Shown one piece after another: positions 1-64,000 of a stretch of 64,000 bases of DNA (positions are counted from its first letter, which is position 1; every line of letters starts with the position of its first letter). This DNA comes from an uncultured Desulfospira sp. (lineage in GTDB: Bacteria > Desulfobacterota > Desulfobacteria > Desulfobacterales > Desulfobacteraceae), in assembly GCA_963663165.1 (NCBI GenBank), contig OY760175.1, positions 1,952,001-2,016,000 on the forward strand. Reading direction: 5' to 3'. The notes beneath the pieces were generated by a model. That model did no database searches. It was not told the DNA's origin and saw only the letters and a list, made by a program, of their open reading frames with translations. The position numbers were made by a program, and so were the translations under genes.

Positions 1-222
1 GAAACTTAACAGTTCAAGATCCATTTTTTCAGCCATTTCCAAGGGATTAAATTTAATATCAATCTTACCAATGGACGTTTTAATCATGAGTTCGGCTATG
101 CTGACAGCACTGAAAAACACTTCATTGGCAGGGGATTCAAGTTCGTATCGGCGGGTCTGAGACATTTTTTCCGGGCAGGAAAGCATCCACAGGAAAATGT
201 GCGTGTCTATGAGTATGCGCAT
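1..222 (-). CDS. PIN-domain (VapC-like) toxin, 3' end runs off the window
   Basis: Manual translation from ATG at 222: MRILIDTHIFLWML...FSAVSIAELMIK, a typical PIN N-terminus (LIDTH; S-x-x-S-x-x-E). Starts 2 nt after the antitoxin stop. Confidence 0.85.
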   Translation of the reverse strand, partial: MRILIDTHIFLWMLSCPEKMSQTRRYELESPANEVFFSAVSIAELMIKTSIGKIDIKFNPLEMAEKMDLELLSF

Positions 223-224
223 TA

Positions 225-452
225 TTAGTCACCATAGAACAGATCATTAATTTCCCGGCTTTCATCAAGAAAGTCATCAGGGATCTCTATTTGCCCTTTC
301 ATTAATCCAAGTTTACGCTTCGTTTTAGGTTTATGGGGCACCAGCCTTACAAGGGGAAGGTTATTTTTTGCAATAATAATATCTTCGCCCTGAAAAGCCA
401 TATCAACCAGCTTGGACAATTTTGCTTTTGCTTCAGATACATTAATGATCAT
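225..452 (-). CDS. Phd/YefM-family antitoxin
   Basis: INVSEAKAKLSKLV...GEDIIIAK...PLVRLVP motif; GGAG RBS upstream of ATG 452; directly upstream of the PIN gene. Confidence 0.85.
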   Translation of the reverse strand: MIINVSEAKAKLSKLVDMAFQGEDIIIAKNNLPLVRLVPHKPKTKRKLGLMKGQIEIPDDFLDESREINDLFYGD

Positions 453-777
453 TTTTCCCATCTCCGATTGGTTTGTAAAATAACTATTTTGACCAATATA
501 ACCCATTCAAACCAAGTGGGTCAAATTTATAATCGATGTTTAATTTGGGGGATTAAAACCTTACCCGTATTTTCAGCCTGTAATTCAGGGAACACGATAT
601 AAAATTGTCACAAATCAAATAAAGTCCCCCGAATTACGTAAATGGTATTTCAAATATCCCCGGTACCGGTACAGCCATATAAACCCCTGGGATTTTTTTC
701 ACCCAAATATGGCCATAACCATCACCCACCCAATGGATTACCGGCCCGGGAATATCTATATATAATGTTAAAAACCC

Positions 778-1881
778 TTAACGGCCCGGTTTGTTCATAG
801 ACTTTATTTTCAGAGCGATTCCTTTCCAGCGCTCTTTTTCAACGCGGTCGGCGCTTTTTTTGCTGCGCTCAGACAAATAGTCCAGTTCCCGCTTCATTTT
901 CCGGTAGTTTTCAAGGCGGTTTTCTGAGATCTCCCCCTGATGGACCGCCTCAAGGACCCGGCAGCCGGGTTCATGGGTATGGGTACAGTCTGAAAACCGG
1001 CATTCCACGGCAAAGCCGTCTATCTCCGGAAAGGCCGAGGCCATGCCCTGGTCAGCGTCCCAGAAAGCGATCTCCCGGATGCCGGGGTTGTCGATGATCA
1101 TCCCCCCTTCCGGCATCATGATCAGGTCCCGGGTGGTGGTGGTGTGTTTTCCCTTTCCCACATGGGCGCTGACATCACCGGTCACCTGGATCTCTTTGCC
1201 GTAGAGCCGGTTGAGCAGCGTGGATTTGCCCGCACCCGACGATCCCACCATAACGCAGGTCCGGCCGGGGGACAGATATGGATTCAGGCCGGCCAGGCCT
1301 GAATCGTCCAGGGCCGAAATCAGGTGGACGGGAACGCCGAAGGCCACCGCTTCCACCTGTGTTTCAAAGGGTTCAGGTGCGGTGTGAAGATCCGCTTTTG
1401 TCAGGATGATGACCGGGCTCAATCCGCAGTTGTAGACCAGGGTGACGTACCGCTCTATGCGGCGCAGGTTAAAGTCCCGGTCCAGGCCGCAGACAATGAA
1501 CACGGTGTCCAGGTTGGCGGCCATGACCTGTTCTTTTCTGGGCCGGGTATCCGGTTTGCCCTGGGTGCCGCTGGCCCCCCGGGACAAGGCGTTTTTGCGT
1601 ACCAGGACCTTTGAAATTACGGTCTCTTTCATCAAGACCCAGTCTCCTGTGACCGGGTACAGGGCCTGGGGGTCATGGTTGAGCTTTCCGGCCAGGGTGG
1701 CCAGCTGCTCGGTCTGGCCGTTGCTGGTACAAAACATGTTTTTCCTGACCCCGGTCACCCTGGCCGGGATAAGAGAGGGGTCTGAGATATGGTTTACCTG
1801 GGCCTGAAAATAGGATGTCCATCCCATGGGGGCCAGGGGGTGATTGCTGGGGATATTTTCTTTTCTTTCTTTGGTGTTCAT
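778..1881 (-). CDS. rsgA: Ribosome small subunit-dependent GTPase A
   Basis: Circularly permuted GTPase motifs (TKAD, GSSGAGKS, GKHTTT, DNPG) and C-terminal zinc finger CRFSDCTHTHEPGC. Confidence 0.93.
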   Translation of the reverse strand: MNTKERKENIPSNHPLAPMGWTSYFQAQVNHISDPSLIPARVTGVRKNMFCTSNGQTEQLATLAGKLNHDPQALYPVTGDWVLMKETVISKVLVRKNALSRGASGTQGKPDTRPRKEQVMAANLDTVFIVCGLDRDFNLRRIERYVTLVYNCGLSPVIILTKADLHTAPEPFETQVEAVAFGVPVHLISALDDSGLAGLNPYLSPGRTCVMVGSSGAGKSTLLNRLYGKEIQVTGDVSAHVGKGKHTTTTRDLIMMPEGGMIIDNPGIREIAFWDADQGMASAFPEIDGFAVECRFSDCTHTHEPGCRVLEAVHQGEISENRLENYRKMKRELDYLSERSKKSADRVEKERWKGIALKIKSMNKPGR

Positions 1882-2295
1882 TATTCAATCCTGCCTGTTG
1901 TAATCAGCGGTTTCAATTGGTTTTCTATGGGCATGCCACAGCATGCCCGGTACATTTGTGGGGATATATTCAAATAACATCGCCGTTGACGGCAGAAAGG
2001 CAATACCGATAGCGCGGCCCCGGCCGCAGAATCAGCCCGGGCAGATCAAAGAAATGAACAGTTTGTTTTTTGTCAGGCCCTGTTAATGGCAGGCCTGCAT
2101 TAATGATACATTCAGGCTTGTGATCAATTCTTTGCCGAAAGGTGTGCCTTTTTCCCGGCAACGGTTGACACAATATCCATTGATCTGATCAACATAAAAA
2201 CCCTCTTTACAGTTTGGTTGGTGGTAAAACGCCTCTCATATACCGGATAATCTTTAGGCTTGTCAAGGGTCTTTCGGATGGCAAGATGGACCATT

Positions 2296-2368
2296 GGTGG
2301 GCACAAAAAGCGTGCCCACCCGAACCCGGTACCTGGGTAGGGTGGGCAAAAGCGCAGCGTTGCCCACC
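2296..2368. repeat. Two REP palindromes downstream of RAYT
   Basis: ggtgggcac-aaaaagc-gtgcccacc (2296-2320) and GTAG-ggtgggcaa-N10-ttgcccacc (2337-2368). Confidence 0.85.
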
Positions 2369-2388
2369 ATTGCCACCATATTCGCTGA

Positions 2389-2937
2389 TTATTCCCCAAT
2401 ATCATAATCCGAAATGGGCATGGGTTTATTTCCCCAGTCTCCAGGATAAATACCCTTTTTGACATATCGATGGAATGTTGAATACGGCCAGTCCTTTACT
2501 TGTTTTACCAATTCATGTTTTACAGGATTGTAATGGATGTAATCCATGTGTATCCGGTAATCTTCATCATCCCGTATCAAATGTTCCCAGAAGCGCCTTT
2601 GCCAGATAGTGGTTTCCCGGTGTTTCTGTTTGGATGCATTCACCCATTCAGGTTTGTGAAATTTTTTTTTGGTACGCTTTGAGAAACCGGATTTAATCTG
2701 GCCCCAACGTCCTGAATAATTGGCGTCCCCTTTGGGCAATGTCCATATACAGTGCATGTGCTCAGGCAGTAGCACCCATGCGTCAATGGAAAACGGGTAT
2801 TTTTTCCGTACCCGGTCAATGCTCTCCCGCAATGCAAGCCGGCATTCCGGACGGTTGAAAAGCTTTCGGCGATGAAAAGTGACCACCGTAAAGAAAAATG
2901 TGCCTCCCGGCAAAAAAGCCCGCCGATAATTCGGCAT
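2389..2937 (-). mobile_element. REP-associated tyrosine transposase (RAYT, Y1/HUH family)
   Basis: MPNYRR...[13 protein letters not shown] motif [32 protein letters not shown]; flanked by REPs. Confidence 0.93.
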
Positions 2938-3019
2938 CGCCATCCTCCATGATGTATTGAAATCACATCGACTGCCGCGGTTCTATGGCCGCAGGCTTGT
3001 GAGGGACAAATGGTTAGCT

Positions 3020-3129
3020 GCGTTGCCCACCATTCTATTGTGTATGAATATAACATGTTGTGCTTAAATGATAAATTGGGCGGTGAATTCATGGATAATC
3101 GGTGGGCACAAAAAGCGTGCCCACCCTAC
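3020..3129. repeat. REP copy (3101-3129) and half copy (3020-3033) upstream of RAYT
   Basis: ggtgggcacaaaaagcgtgcccacc-CTAC has the same core as 2296-2320; gcgttgcccaccat matches 2357-2370. Confidence 0.85.
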
Positions 3130-3568
3130 CAATTTGTCTCAGAAGCCCAATAGTTTGAAACATAAGTGTATCTAATTAGACTCTTTGATACACCCCTCTT
3201 CTATTCCCGATCTGTTTTTCGCAAAAAAATATATGGCTTTTTTCATGGGGCGATGGGGGTGGTGCCTGCAGTCACGCTTCCTTAATCCATGGGCATCTTT
3301 GAGCTTTAACCCTGGTTCTGACACGAAATTATCTGGGTTTTCCTTTCCCCAACCCCAAATTGTGCCACCATGTGGTACGACACTTGAATGAAAATTTACA
3401 GGCTGTCATCCCCCCATGAAAACCGAACACCCTTGACAGGTAGTTTACCTGCCGTCCCAGGGGTGTATCAAAAAGGCGGGGTGACGGTTTTTTAAATTTA
3501 AGGGCGCCATGTCCGGTGTCGGCCAAATCTCGCCAGGAATGCGCCCTGGCTTAAAACAGGAGGAATTC

Positions 3569-5530
3569 ATGGAAAAAACAAACCTGAAAAACCCCGTAGC
3601 CGCATCAGAGCTGACCACCTGTGAAGCAACGGCCCAGATGCTGGAAAAGGCACGAAAAGACAATGTCGTAACCGCCCTGGACAGAGGGCATGAGATGAAG
3701 GCCTGTCCCATTGGCGCCGACTCAGCCTGCTGCAAGCACTGCTTTATGGGACCCTGCCGCTTAAACCCCAAGGACCCGTACAAGAAGGTGGGGATTTGCG
3801 GGGCCACCATTGACACCATCATGGCCAGGAACTTTGGGCGGATGGTGGCCTCGGGGTGTGCGTCCCACAATGACCACGGCATGCATATTCTCAAGCTGTT
3901 CAGGGAAGTGGTCACCGACAAAACCCAGGATTTCGGCATCAAGGATGTCCGGAAACTGGAAAAACTGGCCACATCTCTGGGCATTGAGGTTGAGGGCCGG
4001 ACCGTGGGGGAAGTGGGAAAAGACCTTTGCGATGAGCTTGAAAAAACCTTTACCGCCACTGAAGGGGAAATGCCCTTAACCCGGCTTGCCCCGGAAGAAA
4101 CCCTGAACACCTGGCGTAAAAACGGGGTGGTACCCAGGGGGTCCATGCGCGAGGTCATGGAAATGATGAGCCGGACCCATATCGGTTGCGACCAGGATCA
4201 TGAGAACCTGACCCGGCAGATCACCCGGACGGCCCTGGCCGACGGCTGGGGAGGCTCCATGGTGGCCACCGAGCTTTCGGACATCATGTTCGGGACCCCG
4301 GTGCCCGTCCAGGCCGATGTCAACATGGGGGTATTAAAAAAGGACCATGTCAACATCATTGTCCATGGTCATGAACCGGCCATGTTTGAGGCCATCCTGG
4401 CCGGGGTTAATGACCCGTTTTTTATTGGCCAGGCTACGGAAAAAGGGGCGGCCGGCATCAACCTGGTGGGCATGTGCTGCTCAGGTGCGGAGATGATGTC
4501 CCGCCACGGGGTTCCCCATGCCGGGAACTTCAGCTCCACGGAAGCGGTGCTGGTGACCGGGGCCGTGGACGCCATGGTGGTGGATATCCAGTGCATCAAA
4601 CAGGGCTTGGCCACCGTGGCCAGGGCCTATGATACCCATTTGATCACCACCAATCCCCGGTGCCGGATTGAAGGGGCCGAGCATGTGGAGTTCAATGAAA
4701 TGGATCCCAGAAAATGCACGGACGAGATCCTGGTCCGGGCCATTTCCCGGTTCAGCACCCGGTCGGTTCCCGTGGAGATCCCGTCCCAGACCCGGACCGG
4801 GATTCACGGGTTTACCCATGAGTATATTGAATACATGCTTGGGGGCAGTTTCAGGGGAAGCTATTCGCCTTTAAATGAAAACATTATCAACGGCCGGATC
4901 CGGGGGGTTGCCGGGGTGGTGGGGTGCACCAATCCCAAGGTCAAGCAGGATTGGGTTCATGTGGAGCTGGTCAGGGAACTGATCAAAAACGATGTCCTGG
5001 TCCTTCAGACCGGCTGTTCCCAGATTGCCCTGGCCAAAGCAGGCTTCCTGGTACCGGAAGCCGCGGTCATGGCAGGCCCGGGTCTGGCCGAAGTCTGCGA
5101 AACCGTCGGCATGCCGCCGGTCTTAGGGCTTGGCTCCTGTGTGGACAACACCCGGATCCTGATTGCCGCCACCGCCATGGTCAAGGCCGGGGGCCTTGGC
5201 AACAGCATTGCCGATCTGCCGGCCGCCGGCTGCGCCCCGGAATGGATGAGTGAAAAGGCCACGGCCATTGGCCATTACTTTGTGGCTTCAGGGGTGTACA
5301 CGGTGTTTGGCGTGGGATTTCCCATTGTTCAGGATACCAAGTACCACGACTATCTGTTCAACCAGATGGAAGGCCTTGGCTACGGCAAATGGGGCATGGC
5401 CCAGGACCCCCACGAAATCGCAAAGCTGATGATTGCCCATATTGACAAGAAACGCAAACAGCTGGGCATTGACAAGGCAAGGGAACGGGTTCTGGTGGAT
5501 ATGTCAGACCGAAGGGACCTGGCCTCTTAG
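3569..5530 (+). CDS. cooS: Anaerobic Ni,Fe carbon monoxide dehydrogenase catalytic subunit
   Basis: CPIG..SACCKHCFMGPC (D/B clusters), C-cluster ligands HGHEP, GMCC, VGCTNP, TGC, GSCVD, and EWMSEKA; AGGAGG RBS before ATG 3569. Confidence 0.95.
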   Translation: MEKTNLKNPVAASELTTCEATAQMLEKARKDNVVTALDRGHEMKACPIGADSACCKHCFMGPCRLNPKDPYKKVGICGATIDTIMARNFGRMVASGCASHNDHGMHILKLFREVVTDKTQDFGIKDVRKLEKLATSLGIEVEGRTVGEVGKDLCDELEKTFTATEGEMPLTRLAPEETLNTWRKNGVVPRGSMREVMEMMSRTHIGCDQDHENLTRQITRTALADGWGGSMVATELSDIMFGTPVPVQADVNMGVLKKDHVNIIVHGHEPAMFEAILAGVNDPFFIGQATEKGAAGINLVGMCCSGAEMMSRHGVPHAGNFSSTEAVLVTGAVDAMVVDIQCIKQGLATVARAYDTHLITTNPRCRIEGAEHVEFNEMDPRKCTDEILVRAISRFSTRSVPVEIPSQTRTGIHGFTHEYIEYMLGGSFRGSYSPLNENIINGRIRGVAGVVGCTNPKVKQDWVHVELVRELIKNDVLVLQTGCSQIALAKAGFLVPEAAVMAGPGLAEVCETVGMPPVLGLGSCVDNTRILIAATAMVKAGGLGNSIADLPAAGCAPEWMSEKATAIGHYFVASGVYTVFGVGFPIVQDTKYHDYLFNQMEGLGYGKWGMAQDPHEIAKLMIAHIDKKRKQLGIDKARERVLVDMSDRRDLAS

Positions 5531-5653
5531 ATGGCGTTTGAACGAGAAGTCACCCATCTGCTGCGTGCAGGCATTAAATAATAACCACCATATGGCCCGG
5601 GCTGTTTTTTGACATGCCCGGGCCTGATTTATGACCGGTATCGGATATCCGGA

Positions 5654-6391
5654 TCAGGCATCGCCGGGCTCAAAGATATACCCTACGGACCGGCGGCTTT
5701 TGAAAAATTCCGGTTCTTTGGGGTTTTTCTCAAAATACTTTCTGAACCTGACAATAAAATTATCCACAGTCCTGGTGGAGGTGCCGCTGGAGTATCCCCA
5801 GCCGGCATCAAGAAGGGTTTCCCGGGAAAGGGGCTTGCCCTTGTTGGCAATAAAAATTTTGAGCAGCACGGCCTCCTGCTCGGTTAAAATAATTGTTCCG
5901 GCAGCACAACGGGCCTCAAAGGTCACAAAATCAACCCGGTTGGGGCCAAATTCATAATGGTCTCCTGAAAAAATGCCGGTTTCGCCCTTGTTTTCGGTCT
6001 TTTCCCCATACCAGTCTTTTTTCTTGAGCAGCCGGCCCACCCGAAGCAGAAATTCCTCGAGATCAAAGGGCTTGGACAGGTAGTCGTCCACCCCGAACTG
6101 CAACCCCTTGACCTTGTCTTTGGTATCCCCCCTGGCCGACAGAATCAGGACCGGGATTTTTTCATCCTCGTTCCGGATGGTTTTCAAAATGGAAAACCCG
6201 TCCAGCATGGGCAGCATCACATCCAGGACAATGAGATCCGGACGCCACTGGCGCCACTGTTCAAGCCCGTCGATGCCGTCCGGGGCAATGCTGGTGTCAT
6301 AGCCTGCCAGGGAAAGGTTGAGCTGAATGCCTTCGGCAATATGGGCCTCGTCTTCTATGACCAGAATACGCTTTTTTCCAGACGCTTCCAT
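5654..6391 (-). CDS. OmpR-family response regulator
   Basis: Receiver (VIEDE, LDVMLP, KPF) plus winged helix (TRTVDNFIVRFRK). Confidence 0.92.
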   Translation of the reverse strand: MEASGKKRILVIEDEAHIAEGIQLNLSLAGYDTSIAPDGIDGLEQWRQWRPDLIVLDVMLPMLDGFSILKTIRNEDEKIPVLILSARGDTKDKVKGLQFGVDDYLSKPFDLEEFLLRVGRLLKKKDWYGEKTENKGETGIFSGDHYEFGPNRVDFVTFEARCAAGTIILTEQEAVLLKIFIANKGKPLSRETLLDAGWGYSSGTSTRTVDNFIVRFRKYFEKNPKEPEFFKSRRSVGYIFEPGDA

Positions 6392-7377
6392 AATTTCTTC
6401 TCCCTGACGTTGGCAATGCTTGCCCGTGGAATGGTGATGGTGAATTTAGCCCCTTTTCCTTTTCCCTCACTGGATACCGACGCCCGCCACCCATGGATGG
6501 CCGCGATACTGGACACCAGGTACAGCCCTAAACCGGAACCGGTTTTCCGCCCGGCCCGGCCGGCCTGATAGAATTTTCTGAAAATCTTTTTGGCCTCTTT
6601 TTTGTCCACCCCGATGCCGTTGTCGATGAAATCAACGGTCACCTTCTGTAAATATCCCCTGAAAACAATTTTAAGTTCGGGCTGATCCGATTCATTGTAT
6701 TTAATGGCATTGGAAATGATGTTCATGAGCAGCATTTCAAATAAAAACAGGTTGACCGGATAAATAAAATCCGCCCCTGAAGGGTTGGATATCTCAATGT
6801 TGCATTCCCGGAAAAGGGACGCGTTTTTTTCACAAAAATTCTCCACCAGCACCACTAAGCTCTCCCGGGTCACTTCAGAGCCGAAATTCTGGCTTTCGAT
6901 CCGGGCCAGGTTCAGGATCCGGTCAATATTTTCGGTCAGCCGGTTGATGTCTTCAAGCATGCCCCGGCTGTACTTTTTAATATCCGACGGGTCCAGGGGA
7001 TGGCGGATGAAGGTCTCAAGATAAAGCCTTAAGGAAGTGACCGGGGTTTTGAGTTCATGGGTAAAGTTGTAAATAAAATTATGCTGGAGCCGGAACATGT
7101 TCATGGTTTTCTGATAATAGATAAAGGCCAGCAGGATTCCGGCTAAGACAACCGTGATCAGCAGGCTTAACACCATGATGGTCATCCCGGTTTTGGTGGG
7201 AAAGATCAGTTTGGGGTCAATGTTGAATTTTAAGATAATCACCTCAAGGGCCGAGGTGATTTCCATGTAAAGGCTGACCGTCAGGACCAGAAACGTGGCC
7301 AGGGCAAAAATGGAACAGGCAAAGATAAATACCGGGTGCAGATACCACCTGGACGGATTTAAAATCGGCAGGGGCAC
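6355..7377 (-). CDS. Membrane sensor histidine kinase
   Basis: Two hydrophobic segments, H-box THELKTP, NAIKY, DNGIG, GSGLGL. Confidence 0.92.
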   Translation of the reverse strand: MPLPILNPSRWYLHPVFIFACSIFALATFLVLTVSLYMEITSALEVIILKFNIDPKLIFPTKTGMTIMVLSLLITVVLAGILLAFIYYQKTMNMFRLQHNFIYNFTHELKTPVTSLRLYLETFIRHPLDPSDIKKYSRGMLEDINRLTENIDRILNLARIESQNFGSEVTRESLVVLVENFCEKNASLFRECNIEISNPSGADFIYPVNLFLFEMLLMNIISNAIKYNESDQPELKIVFRGYLQKVTVDFIDNGIGVDKKEAKKIFRKFYQAGRAGRKTGSGLGLYLVSSIAAIHGWRASVSSEGKGKGAKFTITIPRASIANVREKKLWKRLEKSVFWS

Positions 7378-7379
7378 GG

Positions 7380-8621
7380 TTAAATTTCCTTTGCTTTGGC
7401 CAAAGCCGGGGTTGAAGGGAAGGTCATGGTCAGGCAGATTCCCTTTTGCCGCCCGGTTTCCAGGGCGACTTTGCCATTCAGGGTCCGGGTCACCAGGTTA
7501 AAGACAACGGACATGCCAAGCCCTGCCCCGCCTTTGCCCCGGGTGGTGGTATAAAACGGATCAAATGCTTTTTCCTGCTGGTCTTTTGTCATGCCGCACC
7601 CGTTATCCTGGTAAACCAGATGGACCATACCGCCATCCGCCGTGGCCCGGATATGAATTTGCCCCTTGTCCATATCCTTGAAGCCATGAACCAGGGAATT
7701 GGTAATCAGGTTGTTTAAGATCTGATACACGGCCCCGGGATAGGAGTTCAGGCGAATCTGGGCATCACACGCCACCTCAATCCGGTGGCCGGTTTTCCTG
7801 TACCGCGGCCCTAAGCTTACCAGGACCTCATTGATATATTCTTTAAGGCTGAACACCCGTTTGATCTGGGTGGACTGGTCCACGGCCACCTGTTTAAAAC
7901 TTGAAATCAGCTCTGCGGCCCGTTCCATGTTGATCAGGATGGAGCGGGCCGCCTCTTTGGCCGCATAAAGGTAATCTTCGAGCTGCCCTCTTTTGAGCTG
8001 GCCCGATTCATAGGCTTTTCCAATCTCCTTTGTCTTGGCTTCCAGAAACGAGGCCGCGGTTACCCCGATGCCCACCGGGGTATTGATCTCATGGGCCACC
8101 CCGGCCACCAGCTCTCCCAATGCCGCCATTTTTTCCGACTGCACCAGCTGGTCCCGGGTCAGTTCAAGGGTCTCAAGGGAGAGGTTCAGCTCCTTATTGG
8201 CCTTTTCAAGTTCCTGCTGGTACCGGTTGGTTTCATTGAGCAGCCGCTTACGTTCCAGGGCCTTGTTCACGGCCAGGACCAGTACATTCATGTCATGGAC
8301 GGGCTTGATAATATAATCCCAGGCCCCCCGTTTCATGGCTTCAACCGTATCGGATATGCTCCCGGCCCCGGACACGATGATGACCGGCGTTTCCTGTTTT
8401 CTTTCGGCCACGGCCGATAGCACATCAAGCCCGCTCATGACCGGCATGAGAAGATCGCAGAAAACAAGGTCCGGGTTCTGAGCATCCAGTTTTTCAAGCC
8501 CCTGTTTTCCGTTCTCCGCCTCAATGACCTCAAAGCCTGAATCGGCCAGATAGTCGGCCATGCTCTCCCGAACGAAACGCTCGTCATCAATAATCAGGAT
8601 TTTTCCGGTATGGTCGGTCAT
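7380..8621 (-). CDS. Receiver-histidine kinase hybrid (NtrB-type)
   Basis: N-terminal receiver (IIDDE, DLLMP, KP), AHEINTP, DNGCG, GAGLGM. Confidence 0.9.
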   Translation of the reverse strand: MTDHTGKILIIDDERFVRESMADYLADSGFEVIEAENGKQGLEKLDAQNPDLVFCDLLMPVMSGLDVLSAVAERKQETPVIIVSGAGSISDTVEAMKRGAWDYIIKPVHDMNVLVLAVNKALERKRLLNETNRYQQELEKANKELNLSLETLELTRDQLVQSEKMAALGELVAGVAHEINTPVGIGVTAASFLEAKTKEIGKAYESGQLKRGQLEDYLYAAKEAARSILINMERAAELISSFKQVAVDQSTQIKRVFSLKEYINEVLVSLGPRYRKTGHRIEVACDAQIRLNSYPGAVYQILNNLITNSLVHGFKDMDKGQIHIRATADGGMVHLVYQDNGCGMTKDQQEKAFDPFYTTTRGKGGAGLGMSVVFNLVTRTLNGKVALETGRQKGICLTMTFPSTPALAKAKEI

Positions 8622-8640
8622 ATTCCCCTTTGGGTTATCC

Positions 8641-9009
8641 TTATCGGTTCAGCAAGGCCTTCATCCGGTTTAAATCGGCCACCGGCTTGATCAGCACCAG
8701 TTCCTCAGTTATGCCAAGCTTCCGGACCGCCTCGGGAATGGCATAATCCGCCGATCCCGTATGGACAATAACCTTCATCCGGGGCGCTATTTTTAAGGCT
8801 TGAACAATAAAATGGTTTCCATCTTCACCGGGCAGGCGGATATCCACCACCGCATGGTCAATCCGGTTTTCTTTTATTATATTCAGGGCCTGTTCTGTGG
8901 AACAGGCCTCAAACGCCACATACCCTTCGTCTTCCATAAAAGCGACAATACTATCCCGGATGGTTTGTTCATCATCCAGAATCAGCAAATGCAACGGCTC
9001 GCTGGCCAT
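8641..9009 (-). CDS. Single-domain response regulator
   Basis: ILDDE, VDIRLP, HTG and KP receiver motifs in 122 aa. Confidence 0.88.
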   Translation of the reverse strand: MASEPLHLLILDDEQTIRDSIVAFMEDEGYVAFEACSTEQALNIIKENRIDHAVVDIRLPGEDGNHFIVQALKIAPRMKVIVHTGSADYAIPEAVRKLGITEELVLIKPVADLNRMKALLNR

Positions 9010-9163
9010 ACCGTTCCCTCTTTAAGTGTTGGTATAAAATTTACGGGCTTTATAATAACACCCAAAGCTTTTGGTTTAAAAGATTATTTTTGTCTTTGAG
9101 GATCTGTCAAAGAAGATTCAGACTTCATCCGGATTCCCGCGACCGGTCTTCCGGTCTCCGTCC

Positions 9164-10624
9164 TTATATCCCAATCACCTTATTCATGGGGATGCCAAGG
9201 TCCGGGTCCCCCTTGATCACGGCAAAGGACTTCACGCCCGGGGCCCTGGAGATGTTTTTCGGGCAAAGATAAATATTTTTCATCTGAATTTCCATGAACA
9301 GCTCTGTGGGGGGCGGCCATTTGGATTTGATGCACAGGTCCCGGGCAAGGCTGTACACGTCTTCAAGCTGGTCAATTTTCTGGATATGGTCCACATGAAG
9401 AAAAATTTCATCAAAGCCATCAAACGCATCCCGGATCCATCCCGTGTTTGAAAATTTCTCCGCATATACCGCCTGGATTCCCATTTTCTTAGAAAGGTCC
9501 CGTATAAATGCCATGGTCCGGTCAAACACCATCTCTTTCTGGTCAAGAAGCCCGGACCTGCTGAAATCCGGCAGATCATCCCTGAAGGCCCGGACCGTCT
9601 CCACAGCGTCCAGGGCCAGGATGGTATACTCGCTTTGGTGGGGACAAAAAATATTGTGCCGGGTCTTAGAGATACCGGTATCGCTGATATAAAGGGGCAG
9701 CATGTGGGCCTTCATCACAAAATCCCCGTCCAGATAGACTTTCAAAATCTGATAATTCTGGTCCAGAATCCATGAAAAAATAGTCCAGAAAATGTTTTCT
9801 ATACGGATGTCAGTCTGAAAATTTCTCTTGTCGGCCGTGCAGTCCCCGGTCAATTTCCCGAGCATCAGGTAGGAGGCGTCCCTGGCGGCAAATTCAAACT
9901 CAACGCCGTTACCCCTGATCCCGCAAAGGCCATCAAGCCCTTTCAAATGGAAACTGTCCGGCAGTTTCAAAAGCAATGCCGCCACCTCGTCGGCATACAT
10001 CTTCAGGACATGGGGATCAGGGAAAGGAAATTCGCCGGACAGGACCTCGGCCGTCTTTTTTAGAATTTGAACAGCCTTGACCCGGTCTAAGGCCAATCTG
10101 GTCTGCTCTTTTTTGAGCCCGTTGTCAAGCCGGTCCGCTTTTTTGGACAGGATCCGGATCAGGGTGTCGTACAGATCCGGATCCGGTATGCAGTTCACGA
10201 TTTCTTTTCTGACCAGGCCCGTTTCAACCAGATCGGTTCTGATATCCCGTGTCAGCAGGTCCGTAAAAACCGCCTCGTTGTCCCGGATCATGTTCACCAG
10301 GGTTGCGGGGTCATTGATATTGGACAAAAAACAAGGATCAAACCCGAATTCAGAAGGGTAATCCCGGTGCCAGGATTTAAAAAAGGAAAGCACATCGCCT
10401 TTGAGATTATGCCCCTCATTTTCGAGGCGCTCCCGGAGGAATTTCCCAAGATCCAGGTTCAGCCCCTTTTTGTTTTTTCTCCCCTTTTTGACGGGAACCA
10501 GGCCGTAAGAGCTGGGCAGCCGGCCAAACTCTTTTCCGGCCTGCCGCAACGGGATGTCAATGGGGCCTGATTTTTGTGAAAACCCTAAGACAACCGGGTT
10601 ATATTCGGGCTGCGGGTCAGGCAT
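9164..10624 (-). CDS. Hypothetical protein (486 aa)
   Basis: Long ORF abutting the upstream kinase stop; no motif recognised. Confidence 0.7.
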   Translation of the reverse strand: MPDPQPEYNPVVLGFSQKSGPIDIPLRQAGKEFGRLPSSYGLVPVKKGRKNKKGLNLDLGKFLRERLENEGHNLKGDVLSFFKSWHRDYPSEFGFDPCFLSNINDPATLVNMIRDNEAVFTDLLTRDIRTDLVETGLVRKEIVNCIPDPDLYDTLIRILSKKADRLDNGLKKEQTRLALDRVKAVQILKKTAEVLSGEFPFPDPHVLKMYADEVAALLLKLPDSFHLKGLDGLCGIRGNGVEFEFAARDASYLMLGKLTGDCTADKRNFQTDIRIENIFWTIFSWILDQNYQILKVYLDGDFVMKAHMLPLYISDTGISKTRHNIFCPHQSEYTILALDAVETVRAFRDDLPDFSRSGLLDQKEMVFDRTMAFIRDLSKKMGIQAVYAEKFSNTGWIRDAFDGFDEIFLHVDHIQKIDQLEDVYSLARDLCIKSKWPPPTELFMEIQMKNIYLCPKNISRAPGVKSFAVIKGDPDLGIPMNKVIGI

Positions 10625-12210
10625 TTATAAAGTTGTCTCCTCCCGGAAACAGGGAATATATACATAAAAGGCCGCCCCTTTGCCCGGCAGGCTTTCTACC
10701 CGGATATCCCCCTTGTGTTCCTTGATAATACCGTGGGCAACGGATAATCCCATGCCAGATCCTTTGCCCGGGGGCTTGGTGGTAAAATAGGGATCAAATA
10801 TCCGCTTAATGGTGACAGGGTCTATGCCCGGCCCCGTATCCCGGATCACCAGCTCAATGTATCTGCCTGGTTCAAGGCCCGGATCCAAATGCCGGGGTGC
10901 CGGACCGATTTCTAACTCCCTGAGGCCAATGTCCAGAATCCCGCCGGTTTCTTCCATGGCCTGGGCCGCATTGGAACACAGGTTCATCAGCACCTGGTGA
11001 ACCTGTATGCCGTTTGCCAGTACCGGCCCGGCAGTTTCGTCAAGATCCGTGCGAATTTCAATATTGGACGGGATGCTCGGGCGAAGAAGGCGAAACACTT
11101 CCCGGACCAGGGCCTGAACCAGAAGCGTTTCTTTTTCGTACCCGGATTTCCGGCTGAAGGCCAGGATGTGAGACACCAGCTCTTTGGCCCGCATGGCGGC
11201 TTTCAGGACTTCTTTCAGGTTCCGGCTGATGGGGGTGTCCGTTTCCATCTTCAACAGGCTCAGTTCCGTAAAGCCGATAATGGGATGCAGTATATTGTTA
11301 AAATCATGTGCGATACCACCGGCAAGAGAACCAAGGGCCTCCATTTTCATGGCCTGAACCAGCCGGGACTCAAGCTCTTTTCTCTCCTTGATCTCTTTTG
11401 ATAAACGTTCATTGGACAAAGATAATTTCTGGGTTCTTTCTTTGACTTGTGCTTCGAGTATCTCATTGGCACAACGAACCTTTTCCTGCTCCTGCCGGAG
11501 CAAATGCCTTAAAAAGAACTCCTTTCGGTCTGAAATTTCCAGCGAATAGCAGATGAGCATGCCAAGGACATTGACCACCATCATAAAGGGAAGGTCAACC
11601 ATCAAAACATCATGGGGGGTATCTATGAGAATGGAGACAAGCACAAACAGAACAAAGAGAATCCAGCCCACAATGGTTGCCGATATAAACCGGGAACGAA
11701 TAAATGTATAGCCAAAGACAAGACAGATGATCACGCCCACATAATACCGCGTGTTCAAAGGCGGCGGGGTAAACAGCATGACGGCAAGAAACCCGGATCC
11801 TGTAACCAGCACATACACATTGTTCAAAGCCTGCCACAGCCTTTTATAGCTGTGGTGAAAGGTCAGCAAAAACCCGGCCAGAAACATGGGGGTGATGATA
11901 TAGCGGGTGATATCCCATAAAATATGCCTCTCGGTACTGAAGACCAGGTGATCAAAAACTGAAAAACACCATAAAAAAATATGGAAAAAAAATGGCAGGC
12001 CCGGATCAATCCCAGGTATTTATCAAAATAATCATCTAAAAAAGGCGGCTCCAGACTCTCCAGCCCCCGGGAAAACGAGAGGGTTATGGGGTTTAAATTC
12101 AACTGCTTTACATGGGAATACTGGGGGAATATGGTCCGGTATAAGTTCAATGCGTGGTATCCTGAATTTTTTAGGGCCTTTTTAAGAAAGATATACCATA
12201 ACCCCGGCAA
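10625..12210 (-). pseudogene. Multi-TM sensor histidine kinase split by an apparent 1-nt deletion near 11962-11966
   Basis: Kinase part has AHDFNN, NLCSNA, DTGPG, GSGMGL. Adding one T to the T-run joins ORF 11863-12210 (...FFYGVF) to SVFDHLVF...PMFLAGF. True start uncertain. Confidence 0.7.
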
Positions 12211-12573
12211 TGGGAAGGCTGATCAAATATCTAGGACATATTTAAAGCTGAGATCTTTATAAAAGCGTTAGGGGGGACACCACCCATGCCCCCCTGTTAA
12301 AGAATTCTTTTCACCCAGGCGTTACCCGGCGTTAAGGCGCCACCTGAATCTGTTCTAATTTTTGGATCAGGGGCATGGGCCCGCTCCTTCTACCGTGCAT
12401 TGACCCAAAATGTAACGATAGACGCCGGATGTTGGGTTCCCTTGGAGGGGCGCATCCGGTTTCCTTCTTCCGGTTTTGCGGTCTCCATTCCATTTTATTG
12501 AATTATCCCTATCGATAAGGGGTTGGGTAACGATAGCGACAGATAGGGAGGAGCGGTGTGGCCATGATCCGGG

Positions 12574-13965
12574 TTAATTAGACACTGCAGCCGAATGGCC
12601 CGGTGTCCGGCGGATCTGGGTAAGGGCGTTCTGGGCCGCTTTTTTCTGTTGTGAGTATTCGCTGGCCCCGGCAAAGGCCTGCTCGGCAAGCTTTAGATTG
12701 TCCAGGTTCCAGGCCGCATATCCCTGCATCAACAGGGCCTGCCCCCTGAAAGATTTGAATTTTTCCAGCTGTGCATACACGTCAAGGGCTTTGGCATAGG
12801 CTTTTTCGGCAAACAGGATATCGGCCTTCATCTTTAACAACGCCGGATCTTTTCCGGCGGACAGCCCCTTATCAATCCATTTGAGGGCCGATTCCTTTTC
12901 CCCGCCGTTCAAAAAGGCCTGGGAAATCTGTTTAATGGTTTTGAACTTTTCACCGGCTTCTTTTTGCTGTTCAAGCCTGGCCTGGTAGTAGACTGCCGCC
13001 TGGGTCGGGATGCCGCAGGCCATGTAAAGGTCGGCCAAAAGCGATGTTTCCCGTTCAGACAAGGGGACCAGATAAGAATAAATCAGCAAAGAAGACAACC
13101 CGGGTTCCAGCTGGTTCACCCCCAGGTAAATATGGGTTAAGGCTTTCCACCATTTGGGCTCTTCAGGCTCAAGCCGGGTTAATGACCTGGCATAGGCCAG
13201 GGCCTCTTTGTCCATCTTGAGCAGCATGTACTGGTTGAGCAGAATCTCCTGCCATTTTTTTCTCTTGTCCCCGGTGTTTTTCTGGGCAAGTTCCTTTATG
13301 TAAGGCAGGGCCTGTTCGTTTTTTTCCAGGGCAAACAGGATATGAACCAGGGTTTCCTTCCATTCCAGGCGAACGTCACCGGGATGGGCCTTTAAAAGAC
13401 GGTAAAAAATATCAAGGGCCTTTTGATGCTTTTCCGCCGTGGTCTGGCAGATGACCGCATAGTAAAGGTGCTGGGGATTTTTTTCCTCGCCGGTGTCATA
13501 GGCTTTAAGGAAACAGTCGCCGGCAAGGGCCATCTGCCCCAATTCATACCGGCAGCGGGCCAGGTTGACCCAGGCCGGATAAAGGTCCGGCTTTTTTTTC
13601 ACCACCGCTGCAAGTCTTGCGGCAGCCTCCTTGACATAGGCGGGATTGCTGTTTTTCTGATCCATCATCAGCAACCCATTGGCGATCATAAAATCAATAT
13701 AATAATGGTCATACCCTTTCTTGGCCGCCTCTTCAGGCGATACGGACGCCTTCTGGGCCGAAAAGGCCTTAAGCTCGGCCACCGCCTCACCAAATTTCTC
13801 CTTTGCCATGAACTGATTGGCCTTGTTGACACAGATGCCGGCGGAAAACGGCAAATCAGGACTCTGGGCCATCGCCGCCCCAGCAGAAAACAGGGCCCAG
13901 ACAACCGCCACAACCGTTAAAAATATGGTTCTTGAAGGTGCCATCACACGCCCGCACCCAAACAA
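12574..13965 (-). CDS. Exported TPR-repeat protein of the TonB operon (TtpD-like)
   Basis: Signal peptide ending AMA-Q, helical TPR-like repeats, last gene of the tonB operon. Start may be 13944. Confidence 0.8.
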   Translation of the reverse strand: MFGCGRVMAPSRTIFLTVVAVVWALFSAGAAMAQSPDLPFSAGICVNKANQFMAKEKFGEAVAELKAFSAQKASVSPEEAAKKGYDHYYIDFMIANGLLMMDQKNSNPAYVKEAAARLAAVVKKKPDLYPAWVNLARCRYELGQMALAGDCFLKAYDTGEEKNPQHLYYAVICQTTAEKHQKALDIFYRLLKAHPGDVRLEWKETLVHILFALEKNEQALPYIKELAQKNTGDKRKKWQEILLNQYMLLKMDKEALAYARSLTRLEPEEPKWWKALTHIYLGVNQLEPGLSSLLIYSYLVPLSERETSLLADLYMACGIPTQAAVYYQARLEQQKEAGEKFKTIKQISQAFLNGGEKESALKWIDKGLSAGKDPALLKMKADILFAEKAYAKALDVYAQLEKFKSFRGQALLMQGYAAWNLDNLKLAEQAFAGASEYSQQKKAAQNALTQIRRTPGHSAAVSN

Positions 13966-14012
13966 CCCGCCATTCTCACAATTTCATCCTTCATCCTTTA
14001 TCCTTTCAAAGA

Positions 14013-14726
14013 TCAGTCCAACTGAAACCGGATTGTGGTCCTGGCCAGGGCCGGTACCGGCACCCCTTCCACTGTTCCGGGCTTGAATTTCCACTGTTTC
14101 AGGCAGTTGATCACGCTCTGGTTAAAAATGGTTTCAGGCTCGGCTTCCACGATCTTGATATCCTCAACGGTCCCGGTTTTGGTGACCACAAACTGAACCG
14201 TGACCCATCCTTCGATTCCCCGCCGGGTGGCCCTGTGGGGATAAACCGGGGGCACCTGGGCCAGGGGGGTTAAAGGCGAATCCAGTTCATCGGCATTATA
14301 CTGCCCTTTTAAGCCCGGGGCATTGAGGCTGAAATGTTCCAGGGGCGGCATGTCCAGGCTGGTTGCGGTGGGCGGCAGCTTGGTATTGAGTTCAAAGGGA
14401 AGCTTTGGTTTTTGAACCACAGGCTTTGGATTGGAGACATGGAGGGGCCGCTTGGCCTTTACGATTTTTTCGGGTTTCTTTTCAGGCTCCACCAGCTCTT
14501 TCTTTTTCGGCGGTGTTTCAGGCCGCTTGACCCGGACAACCGGAATAGCGTTCAACAGTTCCGAATCATCAGGTTTGTCCGGAATGCCCTGGATGGTGCC
14601 GGGCATGATGCCGAACAAGAACAGATTAAGTAGAATGGACAGGGCAATGGCGATACCCCAGCCCACCCATTGGTGAACCACTCCCTGATTTGCCTGTGCC
14701 GCTGCCGGCATGCCGGTGCCGTTCAC
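14013..14726 (-). CDS. tonB: Energy transducer TonB
   Basis: N-terminal TM, Pro/Lys-rich linker, C-terminal PVYP..A..RGIEGWV...WKFKP. Confidence 0.92.
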   Translation of the reverse strand: MNGTGMPAAAQANQGVVHQWVGWGIAIALSILLNLFLFGIMPGTIQGIPDKPDDSELLNAIPVVRVKRPETPPKKKELVEPEKKPEKIVKAKRPLHVSNPKPVVQKPKLPFELNTKLPPTATSLDMPPLEHFSLNAPGLKGQYNADELDSPLTPLAQVPPVYPHRATRRGIEGWVTVQFVVTKTGTVEDIKIVEAEPETIFNQSVINCLKQWKFKPGTVEGVPVPALARTTIRFQLD

Positions 14727-14731
14727 TTTGT

Positions 14732-15151
14732 TTATTCTCCGGCCGGAAGGCTTGCGGCAATGGAAACGTTTTCCACTCCGGCCAGCTTGCAGGCGTCCAT
14801 GACCGTGATGACCAGGCCGGTCCTGGAATCCCGGTCCGCCACAATCACCACGCTGCCCTCGGGGTTTTCCGCAAGGGCCCTTTCCACATTGGCCCGGACC
14901 GCCCGGATATCAATCTGCCGCCGGTCCAGATGGACGGTATCGTTTTTGGTCACCCCGATAAGGATGGTTGATTTGGCCTTGCTCACGGCCGTGGATGCGG
15001 CCGGCCGGGAAATGTCCACCCCGGTCTCTTTTACAAAGCTGGTGGTGACCAGAAAAAAAATGAGCAGGATAAACACCATATCAATGAGCGGGGCAATGTT
15101 GAGTTCCAACGTTTTTCGTTCGGCCCGCCGGGCTGCTGAAATATTTAACAT
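14732..15151 (-). CDS. exbD: Biopolymer transporter ExbD
   Basis: NIAPLIDMVFILLIFFLVTTSF. Confidence 0.93.
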   Translation of the reverse strand: MLNISAARRAERKTLELNIAPLIDMVFILLIFFLVTTSFVKETGVDISRPAASTAVSKAKSTILIGVTKNDTVHLDRRQIDIRAVRANVERALAENPEGSVVIVADRDSRTGLVITVMDACKLAGVENVSIAASLPAGE

Positions 15152-15243
15152 AAAGACACCTTGTATTGAGCTTTTAGCTTTTAGCTGTTAGCTTTTAGCT
15201 TTGCTGCTGGTTTTTGGCTAACAGCTAATGGCTAATAGCTTTC

Positions 15244-15840
15244 TTATAAAAACCGCTTTAAGTACATGCCCGTGGCGCAGATCTTGTGTTTGAGGTTCTG
15301 GGCCCGCCGGTGGAGCCACCCGCTCATCCACAGGCCGGGGATGGAGACCATCAGTCCGGTCTGGGTGGTGATCAATGCCACGGAGATCCCCGAGGCCATG
15401 GCCCGGGCATTTCCGGTACCGTAAACGGTGATCACATCAAAGGTCTGCATCATGCCCACCACGGTGCCCAGAAGCCCCAGAAGGGGGGCCACGGCAGACA
15501 GCACCGTGATAAATGACAGGTATTTCTCCAAAGAAGCGTTCATTCCCAGGGTGATCTCGTCCAGGATAAAATCGTCCAGGGCCGGGTCAAAACTTCTTTT
15601 GGACAAAAATTTTCTGACCAGGGTGGAGTTGGCCCCCTTGTATTTGTCTTCAGGCCAGCGGTTTTCCTTTACCAGCCGGCCGGCCTCACGCCGGGTGATA
15701 TTTTTAACATAAAGCCGCCTTAAAAAAAGGACCCGGTTAAAGATCAATACCCACATGAGAAAAGAGACCAGAAGGATCGGGATCATGACCACCCCGCCGG
15801 AATCGAGATATCCGGCTATGCTCTGGACAAACCCGCTCAT
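15244..15840 (-). CDS. exbB: MotA/TolQ/ExbB proton channel
   Basis: APLLGLLGTV.GM..TF; GISVALITT..GL. Confidence 0.9.
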   Translation of the reverse strand: MSGFVQSIAGYLDSGGVVMIPILLVSFLMWVLIFNRVLFLRRLYVKNITRREAGRLVKENRWPEDKYKGANSTLVRKFLSKRSFDPALDDFILDEITLGMNASLEKYLSFITVLSAVAPLLGLLGTVVGMMQTFDVITVYGTGNARAMASGISVALITTQTGLMVSIPGLWMSGWLHRRAQNLKHKICATGMYLKRFL

Positions 15841-17348
15841 GCGTCACGGTTCTCCTGACAGCAGCAGCCGGCATTCCTGACCTTGAACACCATGTTGACA
15901 AAGGCCACGGATTTTTCCTCCATCCGGCTGATCTGGGTATCCACCTTCCGGCTTAAAAAGGTGTGAAAGATCATGATGGGAATGGCCACGGTAAGCCCGA
16001 GCATGGTGGTGACCAGGGCCTCGGAAATCCCGCCGGACATCATTCTCGGGTCCCCTGCCCCATAGCAGGTGATCACATGAAAGGTATTGATCATGCCGGT
16101 AACCGTTCCCAAAAGCCCCATGAGCGGGGCAATGGCGGCCAGCATGCCCAGGGTGGACAAAAACCGCTCCACCCTGGGGATCTCGCCCAATATGGCTTCC
16201 TGAAGGGCGTTTTCCATATCCTGGCGGGCCAGGTCCCTGAAGGGAAGCGCCGTTAACAGCACCTTGGGGACCAGCCGTTTTTTATTGGCGTCAAACAAGG
16301 CCTTGCACTGGTCCCAGTCATTGTTGGCCACAAATTTTTCCACTTTGGCCATAAAGGGCTCCACCTTGACCCGCCTGAAGGTAAAAAAGAAAAACCGTTC
16401 AATTAAGATGAGCAGGGCAATGACCAGGATGGCCAGGATGGGCCAGACAATGGGACCGCCCTTGGGCACCTGTTCCACCAGGTCCAGTTCATGGGTCAGC
16501 CGTCGAAGGGCGGCGCCTTTGGAAATATCCACGGGAACATCGGGTCTTTCGCCTTTAAGGTATTCTTCAATGGCCTTGACCACCGGGGATGCCGGCAATT
16601 TAGACAGGGCAAACAGCCGCCGGCTCTGGGCCGAATAGATCAGGAATCCGGTTTCAGCCGATTGTCCGGCCTCTTGGGCCAAGGTGTAGATCCCGGAGAA
16701 ATTTCCCAGGACAAGAATTTGGGCCTCTTTTTCCGTGCCGCTTCTGTCCACGATGGTGCCGTTGGTGATCCTGACCTCTCCTGAAGCCCTGATCTCCTCC
16801 AGATAGGTATCGGCCATTTGCCGGATCAGATCCATGGACGGAAACTTTTCCTGGCTTAGGATCTCTTTTAAAAAGGTGTGGCGGTCCTTTAAAATTCCGC
16901 TTTGAAGACTTTGAATTAAAAGGCTTTCAAGGTCTTTGGCATGGCTTCTGACAAAACCGGACAACTCTTTGTTTTCGGCCTGGGCAACGCTTAAGGCCTG
17001 TTTGAGGGTGACCCGTTCCTCTCTTAAGGTTTCAATCCGGCTTTCAATGGCCTGATTTTCCTTTTCAAGGCTCACGTTGGCTGCCTTTAGTTTGGCAATG
17101 GCCGCGGTCAGGGACGCCTTGTCCTGCTTGATGGCACTGACCTTTTTCTGGGCCTCTTCCCGGGCCTGGCTCAACTCCCGGTCTGCCTTTTCTTCCATTA
17201 TTTTCCGTTTTTGTTCAAGGGAAACATGATCGGCCCTCATATCCTGGTTCTGGGCCAGGGCATGGCTGGGCCAGAAGGCCAACCCAAAGGCCGTCATCCA
17301 TATAATAAAGCAGGCCGGCCATATCTGTTGAGCTGAATAAATTTTCAT
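15837..17348 (-). CDS. Long ExbB-like protein with periplasmic coiled-coil domain (TtpC-like)
   Basis: Signal peptide, coiled coil, VPVDIS, C-terminal APLMGLLGTVTGMI...GISEALVTT. Confidence 0.85.
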   Translation of the reverse strand: MKIYSAQQIWPACFIIWMTAFGLAFWPSHALAQNQDMRADHVSLEQKRKIMEEKADRELSQAREEAQKKVSAIKQDKASLTAAIAKLKAANVSLEKENQAIESRIETLREERVTLKQALSVAQAENKELSGFVRSHAKDLESLLIQSLQSGILKDRHTFLKEILSQEKFPSMDLIRQMADTYLEEIRASGEVRITNGTIVDRSGTEKEAQILVLGNFSGIYTLAQEAGQSAETGFLIYSAQSRRLFALSKLPASPVVKAIEEYLKGERPDVPVDISKGAALRRLTHELDLVEQVPKGGPIVWPILAILVIALLILIERFFFFTFRRVKVEPFMAKVEKFVANNDWDQCKALFDANKKRLVPKVLLTALPFRDLARQDMENALQEAILGEIPRVERFLSTLGMLAAIAPLMGLLGTVTGMINTFHVITCYGAGDPRMMSGGISEALVTTMLGLTVAIPIMIFHTFLSRKVDTQISRMEEKSVAFVNMVFKVRNAGCCCQENRDA

Positions 17349-17358
17349 GGCAGCCCCC

Positions 17359-18180
17359 TTATTGTCCGGACGGGCCGGCAAGCCGTCCTAAAGGCAGGTT
17401 AATGACTTCCATGGGCCGCCGTTTTGCCGCCATCTCAACGGCCGCATCCAGCCCCCCCATGTACCGCTTGTCCAGGGCCTGCCAGTTGTTTTCCGAAACA
17501 TTGAACACGGCCGCCGCCTCCCGGTCCAGGGTCAAAAAGAACAGGGAAATCCGGCCCAGCCTGAAAATATCGCCTAGGACCTCGCTTCCCTCAAGAAGGA
17601 TTTTGTCCTGGTAGACTTCAATGGTGTTGCCGTATTCCGCCTCTATGGACAGGGCCTCCATGACTTTTCTGTATTTTTCGGCAATGCTTACATCCATGTC
17701 ATCCATGGTATGGGACAGTCTGGCCAGTCTTGTCTGCCGCTCAGCTGTTAAAAACGGGACATCCTGATCCATCAGGTCCTTAAGGCTTTGCTGAACAGAC
17801 AGCAAAAAAGGCATCATCTCCTTTTTGATCCGCATGGCCTCAAGCCGTTCGGCTTCCAGATCCCGGTTGACCTGTTCATGGCCTGAAAGCGCCTTTTCCA
17901 GGATTTTGTTGGCAGCTGTTAAGTGTTCATTTTCCATGGAAAGCTGGTCGTAAAGCACCATAAGTTCGGATTTTTCCGAATCCCATGTTTCCTGCTTTTT
18001 CTGGGTGGCCTGGCGGGTGTCAATGGACTTGCCCACCTGTTGTTCCACCTTCTTTGCCGTGGCTGAAAAACCGCTTGAGCCAGACATCAGCATTAAAGAC
18101 AGGGCAGTCACACCAATTAAGACCGGGCCGCCCCGTTTTCCCGGACCCGTTTGTGTTTGTTTCAGCTTTTTTAGATTCAT
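17359..18180 (-). CDS. DUF3450-like periplasmic protein (TtpB-like)
   Basis: DVPFL..ER..RL, EKYRKVMEAL.IE.EYG, FRLGRI; AGGAG RBS before ATG 18180. Confidence 0.85.
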   Translation of the reverse strand: MNLKKLKQTQTGPGKRGGPVLIGVTALSLMLMSGSSGFSATAKKVEQQVGKSIDTRQATQKKQETWDSEKSELMVLYDQLSMENEHLTAANKILEKALSGHEQVNRDLEAERLEAMRIKKEMMPFLLSVQQSLKDLMDQDVPFLTAERQTRLARLSHTMDDMDVSIAEKYRKVMEALSIEAEYGNTIEVYQDKILLEGSEVLGDIFRLGRISLFFLTLDREAAAVFNVSENNWQALDKRYMGGLDAAVEMAAKRRPMEVINLPLGRLAGPSGQ

Positions 18181-18489
18181 TTTGCTCCTGACAATTTTAA
18201 TATCCTGGGAAGCCGGCCTTCCGATCACCATACAGCACCCGGATCATGTGTAGTTTGTAGTAGGCATATATCGGGGAACGATTGCTGCTGTCAAGACCCA
18301 TTTTAGATATGCTTAACTATTTTTCTACTTATTGACTTTTCCTATAGAAAAGCGAGAGTTAATTTCAGCCCCCTGTCTCTTCTATGGGGCTGCCCCCCAA
18401 GACGGCAGGGTCACCGCATGTAAAAAAGCAATCCATTCCGGAATGGAAAATAGGGAGACCGGATTTCCAGGTCCCTCTGGTTGCGGCGC

Positions 18490-18536
18490 AGGAGCGGGCC
18501 ATGCCCGCGATCCGATCGCGGGCATGGCCCGCTCCT
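18490..18536. repeat. REP doublet (perfect 23-bp inverted repeat)
   Basis: aggagcgggccatgcccgcgatc-c-gatcgcgggcatggcccgctcct; a degenerate half copy lies near 12370-12393. Confidence 0.8.
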
Positions 18537-18782
18537 AAAGGGTTGGTCTTCTTGCCCTTTCTCAAACTATTCAGAGCAAGATGCAAATCCCCGAATTTGC
18601 TATCCGGTCTTCGGTCCCCCGTTTCCGGTCTCCGTTCAGGAATATTGGAAATTAAATATATCATTATAGATGCGGTTCCCCTCCCCTGCTCAAGGCCGTC
18701 ATAAATATTGCTTGAATTAAAAAACACTGATATGGAGAAAACCGGTGATATATTTTGATTTGTAAAAAAAGGACCATCCGCC

Positions 18783-19951
18783 ATGAACCATATCAAACGA
18801 CAAATTGATCAAATCAGATCATCTCTTATAACATTTGCCGCAGGCCTGGTCAAAATCAAAAGCTATTCCGGCCGGGAACAGCAGGCCATTGAATTTATCC
18901 GGCAGGAGATGAAAGCCCTGAATTACGATCAGATTTTCATTGACGCCATGGGCAACCTGGTGGACGGGTGGGCAGCGGGAAAAAGGTGGTCATGTTTGAT
19001 TCCCACGTGGACACCGTGGCTGTGACCAACCCCTCTGACTGGGCCCATGATCCCTTTGGCGGCGTGATTGAACAGGGCCGGCTCCACGGCAGGGGGTCGG
19101 TGGATATGAAATCCGGTGCAGCGGCTTCAATCTATGGGGCAGCCCTGGCCAAACAGCTGAACCTGATTGAAGACAAGACCGTTTATGTCTCCTGCACGGT
19201 CATGGAAGAGGACTGTGACGGCGAAAACTTAAAGCACCTGTTCAAAGAATCCGGGATCTGCCCCCAGTATATGGTCATCTGCGAACCCTCGGACAACAAG
19301 CTTGCCACGGGCCACAAGGGCAAAGCACAGATAGCGGTAAAGACCCATGGCGTCTCCGCCCACGGGTCTGCCCCGGAAAAAGGGCAAAATGCCGTCTATG
19401 AGATGGCCCGGATTATCCGTCGCATTGAGCAGACCGCCGGCCGCCTCATGGAGACCCCGGGGCTCCACGGCACCCTGGTGGCATCGCAAATTTCAAGCAA
19501 AAGCGAATCCCTGAACGCGGTTCCCTTTGAATGTGAGATCTACCTGGACCGGCGCATGGTGTTGGGAGAGACCCGGGATACCATCAAACAGGAGATGGAC
19601 GCCATTGTTAAGGGCCAAAATGCCTCCTGGGAGATCGGCACCCTGAACCGCCGGTCTTACACCGGCCTTGAGGTAACCTACCACCCCTTCCATCTGCCCT
19701 GGCAGATTGACCCCGGCCACCCGCTGTCAACGGCATGTGTGGCTGCCTTTCAAGAGGCCTTTAACAAAGCACCGGAAACCGATTACTGGGATTTCAGCAC
19801 CAATGCGGTCACCCCGGTCTCCATGGGCATTCCCTGCATCGGATTCGGCCCGGGTGAGTATAAACTGGCCCACATGACCAATGAAAACTGTGAGATCAAC
19901 CAAATCACAGGGGCCTGTGAGTTTTACGCTACCCTTATCCATAAACTATAG
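18783..19951 (+). pseudogene. M20 metallo-hydrolase (YgeY-like), apparent 1-nt deletion at about 18962
   Basis: FDSHVDTV, GRGSVDMK, EED, CEP, AH. One extra G restores MGNLV-GRVGSGKKVVMFDSH across the two ORFs. Confidence 0.8.
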
Positions 19952-20099
19952 TAAATGAATTGGCCCCGTTTTTCCCGGCTTCTGGCGCTTGATCGCGGCC
20001 ACAGAGAAACATCAAACGGATAAAAACGCTGCGCGGGCGAATGCCCAGATGTCAAGGCTGACCCTCTATCGCTTCCTATCGCTCTATCGCTCCTTAGAA

Positions 20100-20163
20100 T
20101 TGTGAAATTTTTTCCACAAAGTTGTGAAATTTTTTTCACAAAGTTGTGAGGTTTTTTTCACAA
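20100..20163. promoter_or_regulatory. Three tandem TTGTGA-N8-YCACAA palindromes, 22-bp period (putative enhancer sites)
   Basis: Units start at 20100, 20122 and 20144, 130-195 bp upstream of a sigma-54 motif. Confidence 0.7.
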
Positions 20164-20294
20164 TTGCTTATAGTTCATTACATCACCGGGTCAAATTCAA
20201 AGGAGTTTAAAGTATGATTTAATATCATAACCGCTCAAAAAAACATTAAATAACGAAATATATGATTATTTTGCCACCCCCGCCACCTATCAAT

Positions 20295-20310
20295 TGGCAC
20301 AATTATTGCT
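20295..20310 (+). promoter_or_regulatory. Sigma-54 -24/-12 promoter
   Basis: TGGCAC-AATTA-TTGCT, an exact consensus match upstream of a PEP-CTERM gene. Confidence 0.85.
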
Positions 20311-20415
20311 TAATATTCCTAAATTATTGCTAAATTATTGCTAATTGCCAATTATTGCATTTGATCAAAAATTATTATTTCTTTACCAGCGATTAAAAAA
20401 GGAGAAAATTTAACA

Positions 20416-21105
20416 ATGTTACCGTTGAAATTTGGGTGGACAGGTGTGTTGGTGATGTTCGTTTGTCTGGCAATTTACCAGCAGGTATCGGCTGCAAATT
20501 TAATCATCGAAAACGGCCAACTCATGGGGGCTAATAACGTCACAGTCAATGGCACCGATTACAATGTCCGGTTTGTAGAGGGATCGGCGCAGTCACTTTA
20601 TTACACTGATGATACATGGCATCTTATGTTTGGTTCATATGCCGATGCGTTAACGGCAGCCCAGGCCCTGGATGAGGTATTTGTGGATACCTTTGTAGAT
20701 ACCGAGGAGTATAAATTTGATTCTGATCCACTCCTGACATACGGTATCAGTGAAACCACAGTAAATGAACAACCATTCGCCCATGAAGGCTATATACTCG
20801 TCCCGTATCGTGTTTTTACATCCGGCCTCTCTCAGTATAAGAAGACATATGTGCAGAATGCCTATTTTCTCAACAGCTCTCCTGGGGCGTCGACAGACAC
20901 TGCCGGCGGAATTGCACAATTTGAGGTTGGTGTGGACATGACCGATGGCAATGAAGAAAATGAGCGGGCAACGCTTTATGTTTACACGACCTGGTCATTG
21001 TCCGGCACGCCCTACATTAACCCGGTTCCGGTTCCCGCCTCATATTTGCTGCTGGTTTCAGGGCTCATCGGCCTGGCCGGATTAAACAGAAAAACAAGAC
21101 CATAA
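20416..21105 (+). CDS. PEP-CTERM-type surface protein
   Basis: Signal peptide; C-terminal VPVPASYLLLVSGLIGLAGLNRK. Confidence 0.9.
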   Translation: MLPLKFGWTGVLVMFVCLAIYQQVSAANLIIENGQLMGANNVTVNGTDYNVRFVEGSAQSLYYTDDTWHLMFGSYADALTAAQALDEVFVDTFVDTEEYKFDSDPLLTYGISETTVNEQPFAHEGYILVPYRVFTSGLSQYKKTYVQNAYFLNSSPGASTDTAGGIAQFEVGVDMTDGNEENERATLYVYTTWSLSGTPYINPVPVPASYLLLVSGLIGLAGLNRKTRP

Positions 21106-21119
21106 CTTCATGATGATCT

Positions 21120-21152
21120 GGGCAGGGCCGCCTTTTGTCCTGCGCCCTGCCC
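21120..21152 (+). terminator. GC-rich hairpin after the PEP-CTERM gene
   Basis: gggcagggc...gccctgccc; weak U-tract. Confidence 0.45.
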
Positions 21153-21330
21153 GACTTTCCTAAATCGCTCTTCCGGGTTAGCCATTCAAATCCACGGATA
21201 AACCGTGTCTCAGTAAGCTTTGAAGAAACCATATGTCAAAAGAATTTGGTGTCAATTCAATGAATCAACCGCTTATCGGGGCGGATGTGCTGTTACTGAA
21301 CTTATCCGGTCCGGAAAAAGGGTTTTATGT

Positions 21331-21481
21331 AGCAAGTTAAAATAAGTTGTACAAATTGCGCCGAATTTTTCTTTGTTTTCAAGGCGGACAAAGGCGCACA
21401 TAACGAGCTATGTGTGCCTTTGTCCAACGAAGAAAACATCAGAAAAAGGCAAGTAAGGTGTATAAGTTATTTTAACTTGCT
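21331..21481. mobile_element. Non-coding inverted-repeat element (MITE/ERIC-like), about 150 bp
   Basis: Perfect terminal IR agcaagttaaaataa/ttattttaacttgct; internal hairpin ggacaaaggcgcacata...tatgtgtgcctttgtcc. Confidence 0.7.
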
Positions 21482-21484
21482 GCC

Positions 21485-21913
21485 TTAGTTTGCCAAGGGC
21501 TTAAAGTCGCCTTTGGCCAAATCTTCTTTGCCTACAGGGCGTTTATTCCCGTCAGTTCCCAGGCAGGAAAGGGTGATCATCTCCGCCCACATCTTGCTTC
21601 CGCTTTCATCTTTCACCAGAACAAAGATGCTGTTGCCCTGTTCCTGATATTTAACGTATTCAACCCGGTTGTCATATTTTTGGCTGTCCATGATAAGGAC
21701 CCTTGCATCCTTTATCAATTCATCAGCATGAGCGGTATCGCCTTTTTCCCTGTACGTGGTTTCCTTTTGAAGGTCTTCTAATTCCCGGGCCACATAAGCC
21801 CCGTCCGAAAGAAGAATATTCGGTTCAAATGAAAACCATCCCCCCCATGCATTCCCCATAAGGGTTATCACTGCCACAGAAATAAAAACAGAACTTTTAA
21901 TCATTTCGCTCAT
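21485..21913 (-). CDS. Hypothetical exported protein
   Basis: AAGGAGG RBS; signal-peptide-like N-terminus. Confidence 0.75.
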   Translation of the reverse strand: MSEMIKSSVFISVAVITLMGNAWGGWFSFEPNILLSDGAYVARELEDLQKETTYREKGDTAHADELIKDARVLIMDSQKYDNRVEYVKYQEQGNSIFVLVKDESGSKMWAEMITLSCLGTDGNKRPVGKEDLAKGDFKPLAN

Positions 21914-22171
21914 GCTATCAGTCCTCCTTGTTTGACTGTTAAAATGAAACTAATTTTCACAATAGAGCATATATTTATGGAAAAATCAATGAATGAGATT
22001 CATAAAATAATAACAATTCAATAAAATCTGCCCTGATCCGAAAACAAGGGAACTTTTGTTTTTTTGTAACTAATCGGAATTCCGGGAGAATTCCGGGTAT
22101 AGGCTACCGTTTTTTGCATTGCTCCTGAGGTAAAATGGTATTTCGTCCCCGGAATTACCGCCGGAATTACC

Positions 22172-22330
22172 GATGACGACATTCTTTCGATCTGGAACTT
22201 TTCAGCACAAGGCTATGAGGATGATGTCTATCTCTCCTTATGGGCCGATTCAGTCGACGATATTCTGGATCTGACCATCTGGTATCTGGAGGGCGATGAA
22301 TGGGTTGAATATGATGCTGAAGACCTGACG
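22172..22330 (+). pseudogene. Start-less acidic coding fragment, probable relic of a surface protein gene
   Basis: Open frame DDDILSIWNFSAQGYEDDVYLSLWADSVDDILDLTIWYLEGDEWVEYDAEDLT with no in-frame ATG after the preceding stop. Confidence 0.5.
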
Positions 22331-22388
22331 AAACAAAGGGAAGTCCCCTGCCCTTTTCAGTCCAGGGCAGGGAAACGGGGCGGGTAGA

Positions 22389-23285
22389 TCAGGGTTTGGC
22401 TGAAAAGCTTACCGTGGCACCGTAGTAAATGGACTGGCACTTGTTGACCAGGTCCTTGAGTTCGTTATCCGGCGTGACCTTTTTTTCCACCATAACCGAG
22501 GCCACCCAGGCACCGGCCGTGGGCACCCGGATCTGGGCCTTGCCGTCCATGATATAGGCGGCCAGCATGTAGTTGTCAGGGGTCCCGAAAGTGTTTGATT
22601 TCATTAAAAGATAGTGCATCCCCTTCATGTCGCAGGTCAGGGGCTGCCCCTTGAGGGTCACGTTGAATTTGACCAGATCCCCGGCCCTCACCGTGGAAAG
22701 GTCGGTTTCGGGCATGAGTTCAAGGTCATGGCCGGCCGGCTCCGGTCTGGTCCACTGTTTGATCCCGAAATAGGATTTGGCCGTGGCCTTGTACCGGCAG
22801 CTGAACAAAAAGGACTTGGCATCCTTGATCTCGTCCATGGGTTTGGCAATCATCCGTTGTCTTCCCTTTTCGTTCACGTATCCGCTAAAGAAAGTGGCCT
22901 TGGATTCGGCCACCACCTGGTAGGTGCCCTCAAGGGTTTTGTCGGTTAAGGAAATTTTGCGAAGCCCCAGATCACCAGGGACAATGGTCATCCCGGTTCT
23001 GGAGTCAACCGCGGTTTCTTCTTTGATCACGGGCAGGGAAATGGGGGTAACGGACTGGTCCGGGCCCACCAGGTCGTACCGTTCAATATTGACCGCCCCG
23101 GCTTCGGACACAAGGAAGTCGTCCATGGGGACCGAATGGCCCCATCCAAGACTTACGATCACATGCCCCGGGGGATGGGCAAAAGATTCATTAATGTTTA
23201 CCCAGAGGGAATGGGCCATGGCCTGTCCGGCAAAAACAACGGTCAGGGCAGCAATTACAGCAACAGTTTTCAGCTTCCGGTTCAT
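22389..23285 (-). CDS. DUF4198-like periplasmic metal-transport protein
   Basis: Signal peptide AMA-HSLW (mature N-terminal His), GWGH, LELMP, G.PL. Confidence 0.8.
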   Translation of the reverse strand: MNRKLKTVAVIAALTVVFAGQAMAHSLWVNINESFAHPPGHVIVSLGWGHSVPMDDFLVSEAGAVNIERYDLVGPDQSVTPISLPVIKEETAVDSRTGMTIVPGDLGLRKISLTDKTLEGTYQVVAESKATFFSGYVNEKGRQRMIAKPMDEIKDAKSFLFSCRYKATAKSYFGIKQWTRPEPAGHDLELMPETDLSTVRAGDLVKFNVTLKGQPLTCDMKGMHYLLMKSNTFGTPDNYMLAAYIMDGKAQIRVPTAGAWVASVMVEKKVTPDNELKDLVNKCQSIYYGATVSFSAKP

Positions 23286-23383
23286 TTAATTCTTCTCCTT
23301 TTTTAGGTTACCAAGTTATAGGGACTGAGGCTAAAGGCCATCAGGCACCTTTCATCCTTCATCCTTTCATTATCCTTCATCCT

Positions 23384-23710
23384 TTACTTCCCGGTCCCTG
23401 CAGGCCCTTCCTGCCGGACGGTATGTCCGGGGCCGCCGTCCAGAAAGACCGTATAAGGCTGGGCCGGGATCTTAAACTCAACCTCGCCGTTTTCATCCAA
23501 TACAAATTTTTGAATCACCTTCTGATTGTCATCCAAAAGGAACAAGGGAAGACCGGCCGCCAATGCCCCTGTGGAAAACATCCCTTCCACGGACACGGTG
23601 CCGTCTTCATTGTCTGTCAGGTTCATAAAAATGGTGTGGCCAAAGACAGGGCCCGTGGCAAGCAGCAGGACAATGAGCGCAGCCATCAGGGTTAATCCGC
23701 TTTTCTTCAT
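23384..23710 (-). CDS. Small exported protein (Ni/Co transport accessory-like)
   Basis: Signal peptide then H; GMFSTG, DENGEVEF, GGPGH; resembles the N-domain of 26513-27148. Confidence 0.7.
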   Translation of the reverse strand: MKKSGLTLMAALIVLLLATGPVFGHTIFMNLTDNEDGTVSVEGMFSTGALAAGLPLFLLDDNQKVIQKFVLDENGEVEFKIPAQPYTVFLDGGPGHTVRQEGPAGTGK

Positions 23711-24290
23711 TGGGTTACCTCTTTGTTTACAGGTTGAAATCTTCTTCTCCTAACATGCACCATCGGCAAAATTCTACCCGGATCGGTAACTTTTCTGCCC
23801 GGATCAGGATTTTAGCAGGGGATAATCTTAACCATCTTTCACCAAAATTTGCCAGCCGGCCGCTGACATACATTGCTGATTTAGTTACCTTCCCCTTATG
23901 ATATTTCCATATTTAACAAAGGATTTCAATGCCGGTCAAGTAATATAACACATACAAGGCTTCAGTACGTAAAGTTCAATTTGAGAAGGGTAAAACCGGC
24001 TGTCATATTGAAAGAAGAGAAAATAATGGTGGAACCCTTTGGCCAAACCTATTTGACATATATTTTCCCGCGGTTTGAAAAATTTATAAAAAGCCTGATA
24101 TGGTCTTTCATGTGGGACCGGTGTCCGACCAAAGGTTACGCGCCCCATTGGGATGCGGCCTTGATTCCCCAAAAGTTTATCCGGCGGATTAAACCCTGAT
24201 TGCCAGAACAGGGTGTTATATGATAGACAACTAAGACTTCAGGACATATCCGGGTGCCATTTATAAACCAAACATAAAGGCCGTCAGGCA

Positions 24291-24704
24291 ATGGAAATTA
24301 AAAGATTATCCAAAATTATTGTAGAATTTTATGAGAAATTATCTTCCTGGGAGGATTCCGTAGTCCGGGACAGCGGGCTGACCACCACCCAGGCCCATAC
24401 CATTGAAATTGTGGGGCATTCCGGCCCCATCAAAATGAAAGACCTGGCAGAAAAAAGCGGGGTCACCACCGGGACCCTGACGGTAGGGGTGGACCGGCTG
24501 GAAAAAAAGGGCCTCTTGGTTCGAAAGCCCCATGAAAAGGACCGGCGGGCTTATCTCATTGACCTGACCGATGAAGGGAAAAAACATTTTGAACTGCACC
24601 ACCAGTTCCACCTGAGCATGACCCAGGAACTGGTAGAAGATTTAGATCCGGATGATATAGACCGGTTTGCAGGAATTCTTGAAAAGATATTAAAGAAGAT
24701 ATAA
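24291..24704 (+). CDS. MarR-family transcriptional regulator
   Basis: MKDLA...VTTGTLTV.VDRLEKKGLL.R.P...DRR...I.LT..G. Confidence 0.92.
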   Translation: MEIKRLSKIIVEFYEKLSSWEDSVVRDSGLTTTQAHTIEIVGHSGPIKMKDLAEKSGVTTGTLTVGVDRLEKKGLLVRKPHEKDRRAYLIDLTDEGKKHFELHHQFHLSMTQELVEDLDPDDIDRFAGILEKILKKI

Positions 24705-24706
24705 TC

Positions 24707-24752
24707 GGCTTCCGGTTTGATGAGAGAACAGCAACCCCATCAAACCGGAGCC
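24707..24752. terminator. Hairpin downstream of the MarR gene
   Basis: ggcttccggtttgatg...catcaaaccggagcc. Confidence 0.55.
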
Positions 24753-24871
24753 ATTTAAGCCGCTATTTCCTGGTCATGGGTTTGCCGCAGCAGGGAAAGG
24801 TGCCATGAGAGCAAAACAGCAGGGCAAGAGATGCGAGGGCTCTGCAGGCTTTAGCGGGGAATTAATTTTTA

Positions 24872-24982
24872 TAATGTATATTGTTGAGACTTGGGATATG
24901 GGATATGGGACTTGGGGAGGCCGTGGATGCCGCAATCCCCAGGTCCCATATCCCAAGTCCCAAGTCCAATTTTTTGGAGATT
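24872..24982. repeat. Dispersed heptamer-built hairpin element, copy 1
   Basis: Heptamer arms (tgggata, tgggact) around aggccgtggatgccgcaat; inverted near-copy at 55255-55344. Confidence 0.75.
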
Positions 24983-25041
24983 ATCCCTACCCCAGGATTT
25001 GTTTAAAGATAAGGCCGACAAGAATTTTTGAGATGATCTGT

Positions 25042-25761
25042 TTATTCCGTCCGGCAGCAGGCGTGGAATTCATCCGACCGGCTTTTAAAGTTGATTTCGC
25101 CGTTTTTCATGGCGAAAATATCCCGTGTAGTCCGGACCAGAAAATCAAATTCGTGGGATACGACCACATACCCAATGTCCAGTTCGTCCAGAACCTCAAT
25201 CATCCGTTCAACGGTTTTTTCATCCAGGCCGGTGGTGGGCTCGTCCAGGAGCAGGACCTCGGGTTCCATGACCAGAACCGTGGCAAGGGAAACCAACTTT
25301 TTTTCCCCGCCTGACAGTTTATAGGTAATCCGGTCTTCAAAGCCTTCAAGGTTCAACCGCCTGAGCATATTCCGGGACTGTTCAACGGCCTGTTCAGGGG
25401 ATTTTCCCATATTCAGCAGCCCAAAGGCCACATCCTCAATTACGGTGGGGGAAAACAGCTGGTCATCAGCGTTTTGAAACACAAACCCCAGCCGGCTGCG
25501 GGCGTATCTGAAATCTTTTTCATTTTCCATGGTCCGGCCAAACAGGGTGACCGTGCCGGATTCGGCTTTCAACAACCCCATCAGAAGGTGCATGAACGTG
25601 GATTTCCCGCTGCCGTTCGGGCCGATCAGGCCCAACCGTTCACTTTTGCGCAGCTGAAAATTAAGATGGTCCAAGACCCGGCCCCGGCCGGGATAAGAAA
25701 AACAGATGTCCTTAAGGTCAATTAAAAGATCATCGGATTGAACAATGTCGGATTCAGCCAT
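25042..25761 (-). CDS. cbiO: Ni/Co ECF transporter ATPase
   Basis: GPNGSGKS, FQNADDQLF, LSGGEKK, LDEPT. Confidence 0.9.
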   Translation of the reverse strand: MAESDIVQSDDLLIDLKDICFSYPGRGRVLDHLNFQLRKSERLGLIGPNGSGKSTFMHLLMGLLKAESGTVTLFGRTMENEKDFRYARSRLGFVFQNADDQLFSPTVIEDVAFGLLNMGKSPEQAVEQSRNMLRRLNLEGFEDRITYKLSGGEKKLVSLATVLVMEPEVLLLDEPTTGLDEKTVERMIEVLDELDIGYVVVSHEFDFLVRTTRDIFAMKNGEINFKSRSDEFHACCRTE

Positions 25762-26501
25762 TCCAGATTCCCCAGCAAAATTAAAATAATTATAAACCCG
25801 GCCGCCCAGGCCCGGTCAAGCTTTGAAAATTCAAATTGGTGCAGGCAGTAAAATTTACCTTTAAACCCCCGGCAAAGCATGGACTGGTACACCCGGTCCG
25901 CCCGTGCCGAAGCCCGGACTAAAAGCATGCCAAACAAATAGGCATAACTTCTGTACGTATGCAGATTGGTTTTGGGCTCAAACCCCCTGACCTTCATGGC
26001 GCAGCTCAGGCGCCGGTACTCCTGTTCCAGTACAAACACATACCGGTAGGCAATGAGCAGCAGATAGACAATTTTTTGAGGCATGTGCAGCCGGTTTAAG
26101 GCATTGCCTAAAGTGGCAATGGTCATGGTGGACACCAGGGCAATAAAGGCCAGGAGAATGGCATTGGATTTAAGGGTGATCTGAAGCGCCAGGATCACCC
26201 CTTCCCGGGCACAGTCCAGGGGGCCGACGGTGAACAGCACGGTTCCCTCAAAGGTAAAGGGCAGGACCAGGAGCAGCGCCAGGTTAAACCCGTTGATCAC
26301 GCTCAGCCGCTTGGCCGCTTCTTTTACGGGAATTCGGGACATACCGACCAGGATAAGGGACAGCACAAGGCCTGCCGCCATGGCGGAAAAAGATTTGGAA
26401 ACCGCCAGAAAAAAGGAAAACAGGACAGCAAATACAATCCTGAGCCTCGGGTCAAGGCGGTGGAGAACAGAATCTCCGGTGGCAAAGGCTTCGCTGAGCA
26501 T
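25722..26501 (-). CDS. cbiQ: Ni/Co ECF transporter T component
   Basis: LHRLDPR, YRY..V, AMKVRGF, SMLCRGF. Confidence 0.9.
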   Translation of the reverse strand: MLSEAFATGDSVLHRLDPRLRIVFAVLFSFFLAVSKSFSAMAAGLVLSLILVGMSRIPVKEAAKRLSVINGFNLALLLVLPFTFEGTVLFTVGPLDCAREGVILALQITLKSNAILLAFIALVSTMTIATLGNALNRLHMPQKIVYLLLIAYRYVFVLEQEYRRLSCAMKVRGFEPKTNLHTYRSYAYLFGMLLVRASARADRVYQSMLCRGFKGKFYCLHQFEFSKLDRAWAAGFIIILILLGNLEWLNPTLFNPMIF

Positions 26502-26512
26502 AAATCTCCTTT

Positions 26513-27148
26513 TTAATCTTCTTTTCTTTTCCGGTAATTAAAATAGGCTCCCAAGCCGACCAGCCCGAGAATATAGCCGATTCCCCCGGCAATATCCTTG
26601 AATTCGGGCCCCACATCCTCTTTTTGGGCCAGTCTTCTGATAATGGGTTTGAGTTTTTTATCCAGGGATTTTTCCACAATCCGCTCAATTTCTTTGGCAC
26701 TGACCGAAGCCACCGCAGGTGTGCCTGCAGGTGCGGCCAAAGCTTGAGCCGATGCGGGTTGGGCTGCCTGATCCGCTCTCACGGCCGTGGACGGTTCATC
26801 GGGAAAGGCGGCCTGGACATCTTCTAAAGGGATATAGGCCTCGGTCTGGTGTCCCATACCGGCGTTAACTTTAAGTTTTAAAGCACATTTTTTGGGAATT
26901 TTAAAGGAATATTCGCCCTGATCGTTGGTCTTTCCTTTGAGCAGTTCATTGCCGACATCGTCAAATACGGTGACTTCAGCATTTTTAGCCAAAGATCCGT
27001 CACCAAAGCCTGCTTCAAGAAAGGCGGAATCCTCCTCGACCCAGGCAGTCATGAAAATTTTATGGGCCATGGCCGGCAGGGCCGTTATCAGCGAAGCGCA
27101 CACCAGCATAACCAGCGGCAGGGTGATGCGCATGGTCTTATTCAACAT
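26513..27148 (-). CDS. CbiL/NikL-like accessory component
   Basis: Signal peptide AMA-HK, GKTNDQGEYSF, AGMGH, C-terminal TM GGIGYILGL.GL. Confidence 0.8.
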   Translation of the reverse strand: MLNKTMRITLPLVMLVCASLITALPAMAHKIFMTAWVEEDSAFLEAGFGDGSLAKNAEVTVFDDVGNELLKGKTNDQGEYSFKIPKKCALKLKVNAGMGHQTEAYIPLEDVQAAFPDEPSTAVRADQAAQPASAQALAAPAGTPAVASVSAKEIERIVEKSLDKKLKPIIRRLAQKEDVGPEFKDIAGGIGYILGLVGLGAYFNYRKRKED

Positions 27149-27183
27149 TAATCTCTCTCCTTAAACTTGATTGGCCGGCCGCT

Positions 27184-27795
27184 TTAAACCTTTCTGGCAG
27201 CCCCGGGGATGGCGTCCGGCTGAACTTTTTTCAAAAATCCCACGCAGCATGCCGTGACCACGCCCTCTATAATCATCACCGGTATATGGGCGGTGATCAC
27301 CAGGGCGGCCACTTCAAAAAAACTTTTTTCCGTGAAAATAAGGGAAACTGCCACCATGAGGGCCGTTAAAAAAACCGAAACAAACCCGCAGGCAAAAGCG
27401 GCACCAACCGCAAATTTTGAATCTTTGTGAACCAGGGGGCCAAAAATATAAAAGCACAAGACGGCTGGGCCTGCCACATTCAGGGTATTGACCCCAAGCA
27501 CGGTGATGCCGCCGAACTGGAAGAACATGGCCTGCAGGGCAAGGCCCACCAGAACCGCCGGGAACGCTCCCCACCCCAGCAACAGCCCCAAAATGCCGTT
27601 GAGCAGCAGATGGACACTTGAAGGGCCGACAGGGACATGAATCAGGGATGCCATGAAAAAAGCAGCCGATAAAATCCCCACCTGGGCCATGCGGTCATAA
27701 TCTAATTTTTTTAATCCAATGGCAGTACCTGCGGCTGTTAAAGCTCCGCCGCTTAGAAGAACCGGTGCGGAAAGCACCCCTTCTGAGATATGCAT
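27184..27795 (-). CDS. cbiM: Ni/Co ECF S component CbiM/NikM
   Basis: N-terminal MHISEG, SSVHL, FQFGGITVLGVN, HIP..IIEG. Confidence 0.9.
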   Translation of the reverse strand: MHISEGVLSAPVLLSGGALTAAGTAIGLKKLDYDRMAQVGILSAAFFMASLIHVPVGPSSVHLLLNGILGLLLGWGAFPAVLVGLALQAMFFQFGGITVLGVNTLNVAGPAVLCFYIFGPLVHKDSKFAVGAAFACGFVSVFLTALMVAVSLIFTEKSFFEVAALVITAHIPVMIIEGVVTACCVGFLKKVQPDAIPGAARKV

Positions 27796-27853
27796 GAAAA
27801 TTTTACTCCGTTGGTTGTCTTTTAGCTGTTAGCTGTTAGCGTTGGATGCCGGT

Positions 27854-28657
27854 CTATTTCATTTGCGTGACTTCAACCCAAATTACGGCGTCCTGGGAAA
27901 GTTCCTTTCCATCAAATTCTTTTACCGGGCCAGCCCCTAAGGCGCAAAATCCCCACCATCCGGCCTTGGGCAACCCATAAGAAAACTCGCCCAAGCTGTT
28001 GCTTTTAATGGTGGTGGGCCAGACAAAAGTGGGCCTGGTTGAAGCATTTTCTTCTTTGGCAAAGCAGTTTTGAGCCATATCCGGGGTATGGTTCATATAT
28101 TCGACTTCAATATCACAAAAAGGAACCGGCTTGCCATCCCCTTTGACAATACCGGTAAAGACATTTCCTACCAGCATGGCATAGGGTTTGGTTAAGGGAA
28201 CGATCTCCGCTTCCAGCCCGACTTCGGCATCCCAGTCCGTGGGAAGGCCGCCGACATTGACCACGGTTTTGGCAATCTGCTGGATATAAATCCCGTCGGC
28301 CTCTTCAAAGTAGGCCACGGGTTTAAGACAGAACAGCCAGTCCCCCATCCCCCTTAACTTATAGGCGGTTTCAAAGGCCTGGGCTGAATTGGTCAGGCTT
28401 GTCCAGGTAATGGGCTTCAAGGTTGAGGTCAGGTCTGTCTTTTTTCCTTTATGGATGGTGAAAAAAAATTCCGGCGTTTCCATCTTCATGGTATGCCCGG
28501 CGTCATAGGGGTGGGTGAATACCATTTTCAAATTCATTTGCCCGCCCCTGGCCCGGGCCATTTCCGGGGTATAAATCATTTGAAAGTGGGCAAAACAAGT
28601 TGAGGTGAACATGAGAACCATTACAAAGAAAAAAATTCTGACTATGTGGTTGTTCAT
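27854..28657 (-). CDS. DUF4198 periplasmic protein (NikK/CbiK-type of ECF operons)
   Basis: AHFQMIY, FTHP, EIVPLTKPY, GWWGFCAL. Confidence 0.85.
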   Translation of the reverse strand: MNNHIVRIFFFVMVLMFTSTCFAHFQMIYTPEMARARGGQMNLKMVFTHPYDAGHTMKMETPEFFFTIHKGKKTDLTSTLKPITWTSLTNSAQAFETAYKLRGMGDWLFCLKPVAYFEEADGIYIQQIAKTVVNVGGLPTDWDAEVGLEAEIVPLTKPYAMLVGNVFTGIVKGDGKPVPFCDIEVEYMNHTPDMAQNCFAKEENASTRPTFVWPTTIKSNSLGEFSYGLPKAGWWGFCALGAGPVKEFDGKELSQDAVIWVEVTQMK

Positions 28658-28950
28658 TTTATCTCCTTAATACGATTTGCTATGGCGGTTTGATGTTAGC
28701 CCTTAGCGGTTGAGTACCAGCTGTCAGAAGCAGCTGATAGCTCTCAGAGATAAACCACTTTGCTCATTTTTACAAGGTTTAAAAAAAGATATCCAATTAA
28801 AATAATTGGGATTTCAAACTATTTGATAGAAAGATTATAAGCTGGTCGGGACTACCTTTCAGGTGATACTGACGACACTTAAAACCACCTCATTTCCAGG
28901 AACTTTCACAATTTTATGGGAAACTGAAGACCAGGGAACGGGCGTTGCGA

Positions 28951-29463
28951 TCAAAACCCAAACACGCCAAAATCAATGGCTTCGTTCTGACGATGGCTGC
29001 ACTTTCCGGTCATTTTATCCACGGTAATTTCCAGAAACGGCGACGGCGTATCCGGACGGCAGAATTTTTCAGCGGCTTTGGAATAGTCCGAATTCATGAC
29101 CTTCCCGAGTTTTTCCCAGCCCGATTTCATCTGTTCGCTGTCCCGGACCACTGTGGCGGTCCCGAAAAAGGAAGCCCCCAACCAGCAGGAAAGGTCTTTG
29201 CTTGTTAAGGTGATTTTAAGCAGCACCTTGGGATTGGTGCGGATATTTTTCATGGTGGTGCCTTTAGGGTTGATCATGAATCCGATGCGGTTTTGGGCCG
29301 GCAGAAAATAGGTGGCTTCAATGGCAAAGGGGGCGTTATCCTTATCCACCGTGCAAATGGAAGCCCAGTTGCCATGCTCAAGGGCTAAAAGGATCTCTTC
29401 AGATGTCATGTTGCGCAAGGTTGTTTTTCCTTTTTGTAAGGGGGTTAGACTGAAGGGTATCAA
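28951..29463 (-). CDS. Pyridoxamine 5'-phosphate oxidase-like split-barrel protein
   Basis: ICTVD..N.PFA, KGTTMKNIRTNPKV, ITVDKMTGK. Start may be about 29410. Confidence 0.75.
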   Translation of the reverse strand: MIPFSLTPLQKGKTTLRNMTSEEILLALEHGNWASICTVDKDNAPFAIEATYFLPAQNRIGFMINPKGTTMKNIRTNPKVLLKITLTSKDLSCWLGASFFGTATVVRDSEQMKSGWEKLGKVMNSDYSKAAEKFCRPDTPSPFLEITVDKMTGKCSHRQNEAIDFGVFGF

Positions 29464-29484
29464 GCACCTCCTTCAGTCTTCAGC

Positions 29485-29994
29485 CTATTTTCCTATTCCA
29501 TCCACAATCCCGGCAATAAATGCCCTGGCCTGTTCCAGATCCTTTTCATCGGGGTGTTTTTCAGCTTCTTTGAGCCGGGCCTGGCGTTCCGGGGTCATGG
29601 AGTGGTGGGGATCATTTTTCATCCGGCTCATCATTTCAATGATCTTGGGGTCCACCTTTCCCTGACACAAGAAATCCCCTAAAATAGTGTTGGCCGCCAG
29701 CAGCTCTTTTACTTTTTTACGGCAGCTGTCGGCATGTTCCGAATCCGGTTCCGCGCCCAGGGTGCCGAACAAAGCAACGGACTTGTTCTTAACTTTTTCA
29801 AAAAACGTTCTGGACTTTTCATCGGCCGTGCCCTTATCCACCCAGTATCCCAGGACCACCAGATCATGGGATTCAATATCCGGGTCTGCTTCCACGGCAA
29901 CGATATCCTTGGGCTCAGGCAGGGCTTCAAAAAGGGCATTGGCCACTTTCTGGGTGTTTCCGGTCCGGCTGGAAAAAACTACAATAGATTTCAT
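29485..29994 (-). CDS. Flavodoxin-family protein, HmuF-like
   Basis: SSRTGNT FMN loop; GYWVDKGT, GTLGAEPDSEH, PHH.MTPER, HPDE.D resemble Fusobacterium HmuF as recalled; lies in a HutW operon. Confidence 0.85.
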   Translation of the reverse strand: MKSIVVFSSRTGNTQKVANALFEALPEPKDIVAVEADPDIESHDLVVLGYWVDKGTADEKSRTFFEKVKNKSVALFGTLGAEPDSEHADSCRKKVKELLAANTILGDFLCQGKVDPKIIEMMSRMKNDPHHSMTPERQARLKEAEKHPDEKDLEQARAFIAGIVDGIGK

Positions 29995-30100
29995 TTTCTA
30001 TTCCTTGAATTAGTGATTAGCTGTTAGTGATTAGCTGTTAGCTGTTAGCCTTTAGCTTTTAGCCTTTAGTGATAGCTGTCAGTTCCTGGCATTTCATCCT

Positions 30101-31519
30101 TCATCCTTTCAAAAGGGGCAGGGCCAGCTCATGGGTGCAGGCCTTGGCCATGAGTTCCAGATCATGGGTAATCACCAGCACCAGGATTCCGCTGGCCGCA
30201 AGTTCCCGGATCATGTTGGAAATAATGTCCATATTCACCCCGTCAAGGCCGGACGTGGGTTCGTCCAGGATCAGGACCCCCGGGGACTTAATCAGGGCTG
30301 CGGCAATGACCAGCCGCTGTTTTTGCCCCCCGGAAAGGGACTGGGGATGCCGCTTTGAAAAACGGGAGAGGTTGAATTTTTCCAAAAGGTCCTGGACATC
30401 TTCCGTTTTCCCTTTAAATTTTTCCCCGGAAAAATAAAGCTCTTTTTCAACGGTTTTCATGTGAAGCTGGTGATCGGTATTTTGAAGGACAATGCTCCCT
30501 TTTTTCAAAAGCTGCTTTGGGGTCAGACTGACCCCGTCCTTGCGGATCACGGCGTTTTTCACGGGCAGCAGGCCGGTGAGCATCCGGGCCAGGGTGGTCT
30601 TGCCGGTGCCGTTGCCCCCGGTCACGGCCACGGCCGCGCTGCCGGGAAAGGATAAGGAGGCCCTATCGTAAATCAGGGGTTTATTTTTATACCCGAATGT
30701 CAAATTTTCAACGGTGATCTTGTGGTCCCGGACTTTAAAGGTGCCGTCGGCCCGGCCGATTTCCGGCAGGCGCCCGTTCAAAGGGGATACCCGGGCGGCG
30801 CGCAGCCCGTACCTTTCCCGGAAGGCATCATCATCCAGGGTGTCAAAACCGGTTTCTTCAGCGATTTTCCCGTTTTCCAGCACCAGGACCCGGTCAATCA
30901 ATCCCTTAAGCCAGTAAAGCCTGTGGTCGGCAATAAAAAGGGTCATGCCCTGGGCTTTTAACTTGGCCAGGTGGCCGGCAAGCTCCCGGGTGGCCACGGG
31001 GTCCAGGTTGGCCGAGGGTTCATCCAGGATCAACAGCCTGGGATTCAGGGCCAGGACAGACCCCAGGGCCAGCTTTTGTTTTTCCCCTTCAGACAAATCA
31101 AAAATGGAATTTCCCATTACTTTTTGAAGGCCGAACCGCCGGGTTTCCTTAGCCAGGATCTTGGCGATCCGGTCCGGGCGCTCTCCCCGGCACTCCAGGG
31201 CAAACCCCATTTCATCGGTAGCATTCAAGGCGAAGAACTGGTGTTCCGGGTCCTGGAACATGGTGCCCACGGTCTTTGAAATTTCGTGAACACTTAACGC
31301 TTTTGTCTCCCGGCCATTGATCTTCACACTGCCTTCAAAGATCCCTTTAAAATAGTGGGGAGAAAGGCCGTTGATCAGCCGGATCAGGGTGGATTTCCCG
31401 GAACCGGAGCTGCCGGTGCAAAGAACGGCCTGGCCTTGTGGCACATCAAAACTGATCTGTTCAACGGCCGGTTCCGGATGAAAGGGATAGGTATAGGTGA
31501 CGTTTTTAAACTCAATCAT
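30101..31519 (-). CDS. ECF transporter fused double ATPase (A-A')
   Basis: Two Walker A (GSSGSGKS, GGNGTGKT), two signatures (LSEGE, LSGGQ), FQDPEHQFF. Confidence 0.9.
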   Translation of the reverse strand: MIEFKNVTYTYPFHPEPAVEQISFDVPQGQAVLCTGSSGSGKSTLIRLINGLSPHYFKGIFEGSVKINGRETKALSVHEISKTVGTMFQDPEHQFFALNATDEMGFALECRGERPDRIAKILAKETRRFGLQKVMGNSIFDLSEGEKQKLALGSVLALNPRLLILDEPSANLDPVATRELAGHLAKLKAQGMTLFIADHRLYWLKGLIDRVLVLENGKIAEETGFDTLDDDAFRERYGLRAARVSPLNGRLPEIGRADGTFKVRDHKITVENLTFGYKNKPLIYDRASLSFPGSAAVAVTGGNGTGKTTLARMLTGLLPVKNAVIRKDGVSLTPKQLLKKGSIVLQNTDHQLHMKTVEKELYFSGEKFKGKTEDVQDLLEKFNLSRFSKRHPQSLSGGQKQRLVIAAALIKSPGVLILDEPTSGLDGVNMDIISNMIRELAASGILVLVITHDLELMAKACTHELALPLLKG

Positions 31520-32253
31520 AAAAAACAGGCCCCCATCAGCATCAGGGCCGCCCCCATGGTCAGGATATCGGCAATCCCGATCACGGAAGTTGAGGTCCGG
31601 ACGGCCCGTGAGGCCCCAAGCCCTTTTAACTCGGCTGCCACACTCAGTTCATCTGCAGAGCGCAGTGCCCGGATCACCACCGGAACAAACAAAAGGCGCA
31701 TGGTCAGCAGCGGATGCACGGTCATGGAAAATATGGAGAGCCTGTACCCCTTGGTCTTCATGCTCTCGGAGATCTGTTTGACATCGTTGATAAAGCTTGG
31801 GATAAACCGGACCATCACCGTGGTGGGCAGGTAAATAAAAAAAGGAAGGCGCAGTGCCTTTAAGGTGGTCATAAACTCCTGGACCCGGCAGGAAAGGGCC
31901 AGGGCCAGGATCACATTAACCAGGATCATGATTCTTAAAAACGGATTAATAAACGGTGCCACCCCCTTTTGCCCCATATCGGGCCAGACCACGAGCATGA
32001 CCTTAACGCACCCCATGGCAACGATAAATATAGCAAAAACGGCGGCATAGGCCACCCCGGTCACGGTAAGCCTGCCATGGGCCGCCGTATAGATGAAGCT
32101 TGCCGCAAACAGCAGGGTCAGGCAATACCAGGACTGGATAAAAATAATCCCCACAGAGGCCAGAAGGCAGACCGCCATCCGGGTCCTGACATCAAGAGAT
32201 CGGACAAAATTGCCGGGTTTCTCGGGCAGATCACTCCCGGATAATACCTGCAT
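31516..32253 (-). CDS. ECF transporter T component
   Basis: LDVRTR, VMVRFIPS, PVVIRALRSADELSVAAELKG. Confidence 0.88.
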   Translation of the reverse strand: MQVLSGSDLPEKPGNFVRSLDVRTRMAVCLLASVGIIFIQSWYCLTLLFAASFIYTAAHGRLTVTGVAYAAVFAIFIVAMGCVKVMLVVWPDMGQKGVAPFINPFLRIMILVNVILALALSCRVQEFMTTLKALRLPFFIYLPTTVMVRFIPSFINDVKQISESMKTKGYRLSIFSMTVHPLLTMRLLFVPVVIRALRSADELSVAAELKGLGASRAVRTSTSVIGIADILTMGAALMLMGACFL

Positions 32254-32782
32254 GGCGAAGCTCCTTTACAAAAAGAATGCCGGTTCCAAGTCCCATCAGA
32301 CAGCCCACATACCCCAGGCCCACCACCACGGCAGCCATGATAAAAAAGCCAAGCTGCTCCCGGTACATCAAATAGGAATACCCAAGGGAAATCCCCCGAG
32401 AGAGAAAATCAAACAATGCCACCCCGATGACCAGCACCACGGGGTGTTTAAATCTTCCCGTGGCTGCCATGGCAAGATCGCACAGGCAGCCGGCCAGGAT
32501 CACCCCGATAATGGTCATGGGATTGCCGCCCATCAGAATCAGGGAGACCAGGCAGGAAATCAGGGAAAACAGGCTCAAGACCCCGAATTTTCTGACCTTG
32601 TAAACCAGGATAATGAGCAGCGATGTGGCCACGGTATTTTTCATCACCAGGGTGACCGGATTCATGCCGCCGCCGGCCAGGGCGATCATCATGGTGGAAA
32701 TCTTAATCAGGCCGGCAAAGGTGCCGATGGTGATCAGTTCTCCCGGGGTCCAGTAAGGATGTTTTCTTTTGGGATCAGTCAT
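32231..32782 (-). CDS. ECF S component, MptD/Trep_Strep-like
   Basis: About 6 TM; ELITIGTF, KVRKFG, C-terminal LRHAGII. Confidence 0.8.
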   Translation of the reverse strand: MTDPKRKHPYWTPGELITIGTFAGLIKISTMMIALAGGGMNPVTLVMKNTVATSLLIILVYKVRKFGVLSLFSLISCLVSLILMGGNPMTIIGVILAGCLCDLAMAATGRFKHPVVLVIGVALFDFLSRGISLGYSYLMYREQLGFFIMAAVVVGLGYVGCLMGLGTGILFVKELRHAGIIRE

Positions 32783-34164
32783 TTGACAATCTCTTTATAA
32801 AAATCGATCATGCCCTGGGCAAGGTTGGTCTGCCAGAATTCTCCGGCCCGGGTCAGGGTCATCCACCCCTTGGAAAGGCTAACCAGGCCGGCCTGTTCCC
32901 ACTGGGAAACCAGGGGCCTGAATACGGATTCCATATCCATGTCCAACGGGGCCCCGGCGGTTTTAAGGTTAATCCGGCCCATTTCAAGTTCCCCTGCCAC
33001 AATCCGGATCAGCGGCTCGGTTTCATCAGGCTTCATCATATGAACTAAGGGTTTTTCCCACCCTGCACGGTCCAGATATTTTTTTAAATTGCCTTCCAGA
33101 AAATAGCCGTACCCGTTCATAAATCCACCGGCCCCGGACCCGAAGCCTAAGCAGTCGGTCTTGGCCTTCATGAACCGGTTGTACAGATTCCTTTCCCTGA
33201 AGGTCCGCCCCCAGTGGTCAATGGATAGACGCCGGTACCGGGCCTGTTCCATAATAGCTCCCCCCCTTTCAAACATGGCGGCCCGCATGGGGCGGTCTGC
33301 CACCGGCGGCACCTTTTGGTCGGCAATGGCCCGGTCCAGTTTTCCGCCGGGAAACCGGATGAGCTGGTAAAGGTCCACCCCGTCAATTTCAAGGCCCATA
33401 AAGGTGTCAAGGTCCTTTTCCCAGGTCTCCATGGTCTGGCCGGGCAGTCCGTAAATCAGGTCAATGATGACGGCGGCCTGGTCCGTGGCCTTAAGGGCGT
33501 TTAAACAGGCGATGATCTCCCTGATCCCCTGAATGCGGCCCACGCTTTGGCGGATTTTGGTATCAAAGGTCTGGACTCCGATGGAAAACCGGTTGGCCCC
33601 GCCGTCGATACAGGCGGCTATCTTGTCCTCACCAAAGCCGAACACCCGGCCTTCCACGGTAATCTCGCAGTCATTGGCCAGGGGCAGATACTGCCTGGCA
33701 GCTTGCAGAACCTTTTTAAGGTCCCGGGTAGACAAGGCCGTCGGGGTCCCCCCGCCCAGGTAGACCGCATGAACAGGCCAGGAATTCACCATGGGCGAAT
33801 CCGATGCGGCCGCCATCTCCTTAACCAGCGCATCCACATAGGCGTTCTGGTTTTCCTCATTTGCCGGGTTGCCGAAAAAACCGCAGTACAGGCACCGGGT
33901 TTCGCAAAACGGGATATGGATATAAGCGGTGGTTTTCCCCCGCCGGGGGGTTTGAGCCAGGGCCTGCCAGACCCGCGGCCGTTCCTCTTCCGGAACTGGC
34001 TTGCCGCCAAGCCCCGCATGGACAACCGCTTTTCTGGCAAAGGCATCGGCCATGGGGGTATCGCTGATCCGGGCAAAATAAGGCCGCTGTGCCGAATCCT
34101 GGCCAAAGGATTCCATGAGCTTCATTTTGGAATCGACACTGCTGTGGGATACATCCTTTTTCAT
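32779..34164 (-). CDS. hutW: Anaerobic heme-degrading radical SAM methyltransferase HutW/ChuW (copy 1)
   Basis: YIHIPFCETRCLYCGF, YLGGGTPT, LPLANDCEITVEGR, NRFSIGVQ, ERNLYN, LT.AG.FW..NL. Confidence 0.88.
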   Translation of the reverse strand: MKKDVSHSSVDSKMKLMESFGQDSAQRPYFARISDTPMADAFARKAVVHAGLGGKPVPEEERPRVWQALAQTPRRGKTTAYIHIPFCETRCLYCGFFGNPANEENQNAYVDALVKEMAAASDSPMVNSWPVHAVYLGGGTPTALSTRDLKKVLQAARQYLPLANDCEITVEGRVFGFGEDKIAACIDGGANRFSIGVQTFDTKIRQSVGRIQGIREIIACLNALKATDQAAVIIDLIYGLPGQTMETWEKDLDTFMGLEIDGVDLYQLIRFPGGKLDRAIADQKVPPVADRPMRAAMFERGGAIMEQARYRRLSIDHWGRTFRERNLYNRFMKAKTDCLGFGSGAGGFMNGYGYFLEGNLKKYLDRAGWEKPLVHMMKPDETEPLIRIVAGELEMGRINLKTAGAPLDMDMESVFRPLVSQWEQAGLVSLSKGWMTLTRAGEFWQTNLAQGMIDFYKEIVK

Positions 34165-34246
34165 AATATTTTCTTTAGCTCCTTATGCCCAACCGGGTGT
34201 ATAAGAGAGGCGCCTTTTTTAGTGATGGCTTATTACCTTGATTAAA

Positions 34247-34279
34247 AAGTTTAATAGCTCAAACTTTTTGGGGTGTCAA
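34247..34279 (-). promoter_or_regulatory. Putative DtxR/MntR operator overlapping a sigma-70 promoter of the hutW-ECF operon
   Basis: AAGTTTAATAGCTCAAACTT (34247-34266); TTGACA at 34279-34274 and TATTAA 17 bp downstream. Confidence 0.65.
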
Positions 34280-34303
34280 CCCCATTTCATTACAATTTTC
34301 CTG

Positions 34304-35047
34304 TCAGGGAGTTGCAGGCAGGGGAATTTGCGTTTCAACGTGAACGTCATCAATCAAAGCAGCTAATCCAGTCACACTGGACAGCTTTACATAGATGGTT
34401 TCCGGATTATCATTGAACCTGATTTGGGCAACGGCCCGGCACCAATGGCCGGACCCGCCGCCACCGACATTTCCCACTGTGGTCACACATACGGCAATGC
34501 CGTTTATATCCGCAATCTGGGTACCGTCATATGACCTTCCGACCCGGATGGCACAATTATCTTTTTCAAAACTCGAATAATAAGTCCATTGAATCCGGGC
34601 CAAAGTCGGCCCTGCTTTTTCAGGGGAAAGCGGCTGGGGAATCTTAAACCATAAACTGGTTTCGCCCATGCCGCCGTAATATCCGCTTCTGCTCCATTTT
34701 CCCACCATGGGATACCAGCGCCAGCCGCCAAGCCCGATTTTGGAGCATTTGGCACGAATCATCAGGGGCTGTCCCCCGGAATTGACCCAGTTACCGCCAT
34801 CGGGCAAAAGGGGGATCTTTGGTGCCACTGGATCAGGATCACCGGATTGAGGCGGAACATGGAGTGCCTCAGCATTAGCGGCATTAAACCCCCAGCTCTG
34901 GCAGGTGGTTAACCCGGGATGCCCGCTGCTGCTGCAATCAGCATGGCCGGAAGATAGCGTGTCCCAGGCCTGCCCAAGGATGACAGCAACGAAGACGACG
35001 GCCAACATTCTAAAATGTTCAAATTTTTTTATTAGCATAGAATTCAT
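34304..35047 (-). CDS. Hypothetical secreted Cys/Gly/Trp-rich protein
   Basis: 247-aa ORF with a hydrophobic N-terminal segment; no motif recognised. Confidence 0.65.
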   Translation of the reverse strand: MNSMLIKKFEHFRMLAVVFVAVILGQAWDTLSSGHADCSSSGHPGLTTCQSWGFNAANAEALHVPPQSGDPDPVAPKIPLLPDGGNWVNSGGQPLMIRAKCSKIGLGGWRWYPMVGKWSRSGYYGGMGETSLWFKIPQPLSPEKAGPTLARIQWTYYSSFEKDNCAIRVGRSYDGTQIADINGIAVCVTTVGNVGGGGSGHWCRAVAQIRFNDNPETIYVKLSSVTGLAALIDDVHVETQIPLPATP

Positions 35048-35245
35048 AATAAAACTAAAAACATAATTAGCAATGTCTAATTATTGACATGCCATGTAAT
35101 ATTTTGAATTTGCTGCGCTGTCAAGAAAAAATGGAACTATCTGTAGAAAGGCCCTGTCCTGCTCACCTGTCCAATCCCCTCAAGACAAGAAAGAAGCGTA
35201 TCGAATTTTTATGGGATTGGTGTTGGCATAAAAGGGGCGGCCTTT

Positions 35246-36951
35246 TCAGGCCTTAAAGAACCGAAACCCTTTATTTCCTGCGACATATATCAAAATGGCC
35301 GTTATTGTAAAATCGGGAAAAACTTTTAAGCACTCTTTTTTATATCCTTGCACCTGTTCCAGATCTTTTTTGGGCGGGGCTTTCATCGATAATATGGTAT
35401 CGGCGTACTGCCCCCGGCCGTACTTGAACTCAATAATGGTTCTGGTGTCCTTGTATTGTGTGTGGTATTTGCCGGTCATTTCCCAGTCGCTCCGGCCCGA
35501 CGGGTAGTTGACTTCCATGGAAAAGGTAAAATACCGGGACAGATAACGGGTGCAAAGCTCGTAAAACGCGCACCGGACAAAATTTTCATTTATCTTGTCC
35601 CAGGCCTGGGCCGGGAACTGCCCAAGGTAGGTGTCATAGAACCCTGAAAACAGAGCTTCCATATCAAGGTCGGCCAGAAATGTTCTAAAAAATTGGGTAT
35701 AGCCTTTGGAGACTTCCAGGTTATTTAATTCATTGTAATAATCAACAAAAATTTCGCGCAGGGTATTATTGGGAAGACACATGCTAAAATCATCAAAACA
35801 GGTGACCATGCCAAGATAAAACAAAGATACCGGATAATAGTCCTTTTCAAAAAACTGCCGCATATTGAATTTTGAAACCAATTGCTTAAGATCGTATTCA
35901 AGGCTGTTGTCAAACACCAGGGCATCCATCATGGCATCGGTGTTTTCCTTCACCGTGGTCAACCGCTCTATCCAGGACACATCGGTTTTCAGATTATCGT
36001 CAATCAGTTCTCTGGGGATTTCACCATTATTTAAAGCAAAATTTTTTAAAAAATAAGTAACAATGGTGGAATTATAAAGGGTATCTGCCACATCCGGCAA
36101 AAAACGGTAACCGTCATAATGATTTTTCATGATTCCAAGTATTTCAGGCATACGGACAGGATCAAACCCATAAGACTCAAACACATTGCCAAGGTATTTT
36201 TTGGTTTCTTCGTGGGTAAAACCCAGCATATTTACCAATTGTTTTTTTAACGTCACTATCTCGGCAATATTAAATCCTGAAGTTAAATCATCAATGGTAA
36301 TGGGCAGAACACCGGTGATAAACACCTTGCCGATGCTCTGCATTTCAATGCCGGACTTTATGACTTTGAAAAAGGAACGTAAAAAGGAATCCCCGCAGGT
36401 CAGTTCCTTGTACAGGTCGTCGTTGCGGGTGGTGATCAACTGATTGGTGAAGTTATCGTACTCGTCGATAATGATGTAAATCGGCGCAAGGTTGCGGTCT
36501 TTTACCATGGACAGGATCTGCTTGAGACGGACGGCCAGGGCCTGGTCCTTGTTCATATCACTGTCCTTGAAATATTTATTGTAGGAATGAAGGAAGGAGC
36601 CCAGTGATGCGCCCTGGGTAAGGTTGAAATTTTCCTCAATTATGCCAAGATCCGGTTTCACCGGCACTTCGGAAAAATTTAGGCGCAGCACTATAAAGCT
36701 GTTTTTAAGCGGGGTCGGGTTTTGCCCGATCCAGGTGTTTCCAAAAAGCGGTGGAAATTTATCCTTGCGGTTGATATCGTAATAACATTCAAGTGTGGAA
36801 CACCAAAGGCTTTTGCCGAAACGCCGGGGACGCAAAAAACCGGTGCCTTCCAATTTTCAAGGGCGGCAATGTGCCGGGTTTTATCTACATAGTAATATCC
36901 TTGTTCCTGTATTTCTTCAAAGCTGCCGACAGCATAGGGTATCTTTTTCAT
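35246..36951 (-). pseudogene. AAA-ATPase-like / PD-(D/E)XK nuclease protein, apparent 1-nt deletion at 36834-36839
   Basis: MKKIPY...YYYVDKT joins LRPRRFGKSL if one T is added; IIIDEYD, FITGV, GRSD...IIEFKY. Confidence 0.85.
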
Positions 36952-37060
36952 GGCTGATATTTCCTTGTTTTAAATTTTATACTATACCACCCAAAGACTC
37001 TCAAGAATAAAAGAAAACGAAGCTAAAAGCCGAATGCTGGCAGCCAACCCCTTCCATAAC

Positions 37061-37150
37061 AAAACAGCCGGGTTCTCTGTTTGGGAAGTCCGGCTGTCCT
37101 GTCGGTTCTGTGGTCCCCCCCCCCCCCGGCTGTCCGGGGGGGGGGATTTT
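37061..37150 (-). ncRNA. Degenerate c-di-GMP-I riboswitch/terminator copy
   Basis: 3' half acaggacagccggacttcccaaacagagaacccggctgtttt aligns with 39943-39995; 5' half eroded to C/G homopolymers. Confidence 0.6.
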
Positions 37151-37162
37151 CGTTTCTTGTTT

Positions 37163-37990
37163 CTATTTTCTTGTTCGTCTCAACCCGGCCAGGCCCACAA
37201 GACCTGCGCCCAGCAAGAAAAAGGTGCCAGGCACGGGAACCGAACTTACTGCGGTTGTTGAAATATAAGGTGCAGTGGCACCCTCACGGTCAAAGCTTGC
37301 ATAAACGCTGCCGCACTCTGCCGCTGTGGCAAAAAGCTCCGTCGCATAGGCGTTGGCTAGTTCTTCGTCTTCTTGCAGACTGTCAAAAAACGCCTGGGTA
37401 AGTTCCGGTATCCAGCCGTCATATACATACCCGCTGGCAAGAACAATACCGTTGTTGCTGTCCGGATCAAGAACCCAGCTATTGTACAGATCGGTAATGT
37501 CTAAACTATAAGTGCCGTTGGCTGTCATGGTCAGGCTTGATATAGCGGATTGCGTCAGCAGGGTATTTTTAAGATCTACGACGTTGGCATCATCTCCGTA
37601 GGCTGTCAGTGTCTCCACATCAACATCACCGGGATCATAAACGTCCAGATATGCCGGCAGATCTGCAGTTGTAGCAGGCGGATTGCCGCCGGTCATTGAC
37701 CCTGTTCCTAAAAGGTCGATGACCAGATATGCCGATTCAACGGTCTCAGTTGCCAGAACATTAAATTTCACCCAGCTATAACCCCACATATCTTCGTCTC
37801 CGCCAAACACCTCAAGGGCTGACACTACAAAGTAATCCTTGGAGTCGTCCGGATAAGTAGTATAGGACCCCTGACCACTCATATAGGTGTACCCGGTCAT
37901 TATACTCTCGCCAATAACTTCGGCAGATGCGGTGCCGGTAAATATCATTCCAATCATTGCCAGTGCGATAAACATGTTTTTAAATTTCAT
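37163..37990 (-). CDS. PEP-CTERM protein, Met-conserved DNRLRE-like domain (paralog A)
   Basis: Signal peptide TASA-E; YTYM, WGY..VKF, VESAYLV, DIT.LYN.W, NNGIVL; VPVPG-TM-RRTRK. Confidence 0.9.
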   Translation of the reverse strand: MKFKNMFIALAMIGMIFTGTASAEVIGESIMTGYTYMSGQGSYTTYPDDSKDYFVVSALEVFGGDEDMWGYSWVKFNVLATETVESAYLVIDLLGTGSMTGGNPPATTADLPAYLDVYDPGDVDVETLTAYGDDANVVDLKNTLLTQSAISSLTMTANGTYSLDITDLYNSWVLDPDSNNGIVLASGYVYDGWIPELTQAFFDSLQEDEELANAYATELFATAAECGSVYASFDREGATAPYISTTAVSSVPVPGTFFLLGAGLVGLAGLRRTRK

Positions 37991-38234
37991 TTTTCTTTTT
38001 CCTTTAATTCTTAATAGTTGCATGTCATTTTTCCTTAATTTTTCTTAATTCATTGTCTTTTTCTTATTGCCGTACTTCATTTTGAGTGAAAGCTTTAGAT
38101 ATCACCTCCTTTAAAAAAGCTGTTAGCTGTCAGCGCTTAGCCGTTAGCCGGCCGAAATGGCCTGCATGCTGAAGGCCGACAACTTTCATTATCCGGTTCG
38201 CCCATGGGAAGATGGGCAACACCGGCCATTTTTT

Positions 38235-39833
38235 TTAAGCCTCTTTTTCCCGATTCTCTTCCCGGGATCGGGTCACCATCCCGTAATAATCGATCAGGGC
38301 CTGGGCCAGGTTGACCTGCCAGAACTGCCCGGCCAGGGTCAGGCTGATCCATCCGTCTTTCATTTCAATTAACCCGGCCTGTTCCCACTGGGTCAGCAAG
38401 GGCCTGAACAATTCGGTGATATCGGGCCTGAACTGCCTTTCTAAGTTGGCAAGGTTCAGGTGGCCGGCCTCCAGCTCACCGGTGATCCGGTTGATCAGGG
38501 GTTTAAATTCGGGATAGGCCAGCATGGAGGCCACAGGCTTTACCCCGGATTCAATTGCTGCCGTATATTTGTCCAGGCGGCTTTCCAGATGGCCGGCATA
38601 CCCGCCTAAACTTCCCCCGGCACAGGAGCCGAACGCCAGACAGGGCGAGCCCTCTTTCATCAGCAGGTTGTAGATATTGCGCTCCCGGGTACCCCGGCAC
38701 CAGTGGGTCATGGAAAGCCTTCGAAACCGGGCCTGGTCCATAAGTTCCACCCCTCTTTTAAACATCCAGGCCTGTTCCGGGATATCGGCCGGATACGGCA
38801 GCTTCCCTTTTTCTGCAGCCAGGTCCAGGGGGCCGCCCGCAAAAATGTTCAACTGATAAAGATCTGCCCCGTCAATGTTCAGCTCAATAAGGGTCTTTAA
38901 ATCCTTTTCCCATACGGTCATGTTCTGGCCCGGCAGACCGTAGATCAGGTCAATGACAATGACGGCGGCATTGGTGTCCCGGGCCCGGGACAGGGTTTTG
39001 ACAACCGTATCCTGATCGCTTCTTCTCCCCAGGCTTTTCCGGATAGCCGTATCAAAACTTTGCACCCCGATGGAAAACCGGTTGGCCCCGCCTTCAAGGC
39101 AGGCCGCCAGTGTGGCCTCATCCAAATCGGCAATGGTGCTTTCCACGGTGATTTCGCAATCATTTGCCAGGGGCAACCGGTTTCGGATCTCTTTTAAAAG
39201 CCGTTCAAGGTCCCGGGGCTCCAGGGCCGTTGGGGTGCCCCCGCCCAGGTAGACCGCGTGGATGGGATAATCTGCCACGGCCGGCCGGGCCTGGTCCAAA
39301 CTCATCTCTTTGATCACCGCATCGGTATAGGACGGACTGGATATTTTGCTCAAAGGGTTGACAAAAAAGCCGCAGTACAGGCAATGGCCCCGGCAAAAGG
39401 GAATATGGAAATAGGCGGCCGAACTCTGGCTGCGGGGGGTGCCCATCAGCTCGTCCCATAAGTCATTAATCTTTGATTTTTCCACGGGCTCTCCGCCCAT
39501 GCCGGCATGCACGGTGGTTTTCCTTGAAAAGGCATGGGTTAAGGGGTCCACCCCTTCCCTGGCAAAAAAATCCCGTTCGTCTTCCCGGGCCAGGCTTGAG
39601 GACTGCCTGTCCAGTTGGCCTTTATTTTGTCCGGTCTTTAGCGGGGCCTTGAAATGGTCCCGGTTCCCGGCACCCATCATGGAGGCCTTGGCCCGTTTCA
39701 GATAGGTTAAATCAATGATGTTCCGGTTTTCCGAACGGGCCCGGGACTCAATCCCTTTTTTAACCGTTCTCCGGATAAATCCCGGAACCTGTTCAAAATA
39801 CTCCTGGGCATCACTTGTCCATTGCATGGTCAT
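38235..39833 (-). CDS. hutW: HutW/ChuW radical SAM (copy 2) with N-terminal PCP_red-like domain
   Basis: N-terminal WTSDA......VPGFIRRTVKKGIE..AR; YFHIPFCRGHCLYCGF, LPLANDCEITVE, ERNIYN, LTLAGQFWQVNL. Confidence 0.85.
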   Translation of the reverse strand: MTMQWTSDAQEYFEQVPGFIRRTVKKGIESRARSENRNIIDLTYLKRAKASMMGAGNRDHFKAPLKTGQNKGQLDRQSSSLAREDERDFFAREGVDPLTHAFSRKTTVHAGMGGEPVEKSKINDLWDELMGTPRSQSSAAYFHIPFCRGHCLYCGFFVNPLSKISSPSYTDAVIKEMSLDQARPAVADYPIHAVYLGGGTPTALEPRDLERLLKEIRNRLPLANDCEITVESTIADLDEATLAACLEGGANRFSIGVQSFDTAIRKSLGRRSDQDTVVKTLSRARDTNAAVIVIDLIYGLPGQNMTVWEKDLKTLIELNIDGADLYQLNIFAGGPLDLAAEKGKLPYPADIPEQAWMFKRGVELMDQARFRRLSMTHWCRGTRERNIYNLLMKEGSPCLAFGSCAGGSLGGYAGHLESRLDKYTAAIESGVKPVASMLAYPEFKPLINRITGELEAGHLNLANLERQFRPDITELFRPLLTQWEQAGLIEMKDGWISLTLAGQFWQVNLAQALIDYYGMVTRSREENREKEA

Positions 39834-39942
39834 TGTTTCCTCATGTTGTTGGTAGCTGTTAGCTATTAGCCGTTAGCTGTTAGCGGTTAGCCGGCTGCCA
39901 TTTCCTTCAGCTAACAGCTAACGGCTAAACGCTAATAGCTTT

Positions 39943-40038
39943 AAAAAAACAGCCGGGTTCCCTGTTTGAGGCAACCCGGCTGTCCTGTAAGGATCCGCGG
40001 CTTTCCGTCCCCCGGTTTCCCGGGGTTTGGCTTTTTCG
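39943..40038 (-). ncRNA. c-di-GMP-I (GEMM-I) riboswitch with overlapping intrinsic terminator
   Basis: Minus strand GCCAAA-CCCCGG-GAAA-CCGGGG-GACGGAAAGCCGCGGATCC..GGACAGCCGGGTTGCC, then an 11-bp stem and U-run. Confidence 0.9.
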
Positions 40039-40181
40039 GTTTGTGGGGACTTGGGATATGGGACCTGGGATTTGGGGTTGATTTACGCTTCTATTTCTAA
40101 GGTCTCAGGTCTGAAGTCTAAATCCATCTCCACCGGTTAGACTTTGATTATCTCATTTTGTCCCATTCTTGTTTCCGGTTT

Positions 40182-40979
40182 TTAGTGTCTTGCCCGTCTC
40201 AATCCCGCAAGCCCCGCAAGGCCACATCCGAGCAGCATCAGGGTACCGGGAACTGGAACTGTTGATGAAATATACGGCGCGCTGCCGTTTTCGTTGCCAA
40301 AACTGGCATAAACGCTGCCGCTTTCTGAAGCGATGAGAAGCATCTCTGTTAACAGGGCGTTGTATTCTTCATCGGTAAGACTGTCTATATACTCCTGGGT
40401 AATATCTTTTATATAGCCTTCATAGTTATACCCGCTGGCAAGAATGATACCGTTGTTGCTGTCAGGATCAAGAATCCAGCTGTTGTACAGATCGGTAATG
40501 TCTAAGTAATAGGTGCCGTTGGATGTCATGGTCAGGCTTGACAGAGCGGTTTGCGTCAACAGGGTATCCCTGAGAGCTGAAACGGTGTCTTTATCCAATG
40601 TTTCCACATCAACATCGCCGGGATCATAAAGGTCCAAAGAGGCAACAAGCTCTTCGGTTGTTGCCTCGGGATTGCCGAAGCTCATAGCACCTACACCCAA
40701 AAGGTCGAGAACCAGATATGCCGATTCAACAGTCTCGGTCTCAGTCACTTCAAATTTCAGCCAGCTATAGCCCCACATATCGCTGTCCCCGCCAAACAGT
40801 TCAAGGGCGGTTGCCACAAAGTAATCTTTGGAGGATTCCGGATACGTCGTTGTGGCACCCAGGCCACCCATATAGGTGTACCCGGTTAATTCACACGTAC
40901 CAATAACTTCGGCGGATGCGGTGCCGGTAATTACCATTGAAAATAAAGCCAGTGCCATGAGAATTCTTTTAATATTCAT
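40182..40979 (-). CDS. PEP-CTERM protein, Met-conserved DNRLRE-like domain (paralog B)
   Basis: Same motifs as 37163-37990; VPVPG-TM-RRARH. Confidence 0.9.
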   Translation of the reverse strand: MNIKRILMALALFSMVITGTASAEVIGTCELTGYTYMGGLGATTTYPESSKDYFVATALELFGGDSDMWGYSWLKFEVTETETVESAYLVLDLLGVGAMSFGNPEATTEELVASLDLYDPGDVDVETLDKDTVSALRDTLLTQTALSSLTMTSNGTYYLDITDLYNSWILDPDSNNGIILASGYNYEGYIKDITQEYIDSLTDEEYNALLTEMLLIASESGSVYASFGNENGSAPYISSTVPVPGTLMLLGCGLAGLAGLRRARH

Positions 40980-41242
40980 TTTGATTTATCCTTTTTGATT
41001 TATCCTTTTTGATTTAAATAAAACGTTTTTCTATTTTGGTCTTGAAACAGGCTGAGCTTAAAAGGGTCAGGAATTCACTGACAATGAGTAAAAGGCATGT
41101 ATGACCTCCTTTCTTTCTTATATTCCACAAACATGGGAAGATGCTTTAAAATCGGTTGTTTTTTGTTTTCACACATAGATATGGGTAGGATGGATCAGGG
41201 TCCGGGCCTCTCCTTGACCCATGGTTCCCCCCCCTTGTTGTC

Positions 41243-41905
41243 CTATTTTCTTGACCGTCTCAGCCCCGCAAGCCCCACTAACCCGCTGCCCAGCAACCAT
41301 ACCGCGCCGGGGACGGGCACAGCGCTCGGTACGGTCAGGGTAAGTGAACCCAAGGATGTTCCTTCCGCGTTACCGGACCACCCCTCGCCCGAAACGTACT
41401 GAGCGCCTTGACGAAGAACAATGCTATATTTGTACACAGTACCTGTGTCCAGGGTCCACTCTCCGGTGGACGCATATAGACCTATAGAACTGCTATAATC
41501 GCCAACCGCATCCATTGATTTAAACAAATATTCGGAGGTCCATAAGTTTTTCTCTTTATCCTCATCGTAATAACCAAGGCGGATCGACTGATAGCAGGAA
41601 GAATACAAGGTATCGAGATATTCATCAGCAAGCGTGGCCTCGGAGAAAAGAGAGTAGCCTACGGTTACGGCGCCCTCTGACTCGCCCTCTTCTGCCTCTA
41701 TCGTGAACACGATTGAAACTGAGCCCTTGATGGCTCCATCATTCAAATCACCGCTGAAAACATAGGTTCCGGAGCCCTGATCCGAAAAATCGAAGCTCAC
41801 TGTTTCATCTGCGGTAGTAATTTCTGAAATGACAATCGTATAGGCAAAGGATTGCATGGGTATCAACAGACAAACAACAACAGCGAACATCAGTAACTTT
41901 TTCAT
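41243..41905 (-). CDS. PEP-CTERM protein
   Basis: Signal peptide QSFA-Y; VPVPGAVWLLGSGLVGLAGLRRSRK. Confidence 0.9.
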   Translation of the reverse strand: MKKLLMFAVVVCLLIPMQSFAYTIVISEITTADETVSFDFSDQGSGTYVFSGDLNDGAIKGSVSIVFTIEAEEGESEGAVTVGYSLFSEATLADEYLDTLYSSCYQSIRLGYYDEDKEKNLWTSEYLFKSMDAVGDYSSSIGLYASTGEWTLDTGTVYKYSIVLRQGAQYVSGEGWSGNAEGTSLGSLTLTVPSAVPVPGAVWLLGSGLVGLAGLRRSRK

Positions 41906-41986
41906 GGCTTTCTCCATTTTTAAATTAAATAAAAATAACTACTAAAGGGGGGGGGGCATGACTCATGGTTTGCCCCCTTCTTGTTT

Positions 41987-42709
41987 CTATTTTCTTGCAC
42001 GTCTTAAGCCCACAAGCCCCACAAGGCCGCTGCCCAAAAGCAGCCGTAGGTCGGGTAGAGGGGCGAAACCCGACGTTGGGTTTCGCTCCCGCTCTACCCA
42101 ACCTATACCTGTTTGTACTATTCTTGTTTCCAGTTTATAGTTTCTTGCACGTCTTAAACCCGCAAGCCCCGCAAGGCCTGCGCCCAGCAGCAGCATGGTG
42201 CCGGGTACAGGAACCGGATTATTCCCCACGGCAACCATGGCGGACACATTGTACCCACCCTCACTGACTGTACCTGTGGTAGTGTAATCAAGACCGTAAT
42301 CGCCGCCGTTGGCGGACTCAGCATTGACACTGATGTTGGTTGACCCTTCACTAAGAATGGTAAAGTAAAGGGTGGCCAGCAGGATATTGTCCCCGGTCAC
42401 GCCCTGAGTGGACGTGCCGCCCACAAAATATGCCTGGTAGTAGCCCAGGTTGCTGAACTCTGTTTTATAGAGGGAGTAGCCGAAATATTTGTATATGGCC
42501 TCATCTTCGACAGCCACATCAAAGCCAAAAGAGGTCAGAGAAAAATCGGCCAGGCCTTCTGAATACAGCCAGACATTCACCTCAAAAACCGTACCGGTAT
42601 AGCCGGTATAGCCGGTCTCAACAAGGGTTATATCCGGGGAAGCCTGGGCCGTGCCAAGGCTTAAAAACGCCAGCAACAGCAGTGTCATTGCCGGTATTGT
42701 TTTTTTCAT
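41987..42709 (-). CDS. PEP-CTERM protein with cohesin-like domain and read-through into a second tail
   Basis: FEVNV...FGFDV...ILLATLYF; VPVPG-TM-RRARN, continuing to LLLGSGLVGLVGLRRARK. Confidence 0.8.
   Translation of the reverse strand: MKKTIPAMTLLLLAFLSLGTAQASPDITLVETGYTGYTGTVFEVNVWLYSEGLADFSLTSFGFDVAVEDEAIYKYFGYSLYKTEFSNLGYYQAYFVGGTSTQGVTGDNILLATLYFTILSEGSTNISVNAESANGGDYGLDYTTTGTVSEGGYNVSAMVAVGNNPVPVPGTMLLLGAGLAGLAGLRRARNYKLETRIVQTGIGWVERERNPTSGFAPLPDLRLLLGSGLVGLVGLRRARK
42046..42106. repeat. GTAG-type REP doublet of a different family
   Basis: GTAGgtcgggtagag...gcgaaaccc-gacgtt-gggtttcgc...ctctacccaaccta. Confidence 0.75.
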
Positions 42710-42836
42710 TTGTTCCATCTCCTTTTGTTAGCCGCCCGGAACAGACGGGCCTTAAATTTTCACCAGATAAGAAAGAGGGTAAAGATAAGGGATCAAGAAG
42801 TCTCTTCCTGACTCATGATTTTCCCCCTTCTTGTTT

Positions 42837-43361
42837 CTATTTCATTTCACGTCTTAAGCCCGCAAGCCCAGCAAGGCCTACACCCAGCAGCAGAATGGTG
42901 CCGGGAACAGGCACGGCAGAGGCAGCATCGGTTGCGGTCAGGCGAACCTGAATTTCCGCATAATCGTTTGACACAATCATGCCGCCAAGATAATACTCGG
43001 TGCCGGTGTCCACAGTGTATTCCCCGTCGCCCGAAATCACATTATTTTGGGATAAAAGCAATGCCCCAGCGGCCATAGTGCCTGAGCCTGTTGTCTCGGT
43101 AACACTGTACGCCAGGGTCACGCTATCCGACTCGCCACCCTCAGCTACGATGGTGATATTGCCATAAGTTGCGCCCATGGCACCACCGGTACCCGTATCA
43201 CCTGTACGAATGGTAAAAACATAATCGTCGCCGTCTTGTTCCCACGAATAGCTGTCCAAGACTTGACTCTGGTACGTGAGGGAAAAATCGATCATATAAG
43301 CAAACGATTGCACCGGGAACAGCAGGCAAGCTGTAACAGCCAGTATCAATAACTTTTTCAT
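42837..43361 (-). CDS. PEP-CTERM protein (related to 41243-41905)
   Basis: GGAGG RBS, MKKLL...QSFAY signal, shared G.I.I.AE.GES..VT..YS; VPVPG-TM-RREMK. Confidence 0.88.
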   Translation of the reverse strand: MKKLLILAVTACLLFPVQSFAYMIDFSLTYQSQVLDSYSWEQDGDDYVFTIRTGDTGTGGAMGATYGNITIVAEGGESDSVTLAYSVTETTGSGTMAAGALLLSQNNVISGDGEYTVDTGTEYYLGGMIVSNDYAEIQVRLTATDAASAVPVPGTILLLGVGLAGLAGLRREMK

Positions 43362-43441
43362 AATTTCCTCCGTTTTTTGATTTCTTATTAAATTTAATAA
43401 ATGGGTTATAAGGTTGTCTGAACGAGTAACGCCCTTTTCAT

Positions 43442-44302
43442 CTATCGGTTTCTTGCCCGGCGCAACCCTGCAAGGCCGACAAGACCGAAACATAGCAGGC
43501 AGAAGGCTCCGGGAACCGGCACCGCACTTGTCACCACAGTTGTTGAAATATAAGGCGCATTGGCACCATCACGGTCAAAGCTGGCATAAACGCTGCCGGA
43601 CAAAGCAGCTGTGTCTAATATCTCTTGCACATAGGCGTGATACTCTTCATAGGTTAAACTGTTAATCCATTCATTAGTAACATTCTCCGGTATCCAGCCA
43701 TCATAGACATACCCGCTGGCAAGAACGATACCGTTGTTGCTGTCCGGATCAAGAACCCAGCTATTGTACAGTTCGGTAATGTCTATGCTATAGGTACCAC
43801 TGGCTGTCATGGTCAGGCTTGAGACAGGGGTTTCATCCAATAGGGCATCCTTAAGCGCCTCGACCTGAGCCGCTGCTTCACTGCTCCCATAACCGTCCTC
43901 TCCGTAGACTGTAAGACCCTCCACATCAACATCACCGGGATCATAAACGTCCAGATATGCCGGAAGATCAGTAGTTGTGGCAGGAGGATTGCCGCCGGTC
44001 ATTGAACCTGTTCCCAAAAGGTCGATGACCAGATATGCCGATTCAACGGTCTCGGTTGCCAAAACATCAAATTTCACCCAGGCATAGCCCCACAAATCGG
44101 CATCGCCGTCTGCGCCAAACACTTCAAGGGCCGACACTACAAAATAATCCTTGGCGTCTTCCGGATAAGTTGTAACGGACCCCTGACCGTTCATATAGGT
44201 GTACCCGGTCATAATGGCCTCGCCGATAACCTCGGCAGATGCGGTGCCGGTAATTAACAGCCCGATCATTGCCAGCGCGATACAAATACGTTTAAACTTC
44301 AT
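43442..44302 (-). CDS. PEP-CTERM protein, Met-conserved DNRLRE-like domain (paralog C)
   Basis: Long near-identical stretches with 37163-37990; VPVPG-TM-RRARNR. Confidence 0.9.
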   Translation of the reverse strand: MKFKRICIALAMIGLLITGTASAEVIGEAIMTGYTYMNGQGSVTTYPEDAKDYFVVSALEVFGADGDADLWGYAWVKFDVLATETVESAYLVIDLLGTGSMTGGNPPATTTDLPAYLDVYDPGDVDVEGLTVYGEDGYGSSEAAAQVEALKDALLDETPVSSLTMTASGTYSIDITELYNSWVLDPDSNNGIVLASGYVYDGWIPENVTNEWINSLTYEEYHAYVQEILDTAALSGSVYASFDRDGANAPYISTTVVTSAVPVPGAFCLLCFGLVGLAGLRRARNR

Positions 44303-44329
44303 TTTTCATTCCTTATCGTATAAAAATCG

Positions 44330-45082
44330 TTAATTGATTTTAGTTATTTTTCTGCGCCGCAGACCGGCCAAAGCCGCAAGACCCGAGCCCAGCAGCAGAA
44401 CCGCCCCTGGAATCGGTACGGAAGAGACTGAAACTTGTCCGTTGCGAAGGGCTATAGCACCGACACCGGAGACACCGTCCTTGGTGTAGCAGCCCTGGCC
44501 GCCGGTGGGCATCCTAAAGAGAAAGGCACTATCGGAATCATAAATTGCAGCCTCCGTCCCTGTCCAGTACCACCCATAGCTATCTAAATTTTCAAAATCT
44601 CCTGTTTCGTTCAGCCCGTATTCGCCTCTGGAAAGACGATTACCTGAGGTATCCTGCAATCCCAGGTTGCCCAGTTCCTCATAAAAGAGATGGCCCAACT
44701 CGGAAGTGATGATATTATACCCTAACGTGGTGGTACCATCATATCCGGATTTCAGGGTGCCATCCACAGTGGTTGGCAGCCGCCAGGACGACCCACCCCA
44801 GTCCACGGTATATCCATCATAAAGGATAATGGTCAAAACACCTTCTTCATTCAGGCTTGATGCCCAGGCAACCTGGTCGTCCCAGGTTGAAGCATCATTA
44901 TCATAATCCAGCCACACCACTGAATTGCCATTGTTGTCATCATCCCAGATAAGCTTGTACTCTGATCCGTTGTAAGTAGCCGTGCCGATAGTGGTCAAAG
45001 CGGCGTAGGCCGAAGGAGCAAATCCCAGAGCGACGGCCAGCAGGGCCATGGTGAATGCCATCATAATTTTTCTTAATTTCAT
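44330..45082 (-). CDS. PEP-CTERM protein, DUF1566/Lcl-like
   Basis: LIWD....VVWLD, W..Q..WA, WRLPT, ELGHLFYEELGN, YWTGT; VPIPG-TM-RRRK. Confidence 0.85.
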   Translation of the reverse strand: MKLRKIMMAFTMALLAVALGFAPSAYAALTTIGTATYNGSEYKLIWDDDNNGNSVVWLDYDNDASTWDDQVAWASSLNEEGVLTIILYDGYTVDWGGSSWRLPTTVDGTLKSGYDGTTTLGYNIITSELGHLFYEELGNLGLQDTSGNRLSRGEYGLNETGDFENLDSYGWYWTGTEAAIYDSDSAFLFRMPTGGQGCYTKDGVSGVGAIALRNGQVSVSSVPIPGAVLLLGSGLAALAGLRRRKITKIN

Positions 45083-45563
45083 TGGTTCTTCCTTTTTTGT
45101 TTATTTAATTTTTCTTAAAATCTTTTAAAACACTACCGGTTATAGGATTTCAGCCATTAGCGGTTAGATTTTCCTGCCGGCTGCCGACAGGACATGGCTA
45201 TCCTTATGAAAGGCTGGGAGTGATGGGCCCAAGGCTTTAAGAAAGCCAGCCGGTTATCTTCAGCACTTTCAAAATTTTTCGCGCCCGGCTGTGGGCATGA
45301 CGGTTATATTGAAATGAATAATTGATTGTGATATTTACATTGAGTGAGTGAAGGTTGAGGTATCACCTCCTTTCATACCCGGTCCGCTGCATGGGAAGAT
45401 GCGCGGGCCGGGTTCATTTGGGTTCAGCCGCAGGGCACCGGATTTAGGGCCGGTGCCCTGCGGCAAGGCCAGCGGCGGTCCCGGGGCCGGAAACTCATGT
45501 TTTACTGGTGGCACAGGCAAACAAAGTATCCGGTTCCTGGGGCAGCCCGCCGGCAGGAAGGGG

Positions 45564-46319
45564 TTAACTTCTGCGGCGCAGGCCCACCAGGCCCACCAGG
45601 CCGCATCCGAGCAGCATCATGGTGCCGGGAACGGGAACGGCGCTGGTGGTTTCAATATAAAGAGCCGTGGTGCCGTTAAGGCTGTTACCGGTTTTGCCTA
45701 CACCAGTGAGGCCTGAGAAAACAGCACCGACAGCGCCCACTGCACCGCTGGCTTCATTTGAATTGGGGCTGGCACATACCAGGACAAGACCATTGTTTTC
45801 GATCTCGCCTGAAACCCAGGCATTGTAAATATCTGTAATGTCGATGCCCCAAACGCCGTTTGAGGTCATGGTGGCGGTAGTCAGCAGAGAGGTCGTTCCG
45901 GTACTGGAGTCTGCCAGATCCGCATAAAGAGTTGAAATGGTTGAAGAGGTAAGGTCTGCCACATCCGTGTCACCCGGTGAATAGATATCCAGAACTGCCG
46001 GATAATCTACCGTGGCATCAGTATAGTTCATGCTGCCCACAGCCAGCAGTTCCAGATACAGAACCGCACTGTCCACGGTTTCAGTACCAATATCGCTGAA
46101 TTTAATGGTGGCATAGCCCCACATATTTGTACCGGCGTATTCATATTCCAGGGGACCGGCGATAAAATAATTATCTTCCGAAGTTTGGAATTGCCCTCCC
46201 ATATATGCATAGGAGGTAGAGCTTGCACTGTAAGTATCAGCCAGAGCCGTACCGGCAAAAGCAAATACACTGAACATCAGTGCAATGGCCAATACAATGG
46301 CATTCTTTCTTAATTTCAT
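45564..46319 (-). CDS. PEP-CTERM protein, Met-conserved DNRLRE-like domain (paralog D)
   Basis: YAYMGG, MWGY..IKF, VGSM, DITDIYNAW, NNGLVL; VPVPG-TM-RRRS. Confidence 0.9.
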   Translation of the reverse strand: MKLRKNAIVLAIALMFSVFAFAGTALADTYSASSTSYAYMGGQFQTSEDNYFIAGPLEYEYAGTNMWGYATIKFSDIGTETVDSAVLYLELLAVGSMNYTDATVDYPAVLDIYSPGDTDVADLTSSTISTLYADLADSSTGTTSLLTTATMTSNGVWGIDITDIYNAWVSGEIENNGLVLVCASPNSNEASGAVGAVGAVFSGLTGVGKTGNSLNGTTALYIETTSAVPVPGTMMLLGCGLVGLVGLRRRS

Positions 46320-46511
46320 TTTTCTCATTCCTTTCTTGTTGTAAAATTTAAATAAATAGGATTAATTGGTTTGTTGAAAAAAAAGCTGATTTTCCTTTTA
46401 ACGAATAACCTCAAAAAGTATCACCCCCTTTCGGTTTGTTAGCTGTTAGCTTTTAGCTGTTGCTGTGAGCCATGAGCTATGAGCTGTCAGCAGCTAAGGG
46501 CCTCTTACGGT

Positions 46512-49500
46512 TTAACGGAACAGGCTGTTGATAAAACAGCCGCCGCCCACGCTCTCATCCGGGGTGCTTGCCGTCGCTTCAACTGCGGTGCCGCTCACGG
46601 TCCCGTACACTGAGCAATGATCAGTGGTAAAGGTCACGGTCTGATTTGCCTCATCCACCGAGACGATATTATCCAGGTAGATCTCTTCAATGTCGGCATC
46701 CTCGTCCCCTGAGAAAAAGGTTTCCAGGTCAGGGGCATGGACAATTCTCCAGGACCCCAGGGTGAAGGGGTCATCGGATCCGGCCGCACTGGCGTCATAG
46801 GAGATGGTGATCTCAATCTCCAGAATGTCGGCATCATCCAGAGGCTCCCCGTTTTCATCGTAAAGCTCAAATAAAAACAGGCCGGTGGCACCCCCGGGAC
46901 TTGTGCTGCCGGTGTCCACCACCATCACATAGATCTTTCCGACTGTGGTTGAGACACTGTTGGCCGTAATGGTGATGGTAACGGGGTCCCCTGAAATCGT
47001 ATCAAAATAGATCTCTTTGGAGCCGGTCAGGCCGGCAGGATCATCAATGGCGGTGATCAGCATTTTGGCGCCGTCTTCTCCGGCGGTCCCGCCGATCTGG
47101 GTTGAGTCGTCGCCTTGGGCCATTTCAATACAGACAAAGCTGCCGAAACCGCCCAACTGCTCTAAGGCATCCGTGCAGATGCCGGTGAGCCGCTCTTTTT
47201 CTTCATCCGTGGTACCGGCCGGCAGGTAAAGGGGGGCCTGAGACGTGCCGGACTCCTCTCCGATACCAATATAGATCCGGTCATCTTCGCTGCCGCAGGT
47301 TACGGTGATGCTGCAAAGCCCGTAGTCATCCGGTGCCGTAAAGGTGACCGTGCTGCCGGTAGTGGCGGACAGGGCCGAAGCTGACACATCAGTGCCGTCA
47401 GGCCCCTCAACTGTCCACTGGTAAGTGCCGGAACCGCCCGAAGCCGTCAGGCTTCTGGTCTCGCCCGGGAGCATGGCCGCCGTGGCATTGACCTGGTCAG
47501 TGATGCGCAGTTTGTCCGTATCATATGTGACCAGCAGGTAAGGAGGATCATCGGCATCCTCCCTTGCCACCAGGTGCCAGCTGTATCCGTCGCCGTAATC
47601 AGCACCGTAAATATCGGTTGAACCGGTCCAGGACTGATCGTCATGGTCTTTGAGTTCCAGGCCGTTGTTCTCCCACTGGCCGTTCAGCCATCCCTTTACG
47701 ATGGGGGCCACATCAACTTTTCCCGTGGAGTAGGAGCCTGTGGTGTGGGTCACCAGGACACTGGGGGCTTCGGGCACATACCAGGGTTTGTTGGTCATAT
47801 CCACATACCCGTCACCGGTCACGGCTTCGGTCCAGTAAAAGTCATCTACGGTATCTCCGGTTTTCTCCTGTGTGTCGGTGGAAAGGGCGTATATAGTACC
47901 GTACATGGCCGTACCGTCCGGGGCCGGGGGCCCCACATCCATCTCACCGGCACTGTAGTCGTCCATGGTGTAAACCAGATATGCGGCTTCAATATCTTCC
48001 GTGGTCAGCCCAAGATCGGTTATGGGGCTTAAGTCAAACCGCATAAGAATCCGGGCATCCACAATGTAAACCGCCCCGGCCTTGAGCTTGTATTCCCCCA
48101 TGGAGGTCCCCTGGGGATACCCCTTGCCGTTGCCCATGCCCCCATACAGCACATAGGTGTCTTCGGACACCTCACAGCGAACCGTGCTGGCCACGAGGGT
48201 GGTGAAACTCCAGGTCACGGCAGATCCTAAGGTGTTGCCGGCAAGATCGGCGGCAGTGGCCGCTATGGTAACGGTATATGAGGTTTGCTCTTCAAACACC
48301 ATATCAGGGATAAAGACCAGAACGCTTTTCCCTTCCCAGGAGAGGCTGCCGTCCACTGCCGGGCTAAGGGTAAACCCGTTCTCAACGGTCTCCTTGTCCA
48401 TGTCTTCACTGAAGGTAACCGTTATCGTATCGGTAACAGCCGCCTCAGCCCCGTCTTCAGGGCTGACAGACAGCACCGTGGGGGGACACTGGATATTCCA
48501 GGTGATATTTTCCAGATCAGACCAGACCCCCAAACTGTCCTGCACCTGGATTTTCAGGGTATGGTCCCCGTCGGTCAGGCTGCTCAGTTCCAGGGTGTCG
48601 GAAGGATCACAGGCATCGCTCCAGTCTCCGTCGTCAAGGCAATACCGATAGGCATACACCCCGGTTCCTGATATGGTCAGGCTTATGGTATCTTTTACAA
48701 TGGCGGTATCAGGGGTTCCTTCAACTTCAGGGTCAGGGGCCACATAGGCCCCGGTGGTGAAGCTGAACGTGTACTCGTTTTCCAGGCTTTTTTCTGCGGC
48801 ACTTTGGGCCCCCGTGCCCATGGTCACGGTATAGGCGGTCTCATGGGTTAACAGATCTGTCGGCGTAAAGGTTACGGCCGTTTCAAGGTCATTCCAGGAA
48901 AAAGTCCCGGTTACCGCAGTCTCGGTACTTGAGCTTAAGACCATGGAAAAGGCCTGTTCCACACTTTCGGTGGCCATGGGCTTGTCAAAGCCAATGGTAA
49001 CCGATGTTCCCACATCAATACCGGTAGCGCTTGCTTCCGGAGTTGTGGTATCGACTGTGGGGGCTGATTCAGGGGCAGAAAACGTAATGTAGGGCATGGT
49101 CCCCAAGGTCCCGTTAAGGCCGGCATATTTGGTTCCCACAGGACCCAGGTTAGAGGCATTGGATGCCCCTGAATTTTCACTGTCGCTCATTAAAACAAGG
49201 CCGTTATTGGCCTGATCGCCCCGCACCCAGGCATTATAGATGTCTGTGATGTCGATGGCATAAGTCCCGTTGGCCGTCATGGTGAAGTCCGAAACAATAG
49301 GGGAAGAGGAGGCCTTAAGGGTTGTGTGCAGGGTGGCAGCGTCGGAAACCGTGGCAAGTGAGGCCACATCCGTATCACCGGGGCTGTATATATCCAGTTT
49401 TCCGGGATACGTTTCACTGGCGTCCTCAAGGTACATGCTGCCCACTTTCAAAAGATCAACGACCAGATAAGCACTTTGTACCTCCTCGGTTCCAATGGTG

Positions 49501-49721
49501 TCAAACTTGATAAAGGCAAACCCCCACATATCGGTCCCGTTGAACATATATGTCATGGGACCTGCGATAAAATAGCTTTGTTCGGAGATATTAAAACCTG
49601 TTCCGCCCATATAGGCATACCCGGTCAGGGTACATGGGTAATCGGCAGATGCGGTATGGGAACAAAACAGGTTCCCGGTCACCAGCACTGCTAAAATTGT
49701 TATGATTCTGATTAACTTCAT
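46512..49721 (-). CDS. 1069-aa multidomain surface protein: two DNRLRE-like domains, Ig-like repeats, C-terminal GGGCFI signal
   Basis: N-domain homologous to paralogs A-D; PTV...P...FDKPM/FSEDM...FTT Ig repeats; DTYV...RILMRFDLS...WLNG.WENNG; ends GGGCFINSLFR. Confidence 0.88.
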   Translation of the reverse strand: MKLIRIITILAVLVTGNLFCSHTASADYPCTLTGYAYMGGTGFNISEQSYFIAGPMTYMFNGTDMWGFAFIKFDTIGTEEVQSAYLVVDLLKVGSMYLEDASETYPGKLDIYSPGDTDVASLATVSDAATLHTTLKASSSPIVSDFTMTANGTYAIDITDIYNAWVRGDQANNGLVLMSDSENSGASNASNLGPVGTKYAGLNGTLGTMPYITFSAPESAPTVDTTTPEASATGIDVGTSVTIGFDKPMATESVEQAFSMVLSSSTETAVTGTFSWNDLETAVTFTPTDLLTHETAYTVTMGTGAQSAAEKSLENEYTFSFTTGAYVAPDPEVEGTPDTAIVKDTISLTISGTGVYAYRYCLDDGDWSDACDPSDTLELSSLTDGDHTLKIQVQDSLGVWSDLENITWNIQCPPTVLSVSPEDGAEAAVTDTITVTFSEDMDKETVENGFTLSPAVDGSLSWEGKSVLVFIPDMVFEEQTSYTVTIAATAADLAGNTLGSAVTWSFTTLVASTVRCEVSEDTYVLYGGMGNGKGYPQGTSMGEYKLKAGAVYIVDARILMRFDLSPITDLGLTTEDIEAAYLVYTMDDYSAGEMDVGPPAPDGTAMYGTIYALSTDTQEKTGDTVDDFYWTEAVTGDGYVDMTNKPWYVPEAPSVLVTHTTGSYSTGKVDVAPIVKGWLNGQWENNGLELKDHDDQSWTGSTDIYGADYGDGYSWHLVAREDADDPPYLLVTYDTDKLRITDQVNATAAMLPGETRSLTASGGSGTYQWTVEGPDGTDVSASALSATTGSTVTFTAPDDYGLCSITVTCGSEDDRIYIGIGEESGTSQAPLYLPAGTTDEEKERLTGICTDALEQLGGFGSFVCIEMAQGDDSTQIGGTAGEDGAKMLITAIDDPAGLTGSKEIYFDTISGDPVTITITANSVSTTVGKIYVMVVDTGSTSPGGATGLFLFELYDENGEPLDDADILEIEITISYDASAAGSDDPFTLGSWRIVHAPDLETFFSGDEDADIEEIYLDNIVSVDEANQTVTFTTDHCSVYGTVSGTAVEATASTPDESVGGGCFINSLFR

Positions 49722-49739
49722 TTTACCATTTTCCTTGTT

Positions 49740-51863
49740 TTATAATGCGATCCTCAAACCAGCGTAAAAATAGGCGCCCAGAGGAGAATCGAGCATGCTT
49801 TCCCTGTGGCCGCCCTCATAATCGGCCACATCCACGGGCGGTTCTTCATCAAATATGTTCCGTCCGCCCGCGAATACGCTAACAGACGGGGTCAGGGCAT
49901 AGGTGATCTGGGCATTGAAAAAATCAAAGTACTCGATTTTCAGAGCCGGAGATGTATCGCTTAAGTATTTGCCCCGATAGACATAGCGCAGGTTGGCGGT
50001 CAGCTTGTCCTTATACCGGTAGCTTAAGGTGGCGTGTATCTGGGACCGGGGGCGGTTGGTCAGGTCCTTGCCGTCCGGGTCTGTTGCCTCAAGATAATTG
50101 GCGGTTACATCCAGGTCAAACCCCCATGGAAGGGGCAGGCCTATACCGAGTTCCGCGCCTTTAAAAGTGGATGTCCCTTCCAGATTGATATAGGTGGTCT
50201 CGGTATTGGTATTGGATGTGCCTTCCGTGATGATTTCGGTTTCAATCATATTATCAATGTCGTTGCGGTACATATCAACCGTCAGTTGAAGACCGGCGGG
50301 ACCGAAAGGGGTCCAGACCGCCCCCACATTAAAATTGACCCCTTCCGAAGGCTCAAGGTCGGGATTTCCGTAGATATCGTTCCAGCCCATGGCACCAATG
50401 AAATTGTCATGAAGCTGATAAAGGGTCGGGGCCTGGAAAGAGCTTGAAGCAGAGGCCCGGAACGCCAGGTTCTCAGACCATTCGTACCGGGCGGAAATTT
50501 TGGGGGCCAGGTTGGTTCCGAAATCGGAATATTCCTCCACACGTCCGGACAAGGTCACGGTCAGCCGGGTGAAAAGTGTTATGCGGGTTTCACCAAACAG
50601 GGCGTATACATTCCGTTCCTCGACAAAGTCCCGGTATGGGGCATCCACATTTTCCCGGTTAAAGCCGGCCCCCAGGAAAAACGTTAACCAGGGCTTATAA
50701 TCCCAGTTCATATGGGCGTAAATATCCTGGGTATCGGACGTCAGATCGCCGTTATAATCCGGATCTTCGCTCTGGCGGTACTCGGTATCGGACAGGCCGA
50801 GTCCTAAGCCGGATTTAACCCGGAACGTATTAAACTCCCCTTCCCAGGTCAGCCCGCCGTAATAATCTTCCTTTTTGCTCTCACGGTCCTTGTTCAAATC
50901 ACCGGTTACCCCGACGCGCATCACTGAGTCTGTCAGGTTATACCGCAGTTCACCATCCAGGGTCTGGGTGGGGCTGATGTCATAAGATCCGTTGATGTTG
51001 GCCCCGGACTGTTCCACTTCCGGGGATGTCCAGCGCGGGTTGTCCGGGGTGCGGTCATAATGCTGGCTTTCCCGGCTGTTTGCACTGATATTGACAAATC
51101 CTTTTTCACCCACAGCAAACCCGGTGGAAACTTCACCTTTCTTTTCTTCACCATCCCCATGGATGGAACCGCCGGACTGAATGCTGGCGGTAAAAGGCCG
51201 GTTATACTTGCGCAATACAATATTAATTACACCGGCCACAGCGTCAGCTCCGTATTGGGCGGATGCACCGTCCCGGAGAACTTCGATACGCTCAATGTCG
51301 CTGATGTTGATGCCGCTGATATCAGTAAAGGCGAATCCGTCCTTATCCGGCCGGGTGCCGGGCTGGCGACGGCCGTTGATAAGGACCAGCACATGGTTGG
51401 CGTCCATACCCCGCATGCGAAGGGTCTGGACGCCGGGGGTGGCATTCATGTCCGGGCACTGGACCAGTTCAACCCCCTGAAGCACCTCTATGGCCTGGTT
51501 TAAGGAAACCGCACCGATCTCCTGTAAATCTTCGCTGGTGACAATCTGGACCGGCACGGCCATTTTTTCAGGGGTTTCAGTGCCGGTACGGGACCCGGTG
51601 ACCACAACGGTTTCCATCTGGTAAACCGAACTGCCTTTTTGCTGCAGGCCGGATACATCCTGTTGTACAATATCTGAAGCATTTTCTTCCGACAGGGCCG
51701 GTACCTGCCCATGCACCTTTATCGAAGACCATTCCTCTGCGGGGGCATCAGAAAATCTCAGGCATAAAAAAAGGATGGCTGCCATTGCCGAAAGCCTCGA
51801 TATGCCCCCCCCCGGGATGCACAAACAGCTGCCCTGCCTGCCCGTTTTTTCAAACCAATTCAA
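49740..51863 (-). CDS. TonB-dependent outer-membrane receptor
   Basis: TonB box ETVVVTG, IERIEVLRDGASAQYGADAVAGVINI, FQAP...H...NPDL, C-terminal beta-strand FYAGLRIAL. Confidence 0.93.
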   Translation of the reverse strand: MNWFEKTGRQGSCLCIPGGGISRLSAMAAILFLCLRFSDAPAEEWSSIKVHGQVPALSEENASDIVQQDVSGLQQKGSSVYQMETVVVTGSRTGTETPEKMAVPVQIVTSEDLQEIGAVSLNQAIEVLQGVELVQCPDMNATPGVQTLRMRGMDANHVLVLINGRRQPGTRPDKDGFAFTDISGINISDIERIEVLRDGASAQYGADAVAGVINIVLRKYNRPFTASIQSGGSIHGDGEEKKGEVSTGFAVGEKGFVNISANSRESQHYDRTPDNPRWTSPEVEQSGANINGSYDISPTQTLDGELRYNLTDSVMRVGVTGDLNKDRESKKEDYYGGLTWEGEFNTFRVKSGLGLGLSDTEYRQSEDPDYNGDLTSDTQDIYAHMNWDYKPWLTFFLGAGFNRENVDAPYRDFVEERNVYALFGETRITLFTRLTVTLSGRVEEYSDFGTNLAPKISARYEWSENLAFRASASSSFQAPTLYQLHDNFIGAMGWNDIYGNPDLEPSEGVNFNVGAVWTPFGPAGLQLTVDMYRNDIDNMIETEIITEGTSNTNTETTYINLEGTSTFKGAELGIGLPLPWGFDLDVTANYLEATDPDGKDLTNRPRSQIHATLSYRYKDKLTANLRYVYRGKYLSDTSPALKIEYFDFFNAQITYALTPSVSVFAGGRNIFDEEPPVDVADYEGGHRESMLDSPLGAYFYAGLRIAL

Positions 51864-52024
51864 CGGATCACTCCTGTTCGAACCGTATGGGCCTTCACGG
51901 TCATTGTTTTATTCCGGGTTTCAGTTAATTTTTTCGTCATTAAGCACAAAAACAAGACCCTTTCCTCCTCATCTCATTTGTTAACAGAAAAAATATTAGT
52001 TTTAACTACACTTATTAGTTTATA

Positions 52025-52068
52025 AAGTTCGTATGTTCGAACTTATTTTTTATTTACTTATTTGTCAA
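52025..52068 (-). promoter_or_regulatory. Putative DtxR/MntR operator overlapping the receptor promoter
   Basis: AAGTTCG-TATGTT-CGAACTT (52025-52044) with perfect arms; TTGACA at 52068-52063 and TAAGTT 17 bp downstream. Confidence 0.7.
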
Positions 52069-52378
52069 GAACAAATTTCACTAAAATTATGTTTTTTACC
52101 CCCTACCCCTCCCTCCACCCCATCCTGGCCACCACCCCCTTACACCGCCCTGTCAGCACAAAAATTTACCTTGCCTTTTGTCACCACATTATTAATACTC
52201 TGCTCACCCAAGGCGGACAGCACTGCTCAACCACCAGACAACCCCGCAGAATGATCCGGCCCTAAACCCGCCTGATGATTTAATCATCCGGTACCGGCCG
52301 CCAACAGGGGCGGCAATTTTCATCAGCCGACACTGGAATCACGCAAACAAACCGCCACATTGTGACCCGGGAGGAAAA

Positions 52379-52852
52379 ATGAAGAATCAATACCCGCCGT
52401 TAACCCCTACTCAGGAAGACTACCTGGCCGCTATTTTCAGACTGGCCCAAAAAACCGGCGAGGCCCGTTCTAATGCCATTGCGAACACGCTGGGGGTATC
52501 AAAATCCACTGTACCGGCAGCCCTCAAATCCCTGGCCGCCAGAGAACTGATCGTCTACGAGCCCTACAGCCCCATCCGCCTGACACCCAAAGGCTATGAA
52601 ACCGGCAAACGGATTGCCCACAGAAACTTTATCCTCAACGAATTTTTTGTAAAAGTCCTTCAACTGCCTGAACAGGAGGCCAGAAACACCGCCTGCCGGG
52701 TGGAGCATGCCGTCAGCGACGACACAGTCCTTGACCTGGGCCGTTTCATTTTCTTCCTGAAAGAATCCCGGGTTGATCTGACAAACTGGAAAGAAAAATA
52801 CAAGATCCCCAAAGACCATGCATTTGAACTCAACCCTTTTTCTGATCTTTAA
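52379..52852 (+). CDS. DtxR/MntR-family metal-dependent repressor (short form, no FeoA domain)
   Basis: EDYL..I, LGVSKSTV, I.LT.KG, HR...EFF...L, ACRVEH. Confidence 0.92.
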   Translation: MKNQYPPLTPTQEDYLAAIFRLAQKTGEARSNAIANTLGVSKSTVPAALKSLAARELIVYEPYSPIRLTPKGYETGKRIAHRNFILNEFFVKVLQLPEQEARNTACRVEHAVSDDTVLDLGRFIFFLKESRVDLTNWKEKYKIPKDHAFELNPFSDL

Positions 52853-52957
52853 ATTTCTGTTTTTTTATATTGAGCCCCAACACCCCGCAGGCACTCTCAC
52901 TGGTCTGAATCTCCTCGCCAAGGGGTGTTGTTTTTAACGCGATACGATTTTTTTAAG

Positions 52958-52977
52958 AAATTCGATAGCTCAAACTT
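52958..52977. promoter_or_regulatory. Third copy of the putative operator
   Basis: AAATTCGATAGCTCAAACTT; its last 13 nt are identical to the 34247 site. Confidence 0.6.
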
Positions 52978-53092
52978 ATTTGAAATAAAGGCTCGAAAAA
53001 AACGACAAAAAAAGCTATATAAAAATTTATATAATCGTAAAATTATTTTTATGCTAAACTAATTTTTTATATTTATATACCCTGACCCGACC

Positions 53093-54589
53093 ATGACCGC
53101 CGAGCATCAAACAAATCTGTTGCATAGAATAATTCAGGCCGGACTTGGCCTGTGCGTTGCCCAGGCCGTTGCCATGGCCCATCTGTTTACATCCAACCAC
53201 CATCTTTGCAATGTGGTAAAGGCTGTTGAGACGGCCGGTTACCCGGCCATTCCCCATGGGGCTCCGGCCGGCGCACTGACCGGTTTGAAACCAGCCGTTT
53301 ACGGGGGGCTGTTTTTTACCGTTACCCTGGGGGCCGTCCTGGTGGTCTTGTCCTTAGGGGTGCGGGATATTTTTCGCGGTCTGGGGGAAAAGGGGCGTAT
53401 GGGGCTGGCCCTGCTGCTTATGGTGATTTGGGCCGTTATCATGGCCAAGCTCAATGGAAACGGGTGGCGGCCTTATGAATCCTTGTACCTGACCCTTGTT
53501 CCCCTGGCCGTGTGGCTGATCCCGGGAACCAGTCCGGGCCATGGCGGTTCTTCCCCGGTGAGAAGGGTTAAGGGAATGGCCTGGGTCATTCCGCTGATCA
53601 TGGCGGCGGTCATTTTCTTAAGCGGTGCGGGCGCTGATTTTTTTTCCGGAATCCGGGATGTTGTGCTGCTGTCAAACCCTGTGGGACGGGTGGTTAACGA
53701 TTTTTATTACCGGTACACCCTTTATCCGGCACAGGCCTTCGCCCCGCTTTCGGGCAAAGACGTAAAGATCTGCAGGCTATCGGAGATATCCGACCCAGCC
53801 TTTCAGAGAAGGCTTGAAAAGAGCCTGGCCCAGTACGGATACTTTACGGCAGACGGCCCCCCGGATTTAACCATTACCGGGAAAGCCGGAAGGCTTTGCT
53901 TGAGCCGGCACGGGCGCCCTGCCCTGACGGTTCCGGCAGCCCGGTTTACGGCCAGACCCGGAGAGATTCTGAACACATTTTCCCATAAAACCGATGACTG
54001 CCGGTTTTTCAGGGCCGTTCTTAAAATCTGTGTACTGCTGGCGCTGCCGGCCTGGTATTATCTTTTTTTTGAACTTCTGGTTATACTGTCCCGACTTTCC
54101 GGCATATCTGAAGAAAAATCAGCCATGGCCGCAACCCTGGTCTGCGGTATGGGCTGCCTGGCGCTTTTCCTGCCTTATTGGTCCGGCATCAGCAAGGCCG
54201 CTAAACCAGCCGCCATTAATGAGACCTTCATTTCCGGCCACTGGACAGCACAAGTTTCAGCCTTAGACCTGATTGCCGGACAGAACCTTGAAATTAAACG
54301 ATATCCGGCTTACCCGGGGCTTATTAATTCTCCTTATATTGCCGTTCGCTACCATCTGGCCCGGGCACTGGGAAAAAGCAAAGATCCGTCCACCCGGGCC
54401 GCTTTGACGGCCCTGGCCCATGACCCCCACCCCAACGTGGTCTGCCAGGCCCTTTCCGGCCTGGGCCGGCGGAAAGGGCCGGATGCCCAAAAAACCATGG
54501 AAAAAATCCTGAAATTGTCTGATCACTGGTATGTTCAGCAATATGCCTGGAGAAATTTGAGGAGAACCGGATGGATACCGGAAAAATAG
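53093..54589 (+). CDS. Polytopic membrane protein with C-terminal HEAT repeats
   Basis: Multiple hydrophobic segments; VRYHLARALG, DPHPNVVCQALSGLG, WYVQQYA. Confidence 0.75.
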   Translation: MTAEHQTNLLHRIIQAGLGLCVAQAVAMAHLFTSNHHLCNVVKAVETAGYPAIPHGAPAGALTGLKPAVYGGLFFTVTLGAVLVVLSLGVRDIFRGLGEKGRMGLALLLMVIWAVIMAKLNGNGWRPYESLYLTLVPLAVWLIPGTSPGHGGSSPVRRVKGMAWVIPLIMAAVIFLSGAGADFFSGIRDVVLLSNPVGRVVNDFYYRYTLYPAQAFAPLSGKDVKICRLSEISDPAFQRRLEKSLAQYGYFTADGPPDLTITGKAGRLCLSRHGRPALTVPAARFTARPGEILNTFSHKTDDCRFFRAVLKICVLLALPAWYYLFFELLVILSRLSGISEEKSAMAATLVCGMGCLALFLPYWSGISKAAKPAAINETFISGHWTAQVSALDLIAGQNLEIKRYPAYPGLINSPYIAVRYHLARALGKSKDPSTRAALTALAHDPHPNVVCQALSGLGRRKGPDAQKTMEKILKLSDHWYVQQYAWRNLRRTGWIPEK

Positions 54590-55224
54590 ATGTCAAACCC
54601 CTTGGATGGGCTGTCTTGTTTGTGGTTGCCACAGAATGTGCCGGGCTGCTGATTTCCCGTTATGGTGCCCCTAAAATGCCGGTGCTGGCGGCACTGCGAA
54701 TGGTTCAAATCATTGGCCTGGCGAGATTGATTCTCCCCAAAGGCAAAGGCCTTGCCCCCATCGGGCTTGACCCGTCAGATTTGCAAAACGGTATCAAATC
54801 CGGGGTAAAATGGTCGGCCGGATTTGGCGGGGCTGCCATCCTGGTATTGGCGGGATTGATTGCATCTGAATCATCGTTTCTAAACCATTTGGGGACTATA
54901 CCCTATTCCCGGCCGGGTGAATTGGCGGGGTTCATGATATTGGCCTGTGTTATCGGGCCTGCAGCAGAAGAGATCTTTTTTCGGGGATATCTGTTTGGTT
55001 TTTTTAGAAAATGGGGGGTCTGGCCGGCCATGGGGCTTAGCACAATCCTGTTTGCCCTGGCACACCTGCCGGCCAGGGTGTCATTGGTTCAGATCATCGG
55101 TGGCCTGGCACTGGCGGCCATTTATGAAACATCCCAAAGCCTGTACGCACCGATCATGGTCCATATCCTGGGCAACACCGCCATTTACACCCTTATACTC
55201 TTCACCCCTCGATTATTTTCCTGA
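54571..55224 (+). CDS. CPBP (Abi/CAAX) intramembrane glutamic endopeptidase
   Basis: EEIFFRG, FALAH, HILGN. Confidence 0.9.
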   Translation: MDTGKIDVKPLGWAVLFVVATECAGLLISRYGAPKMPVLAALRMVQIIGLARLILPKGKGLAPIGLDPSDLQNGIKSGVKWSAGFGGAAILVLAGLIASESSFLNHLGTIPYSRPGELAGFMILACVIGPAAEEIFFRGYLFGFFRKWGVWPAMGLSTILFALAHLPARVSLVQIIGGLALAAIYETSQSLYAPIMVHILGNTAIYTLILFTPRLFS

Positions 55225-55254
55225 TCCAGGGCAATCGTTTGTAAAAGTAAATCA

Positions 55255-55344
55255 AATCTCCAAAAAAATGGACTTTGGACTTGGGATATGGGACTTGGGG
55301 ATTGCCGTATCCATGGCCTCCCCAAGTCCCAATTTTATACATTA
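55255..55344. repeat. Dispersed heptamer-built hairpin element, copy 2 (inverted)
   Basis: Reverse complement aligns with 24872-24982 including the spacer and both flanks (taatgtata; tttttggagatt). Confidence 0.75.
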
Positions 55345-55375
55345 ATCTGCCCGCTTTAATCCTTCATCCTTTCCC

Positions 55376-56596
55376 TCACCGGCAAAGAGAGAACCCCACC
55401 CTGACAATCTCTTCTTTTTTCCAGTATTCTTTAAGCCGTTCCGCATACCCGTTAAAATACTGGACATGCAGGTAAAGGTTGAGGCGACTTTTAAAAATCG
55501 ATGACAGGGGATAACTTAAATCCGCCTGAAAGCTAGGCCCTTTCCCGGCCCACCGGGTATGGGTATCCAGGACCAGTCCCATGGGAAAGCCCGCCTTGGC
55601 CTCCAGGTCAAAATACCCCCGGTAGTCGTAAAGGTCCGGGTTGGTATCATTATCGTTGCCCACATAAAACCAGAGCCGCGGGGCCAGGGACAGATAAATC
55701 TCGTCTGTCAGGCTGAACGCCATGATGGGTTTGATATAAATGGTATTGGTGGATCTGGATTCATCCCCGCCTTTGCCGTTTGATTCATGCTGGAACCCGC
55801 CCTGGACCCCAAAGGCCTTAATCCATGAGGTATGCAACTCTATTTTGGGAATCAGGTAAAACAATTCGGGTTTATAGCTGGTATCGTCAAAGGGTTTGGA
55901 ATCGGACTTCAAGTCCCAGTAAGAGGTCTGGGTGTACGCTATGTGAAACCCGTCCAGAAAGGTATTGGCTTTTTGGCTGCTAAAGGGCGCATTGAACAAT
56001 TTGTACTTAAAGCTGAACTGAAATTTGCTTTTTTCCATCCCGGGGTCAACGCCGAACAGAAAATACAAGGGCTCATAGGGGCTGAAATTATCCAGAAAAG
56101 GCTGGAATTCACTTCGTTTCTCGCCAAGGGCGATCTGGCCGGAATCCGGTTTATCCGGCTTGGGGGCCAGGGCATTGAACAGAACCGAGCCGGCATTATG
56201 GGTTTCCAGAGATAAGGTAACACTGCCCTGCATGGTGTCCGGCAGCAAAAACGCATATTCCTGTTTGGCATACCCGCTGGCCGGAAGGGTAAGGGCCTTG
56301 CCTTGGGGGACTGGTGCCGGGACAGCCTCAACAACCTGTTTTTCGGAATTGTTGGCCAGCACGACGTTTAAGGCGGCATAGGCGTGGGTGGTGACGGCGG
56401 ACGGTTCCGGGTTGTGGATAAACAGGGTAAACCGGGTCTGGGTGCCGGCGATGATTTCCCCCTGAGGCGGAACAATAAAAAGAGCAGATGCCTGAACCTG
56501 GGCCGGCAGGCCAACGGCCAAGGCGAACATGATTAAGGAATAAACCCCCAAAATACCGCATTGCCGTGCCCAAAACAGATGATGTCGCATGATCAC
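55376..56596 (-). CDS. pldA: Outer-membrane phospholipase A with N-terminal extension
   Basis: KFQFSFK, YTQ.S.W, PF.DT.Y.PE, catalytic HESNG, YF.GY.E.L. Confidence 0.88.
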   Translation of the reverse strand: MIMRHHLFWARQCGILGVYSLIMFALAVGLPAQVQASALFIVPPQGEIIAGTQTRFTLFIHNPEPSAVTTHAYAALNVVLANNSEKQVVEAVPAPVPQGKALTLPASGYAKQEYAFLLPDTMQGSVTLSLETHNAGSVLFNALAPKPDKPDSGQIALGEKRSEFQPFLDNFSPYEPLYFLFGVDPGMEKSKFQFSFKYKLFNAPFSSQKANTFLDGFHIAYTQTSYWDLKSDSKPFDDTSYKPELFYLIPKIELHTSWIKAFGVQGGFQHESNGKGGDESRSTNTIYIKPIMAFSLTDEIYLSLAPRLWFYVGNDNDTNPDLYDYRGYFDLEAKAGFPMGLVLDTHTRWAGKGPSFQADLSYPLSSIFKSRLNLYLHVQYFNGYAERLKEYWKKEEIVRVGFSLCR

Positions 56597-56669
56597 ATTT
56601 CCTGTCAGCGGCAGGATACCGCTTGTTTTATAAGTGTACCTTCCAACTTACAGCCTAACAACCTTCAGC

Positions 56670-58100
56670 CTATCCCTGCCACCGGGAGTTGATGTACTCA
56701 TGGGCTTCGCTCATACTCAAAGGAACCGATGAGGCCCCGGCTCGGATATAGAAAGCTTCCTTGCCCTGGTCCGTCACAAAAACCGGACGCTCCCCCGGTT
56801 TCACTAAAATCCGGCAGACATCTTTTCCATCCATGGGCTGAATCTGGATGACAATGAATTCGTGGCTGTGGCGGCCCAGATTTTTGGAAACCAAATCCGA
56901 CAGCTTGAGCATAAACCCGTCCCGGTTGGGCTTTTTTTGAAAGGTCTGGTAATCGGCTTCAATTCCTAGCGGCTCTCCATCATCACTGATGCCGATAAAC
57001 AGGGTGCCGCCCCGGGCATTCATGAAGGCGGACAGGGTTTTCACAATCACGGCTTCCAGGTTCTTATCCGTTTTTTCAGTTTTGAGATTCCACCTTAAAG
57101 AAGATTTAAATTCAACCCAGTCATTTTCACCCTTGGCGATAATCTGTGCCCAGTCATTGGAATCAGCCAGATGACCGCTCAACTTCAGTTTCCTTAACCT
57201 GGACTTGAGCCGGAGCACATAAAACCCAAACCCGATGCACCCGGCCAGCAGGATGACAACGCCCCCCAGGGCCCATCCCCTGTGCCGGGCGAAAAAAGGC
57301 TTAGGAACAATCCCCCACTCGGTGTAAAGGGCGTCCACATCTTTTTGAGGCACGTTGTCAAGGCCCTGATTGATCATGGTCAGCAACGGGGTGTTTCCCT
57401 TGCGGACACCGGCCCGCAGTTTTTCTTTATATAGGGTTTTCAGACTCTTAAACTTATCAAAAGAATCGTGTTCCGCCATCAGGAACAGCGCATTGGGAAA
57501 ATCCAGGGCAAAAGCGTTGAGCTTTCCTGCCACGGCCATGTCTGTTACTTCCCTGGGGCTTTTAAACGCCTTTACGGTCACGTTGGGATACCGGTCCTTA
57601 AAAAAAGAAGCGGCAAACCCGTCCTTGACCACACCCACCGGGAGTTTGGCGGAAAATTCCTCAATGGAGCCAACCGGTGAATCATCCCGGACATAAAGGT
57701 TGGTATGAACCTCCATGAACGGGTTGGAAAAATCCAGAAAAGCTGACCGCTCCTCAGATTTAAAAAGCCCGATCATCACATCGGCCTGGCCGGATTTTAC
57801 CCGTTCAAGCCCCTGGCTTAAAAACCCTGGCAAAAAGGTGATGGTGACCTGGTTGCGCTGTCCCCACAGCGTCCAGAAATCAATGAGCAGCCCTTCGGGT
57901 TTGCCCTCGTCACTCACATATGAATAGGGTCTGTAATCCTGGTAGCAGGCAATGGTCAGGGACTCAGCCATGGCCTGGGAGCCGGGCCCGCCTGCCATAA
58001 TCAGGACCGCAAGGACAGCCCCGCACATGGCTGCCATCAATGAACGGCAAAAGGGAAAACAGCTGCCGGCATATCGTTTTGTAGTAGTCAATTTCAACAC
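56670..58100 (-). CDS. Family-3 periplasmic binding domain + TM + Schlafen/AlbA_2 domain fusion
   Basis: DYRPYSY...G.PEG..ID, ER...LDFS.P; TM ALGGVVILLAGCIGFGFYVL; GE...VEFKSS, AFMN..GGTLFIG..DDG, YIR.G.S. Confidence 0.85.
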   Translation of the reverse strand: MLKLTTTKRYAGSCFPFCRSLMAAMCGAVLAVLIMAGGPGSQAMAESLTIACYQDYRPYSYVSDEGKPEGLLIDFWTLWGQRNQVTITFLPGFLSQGLERVKSGQADVMIGLFKSEERSAFLDFSNPFMEVHTNLYVRDDSPVGSIEEFSAKLPVGVVKDGFAASFFKDRYPNVTVKAFKSPREVTDMAVAGKLNAFALDFPNALFLMAEHDSFDKFKSLKTLYKEKLRAGVRKGNTPLLTMINQGLDNVPQKDVDALYTEWGIVPKPFFARHRGWALGGVVILLAGCIGFGFYVLRLKSRLRKLKLSGHLADSNDWAQIIAKGENDWVEFKSSLRWNLKTEKTDKNLEAVIVKTLSAFMNARGGTLFIGISDDGEPLGIEADYQTFQKKPNRDGFMLKLSDLVSKNLGRHSHEFIVIQIQPMDGKDVCRILVKPGERPVFVTDQGKEAFYIRAGASSVPLSMSEAHEYINSRWQG

Positions 58101-58359
58101 CTGTCTTTTAAAGGAAGGGCTTTAGCATGAGTCGTTGCTGACCGGATCTTATTTAACCTGCCACTTCATAAGTGAAATTATGGCTGAAGTCAAGATTTAC
58201 CGGAACGGGAGACCGGATACCGGATCGCTCATCCTTAGGGGTTTCGCATCCGGTCCTCAGGTCTCCCTTCTTCCGGGCTCCCTTTTTCTTTAAATCCGTG
58301 CTATATGAATTCTGCAGATGGCTTCCCCCGCACACCTCGAACATATGGAGACATAGATC

Positions 58360-58947
58360 ATGGCACAACATTCGGCCAACCATCCAAAAGGTGCCGGTAA
58401 AAGCAGCTTTGAATTAATCAACCCGGATCGGTTAAGGGATTGCCTGCCCGTAAAACAAGGATCAGTTATCCTGGACCTTGCCTGCGGAAAAGGGGGTTAT
58501 ACTTTTTTCCTGTCGGGCATTGCCGGGGATACCGGCCTGGTTTACGCCCTTGACCAGTGGGAACAGGGCATTCAGAGCATCGAAGAAAAAATTGAGCAGG
58601 ACCATATCACCAATATCTACCCCCTGTTGCAGGATGCCGCCAAAGAAATAGAGATTGATGACTACAGTATTGATCTGGTTCTAATGGCAACGGTGCTTCA
58701 CGATTTTAAAGAGATGAACACATCGGATCCGGTCTTAAAACAGGTAAAGAACCTGTTAAAACCCAGGGGGCACCTGGCTGTCATTGAATTTAAAAAAATT
58801 CAGGGCCCTCCCGGACCGCCCATAGACATCCGACTCTCCCCGGAGGAGACCCAAAACATGGTTTCCGCACACGGGTTCAGGCAGATCAAGAGCATTGATA
58901 TCGGAGAATACAACTATCTGGCACTCTTTAAGGAGGAAGACCGGTAA
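58360..58947 (+). CDS. Class I SAM-dependent methyltransferase
   Basis: ILDLACGKG, VYALD, LLKPRG, GPP...R. Confidence 0.88.
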   Translation: MAQHSANHPKGAGKSSFELINPDRLRDCLPVKQGSVILDLACGKGGYTFFLSGIAGDTGLVYALDQWEQGIQSIEEKIEQDHITNIYPLLQDAAKEIEIDDYSIDLVLMATVLHDFKEMNTSDPVLKQVKNLLKPRGHLAVIEFKKIQGPPGPPIDIRLSPEETQNMVSAHGFRQIKSIDIGEYNYLALFKEEDR

Positions 58948-59024
58948 TAGGCTGAAGACTGAAGGGGATTAGAACTGTGCATCCCTTCAGCCTAAGCACC
59001 TTCAGTCTAAATCCCTACAAAATC

Positions 59025-59058
59025 AAAAAGGCCGATTCCTTAAATTAAAGAATCGGCC
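59025..59058 (-). terminator. Intrinsic terminator after tRNA-Asn
   Basis: ggccgattc...gaatcggcc stem with a U-run on the minus strand. Confidence 0.7.
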
Positions 59059-59072
59059 CTTGATGTTTAAAT

Positions 59073-59148
59073 TGGCTCCCCAGCACGGACTTGAACCGCG
59101 GACTTAGTGGTTAACAGCCACTCGCTCTGCCAACTGAGCTACTGGGGA
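59073..59148 (-). tRNA. tRNA-Asn (GTT)
   Basis: tccccagtagctcagttggcagagc...ctGTTaa...ggttcaagtcc...ctggggagcca; 76 nt with encoded CCA. Confidence 0.97.
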
Positions 59149-59302
59149 GCAGGCTTGACTTGGTATCCCTGAATCAAGACCTGGAGTTTATATATCAGGG
59201 TCCTTTTTTTGTCAATAGAAAAACAATAAAAAAATTGACATCATTTATATATATGGTTATTCTCAACCCATAAGTATTCAACATACCAGGGAGGGAGTTT
59301 CA

Positions 59303-59641
59303 ATGGAAATCAACAGCATACAAAGCCCAAACCCATATGCATCCGCCCAGATGCCGGTTAAAGACGACATCCGTGTCGGGGAACAAAACAAAGAAGCTGC
59401 CCGGACAGAATTATCCCAGGACAACGCAAGAGCGGTTCAGGAGGCATTTGAAGTCAACATCACCCAGCAGGCCCGGGATATGATGGCGGCCCAGGCAGCC
59501 CGAGAACCTGAAAAAGCGGTAGAAACGGAAGAACCCGAGGCAGCTGAAGAACCTGATCAGGCCCTTGCGGCTGATGAACAACCGCCTGGAAACCAGGCCG
59601 AGGCCCAGAGAGAAAGCCAGATTGTTAACATTGTGGCCTGA
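59303..59641 (+). CDS. Hypothetical acidic low-complexity protein
   Basis: GGAG RBS; TTGACA promoter-like site upstream; ends IVNIVA. Confidence 0.7.
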   Translation: MEINSIQSPNPYASAQMPVKDDIRVGEQNKEAARTELSQDNARAVQEAFEVNITQQARDMMAAQAAREPEKAVETEEPEAAEEPDQALAADEQPPGNQAEAQRESQIVNIVA

Positions 59642-59714
59642 TTCGTCTGCTTAAGACCCGCCAACATGAAAAGCTGCTTTTCCCCCACTGAATTGAAAAT
59701 AAGAACCAAGCATT

Positions 59715-60179
59715 ATGATTACTGAATACGGTGTTGTTACAAAGGCAAATCCATCTTCAGCATGGGTAAAAACCAACCGGACCGCCACATGCGAAAGCTG
59801 TGCATCCCGGGAAAACTGTGGTGGCCACGGGATCACGGAGATGACCGTTGTGGTGAAAAACAATCTGGGCGTAAAACAAGGAGATCAGGTAGTTATCGGC
59901 TTACAAAGCAGTCCCATGATATTTCTGGCTTTCTTTCTCTACGTATTTCCTATTCTTTTCCTGCTCATCGGCGCCCTGACCGGAAACGCCATAGCCCCCC
60001 TGTTCTCAATGGACCCTTCTGTGTGCGCGCTGGCCCTGGGCGGGACAGGCTTTTGCATTGCTTTTTTAATCATCCGTCTAAGCCATTCGCGGTTAAGCCG
60101 TAAAGACAAGTACAAACCCTTCCTGGTCAGAAAGGGCGCTCCGCCTTCCCAATCCTGCCAGGCAGCACAACAAACTTAA
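59715..60179 (+). CDS. rseC: RseC/MucC-family protein
   Basis: E.G.V, CESCASRENCG, GD.V.I, Y..P plus two TM; upstream of rnf. Confidence 0.85.
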   Translation: MITEYGVVTKANPSSAWVKTNRTATCESCASRENCGGHGITEMTVVVKNNLGVKQGDQVVIGLQSSPMIFLAFFLYVFPILFLLIGALTGNAIAPLFSMDPSVCALALGGTGFCIAFLIIRLSHSRLSRKDKYKPFLVRKGAPPSQSCQAAQQT

Positions 60180-60420
60180 AATTCGGCCGGCAATTTAACC
60201 GGAAACCGTGTTCTTACCCGTTGCTGTTTCCATCGCAAATTTTTAAGTTGTGCTTGTCTCAAAGCCTAGAGCCAAGCTGTATCCAATAAAATTTAAGGGG
60301 CACCCCCCTTATAGAAACGGCAAATATTTTTTCTTGCCAAGGGGACCATAATATAATATAACCGCTGCCAGTTGTGGGTTCGTCACATAACTCCAAACCT
60401 TAACAATTGAGAGAAAAGCT

Positions 60421-60786
60421 ATGACATCACAACGTAATCTCAAAGCAGCCGTCTATATCATGATCGTTCTTTTGATCACTGGAATTGTCTGCTATGCATC
60501 TTTTACGCCTCCTGTCCCTGAACCACCGCTAAGGCTGATGTTTCAAAACAAGGGCGGCAAAGTTCTTTTCACCCACCTTGCGCACACAGACGACTATTCT
60601 CTTGAATGTCTGGACTGTCATCATAACATTGAAGATGATGAAACCTACAACTGCAGTGAGTGCCACGAGGAGACCGGTGACGAGGATATGCCTTCAAGGG
60701 CGGATGCTTTCCATGCCCAATGCAAGGGATGCCATGAAGATGCCGGCGCAGGTCCGGTGGAGTGTAATTCATGCCACGCATTATAG
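60421..60786 (+). CDS. Membrane-anchored tetraheme cytochrome c3
   Basis: VLFTH..H and four CxxCH (CLDCH, CSECH, CKGCH, CNSCH). Confidence 0.92.
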   Translation: MTSQRNLKAAVYIMIVLLITGIVCYASFTPPVPEPPLRLMFQNKGGKVLFTHLAHTDDYSLECLDCHHNIEDDETYNCSECHEETGDEDMPSRADAFHAQCKGCHEDAGAGPVECNSCHAL

Positions 60787-60859
60787 GCCGGTCTTGTCAA
60801 CCGGAAATGCGTAAGGCATCATCCATGATCAAAGCTTCTTACCAAAACAAGGACATATT

Positions 60860-62128
60860 ATGATTAAACGATCTTTTTTTGCACTGAGCCGGCCAAGGCT
60901 GACCTATGATCTGCTTGAGTCTGATCCCAGGGAGCCTGAATCCATACCTGTTCCGGGCAACCTCACGATGCTGATCCATGAAGAAATCGACTCGGCAAAG
61001 CAGCTTCTGTTCAAGAAGGGAGATCCGGTCCGCCAGGGAGAAAAAATAAAGCTTTACGAAGACAGTAAATCTTACGGCATTTCTCCGGTATCAGGAATCA
61101 TCCAGTCTTTTGATGCCTACGCTGATGACTTCGGCAATCAGGCCACCTATGTCATGATTACCCATGATCCCCTGGCCAGCCTGGACCCTGAGTCCCTGGA
61201 TCCTGTGGAAAATCTTGACTTTGCGGACAACTTTCTGCGAACCATGCCCGGTTGCATCCCCTTTGGAACCCTGAACCGGGAAGACATCAATGTTGATACC
61301 CTTGTGGTAAACGGCGCTGACACGGACCTTCTCTGTACAGCCAACCAGTTTATCGTTACCCGGTATCCCGATGAAATCAAAAAAGGGGCCTCTATCCTGA
61401 AAGCCATGACCGGGGCCAGCCGCCTTTGCATGATTGTTCCCGAGGATTTAAGTTTAGGGGATGACGACTTCGAAGGGTTCAAGGTCTTCAGGACCTCCGG
61501 CGAATACCCGTCGGCCCTGCCCGGCCTGGTGATGAAGGATCACCTCGACATGGTTCCGGCTCCCGGGCTGACCCCGGAAGAACAAGGGATCTGTTTTGTC
61601 AAGCCCGAAGCCCTGGTTTCCCTGACAAAGGTTTTCGAAACCGGCCAGCCCGTGTTTGAAAAGATGATTACCCTGGTTGACAAAGCAGGAACAGCAACCC
61701 GGGTCAAGGCTGTCCTGGGCACCCCTTTAAATAAAATACTCACCCGGTATGGCATTCAGGTCAACGAACAGGACCGGATCATCATTGGCGGCCCCATGAG
61801 AGGATTTGCCACCTATACGGTCTTCCATCCTGTGACTGAGGACATGGATATGGTCATTATCCAGGACAGGGACATTATCCCGGAACTTTCCGACAGTGCC
61901 TGTGTCAACTGCGGGAAATGTGTCAGGGTCTGTCCGACCAACGTTCCTGTCAACCTTCTGGTCAGGTTCCTGGAAGCCGGCCTCTATGAGGAGGCGGCTG
62001 ACACTTTCGACCTGGAATCCTGTATCGAATGCGGCTTATGCGCCTATGTTTGTACCGCCAGAATCCCCTTGTACCAATACATAATGCTGGGGAAACACGA
62101 ACTTGCAACCCTTAGGGCAGAAAGCTAA
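60860..62128 (+). CDS. rnfC: Rnf complex subunit C
   Basis: SPVSG, IIGGPMRG, CVNCGKCVRVCP, CIECGLCAYVC. Confidence 0.9.
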   Translation: MIKRSFFALSRPRLTYDLLESDPREPESIPVPGNLTMLIHEEIDSAKQLLFKKGDPVRQGEKIKLYEDSKSYGISPVSGIIQSFDAYADDFGNQATYVMITHDPLASLDPESLDPVENLDFADNFLRTMPGCIPFGTLNREDINVDTLVVNGADTDLLCTANQFIVTRYPDEIKKGASILKAMTGASRLCMIVPEDLSLGDDDFEGFKVFRTSGEYPSALPGLVMKDHLDMVPAPGLTPEEQGICFVKPEALVSLTKVFETGQPVFEKMITLVDKAGTATRVKAVLGTPLNKILTRYGIQVNEQDRIIIGGPMRGFATYTVFHPVTEDMDMVIIQDRDIIPELSDSACVNCGKCVRVCPTNVPVNLLVRFLEAGLYEEAADTFDLESCIECGLCAYVCTARIPLYQYIMLGKHELATLRAES

Positions 62129-62141
62129 TACGGAGGCTGAC

Positions 62142-63110
62142 ATGAACCATAATAAACTCATTGTTTCCCACGCCCCATTCTGGCATGACGGAGACAGCCT
62201 GTTTAAAATGAACCTGAATATCATCCTGGCCCTGCTGCCCGCGACCCTGTTCGGGTTTGCCCGGTTTGGCGGCGTGGCGGTAGGGGTTGTGGCCCTGGCC
62301 ATATCCAGCGCCATGATCTGGGAATTGATCATGAACCTGATTTCAAAGCAGAAGCCTTCCATAGGCGATCTGGATTCTGCGGTCATCGGCATCATCTTCG
62401 GGCTGATGCTTCCGGCAACCTCCCCCTGGTGGATGGTGATCACCGGCACTTTTGTGGCAGTGGTGATCGGCAAAATCATCTTCGGGGGCACCGGGGGCAA
62501 CCCCTTTAACCCGGCCCTGATCGGCATGTCCTTTTTAATGCTTTCCTGGAAAACCTTGTTTGATTTTGATGCGGCCTACGTCAATTACGACTTTCAGTTT
62601 ACGGCCTTAACCCCTCTGGCAGCCTTGAAAACCAAAGGGGTTGCTGAAATTTCAGGCATGTTTCCGATAAATGACCTTATCATGGGCAACCAGGTTGGCG
62701 CCATTGGCTCCATCTTCGGTTTGGGAATCATCTTAGGCGGCATTTACCTGATTCTTCGGGGATACGTCCGGTGGGAAATCCCTGTCTCATTTATCGCAGG
62801 GATACTGGTCACGGCCTGGCTGTTCCAGTTAGTAGATCCCAATGCCTACGGCGATCCGTTCTTTCACCTATTTACAGGATATACGCTCCTGGGCGCATTC
62901 TTCCTGTCCACGGAGAATTCATCTTCTCCTGTCAATACCATCCCCATGCTGATTTATGGGGCAGGGGCAGGGGTAATGATCATCCTCATGCGCAATATCG
63001 GCGTATACCAGGATGGAACCGTCCTGGCTATCCTGCTTTTGAATCTGCTAAATCCCCTGGTCGATAAGATCAGACCGAAAGCCTTGGGAAAGGGGGCAAA
63101 CCATGCGTGA
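62142..63110 (+). CDS. rnfD: Rnf complex subunit D
   Basis: FGGTG.NPFNPAL, TPL, GAFF..T...SSP; GGAGG RBS before ATG 62142. Confidence 0.93.
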   Translation: MNHNKLIVSHAPFWHDGDSLFKMNLNIILALLPATLFGFARFGGVAVGVVALAISSAMIWELIMNLISKQKPSIGDLDSAVIGIIFGLMLPATSPWWMVITGTFVAVVIGKIIFGGTGGNPFNPALIGMSFLMLSWKTLFDFDAAYVNYDFQFTALTPLAALKTKGVAEISGMFPINDLIMGNQVGAIGSIFGLGIILGGIYLILRGYVRWEIPVSFIAGILVTAWLFQLVDPNAYGDPFFHLFTGYTLLGAFFLSTENSSSPVNTIPMLIYGAGAGVMIILMRNIGVYQDGTVLAILLLNLLNPLVDKIRPKALGKGANHA

Positions 63111-63684
63111 TATGATAAATCTGATTGTTGTCTTGACTGCTCTGACGGCTTTGTCCGGCGGGCTTCTGGCTGCCGTCAAATCCGGCACAGAAGAACAGAT
63201 TGAAAATCAGGTCCTTAAATTTCAAAAGGCCCCGGCCATTGCCCAGATTTTCCCGGAAACTTCCAATGACCCCTTGCAAGACCGGTTCGATGTCACCCAA
63301 GGGGACGTTAAACTCCAGGTTTTTCCGGTGGTTCTGCCCGATGGTGCCAAAGCCGTTGCATTTGAATCCTCAGGAACCGGATTCGGCGGCCCGGTAGGCC
63401 TTATGGTGGGCGTCAACCTGGATCAGGATAAAATTATCGGTGTAAGGGTAACCACCCATTCCGAGACTCCCGGCATCGGGGCCCGGGCAAAAGATGATCC
63501 GACCTTTGTCAGCCAGTTTGCCGGCATGGCCATGGACACCAACTTTGCCCTTAAAGGCGGCGGCGGAAGCATTGACGCCATCTCCGGCGCGACCGTCACA
63601 TCCGCCGGTGTCAGCCAGGCCGCAGTCCAGGCCCAGAAGCTATACGAATCATTAAAACCTGAAATTGTCAAACAGATCCAATAA
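63103..63684 (+). CDS. rnfG: Rnf complex subunit G
   Basis: GFGG, HSETPGIG, FMN site DAISGATVTS. Confidence 0.93.
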   Translation: MRDMINLIVVLTALTALSGGLLAAVKSGTEEQIENQVLKFQKAPAIAQIFPETSNDPLQDRFDVTQGDVKLQVFPVVLPDGAKAVAFESSGTGFGGPVGLMVGVNLDQDKIIGVRVTTHSETPGIGARAKDDPTFVSQFAGMAMDTNFALKGGGGSIDAISGATVTSAGVSQAAVQAQKLYESLKPEIVKQIQ

Positions 63685-63710
63685 GCTTAAGTTTTTCGGG
63701 AGATAAAATT

Positions 63711-64000
63711 ATGGCACAATCCCTGGTAAAAGAATTCACAAAAGGACTATGGGCGGAAATTCCTCCGTTCCGGCTGGTACTGGGACTATGCCCCACCCTG
63801 GCGGTGACCAAGACCGTTGAGAACGGGATTGGAATGGGCGTGGCCACTACCTTTGTTCTGCTTTTCTCAAATATTTTGATTTCACTGCTTCGAAACATTA
63901 TTCCCGGCAAAGCCAGAATAGCCTGTTACATTGTCATCATCGCCACCTTTGTTACCATCGTGGAACTGCTCATGCAGGCCTATGCCTATGAGCTGTTTCT
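63711..64000 (+). CDS. rnfE: Rnf complex subunit E, truncated by the window end
   Basis: Manual translation MAQSLVKEFTKGLW..IPPFRLVLGLCPTLAVT...IIATFVT. Confidence 0.92.
   Translation, partial: MAQSLVKEFTKGLWAEIPPFRLVLGLCPTLAVTKTVENGIGMGVATTFVLLFSNILISLLRNIIPGKARIACYIVIIATFVTIVELLMQAYAYELF

Follow-up and report, generated by a model that had tools for sequence, protein, structure and literature searches.

Gene content and organization of the locus

The analysed window was a 64-kb stretch of DNA from a sulfate-reducer-type bacterium, and all coordinates are given as positions within it. The locus comprised the following features.

28951..29463, minus strand: PNPOx-like split-barrel protein (Pfam PNPOx_N) with a putative HutZ/HugZ-like role
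29485..29994, minus strand: HmuF/FldH-type flavodoxin with helical cap (PDB 8g64, E 3e-23)
30101..31519, minus strand: ECF double ATPase (profile scans)
31516..32253, minus strand: ECF T component (Pfam CbiQ)
32231..32782, minus strand: ECF S component, Trep_Strep/MptD-like (Pfam Trep_Strep, 34.9 bits against a cut-off of 28.7)
32779..34164, minus strand: HutW2, second ChuW/HutW enzyme (TIGR04107, 520.6 bits)
34247..34266, no strand: operator palindrome overlapping the hutW2 promoter
34304..35047, minus strand: 247-aa orphan, hydrophobic at the N-terminus, with a separate palindrome at 35065-35082
35246..36853, minus strand: AAA-ATPase-like/PD-(D/E)XK gene (Pfam), an interloper outside the system
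37163..38023, minus strand: PEP-CTERM protein with YxYM/GSM domain (Pfam and sequence comparison)
38235..39833, minus strand: HutW1, a class C radical SAM enzyme of the ChuW/HutW family that bears a PCP_red domain at its N-terminus (TIGR04107, 510.9 bits)
39966..40040, minus strand: c-di-GMP-I-GGC riboswitch aptamer (Rfam RF03167, 65.7 bits against a gathering score of 59)
40182..40979, minus strand: PEP-CTERM protein with YxYM/GSM domain (sequence comparison)
41243..41917, minus strand: PEP-CTERM protein without family (profile scans)
41987..42718, minus strand: PEP-CTERM protein whose PEP motif is internal and whose tail is duplicated (two further paralogues encoded outside the locus)
42837..43493, minus strand: PEP-CTERM protein without family (31-33% identity to the 41243 protein)
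43442..44302, minus strand: PEP-CTERM protein with YxYM/GSM domain (sequence comparison)
44330..45082, minus strand: PEP-CTERM protein bearing an Lcl_C-like domain (two further paralogues encoded outside the locus)
45564..46328, minus strand: PEP-CTERM protein and candidate hemophore bearing the YxYM/GSM domain (CBM96-like fold)
46512..49721, minus strand: 1069-aa putative surface protein with N-terminal YxYM domain, a pair of Big_5 domains, a further Met-bearing domain that is DNRLRE-like, and a C-terminal GGGCFI tail
49740..51863, minus strand: TonB-dependent receptor from a distinct, so far unstudied clade (Pfam plug and barrel)
52025..52044, no strand: operator palindrome overlapping the sigma70-like promoter of the receptor gene
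52379..52852, plus strand: metal-dependent repressor of the DtxR/MntR family, divergently oriented relative to the receptor gene (Pfam Fe_dep_repress and Fe_dep_repr_C, above cut-off)
52958..52977, no strand: third operator-like palindrome, downstream of dtxR

The positions and strands of the receptor, the 1069-aa protein, the eight PEP-CTERM genes, the hutW pair, the ECF, flavodoxin and PNPOx-like genes and the divergent dtxR were confirmed as given in the earlier note. The co-directional minus-strand run described there was recovered with the same genes and strands but was broken by two previously unlisted genes, the AAA-ATPase-like/PD-(D/E)XK gene and the 247-aa orphan; neither had a counterpart in the related loci, and the orphan had no family match. 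The hutW1 gene was located between the last two PEP-CTERM genes (40182 and 37163), and just upstream of it the riboswitch aptamer overlapped a terminator hairpin followed by a U-run. A CbiM/Q/O cassette comes after the locus.

The probable heme-breakdown core

Both HutW proteins exceeded the TIGR04107 equivalog cut-off of 400 bits, with HemW and HemN models giving just 143-159 bits, and both carried the CxxxCxxC radical SAM motif (at residue 147 in HutW1). In a tree built without characterised enzymes, they belonged to a 12-row clade apart from HemW/HemN-like proteins (support 100/99). HutW1 was 81% identical to the enzyme of the related locus L044, and HutW2 was 51% identical to HutW1. The flavodoxin, encoded beside HutW, showed the helical cap and heme-ligand His of the HmuF/FldH type; its His131 aligned with the heme ligand His134, and 8g64 was its sole PDB match. 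All 10 flavodoxins compared from related loci shared this cap His, which the other flavodoxin paralogue in the genome lacked. No PDB match was obtained for the PNPOx-like protein. The proposed identities of the core enzymes were thus upheld by TIGR04107 and by the cap His, and the core very probably serves heme use.

The TonB-dependent receptor and the large protein

The receptor clade consisted of 36 clusters, each matching with at least 521 bits, and the next match scored 169 bits. Conserved residues were H485 (33/36 clusters), M492 (35/36), H686 (36/36) and M690 (34/36). In heme receptors, a FRAP/NPNL loop bears a conserved axial ligand and the plug contributes a His; loop ends resembling FRAP/NPNL also occur in other receptor classes. 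Here, a similar FQAP...NPDL loop carried H485 and M492, and a plug His, H157, was found in 26/35. The NCBIfam heme-receptor models scored under their cut-offs (hemin model TIGR01785, 105.5 versus 316.85; TIGR01786, 92.7 versus 323.75), as did the BtuB model TIGR01779 (163.6 versus 599.7). By profile, the receptor was closer to CirA, FepA and BtuB than to heme receptors (CirA, E 9e-45; PhuR, E 5e-16; ShuA, 4e-6), and by fold the order was Cir (Z 36.2), BtuB (35.7), HasR (33.2) and ChuA (33.1). Its earlier description as a heme importer, to be abandoned if it grouped with and acted as a cobalamin or siderophore transporter, was weakened in that B12 and catecholate models outscored the heme models, but all these scores were far under the cut-offs. 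Assignment as a BtuB cobalamin receptor was not supported, given the TIGR01779 score and the absence from the window and 10 related loci of a cobalamin riboswitch, an upstream feature of BtuB. The receptor probably imports heme or a close tetrapyrrole.

The gene for the 1069-aa protein follows the receptor gene directly, or follows hutW/ECF genes behind the receptor, in L044, L054, L055 and L093. Four orthologues of this protein carry another domain in place of YxYM, and Gly-Met-Gly motifs were found in several different surface domains of these loci.

The PEP-CTERM array and the YxYM/GSM domain

The PEP-CTERM motif was visible in 8/8 array proteins, six of which matched the Pfam PEP-CTERM model at E ≤ 0.01 (four above the gathering score). 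The features of exosortase substrates were present (signal peptide, PxP motif, transmembrane helix, basic tail), and the genome contained two full-length exosortase matches. In the 41987 protein, the PEP motif lay at residues 168-190, with an inverted repeat inserted behind it and then the duplicated tail. A simple pattern returned about 65 PEP-CTERM genes genome-wide, the array being the largest cluster, and PEP-CTERM genes as such are therefore common here.

The YxYM/GSM domain was found in four of the eight genes and at the N-terminus of the 1069-aa protein but was absent from the other four; within the genome it was confined to this locus. M40 and M97 were invariant in 39/39 homologues, as were Y37 and Y51, and in a wider alignment the two Met dropped to 27/32 and 24/32. 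The domain was strongly acidic (median net charge -21), with 2-5 Lys+Arg versus 23-37 Asp+Glu in the four window copies, and nearly devoid of His (0-1 per window copy).

The AlphaFold model of the 45564 protein (pLDDT 87.6) predicted a CBM96/DNRLRE fold, with 8wab (Z 14.6, rmsd 3.4, 171 aligned) and 7vbo (Z 12.7) matched at 14-15% identity, and HHalign gave 98.6% between the domain and a Pfam CBM96-positive protein. The YxYM proteins themselves had no Pfam CBM96 match. On NF033679 (cut-off 34), the four stand-alone copies scored 23.9-30.1 bits and the two-domain large protein 36.4. Membership in the CBM96/DNRLRE family proper was rejected, as the stand-alone copies were below this cut-off and the acidic domain has no basic polyanion-binding groove. 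Among the fold-search matches listed, the structural relatives were glycan-binding modules only, and none had a known hemophore fold (HasA, HmuY/Tfo or NEAT). The conserved Met pair suggests, with slightly better than even odds, that the domain binds heme, and the four YxYM PEP-CTERM proteins constitute a candidate Met-ligand hemophore family.

The DtxR-family repressor and its putative operator

The divergent regulator had the winged helix and metal-binding domain of the DtxR/MntR class and a palindrome over its presumed target promoters. All NCBIfam scores were under cut-off, with MntR (manganese) models best at 72-78 bits and DtxR at 24 bits. Fur-family genes are also present in the genome. 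The 20-bp palindrome, AAGTTYGA-N4-TCRAACTT, occurred three times in the window at ≤2 mismatches (mean 0.04 in 100 shuffles), and a search of the 6.74-Mb genome at ≤1 mismatch returned the same three sites and no others. Because the consensus derives from these very sites, independent support comes from recurrence in other genomes. A site as at 52025 was also present in L044/G209 (same genus), where it was the only one and no third palindrome lay at the matching place; in G734 (4.9 Mb), the single site lay between DtxR and hemP of a YxYM locus. No site at ≤1 mismatch was found in L045, L046, L053, L054, L055 or L093. The recurrence of the operator beside DtxR in two phyla bore out the earlier proposal, and its placement at promoters was verified for the receptor (52025) and hutW2 (34247) but not for the 52958 site, which is followed by a gene that occurs in 11/31 genomes searched. 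From the co-occurrence, we infer that this DtxR-family protein binds the palindrome.

Conservation of the locus in other genomes

Linkage was conserved when gene neighborhoods were compared across genomes. At 7/9 other hutW loci, taken from the same taxonomic order, ECF S+T+AA, flavodoxin and receptor genes adjoined hutW; a DtxR-family gene was present at 5/9 and a PNPOx-like gene at 4/9, the latter also in L044 and L046. In a scan of three receptors from those hutW loci, TIGR01785, the hemin model, was best in 3/3. No orthologue of this usual hemin-type receptor was found in G000, G209 and G055 (best match 28% or none); each of these genomes has hutW plus a receptor of the window's clade instead. 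The window's receptor clade thus fills the slot of the usual hemin-type receptor, directly preceding ECF S/T/AA in L055 and hutW in L044. The receptor, the large protein and a PEP-CTERM gene occurred together in 5/5 loci read, and the same gene arrangement recurred across two families of the taxonomic order as well as in metagenome loci. No heme enzyme was found in the locus DNA examined for L053, L054 and L093.

The YxYM domain also lies near heme genes elsewhere: in Planctomycetota, its genes adjoin hemP, ChaN, DtxR, flavodoxins and a gene that fuses a HutW-like enzyme to an S component. In L046, a Trep_Strep domain is fused to a HutW-like enzyme of 298 bits, under the HutW cut-off. A heme marker was present at 5/12 YxYM loci versus 0/35 controls, which were unmatched for taxon, with some marker queries taken from the test loci. 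A DtxR-family gene was found at 4/12 YxYM loci, and a CbiX-like chelatase adjoined YxYM at 4/12. In 3/5 Planctomycetota genomes, which are incomplete, no HutW-like match was obtained at E 1e-40, and the CbiX-like chelatase neighbors YxYM there. Related arrays also encode proteases with dockerin domains.

A proposed heme-scavenging pathway and its relation to known systems

Taken as a whole, the locus is moderately likely to serve anaerobes as a heme-scavenging system under iron repression. At low levels of the metal, most likely Fe2+, the DtxR-family repressor would release its operators, and two units would be transcribed, one for the receptor and surface proteins and one for hutW2-ECF-flavodoxin-PNPOx. 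The YxYM proteins would be exported and either anchored by PEP-CTERM/exosortase or carried on the 1069-aa protein's Ig stalk. There, their two conserved Met, in an aromatic pocket on the CBM96 scaffold, may catch heme, which would then pass to the receptor, lined with His and Met. Entry into the cytoplasm would be through the ECF transporter, and the HmuF-type flavodoxin would deliver it to HutW for ring opening and iron release and reduce the HutW product, the HutW and HmuF chemistry being that of the literature (PMC10404700; PMC10114669). The earlier union of capture, TonB import, ECF import and breakdown in one pathway draws support from linkage, core enzymes and operator recurrence, but 4/8 array genes have no heme link.

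As described, Fusobacterium nucleatum hmuTRUVWF, E. coli O157 chu and Vibrio hut likewise unite a HutW/ChuW/HmuW ring opener, an HmuF-type flavodoxin with cap His and a TonB-dependent receptor in one iron-uptake locus (PMC10404700; PMC10114669), whereas the present locus has ECF S/T/AA for HmuTUV, a DtxR-family repressor with its own operator, two HutW, an unrelated receptor clade and surface proteins. LhaSTA (PMC7299338) and the L. sakei ECF (10.1101/864751) are comparable in transporter type, being described as ECF systems for heme uptake, but are Gram-positive and lack an outer-membrane step. ZepA, a zinc-scavenging exoprotein, provides a precedent for metal scavenging by PEP-CTERM surface proteins; it too has a signal peptide and PEP-CTERM, belongs to a locus under metal repression with TonB-dependent transporters and further PEP-CTERM genes nearby, and is sporadic in Proteobacteria and PVC phyla (PMC10957091). 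By its description it differs in being His-rich, zinc-binding and under Zur, in contrast to the 0-1 His, two Met, CBM96 fold and heme-gene neighbors of YxYM (PMC10957091). HmuY/Tfo with HmuR similarly pairs a surface protein gene with a TonB-dependent receptor in an anaerobe, and Tfo is described as hemophore-like, with two Met in its pocket and a preference for ferrous heme (PMC6200708); its fold and anchor are different, and no HmuY match was found in Pfam or among the fold matches listed for YxYM.

A bolder reading, to which we give somewhat less than even weight, is that YxYM/GSM represents a new hemophore class: a bis-Met trap for ferrous heme, made from a CBM fold, presented on PEP-CTERM, dockerin or Ig-stalk anchors and served by a dedicated His/Met receptor clade and neighboring surface proteases, with which sediment sulfate reducers and planctomycetes would mine the iron of dead-cell hemoproteins without oxygen. 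Sulfide makes iron scarce in the habitats of free-living anaerobes, and cytochrome-rich necromass is a possible heme source. Hemophores and anaerobic heme breakdown are so far known almost exclusively from host-associated bacteria, and the locus extends the pathway to free-living anaerobes; with a known oxygen-free breakdown core, an unstudied receptor and a new surface-protein family that may catch heme, it would constitute a new iron route for environmental anaerobes. It also offers a concrete, cheaply testable ligand for a PEP-CTERM family, a class whose passenger domains mostly have no known function. If true, this would be the second case after ZepA of PEP-CTERM proteins as nutrient scavengers, a glycan-binding fold turned heme binder, and a new receptor clade and DtxR operator across two phyla.

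Alternative explanations

The core could serve heme use while the YxYM proteins are CBM96-family glycan-binding or matrix proteins, co-opted into iron-starvation regulons for particle or biofilm adhesion and making no contact with heme. CBM96/DNRLRE modules are the fold and language-model neighbors of YxYM, c-di-GMP riboswitches occur in the window and three times in L055, and the abundance of PEP-CTERM genes and the dockerin-domain proteases fit a matrix role. We consider it improbable given the strong acidity of the domain, its confinement to this locus within the genome and its heme/iron gene neighbors in two phyla. CBM96/DNRLRE modules (7vbo, 8wab) share the beta-sandwich and a DIT..WV..NNG signature with YxYM, but the alginate binder as described is part of a lyase and has a Lys/Arg groove and no invariant Met in its site, whereas YxYM is acidic, stand-alone and under the family cut-offs (PMC9971899). 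It is likewise unlikely that the receptor, large protein and YxYM import another tetrapyrrole or metal (cobalamin/corrinoid precursors, siroheme, chlorophyll breakdown products, or Cu/Ni/Co via Met clusters) and share only the regulator with the heme core. The nearness of the receptor to BtuB/CirA, the CbiX-like chelatase, the CbiM/Q/O cassette and the Gly-Met-Gly motifs are in its favor; the missing cobalamin riboswitch, the low B12 score, the receptor's occupation of the hemin-type position in genomes without that orthologue, and hemP and ChaN as YxYM neighbors argue for heme instead.

Very unlikely for the locus as a whole is a chance neighborhood, in which a PEP-CTERM array grew inside an ordinary heme operon. 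Foreign genes break the array, it varies between genomes and half of its genes have no heme link, but the retained receptor-large protein-PEP-CTERM order and the independent YxYM-heme association in Planctomycetota speak for a functional connection. Chance is largely refuted for the YxYM genes and stays plausible for the remaining four in the array. The array of eight genes represents a local expansion and not a single operon, and the conserved unit consists of the receptor, the large protein and one or a few PEP-CTERM genes.

Gene organization and operator sites

The earlier note had listed a minus-strand gene run headed by a divergent DtxR/MntR-family gene, and the ORF map and family scans recovered every gene named. 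The minus-strand order is receptor, 1069-aa surface protein, seven PEP-CTERM genes, hutW1, an eighth PEP-CTERM gene, hutW2, ECF S/T/AA, flavodoxin and PNPOx-like gene. Two genes missing from that list, an AAA-ATPase/PD-(D/E)XK gene and a 247-aa orphan, also lie inside the run. Because these two genes interrupt it and a c-di-GMP-I-GGC riboswitch with a terminator hairpin (39966-40040, minus strand) precedes hutW1, the run is not a single operon and comprises two or more transcription units with inserted genes. A decayed copy of this riboswitch with the same terminator hairpin lies 3' of the PEP-CTERM gene at 37163 (about 37056-37165, minus strand), and the related locus L055 has three c-di-GMP-I-GGC riboswitches, one of them 5' of the large surface protein. 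The Cys/Trp-rich orphan, for which neither family nor homologue was found (Atlas scores at most 0.82), has its own upstream 18-bp palindrome, distinct from the operator (orphan and palindrome together 34304-35082, minus strand).

The putative operator, AAGTTYGA-N4-TCRAACTT, had been placed at the promoters. As read from the sequence, this holds for two copies, which overlap sigma70-like promoters of the receptor and hutW2 genes, and does not hold for the third, which lies behind dtxR. For promoters, the promoter/terminator scan was close to chance (28 versus 23). The window has three copies against 0.04 expected, and at one mismatch or fewer no other was found in the 6.74-Mb genome. Among 21 related loci scanned at the same threshold, the operator was detected in L031, L034 (twice), L036, L043 and L044 (the L089 site is the L044 locus seen again), and 54 control loci (389 kb) had none, with 10 sites at two to three mismatches. 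The 4.9-Mb genome G734 has a single operator genome-wide, between DtxR and hemP of its YxYM locus; none was found in genomes G055, G735 and G736.

Probable heme-use core

The core is a known kind of system. HutW1 and HutW2 scored 511 and 521 bits against the HutW cut-off of 400. The sole PDB relative of the flavodoxin was FldH (8g64), in which His131 of the window protein aligned with His134, the heme ligand according to excerpts of PMC10404700; this His is kept in all 10 flavodoxins of related loci and missing in the genome's other paralogue. The PNPOx-like protein had no match in PDB. Of 201 genomes searched in the order, 10, among them the one that carries the window, had HutW above its cut-off; the nine other hutW loci had ECF S, T and AA with flavodoxin and receptor in seven cases, a DtxR-family gene in five, a PNPOx-like gene in four and a YxYM gene in none. 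The genome that carries L045 also has L094, where a gene for an ABM/IsdG-like heme oxygenase domain fused to a periplasmic binding domain comes after a HutW-like gene (576-2923, minus strand).

TonB-dependent receptor

Feature and position (ORF map and family scans)
49740-51863, minus strand: TonB-dependent receptor

A receptor that groups with and acts as a cobalamin or siderophore transporter had been named as an outcome that would speak against the proposal. By profile and fold the receptor was nearer to CirA, FepA and BtuB than to PhuR, ShuA and HasR, and it therefore appears to lie outside the named heme-receptor families; with 164 bits against the BtuB cut-off of 600 and no cobalamin riboswitch, it is no member of BtuB either. 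Cobalamin riboswitches were detected neither in the window nor in 10 related loci. The receptors of core loci are 37-88% alike mutually and 24-32% to the window receptor, and the three that were scanned best matched the hemin model, at 229-261 bits and under its cut-off. The window receptor clade is discrete (36 clusters at 521 bits or more, next match 169) and has conserved His/Met residues in two segments, H485 (33/36), M492 (35/36), H686 (36/36) and M690 (34/36).

A receptor of this clade lies directly 5' of hutW in L044 and of ECF S/T/AA in L055, and no orthologue of the usual hemin-type receptor was found in G000, G209 (the same-genus genome with L044) and G055, three genomes that carry both hutW and the window clade. 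These positions argue for the same job as the usual hemin-type receptor. The receptor is rare (2/151 genomes of the family, 2/401 of the order), and no orthologue-level match was found in five Planctomycetota genomes.

A DUF3450-ExbB-ExbB-TonB-TPR cluster without its own receptor occupies 12574-18231 (minus strand). Since homologues of this cluster sit within the hutW operon of L035, it may energise the window receptor.

Surface unit and PEP-CTERM array

Linkage in other genomes, proposed as a check, was found: receptor, large protein and following PEP-CTERM gene stand together in all five loci read (window, L044, L054, L055 and L093, the last from a different family of the same order). L093 was counted for this unit and kept outside the 12 YxYM loci, its domain being a more distant CBM96-like form. 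The RefSeq receptor and YxYM protein of an uncultured Desulfosarcina have accession numbers five apart, in agreement with the gene order of L055. The receptor/surface system has a rare and patchy distribution: searches of the same-genus genome G224 found no YxYM and no orthologue of HutW.

YxYM copies vary, with four in the window and one each in L044, L054 and L055. Further Met-bearing domains occur in related arrays, as do proteases, one of which carries a Pfam dockerin domain. In four large-protein orthologues the N-terminal YxYM domain is swapped for another domain, and the second DNRLRE-like domain with invariant M594 is retained. A second, unnamed Trp/Met-bearing surface domain, a further candidate ligand-binding family, recurs in differing contexts: it forms a PEP-CTERM protein, is joined to a YxYM-like domain, or takes the place of YxYM in the large protein.

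Second Trp/Met-bearing surface domain in related loci
L044, 10709-11530
L093, 11123-11995
L045, 7970-8848
L046, 10750-12249

A conserved leader, consisting of a hairpin, GAAAGGAGGTGAT and a short downstream pairing, stands 5' of four array PEP-CTERM genes, three of them encoding YxYM proteins. Its core occurs seven times genome-wide, four of them in the window array, and alignment of six leaders showed double changes in 6 of 16 predicted pairs. No Rfam match was found; as a guess, the leader may help to process or stabilise the mRNA.

Leaders with GAAAGGAGGTGAT
46419, minus strand: window, 5' of PEP-CTERM gene
45361, minus strand: window, 5' of PEP-CTERM gene
41100, minus strand: window, 5' of PEP-CTERM gene
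38100, minus strand: window, 5' of PEP-CTERM gene
L044 about 9832, L053 about 9893, L055 about 9888, L093 about 11042: 5' of YxYM or first PEP-CTERM gene

The PEP-CTERM protein of the 41987 gene runs on beyond its usual end through a duplicated membrane tail and a REP-like inverted repeat (41987-42140, minus strand); a cohesin identity suspected for this protein had no Pfam support.

YxYM/GSM domain and its neighbourhoods

Within the genome the YxYM/GSM domain is confined to the window locus. Searches returned 39 near-length homologues and four long forms; at E<=0.001 there were 70 representatives, many of the long ones being partial DNRLRE matches. Y37, M40, Y51 and M97 are retained in 39/39 homologues, and in a wider set (n = 32) the two Met were kept in 27 and in 24. 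The anchors are PEP-CTERM, dockerin with PEP-CTERM, or an Ig stalk. The profile matched 1 of 401 genomes of its own phylum, the own genome, with none in the 400 others; in the phylum of G736 the one match among 401 genomes was G736 itself. Against PDB sequences it matched nothing at E<=1, and a bridging search via a CBM96-positive homologue gave nothing useful.

Twelve distinct full-length YxYM loci were compared, with L056 dropped as a duplicate of L042, and L088, L089 and G209 counted as one with L044. Within the available DNA, Pfam-confirmed hemP, ChaN, HutW-like or HmuF-type flavodoxin genes were present at 5 of the 12. The order in L046 is DtxR-hemP-flavodoxin-DUF2023-YxYM-...-ChaN-HutW-like/S fusion-T-AA/flavodoxin fusion-PNPOx, where the HutW-like enzyme scored 298 bits, under the HutW cut-off. 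The Planctomycetota neighbourhoods are independent evidence for an association of YxYM with heme genes. Prepilin-type DUF1559-like genes adjoin the YxYM gene in the Planctomycetota iron/heme loci L041, L042, L043, L045 and L046.

Proposed mechanism and alternatives

We favor, with somewhat better than even confidence, a heme-scavenging mechanism. Metal scarcity would release the repressor, and surface YxYM domains would capture heme via Met ligands. The His/Met receptor would carry heme over the outer membrane, most likely powered by the 12574-18231 TonB-ExbB cluster, and the ECF transporter would import it. The HmuF-type flavodoxin and HutW would then free the iron and detoxify the product, a chemistry described in excerpts of PMC10404700 and PMC10114669. 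An exosortase is present in the genome, and the PEP-CTERM proteins are presumed to be surface-exposed. Met ligation, reported for Tfo as suiting reduced heme (PMC6200708), would by analogy suit the reduced heme of anoxic habitats. That YxYM/GSM is itself a new hemophore, a CBM fold turned bis-Met ferrous-heme trap, is a tentative candidate reading, a little short of an even chance.

Among the alternatives, it is unlikely that the surface unit serves another tetrapyrrole or metal. No HutW-like match was found in three of the five Planctomycetota YxYM genomes, and in these three a CbiX-like chelatase lies beside the YxYM domain, an arrangement as compatible with the removal of iron from heme as with a different tetrapyrrole. 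An iron-controlled glycan or matrix protein is similarly improbable. The AlphaFold model (pLDDT 87.6) matched CBM96-type modules (8wab, Z 14.6; 7vbo, Z 12.7; 14-15% identity), and the fold matches listed included no known hemophore; whereas the described alginate-binding CBM96 has a Lys/Arg groove (excerpts of PMC9971899), the YxYM family is acidic, with a median net charge of -21. Chance neighbourhood is very improbable. With CbiX-like, FeoB, window-system receptor, large protein or ECF added to the markers, 10 of the 12 YxYM loci had at least one, the two blanks being under 2 kb, against 0 of 35 generic DNRLRE loci (weak partial matches outside the family, L047-L051 and L058-L087), controls that were not taxon-matched and were scanned with some marker queries taken from the test loci.

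The heme-scavenging system proposed here is alike in working to hmu/chu/hut loci, to which it adds a hemophore-like front end. For this front end the nearest precedent is the zinc-supplying PEP-CTERM exoprotein ZepA (excerpts of PMC10957091); metal scavenging is therefore already known in this class of proteins, but for heme it would be new. Among the top-ranked matches listed from the open-access literature, none connected heme uptake with PEP-CTERM or DNRLRE domains, and we rate the YxYM/GSM domain family and the receptor clade as undescribed.

Flanking genes

Beside dtxR, 53093-55224 (plus strand) encodes a 498-aa membrane/HEAT protein (orf498) and a CPBP intramembrane protease; in L054 this pair is near the receptor unit and adjoins a T2SS F gene. 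The genome has three GGGCFI-tailed proteins. As a GGGCFI sortase the pair was excluded from the system parts, because CPBP scored under all myxosortase cut-offs, orf498 is far more widespread than the system (11 of 31 genomes), and no 'CFI' passage was found in the myxosortase preprint. The pair is a candidate processing enzyme for these proteins.

Directly downstream of the locus (22389-28657, minus strand), a DUF4198-CbiM-CbiL-like-CbiQ-CbiO cassette with a second DUF4198 gene probably serves Ni/Co uptake, and a CO dehydrogenase-like gene occupies 3509-5530. Short tandem runs of a TTAGCTG-like 7-bp unit, partly as inverted pairs, occur in four intergenic regions (30009-30081, 38115-38166, 39844-39942 and 46437-46470).

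Follow-up and report, generated by a model that had tools for sequence, protein, structure and literature searches.

The window, i.e., the whole stretch of 64,000 nucleotides that was analyzed, contains on its minus strand five open reading frames (ORFs) whose products share a domain and can be aligned with one another, as proposed in the initial annotation. Four are single-domain proteins (paralogs A to D), and the fifth is a long surface protein with the domain at its N terminus (Table 1). The trimmed domains are 38 to 53% identical to that of paralog D, and all five contain the motifs Y(T/A)YM, WG(Y/F)xxxKF, G(S/A)M, PGDxDV, TMT, DIT(D/E)xYNxW, and NNG quoted in that annotation, which had also described them accurately as very acidic and almost His free: each has 20 to 39 Asp and Glu residues, 2 to 6 Lys and Arg residues, and 0 or 1 His. 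A profile of the five copies retrieved these five proteins alone from the 6.74-Mb genome (E value of 1e-73 or better; next-best other protein, 0.4) and gave only chance matches among PDB sequences (E value of 0.66 or worse). The long surface protein contains, at approximately residues 513 to 735, a sixth, divergent copy that has Met in both equivalent loops and is aligned by hhalign with an E value of 6.7e-5 and a probability of 64%.

Table 1. Features of the locus, in positions of the window
Feature	Position	Strand	Description
PNPOx-like protein	28951..29463	-	PF01243; adjoins the flavodoxin in Planctomycetota loci too
HmuF/FldH-like flavodoxin	29485..29994	-	FldH with bound heme (8G64) is the sole PDB sequence match; cap His retained
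ECF-type transporter	30101..32782	-	MptD-like S, T, and fused ATPase genes
HutW/ChuW 2	32779..34164	-	TIGR04107, 521 bits (cut-off, 400)
Paralog A	37163..38023	-	Signal-peptide-like N terminus, Met-pair domain (37253-37921), acidic insert, PEP-CTERM tail
HutW/ChuW 1	38235..39833	-	TIGR04107, 511 bits (cut-off, 400); anaerobic heme-degrading radical SAM methyltransferase
c-di-GMP-I-GGC riboswitch	39966..40040	-	Upstream of HutW 1; 65.7 bits (gathering threshold, 59)
Paralog B	40182..40979	-	Met-pair domain (40260-40910), insert, PEP-CTERM-type tail
Four unrelated PEP-CTERM-type genes	41243..45082	-	At 41243, 41987, 42837, and 44330; same cassette
Paralog C	43442..44302	-	Met-pair domain (43538-44233), insert, VPVP tail
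Paralog D	45564..46328	-	Met-pair domain (45645-46238), PEP-CTERM tail
Surface protein, 1069 aa	46512..49721	-	N-terminal Met-pair domain (49077-49643), two Big_5 Ig domains, C-terminal GGGCF motif
Sixth, divergent domain copy	47517..48185	-	Within the 1069-aa protein
TonB-dependent receptor	49740..51863	-	FQAP...NPDL loop with conserved His and Met
Palindrome (candidate operator)	52025..52044	.	Upstream of the receptor; partially conserved in one relative (G001)
DtxR/MntR-family regulator	52379..52852	+	Divergently oriented

Both HutW/ChuW enzymes encoded in this cluster score at least 400 bits with TIGR04107 and carry the CxxxCxxC motif. In the TonB-dependent receptor, FQAP, NPDL, and the His and Met between them show conservation of 90% or more across 34 sequences; FRAP and NPNL motifs with a conserved His are the signature of TonB heme receptors (PMC6449446). 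The best NCBIfam match of this receptor was the B12-receptor model (164 bits); it scored higher than the hemin model (106 bits), with both scores far below cut-off. Genes of a Ni/Co ECF system (CbiM/NikL/Q/O) lie downstream in the window, and a DUF4198 gene is also nearby. No palindrome common to the regulator regions of distant loci was seen, and promoter and terminator scans remained near the shuffle background.

The paralogs are probably displayed on the cell surface. PF07589 (PEP-CTERM) matched paralogs A and D above the cut-off and paralog B just below it; paralog C had no match, and its CTERM tail is visible by eye. An N-terminal signal, a tail of the VPxP-hydrophobic-basic type, and exosortase genes in the genome were all found. 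The acidic inserts of paralogs A, B, and C are present as quoted in the initial annotation, which considered that they tune donor specificity. That of paralog C is predicted to form two helices (domain residues 187 to 211) in a loop flanking the groove of the modeled domain; such a position at the groove rim is compatible with this idea, and the inserts may change the contact of the paralogs with heme donors.

The annotation further claimed three invariant methionines. This holds among the window copies, for instance in paralog A (Met48, Met110, and Met166) and paralog D (Met43, Met100, and Met154), whereas family-wide only the first two are invariant; in the N-terminal domain of the 1069-aa protein, these are Met38 and Met96. 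Among 48 aligned nonredundant members, with a mean identity of 45%, Met1 is conserved in 45/46 and Met2 in 47/48. The sole exception (P0036) has lost both and lies on a long branch. Met3, that of the TMT motif, is Met in 36/47 members and is replaced by I, V, A, or W in the remaining 11; it also sits in a strand. We therefore rejected a three-Met site. In 16 more distant homologues, Met1 was present in all and a loop-2 Met in 14, and none of 10 generic control domains had Met at site 1. The family alignment contains no conserved His or Cys. Two distant homologues (P0056 and P0069) bear His.

In an AlphaFold model of the domain (pLDDT of 91), Met1 occupies the tip of a hairpin, and Met2 lies in a loop. 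The folds nearest to the model are those of CBM96 and of a CBM for chondroitin sulfate; the matches to 8WAB and 7VBO have Z scores of 14.7 and 12.9, respectively, the latter with an rmsd of 3.4 over 165 aligned residues. HmuY was absent among the fold matches listed, the top ones being of the CBM96 type. The model has the CBM96 (PF24517) beta-sandwich fold of 7VBO (Foldseek E value of 7e-4; Atlas features, 0.96). At the sequence level, none of the five window proteins matched PF24517. The DNRLRE model NF033679 (cut-off, 34 bits) gave 36.4 bits for the 1069-aa protein, over two stretches, and 23.9 to 30.1 bits for the four single-domain proteins. Together with profile comparisons, these structural matches bear out the DNRLRE-type fold that had been proposed, and most of the other "invariant" motifs seem to belong to the fold that the CBM96 clan has in common. 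One conserved Asp corresponds in the alignment to a Ca2+ ligand of 7VBO. The CBM96 groove has been described as broad and shallow, and its walls and the residues essential for alginate binding (Lys10, Lys25, Lys27, and Arg36) are known (PMC9971899). In a profile alignment read by hand, which is weak (E value of 2e-6) and spans loops of differing length, Met1 aligns with Asn9 of 7VBO, beside the Lys10-Thr13 wall, and Met2 with Ser66, in the opposite Ser63-Glu67 wall. This suggests that the two residues fall on opposite walls of the ligand groove.

With such nearest folds, the domains might still be surface modules with a structural or glycan-binding role, in the biofilm matrix or in attachment to particles or hemoproteins, and their association with iron-uptake operons would then be incidental. 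The unrelated PEP-CTERM genes and the c-di-GMP riboswitch within the cassette would fit this reading, as would the proteases found in the cassettes of relatives. However, the four essential CBM96 residues align with small or apolar ones (Arg36, for example, with the Gly of the WG motif), and the domains are net acidic. In addition, two invariant loop methionines are left unexplained, and LacI/GntR, GH92, and pectate-lyase-like neighbors occur at the Met-less controls instead. We thus regard this role as unlikely.

The gene context of the domain was compared at 20 loci of Desulfobacterota-like and Planctomycetota genomes. Nine have heme-specific neighbors: HutW-like, ChaN, and HmuF-like proteins, sets of all three among them, and in one case HmuS with hmu-type neighbors. 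Five of these nine loci come from one order. Of the other 11, four have a CbiX-like chelatase gene directly 3' of the domain gene, four have iron-uptake genes only, and three have nothing of this kind. Heme genes were found at none of seven weak-match control loci. Three Planctomycetota HutW-like enzymes scored 287 to 305 bits, below the TIGR04107 cut-off of 400. The HmuS orthologue, at locus L089 of a Planctomycetota-related genome, scored 1217 bits to 9D26 and is followed by MotA/ExbB- and DUF2149-family genes. HutW loci lacking the domain exist in three of five HutW-bearing genomes, and the domain is therefore accessory. It was found in 1 of 60 relatives and in none of 400 genomes sampled from the phylum of the window genome; a sample of 400 genomes from the phylum of the G459 lineage, with few candidates scored per genome, gave one further weak match, and none of 21 candidate stretches of viral contigs encodes a relative.

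This gene context bears on the nature of the ligand. Met-rich sites bind Cu(I), and the ligand of the Met pair could accordingly be a soft metal in free ionic form (Cu(I), Fe(II), Ni, or Co), with the domains supplying or shielding the uptake system. The pronounced acidity of the domains and two loci (L010 and L033) at which the only iron or metal genes are among DtxR, FeoB, PepSY, and heavy-metal ATPase genes are in line with this; nevertheless, two conserved Met residues with no conserved His or Cys would not complete an ion site, and the recurring neighbors process tetrapyrroles, making this the least probable of the readings considered. Another proposal is that the pair mainly binds a different metallo-tetrapyrrole (siroheme, a cobamide, or F430), from which Fe, Co, or Ni would be recovered. 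It draws on the CbiX-like genes, on the DUF4198 and CbiM/NikL/Q/O genes of the window (DUF4198 also occurs near the domain in L012 and L110), and on the receptor, which matches the BtuB model better than it does the hemin model. We consider it quite improbable, since the neighbors of known substrate (HutW, HmuF, HmuS, and ChaN) act on heme and a CbiK-like protein, IhtB, has itself been suggested to remove the iron of heme (PMC12094164).

Our preferred reading, to which we assign a probability of roughly two in three, is that the window domains are surface-tethered hemophores in which two methionines, one on each of the opposite walls of a groove predicted to be of the CBM96/DNRLRE type, would clamp the iron of heme; their genes share a cluster with those of a TonB receptor and of two HutW enzymes. 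Because sorting tails, an operon with heme-degrading enzymes, and two conserved methionines coincide, the Met-pair domains likely form a previously undescribed hemophore family of bacteria from oxygen-free habitats. The Met-ligated heme binder of the initial annotation is thus supported by residue conservation, by the mapping onto the groove, and by the gene neighborhoods in both phyla, with two predicted ligands rather than three. The proposed sequence of events is as follows. (i) Sec export would be followed by exosortase/CTERM anchoring, in keeping with the tails and exosortase genes. (ii) Met1 and Met2 would capture Fe(II)-heme under anoxia, as suggested by their conservation, by the groove mapping, and by the precedent of Tfo. 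(iii) Heme would be passed to the TonB receptor and imported by the ECF transporter. (iv) The HmuF-like protein would deliver it to HutW for ring opening and Fe release, judging from published homologues of these families. The genome encodes AhbD, and the aim is therefore likely iron rather than heme itself.

A broader proposal, which we advance tentatively and hold to be rather doubtful, is that a CBM fold has been rebuilt as a bis-Met tetrapyrrole trap whose panel of tandem paralogs harvests different metallo-tetrapyrroles (heme, siroheme, and perhaps F430 or cobamides) or strips different hemoproteins of neighbors. The module would then be combined with three ways of releasing iron (ring opening by HutW and de-chelation by HmuS or by CbiX-like enzymes) in free-living anaerobes from two phyla.

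If the hemophore reading is correct, the family would add a scaffold for hemophores that has no sequence relationship to HmuY. A set of PEP-CTERM proteins, and one branch of the DNRLRE/CBM96 clan, in which the members are known glycan binders or of unassigned function, would acquire a defined task in nutrient capture. Free-living anaerobes would also be seen to compete for heme iron by means of dedicated surface machinery, although this trait has been studied mostly in bacteria associated with hosts, and a locus of the HmuS type would be assigned to a Planctomycetota-related genome.

We found no literature on the Met-pair domain family, and titles and opening parts of abstracts on DNRLRE domains showed no link to heme; most subscription journals lay outside both searches. 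Comparison with known systems shows the following. (i) CBM96/DNRLRE proteins (7VBO, 8WAB, NF033679, and PF24517) share the predicted beta-sandwich, the DIT...W...NG pattern, and the Asp at the Ca2+-ligand position; in contrast, identity is 13 to 16%, and the Met-pair domains lack the basic groove residues, are net acidic, have two Met residues on the groove walls, and adjoin heme genes rather than lyases. (ii) The Fusobacterium hmu, Escherichia coli chu, and Vibrio hut systems likewise combine a receptor, an anaerobilin synthase (HmuW/ChuW/HutW), and an HmuF-like flavodoxin (PMC10404700), whereas the window has an ECF instead of an HmuTUV-type ABC importer, encodes HutW twice, and carries a whole array of surface proteins. 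(iii) Shp of Streptococcus pyogenes, as cited in PMC6200708, is a surface protein with bis-Met heme ligation, predicted also for the window domains, that passes heme to an importer; it belongs to a Gram-positive system and gave no match in PDB sequence searches. (iv) Tfo of Tannerella forsythia is proposed to ligate heme by two Met residues and prefers Fe(II)-heme (PMC6200708). HmuY of Porphyromonas gingivalis and Tfo are, like the Met-pair proteins with their predicted fold, all-beta surface or secreted proteins of anaerobes encoded alongside a TonB receptor; HmuS acts within the hmuYRSTUV locus with MotA/ExbB- and DUF2149-family genes, which the L089 gene set resembles (PMC12583661). Membership in the HmuY family was rejected: the five proteins had no PF14064 match at an E value of 0.01, and PF14064 was found in none of five domain-bearing genomes but was detected in the control, Bacteroides thetaiotaomicron. 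The window proteins have CTERM tails instead of the lipoprotein anchors of HmuY, and the domain is carried by Desulfobacterota-like and Planctomycetota genomes. The family is best read as analogous to HmuY and Tfo.

The five ORFs to which the initial annotation had assigned a common domain, termed here the Met-pair domain, are present on the minus strand at the positions given, and all of the motifs and acidic inserts that it quoted were seen in the alignment of the five proteins. The composition was likewise as described, very acidic and almost His-free (20-39 Asp plus Glu, 2-6 Lys plus Arg, and 0 or 1 His per domain). Four copies combine a signal-peptide-like N terminus, the domain, and a PEP-CTERM-type tail; the fifth begins a protein of 1,069 aa that also has two Big_5 domains, a sixth, divergent copy at about aa 513-735, and a GGGCF tail. 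Beyond the five, a five-copy profile returned no match with an E value of <0.4 in the genome, which encodes exosortases. A CPBP-family protease near the large protein, with a homologue at locus L031, has weak similarity to the CTERM-processing MrtJ (40.9 bits; cut-off, 75), and in one cluster gene the PEP-CTERM tail is followed in frame by a partial duplicate. The coordinates are compiled in the table.

Positions of features in the window and at the compared loci (L-numbers)
Feature	Sequence	Position	Strand
Met-pair domain ORFs	window	37163, 40182, 43442, 45564	-
Large protein	window	46512..49721	-
GGGCF tail	window	46512-46560	
TonB receptor	window	49740	-
HutW 1	window	38235..39833	-
c-di-GMP-I-GGC riboswitch	window	39966-40040	-
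Similar hairpin stretch	window	~37060-37095	
Recurring intergenic element	window	~45335-45420, ~41050-41150, ~38150-38235	-
Gene with duplicate tail (tails)	window	41987-42718 (41987-42140)	-
Two interrupting genes	window	34304-36951	-
AAA-ATPase/PD-(D/E)XK pieces	window	36691-36951, 35246-36853	-
CPBP-family protease	window	54571-55224	
HmuS orthologue region	L089	6564-12643	
HutW-like/ECF S fusion	L014	14063-16165	
Flavodoxin/receptor fusion	L118	11970-14471	
Flavodoxin/receptor fusion	L120	6839-9340	
Second surface domain	L011	6549-7300	
Second surface domain	L013	7970-8845	
Second surface domain (C-terminal half)	L014	10765-12261	

We assign a probability of about two in three to the reading that these domains and their cluster serve heme acquisition: ferrous heme would be caught at the surface by a Met pair, handed from the domain to the TonB receptor, imported through the ECF transporter, and stripped of its iron by an HmuF-like flavodoxin and HutW. 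Besides the receptor and the large protein, the minus-strand cluster comprises eight genes of the PEP-CTERM type, two HutW/ChuW enzymes that pass the TIGR04107 cut-off, MptD-like ECF genes (S, T, and ATPase), and flavodoxin and PNPOx-like genes. The sole PDB sequence match of the flavodoxin is 8G64 (E = 3e-23), the heme-bound FldH, a paralog of HmuF, which takes heme to HmuW (excerpt of PMC10404700); the cap His is retained in 6/6 locus flavodoxins aligned. Neither NCBIfam nor PDB matches class the TonB receptor as a heme receptor; it contains FQAP/NPDL with a conserved His and Met in between (compare the FRAP/NPNL motifs and conserved His described in an excerpt of PMC6449446). Since the genome encodes AhbD, the organism is likely able to synthesize its own heme, and imported heme would serve as an iron source. 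A DtxR/MntR-family gene is divergent from the cluster, and Ni/Co ECF genes with TonB/ExbBD lie farther along. Two genes interrupt the cluster: one encodes a protein that looks secreted, the other an AAA-ATPase/PD-(D/E)XK protein with a shifted N terminus.

At a second locus labelled Desulfospira sp. (L011), the ECF, flavodoxin, and PNPOx genes are 90-94% identical to those of the window, and HutW and the regulator are 79% identical, whereas its single domain copy shows 42% identity and its large protein has another N-terminal domain. The surface cassette is thus the fast-changing part. The replacing domain is a second unannotated surface domain (Q-x-W ... WY/WW-R motif, spotted by eye) that recurs in the cassettes of L011, L013, and L014; its L011 piece had no match in Pfam.

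The Met-pair family is small, with 14 matches in one search and 25 representatives at E ≤ 1e-30 among 1.84 billion; it was found in 1 of 60 relatives and in 0 of 400 genomes sampled from the window's phylum. Conservation was assessed on homologues P0001-P0161 pooled with ORFs from the loci available at that stage, which gave 64 domains of at least 120 bits, reduced to 48 after those at ≥90% identity were dropped. Of the three methionines claimed to be invariant, Met1 (YxYM) and Met2 (GSM) were retained in 45/46 and 47/48 covered rows, but Met3 (TMT), at the end of a strand, in only 36/47. The sole exception at both Met1 and Met2 is P0036, a long branch nested among Met-bearing rows. Among 16 more distant homologues, picked by eye from the large-database matches, Met1 was found in 16/16 and a loop-2 Met in 14/16. 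P0068, P0095, and P0113 are without Met1. Of 11 generic control proteins, 0 of 10 visible carried Met1 and 1 of 9 parsed carried a loop-2 Met. In the distant PEP-CTERM homologues P0056 and P0069, a His lies close to each of the two Met sites, in inexact register; they are possibly a His-ligated version of the domain.

Two AlphaFold2 models of the domain (pLDDT 91) matched 8WAB best (Z 14.7, rmsd 3.0, 163 aligned), followed by the carbohydrate-binding CBM96 structure 7VBO (Z 12.9, rmsd 3.4, 165 aligned) and TGF-beta prodomains (Z ~8). Residues were placed by hand from a weak profile alignment to 7VBO (E = 2e-6, offset 16; the offset was checked against residues named in an excerpt of PMC9971899). 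On this basis, Met1 would correspond to Asn9, adjoining the Lys10-Thr13 wall, and Met2, 12 residues past a conserved Ala aligned to Ala54, to Ser66, which belongs to the facing wall (Ser63-Glu67). Two helices (187-192 and 195-211) are predicted for the acidic insert, which may lie in the loop bearing Asn157 and Tyr159. In the same weak alignment, the conserved Asp of PGDxDV meets the Ca2+ ligand Asp82, and the Gly of WG meets Arg36, which is essential for alginate binding (same excerpt). A glycan-binding or structural role is unlikely. By the models, the CBM96 fold is shared; by this alignment, the CBM96 binding residues are missing.

To heme capture, the preferred reading, gene neighborhoods also speak. 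We scored 20 loci with a full-length domain, window included, leaving out duplicates (L002, L035, and L111) and two loci whose gene the ORF caller did not return (L036 and L037). Heme-specific neighbors occur at nine: (i) HutW plus HmuF-like (window and L011); (ii) ChaN, a HutW-like enzyme fused to an ECF S unit, and HmuF-like (L014, L091, L107/108, and L109); (iii) ChaN, an HmuS orthologue, MotA/ExbB, and DUF2149 (L089); (iv) ChaN-like (L110); and (v) HmuF-like (L013). Five of the nine come from one order, leaving fewer independent cases. A CbiX-like chelatase adjoins the domain at four loci (L007, L008, L009, and L015), four have iron-uptake genes only (L010, L031, L032, and L033), and three have no such neighbors (L012, L030, and L034, the last two on short or edge contigs). 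Binding of other tetrapyrroles is improbable, and binding of free metal ions is more improbable still. Heme genes were found at 0 of 7 weak-match control loci, several on short contigs; genes of LacI/GntR, GH92, and pectate-lyase-like type are among the neighbors there.

The L089 HmuS orthologue, from a genome of the G459 family, scores 1,217 bits to 9D26 versus 366 for ChlH. The hmuYRSTUV layout is given in PMC12583661, where the portion available does not contain the term "Planctomyc", and IhtB is a proposed de-chelatase (excerpt of PMC12094164). The three HutW-like enzymes scored from Planctomycetota loci fall below the TIGR04107 cut-off. HutW occurs in 5/61 genomes, in three of which its locus lacks the Met-pair domain. 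The fusion of a HutW-like radical SAM enzyme to an MptD-like ECF S component (L014, L091, L107, and L109) suggests that import is coupled to degradation. Adjoining HutW in two same-family genomes (L118 and L120), an 834-aa ORF joins an HmuF-like flavodoxin to a TonB-dependent receptor.

A c-di-GMP-I-GGC riboswitch, with a hairpin and T-run after it, lies directly upstream of HutW 1, making second-messenger control of heme degradation possible; a similar hairpin stretch recurs once. Mostly upstream of PEP-CTERM-type genes, another intergenic element (GC hairpin, CAT/ATG core, then GAAAGGAGGTGAT) recurs in the window, L011, L030, L032, and L033, with two-sided changes at 6/19 predicted pairs (six sequences); the window copies had no match in Rfam.

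Our literature search found no description of this family. A search of five domain-bearing genomes found HmuY in none. The L011, L032, and L033 cassettes also encode secreted proteases of the papain-like and subtilase types, which recall gingipain-HmuY cooperation, in which heme is released from proteins. Bis-Met ligation favored under reducing conditions has been inferred for Tfo in the absence of a holo structure; Shp is a further precedent (excerpt of PMC6200708). The Met-pair domain would work like HmuY and Tfo, but by sequence it is not a member of their family.
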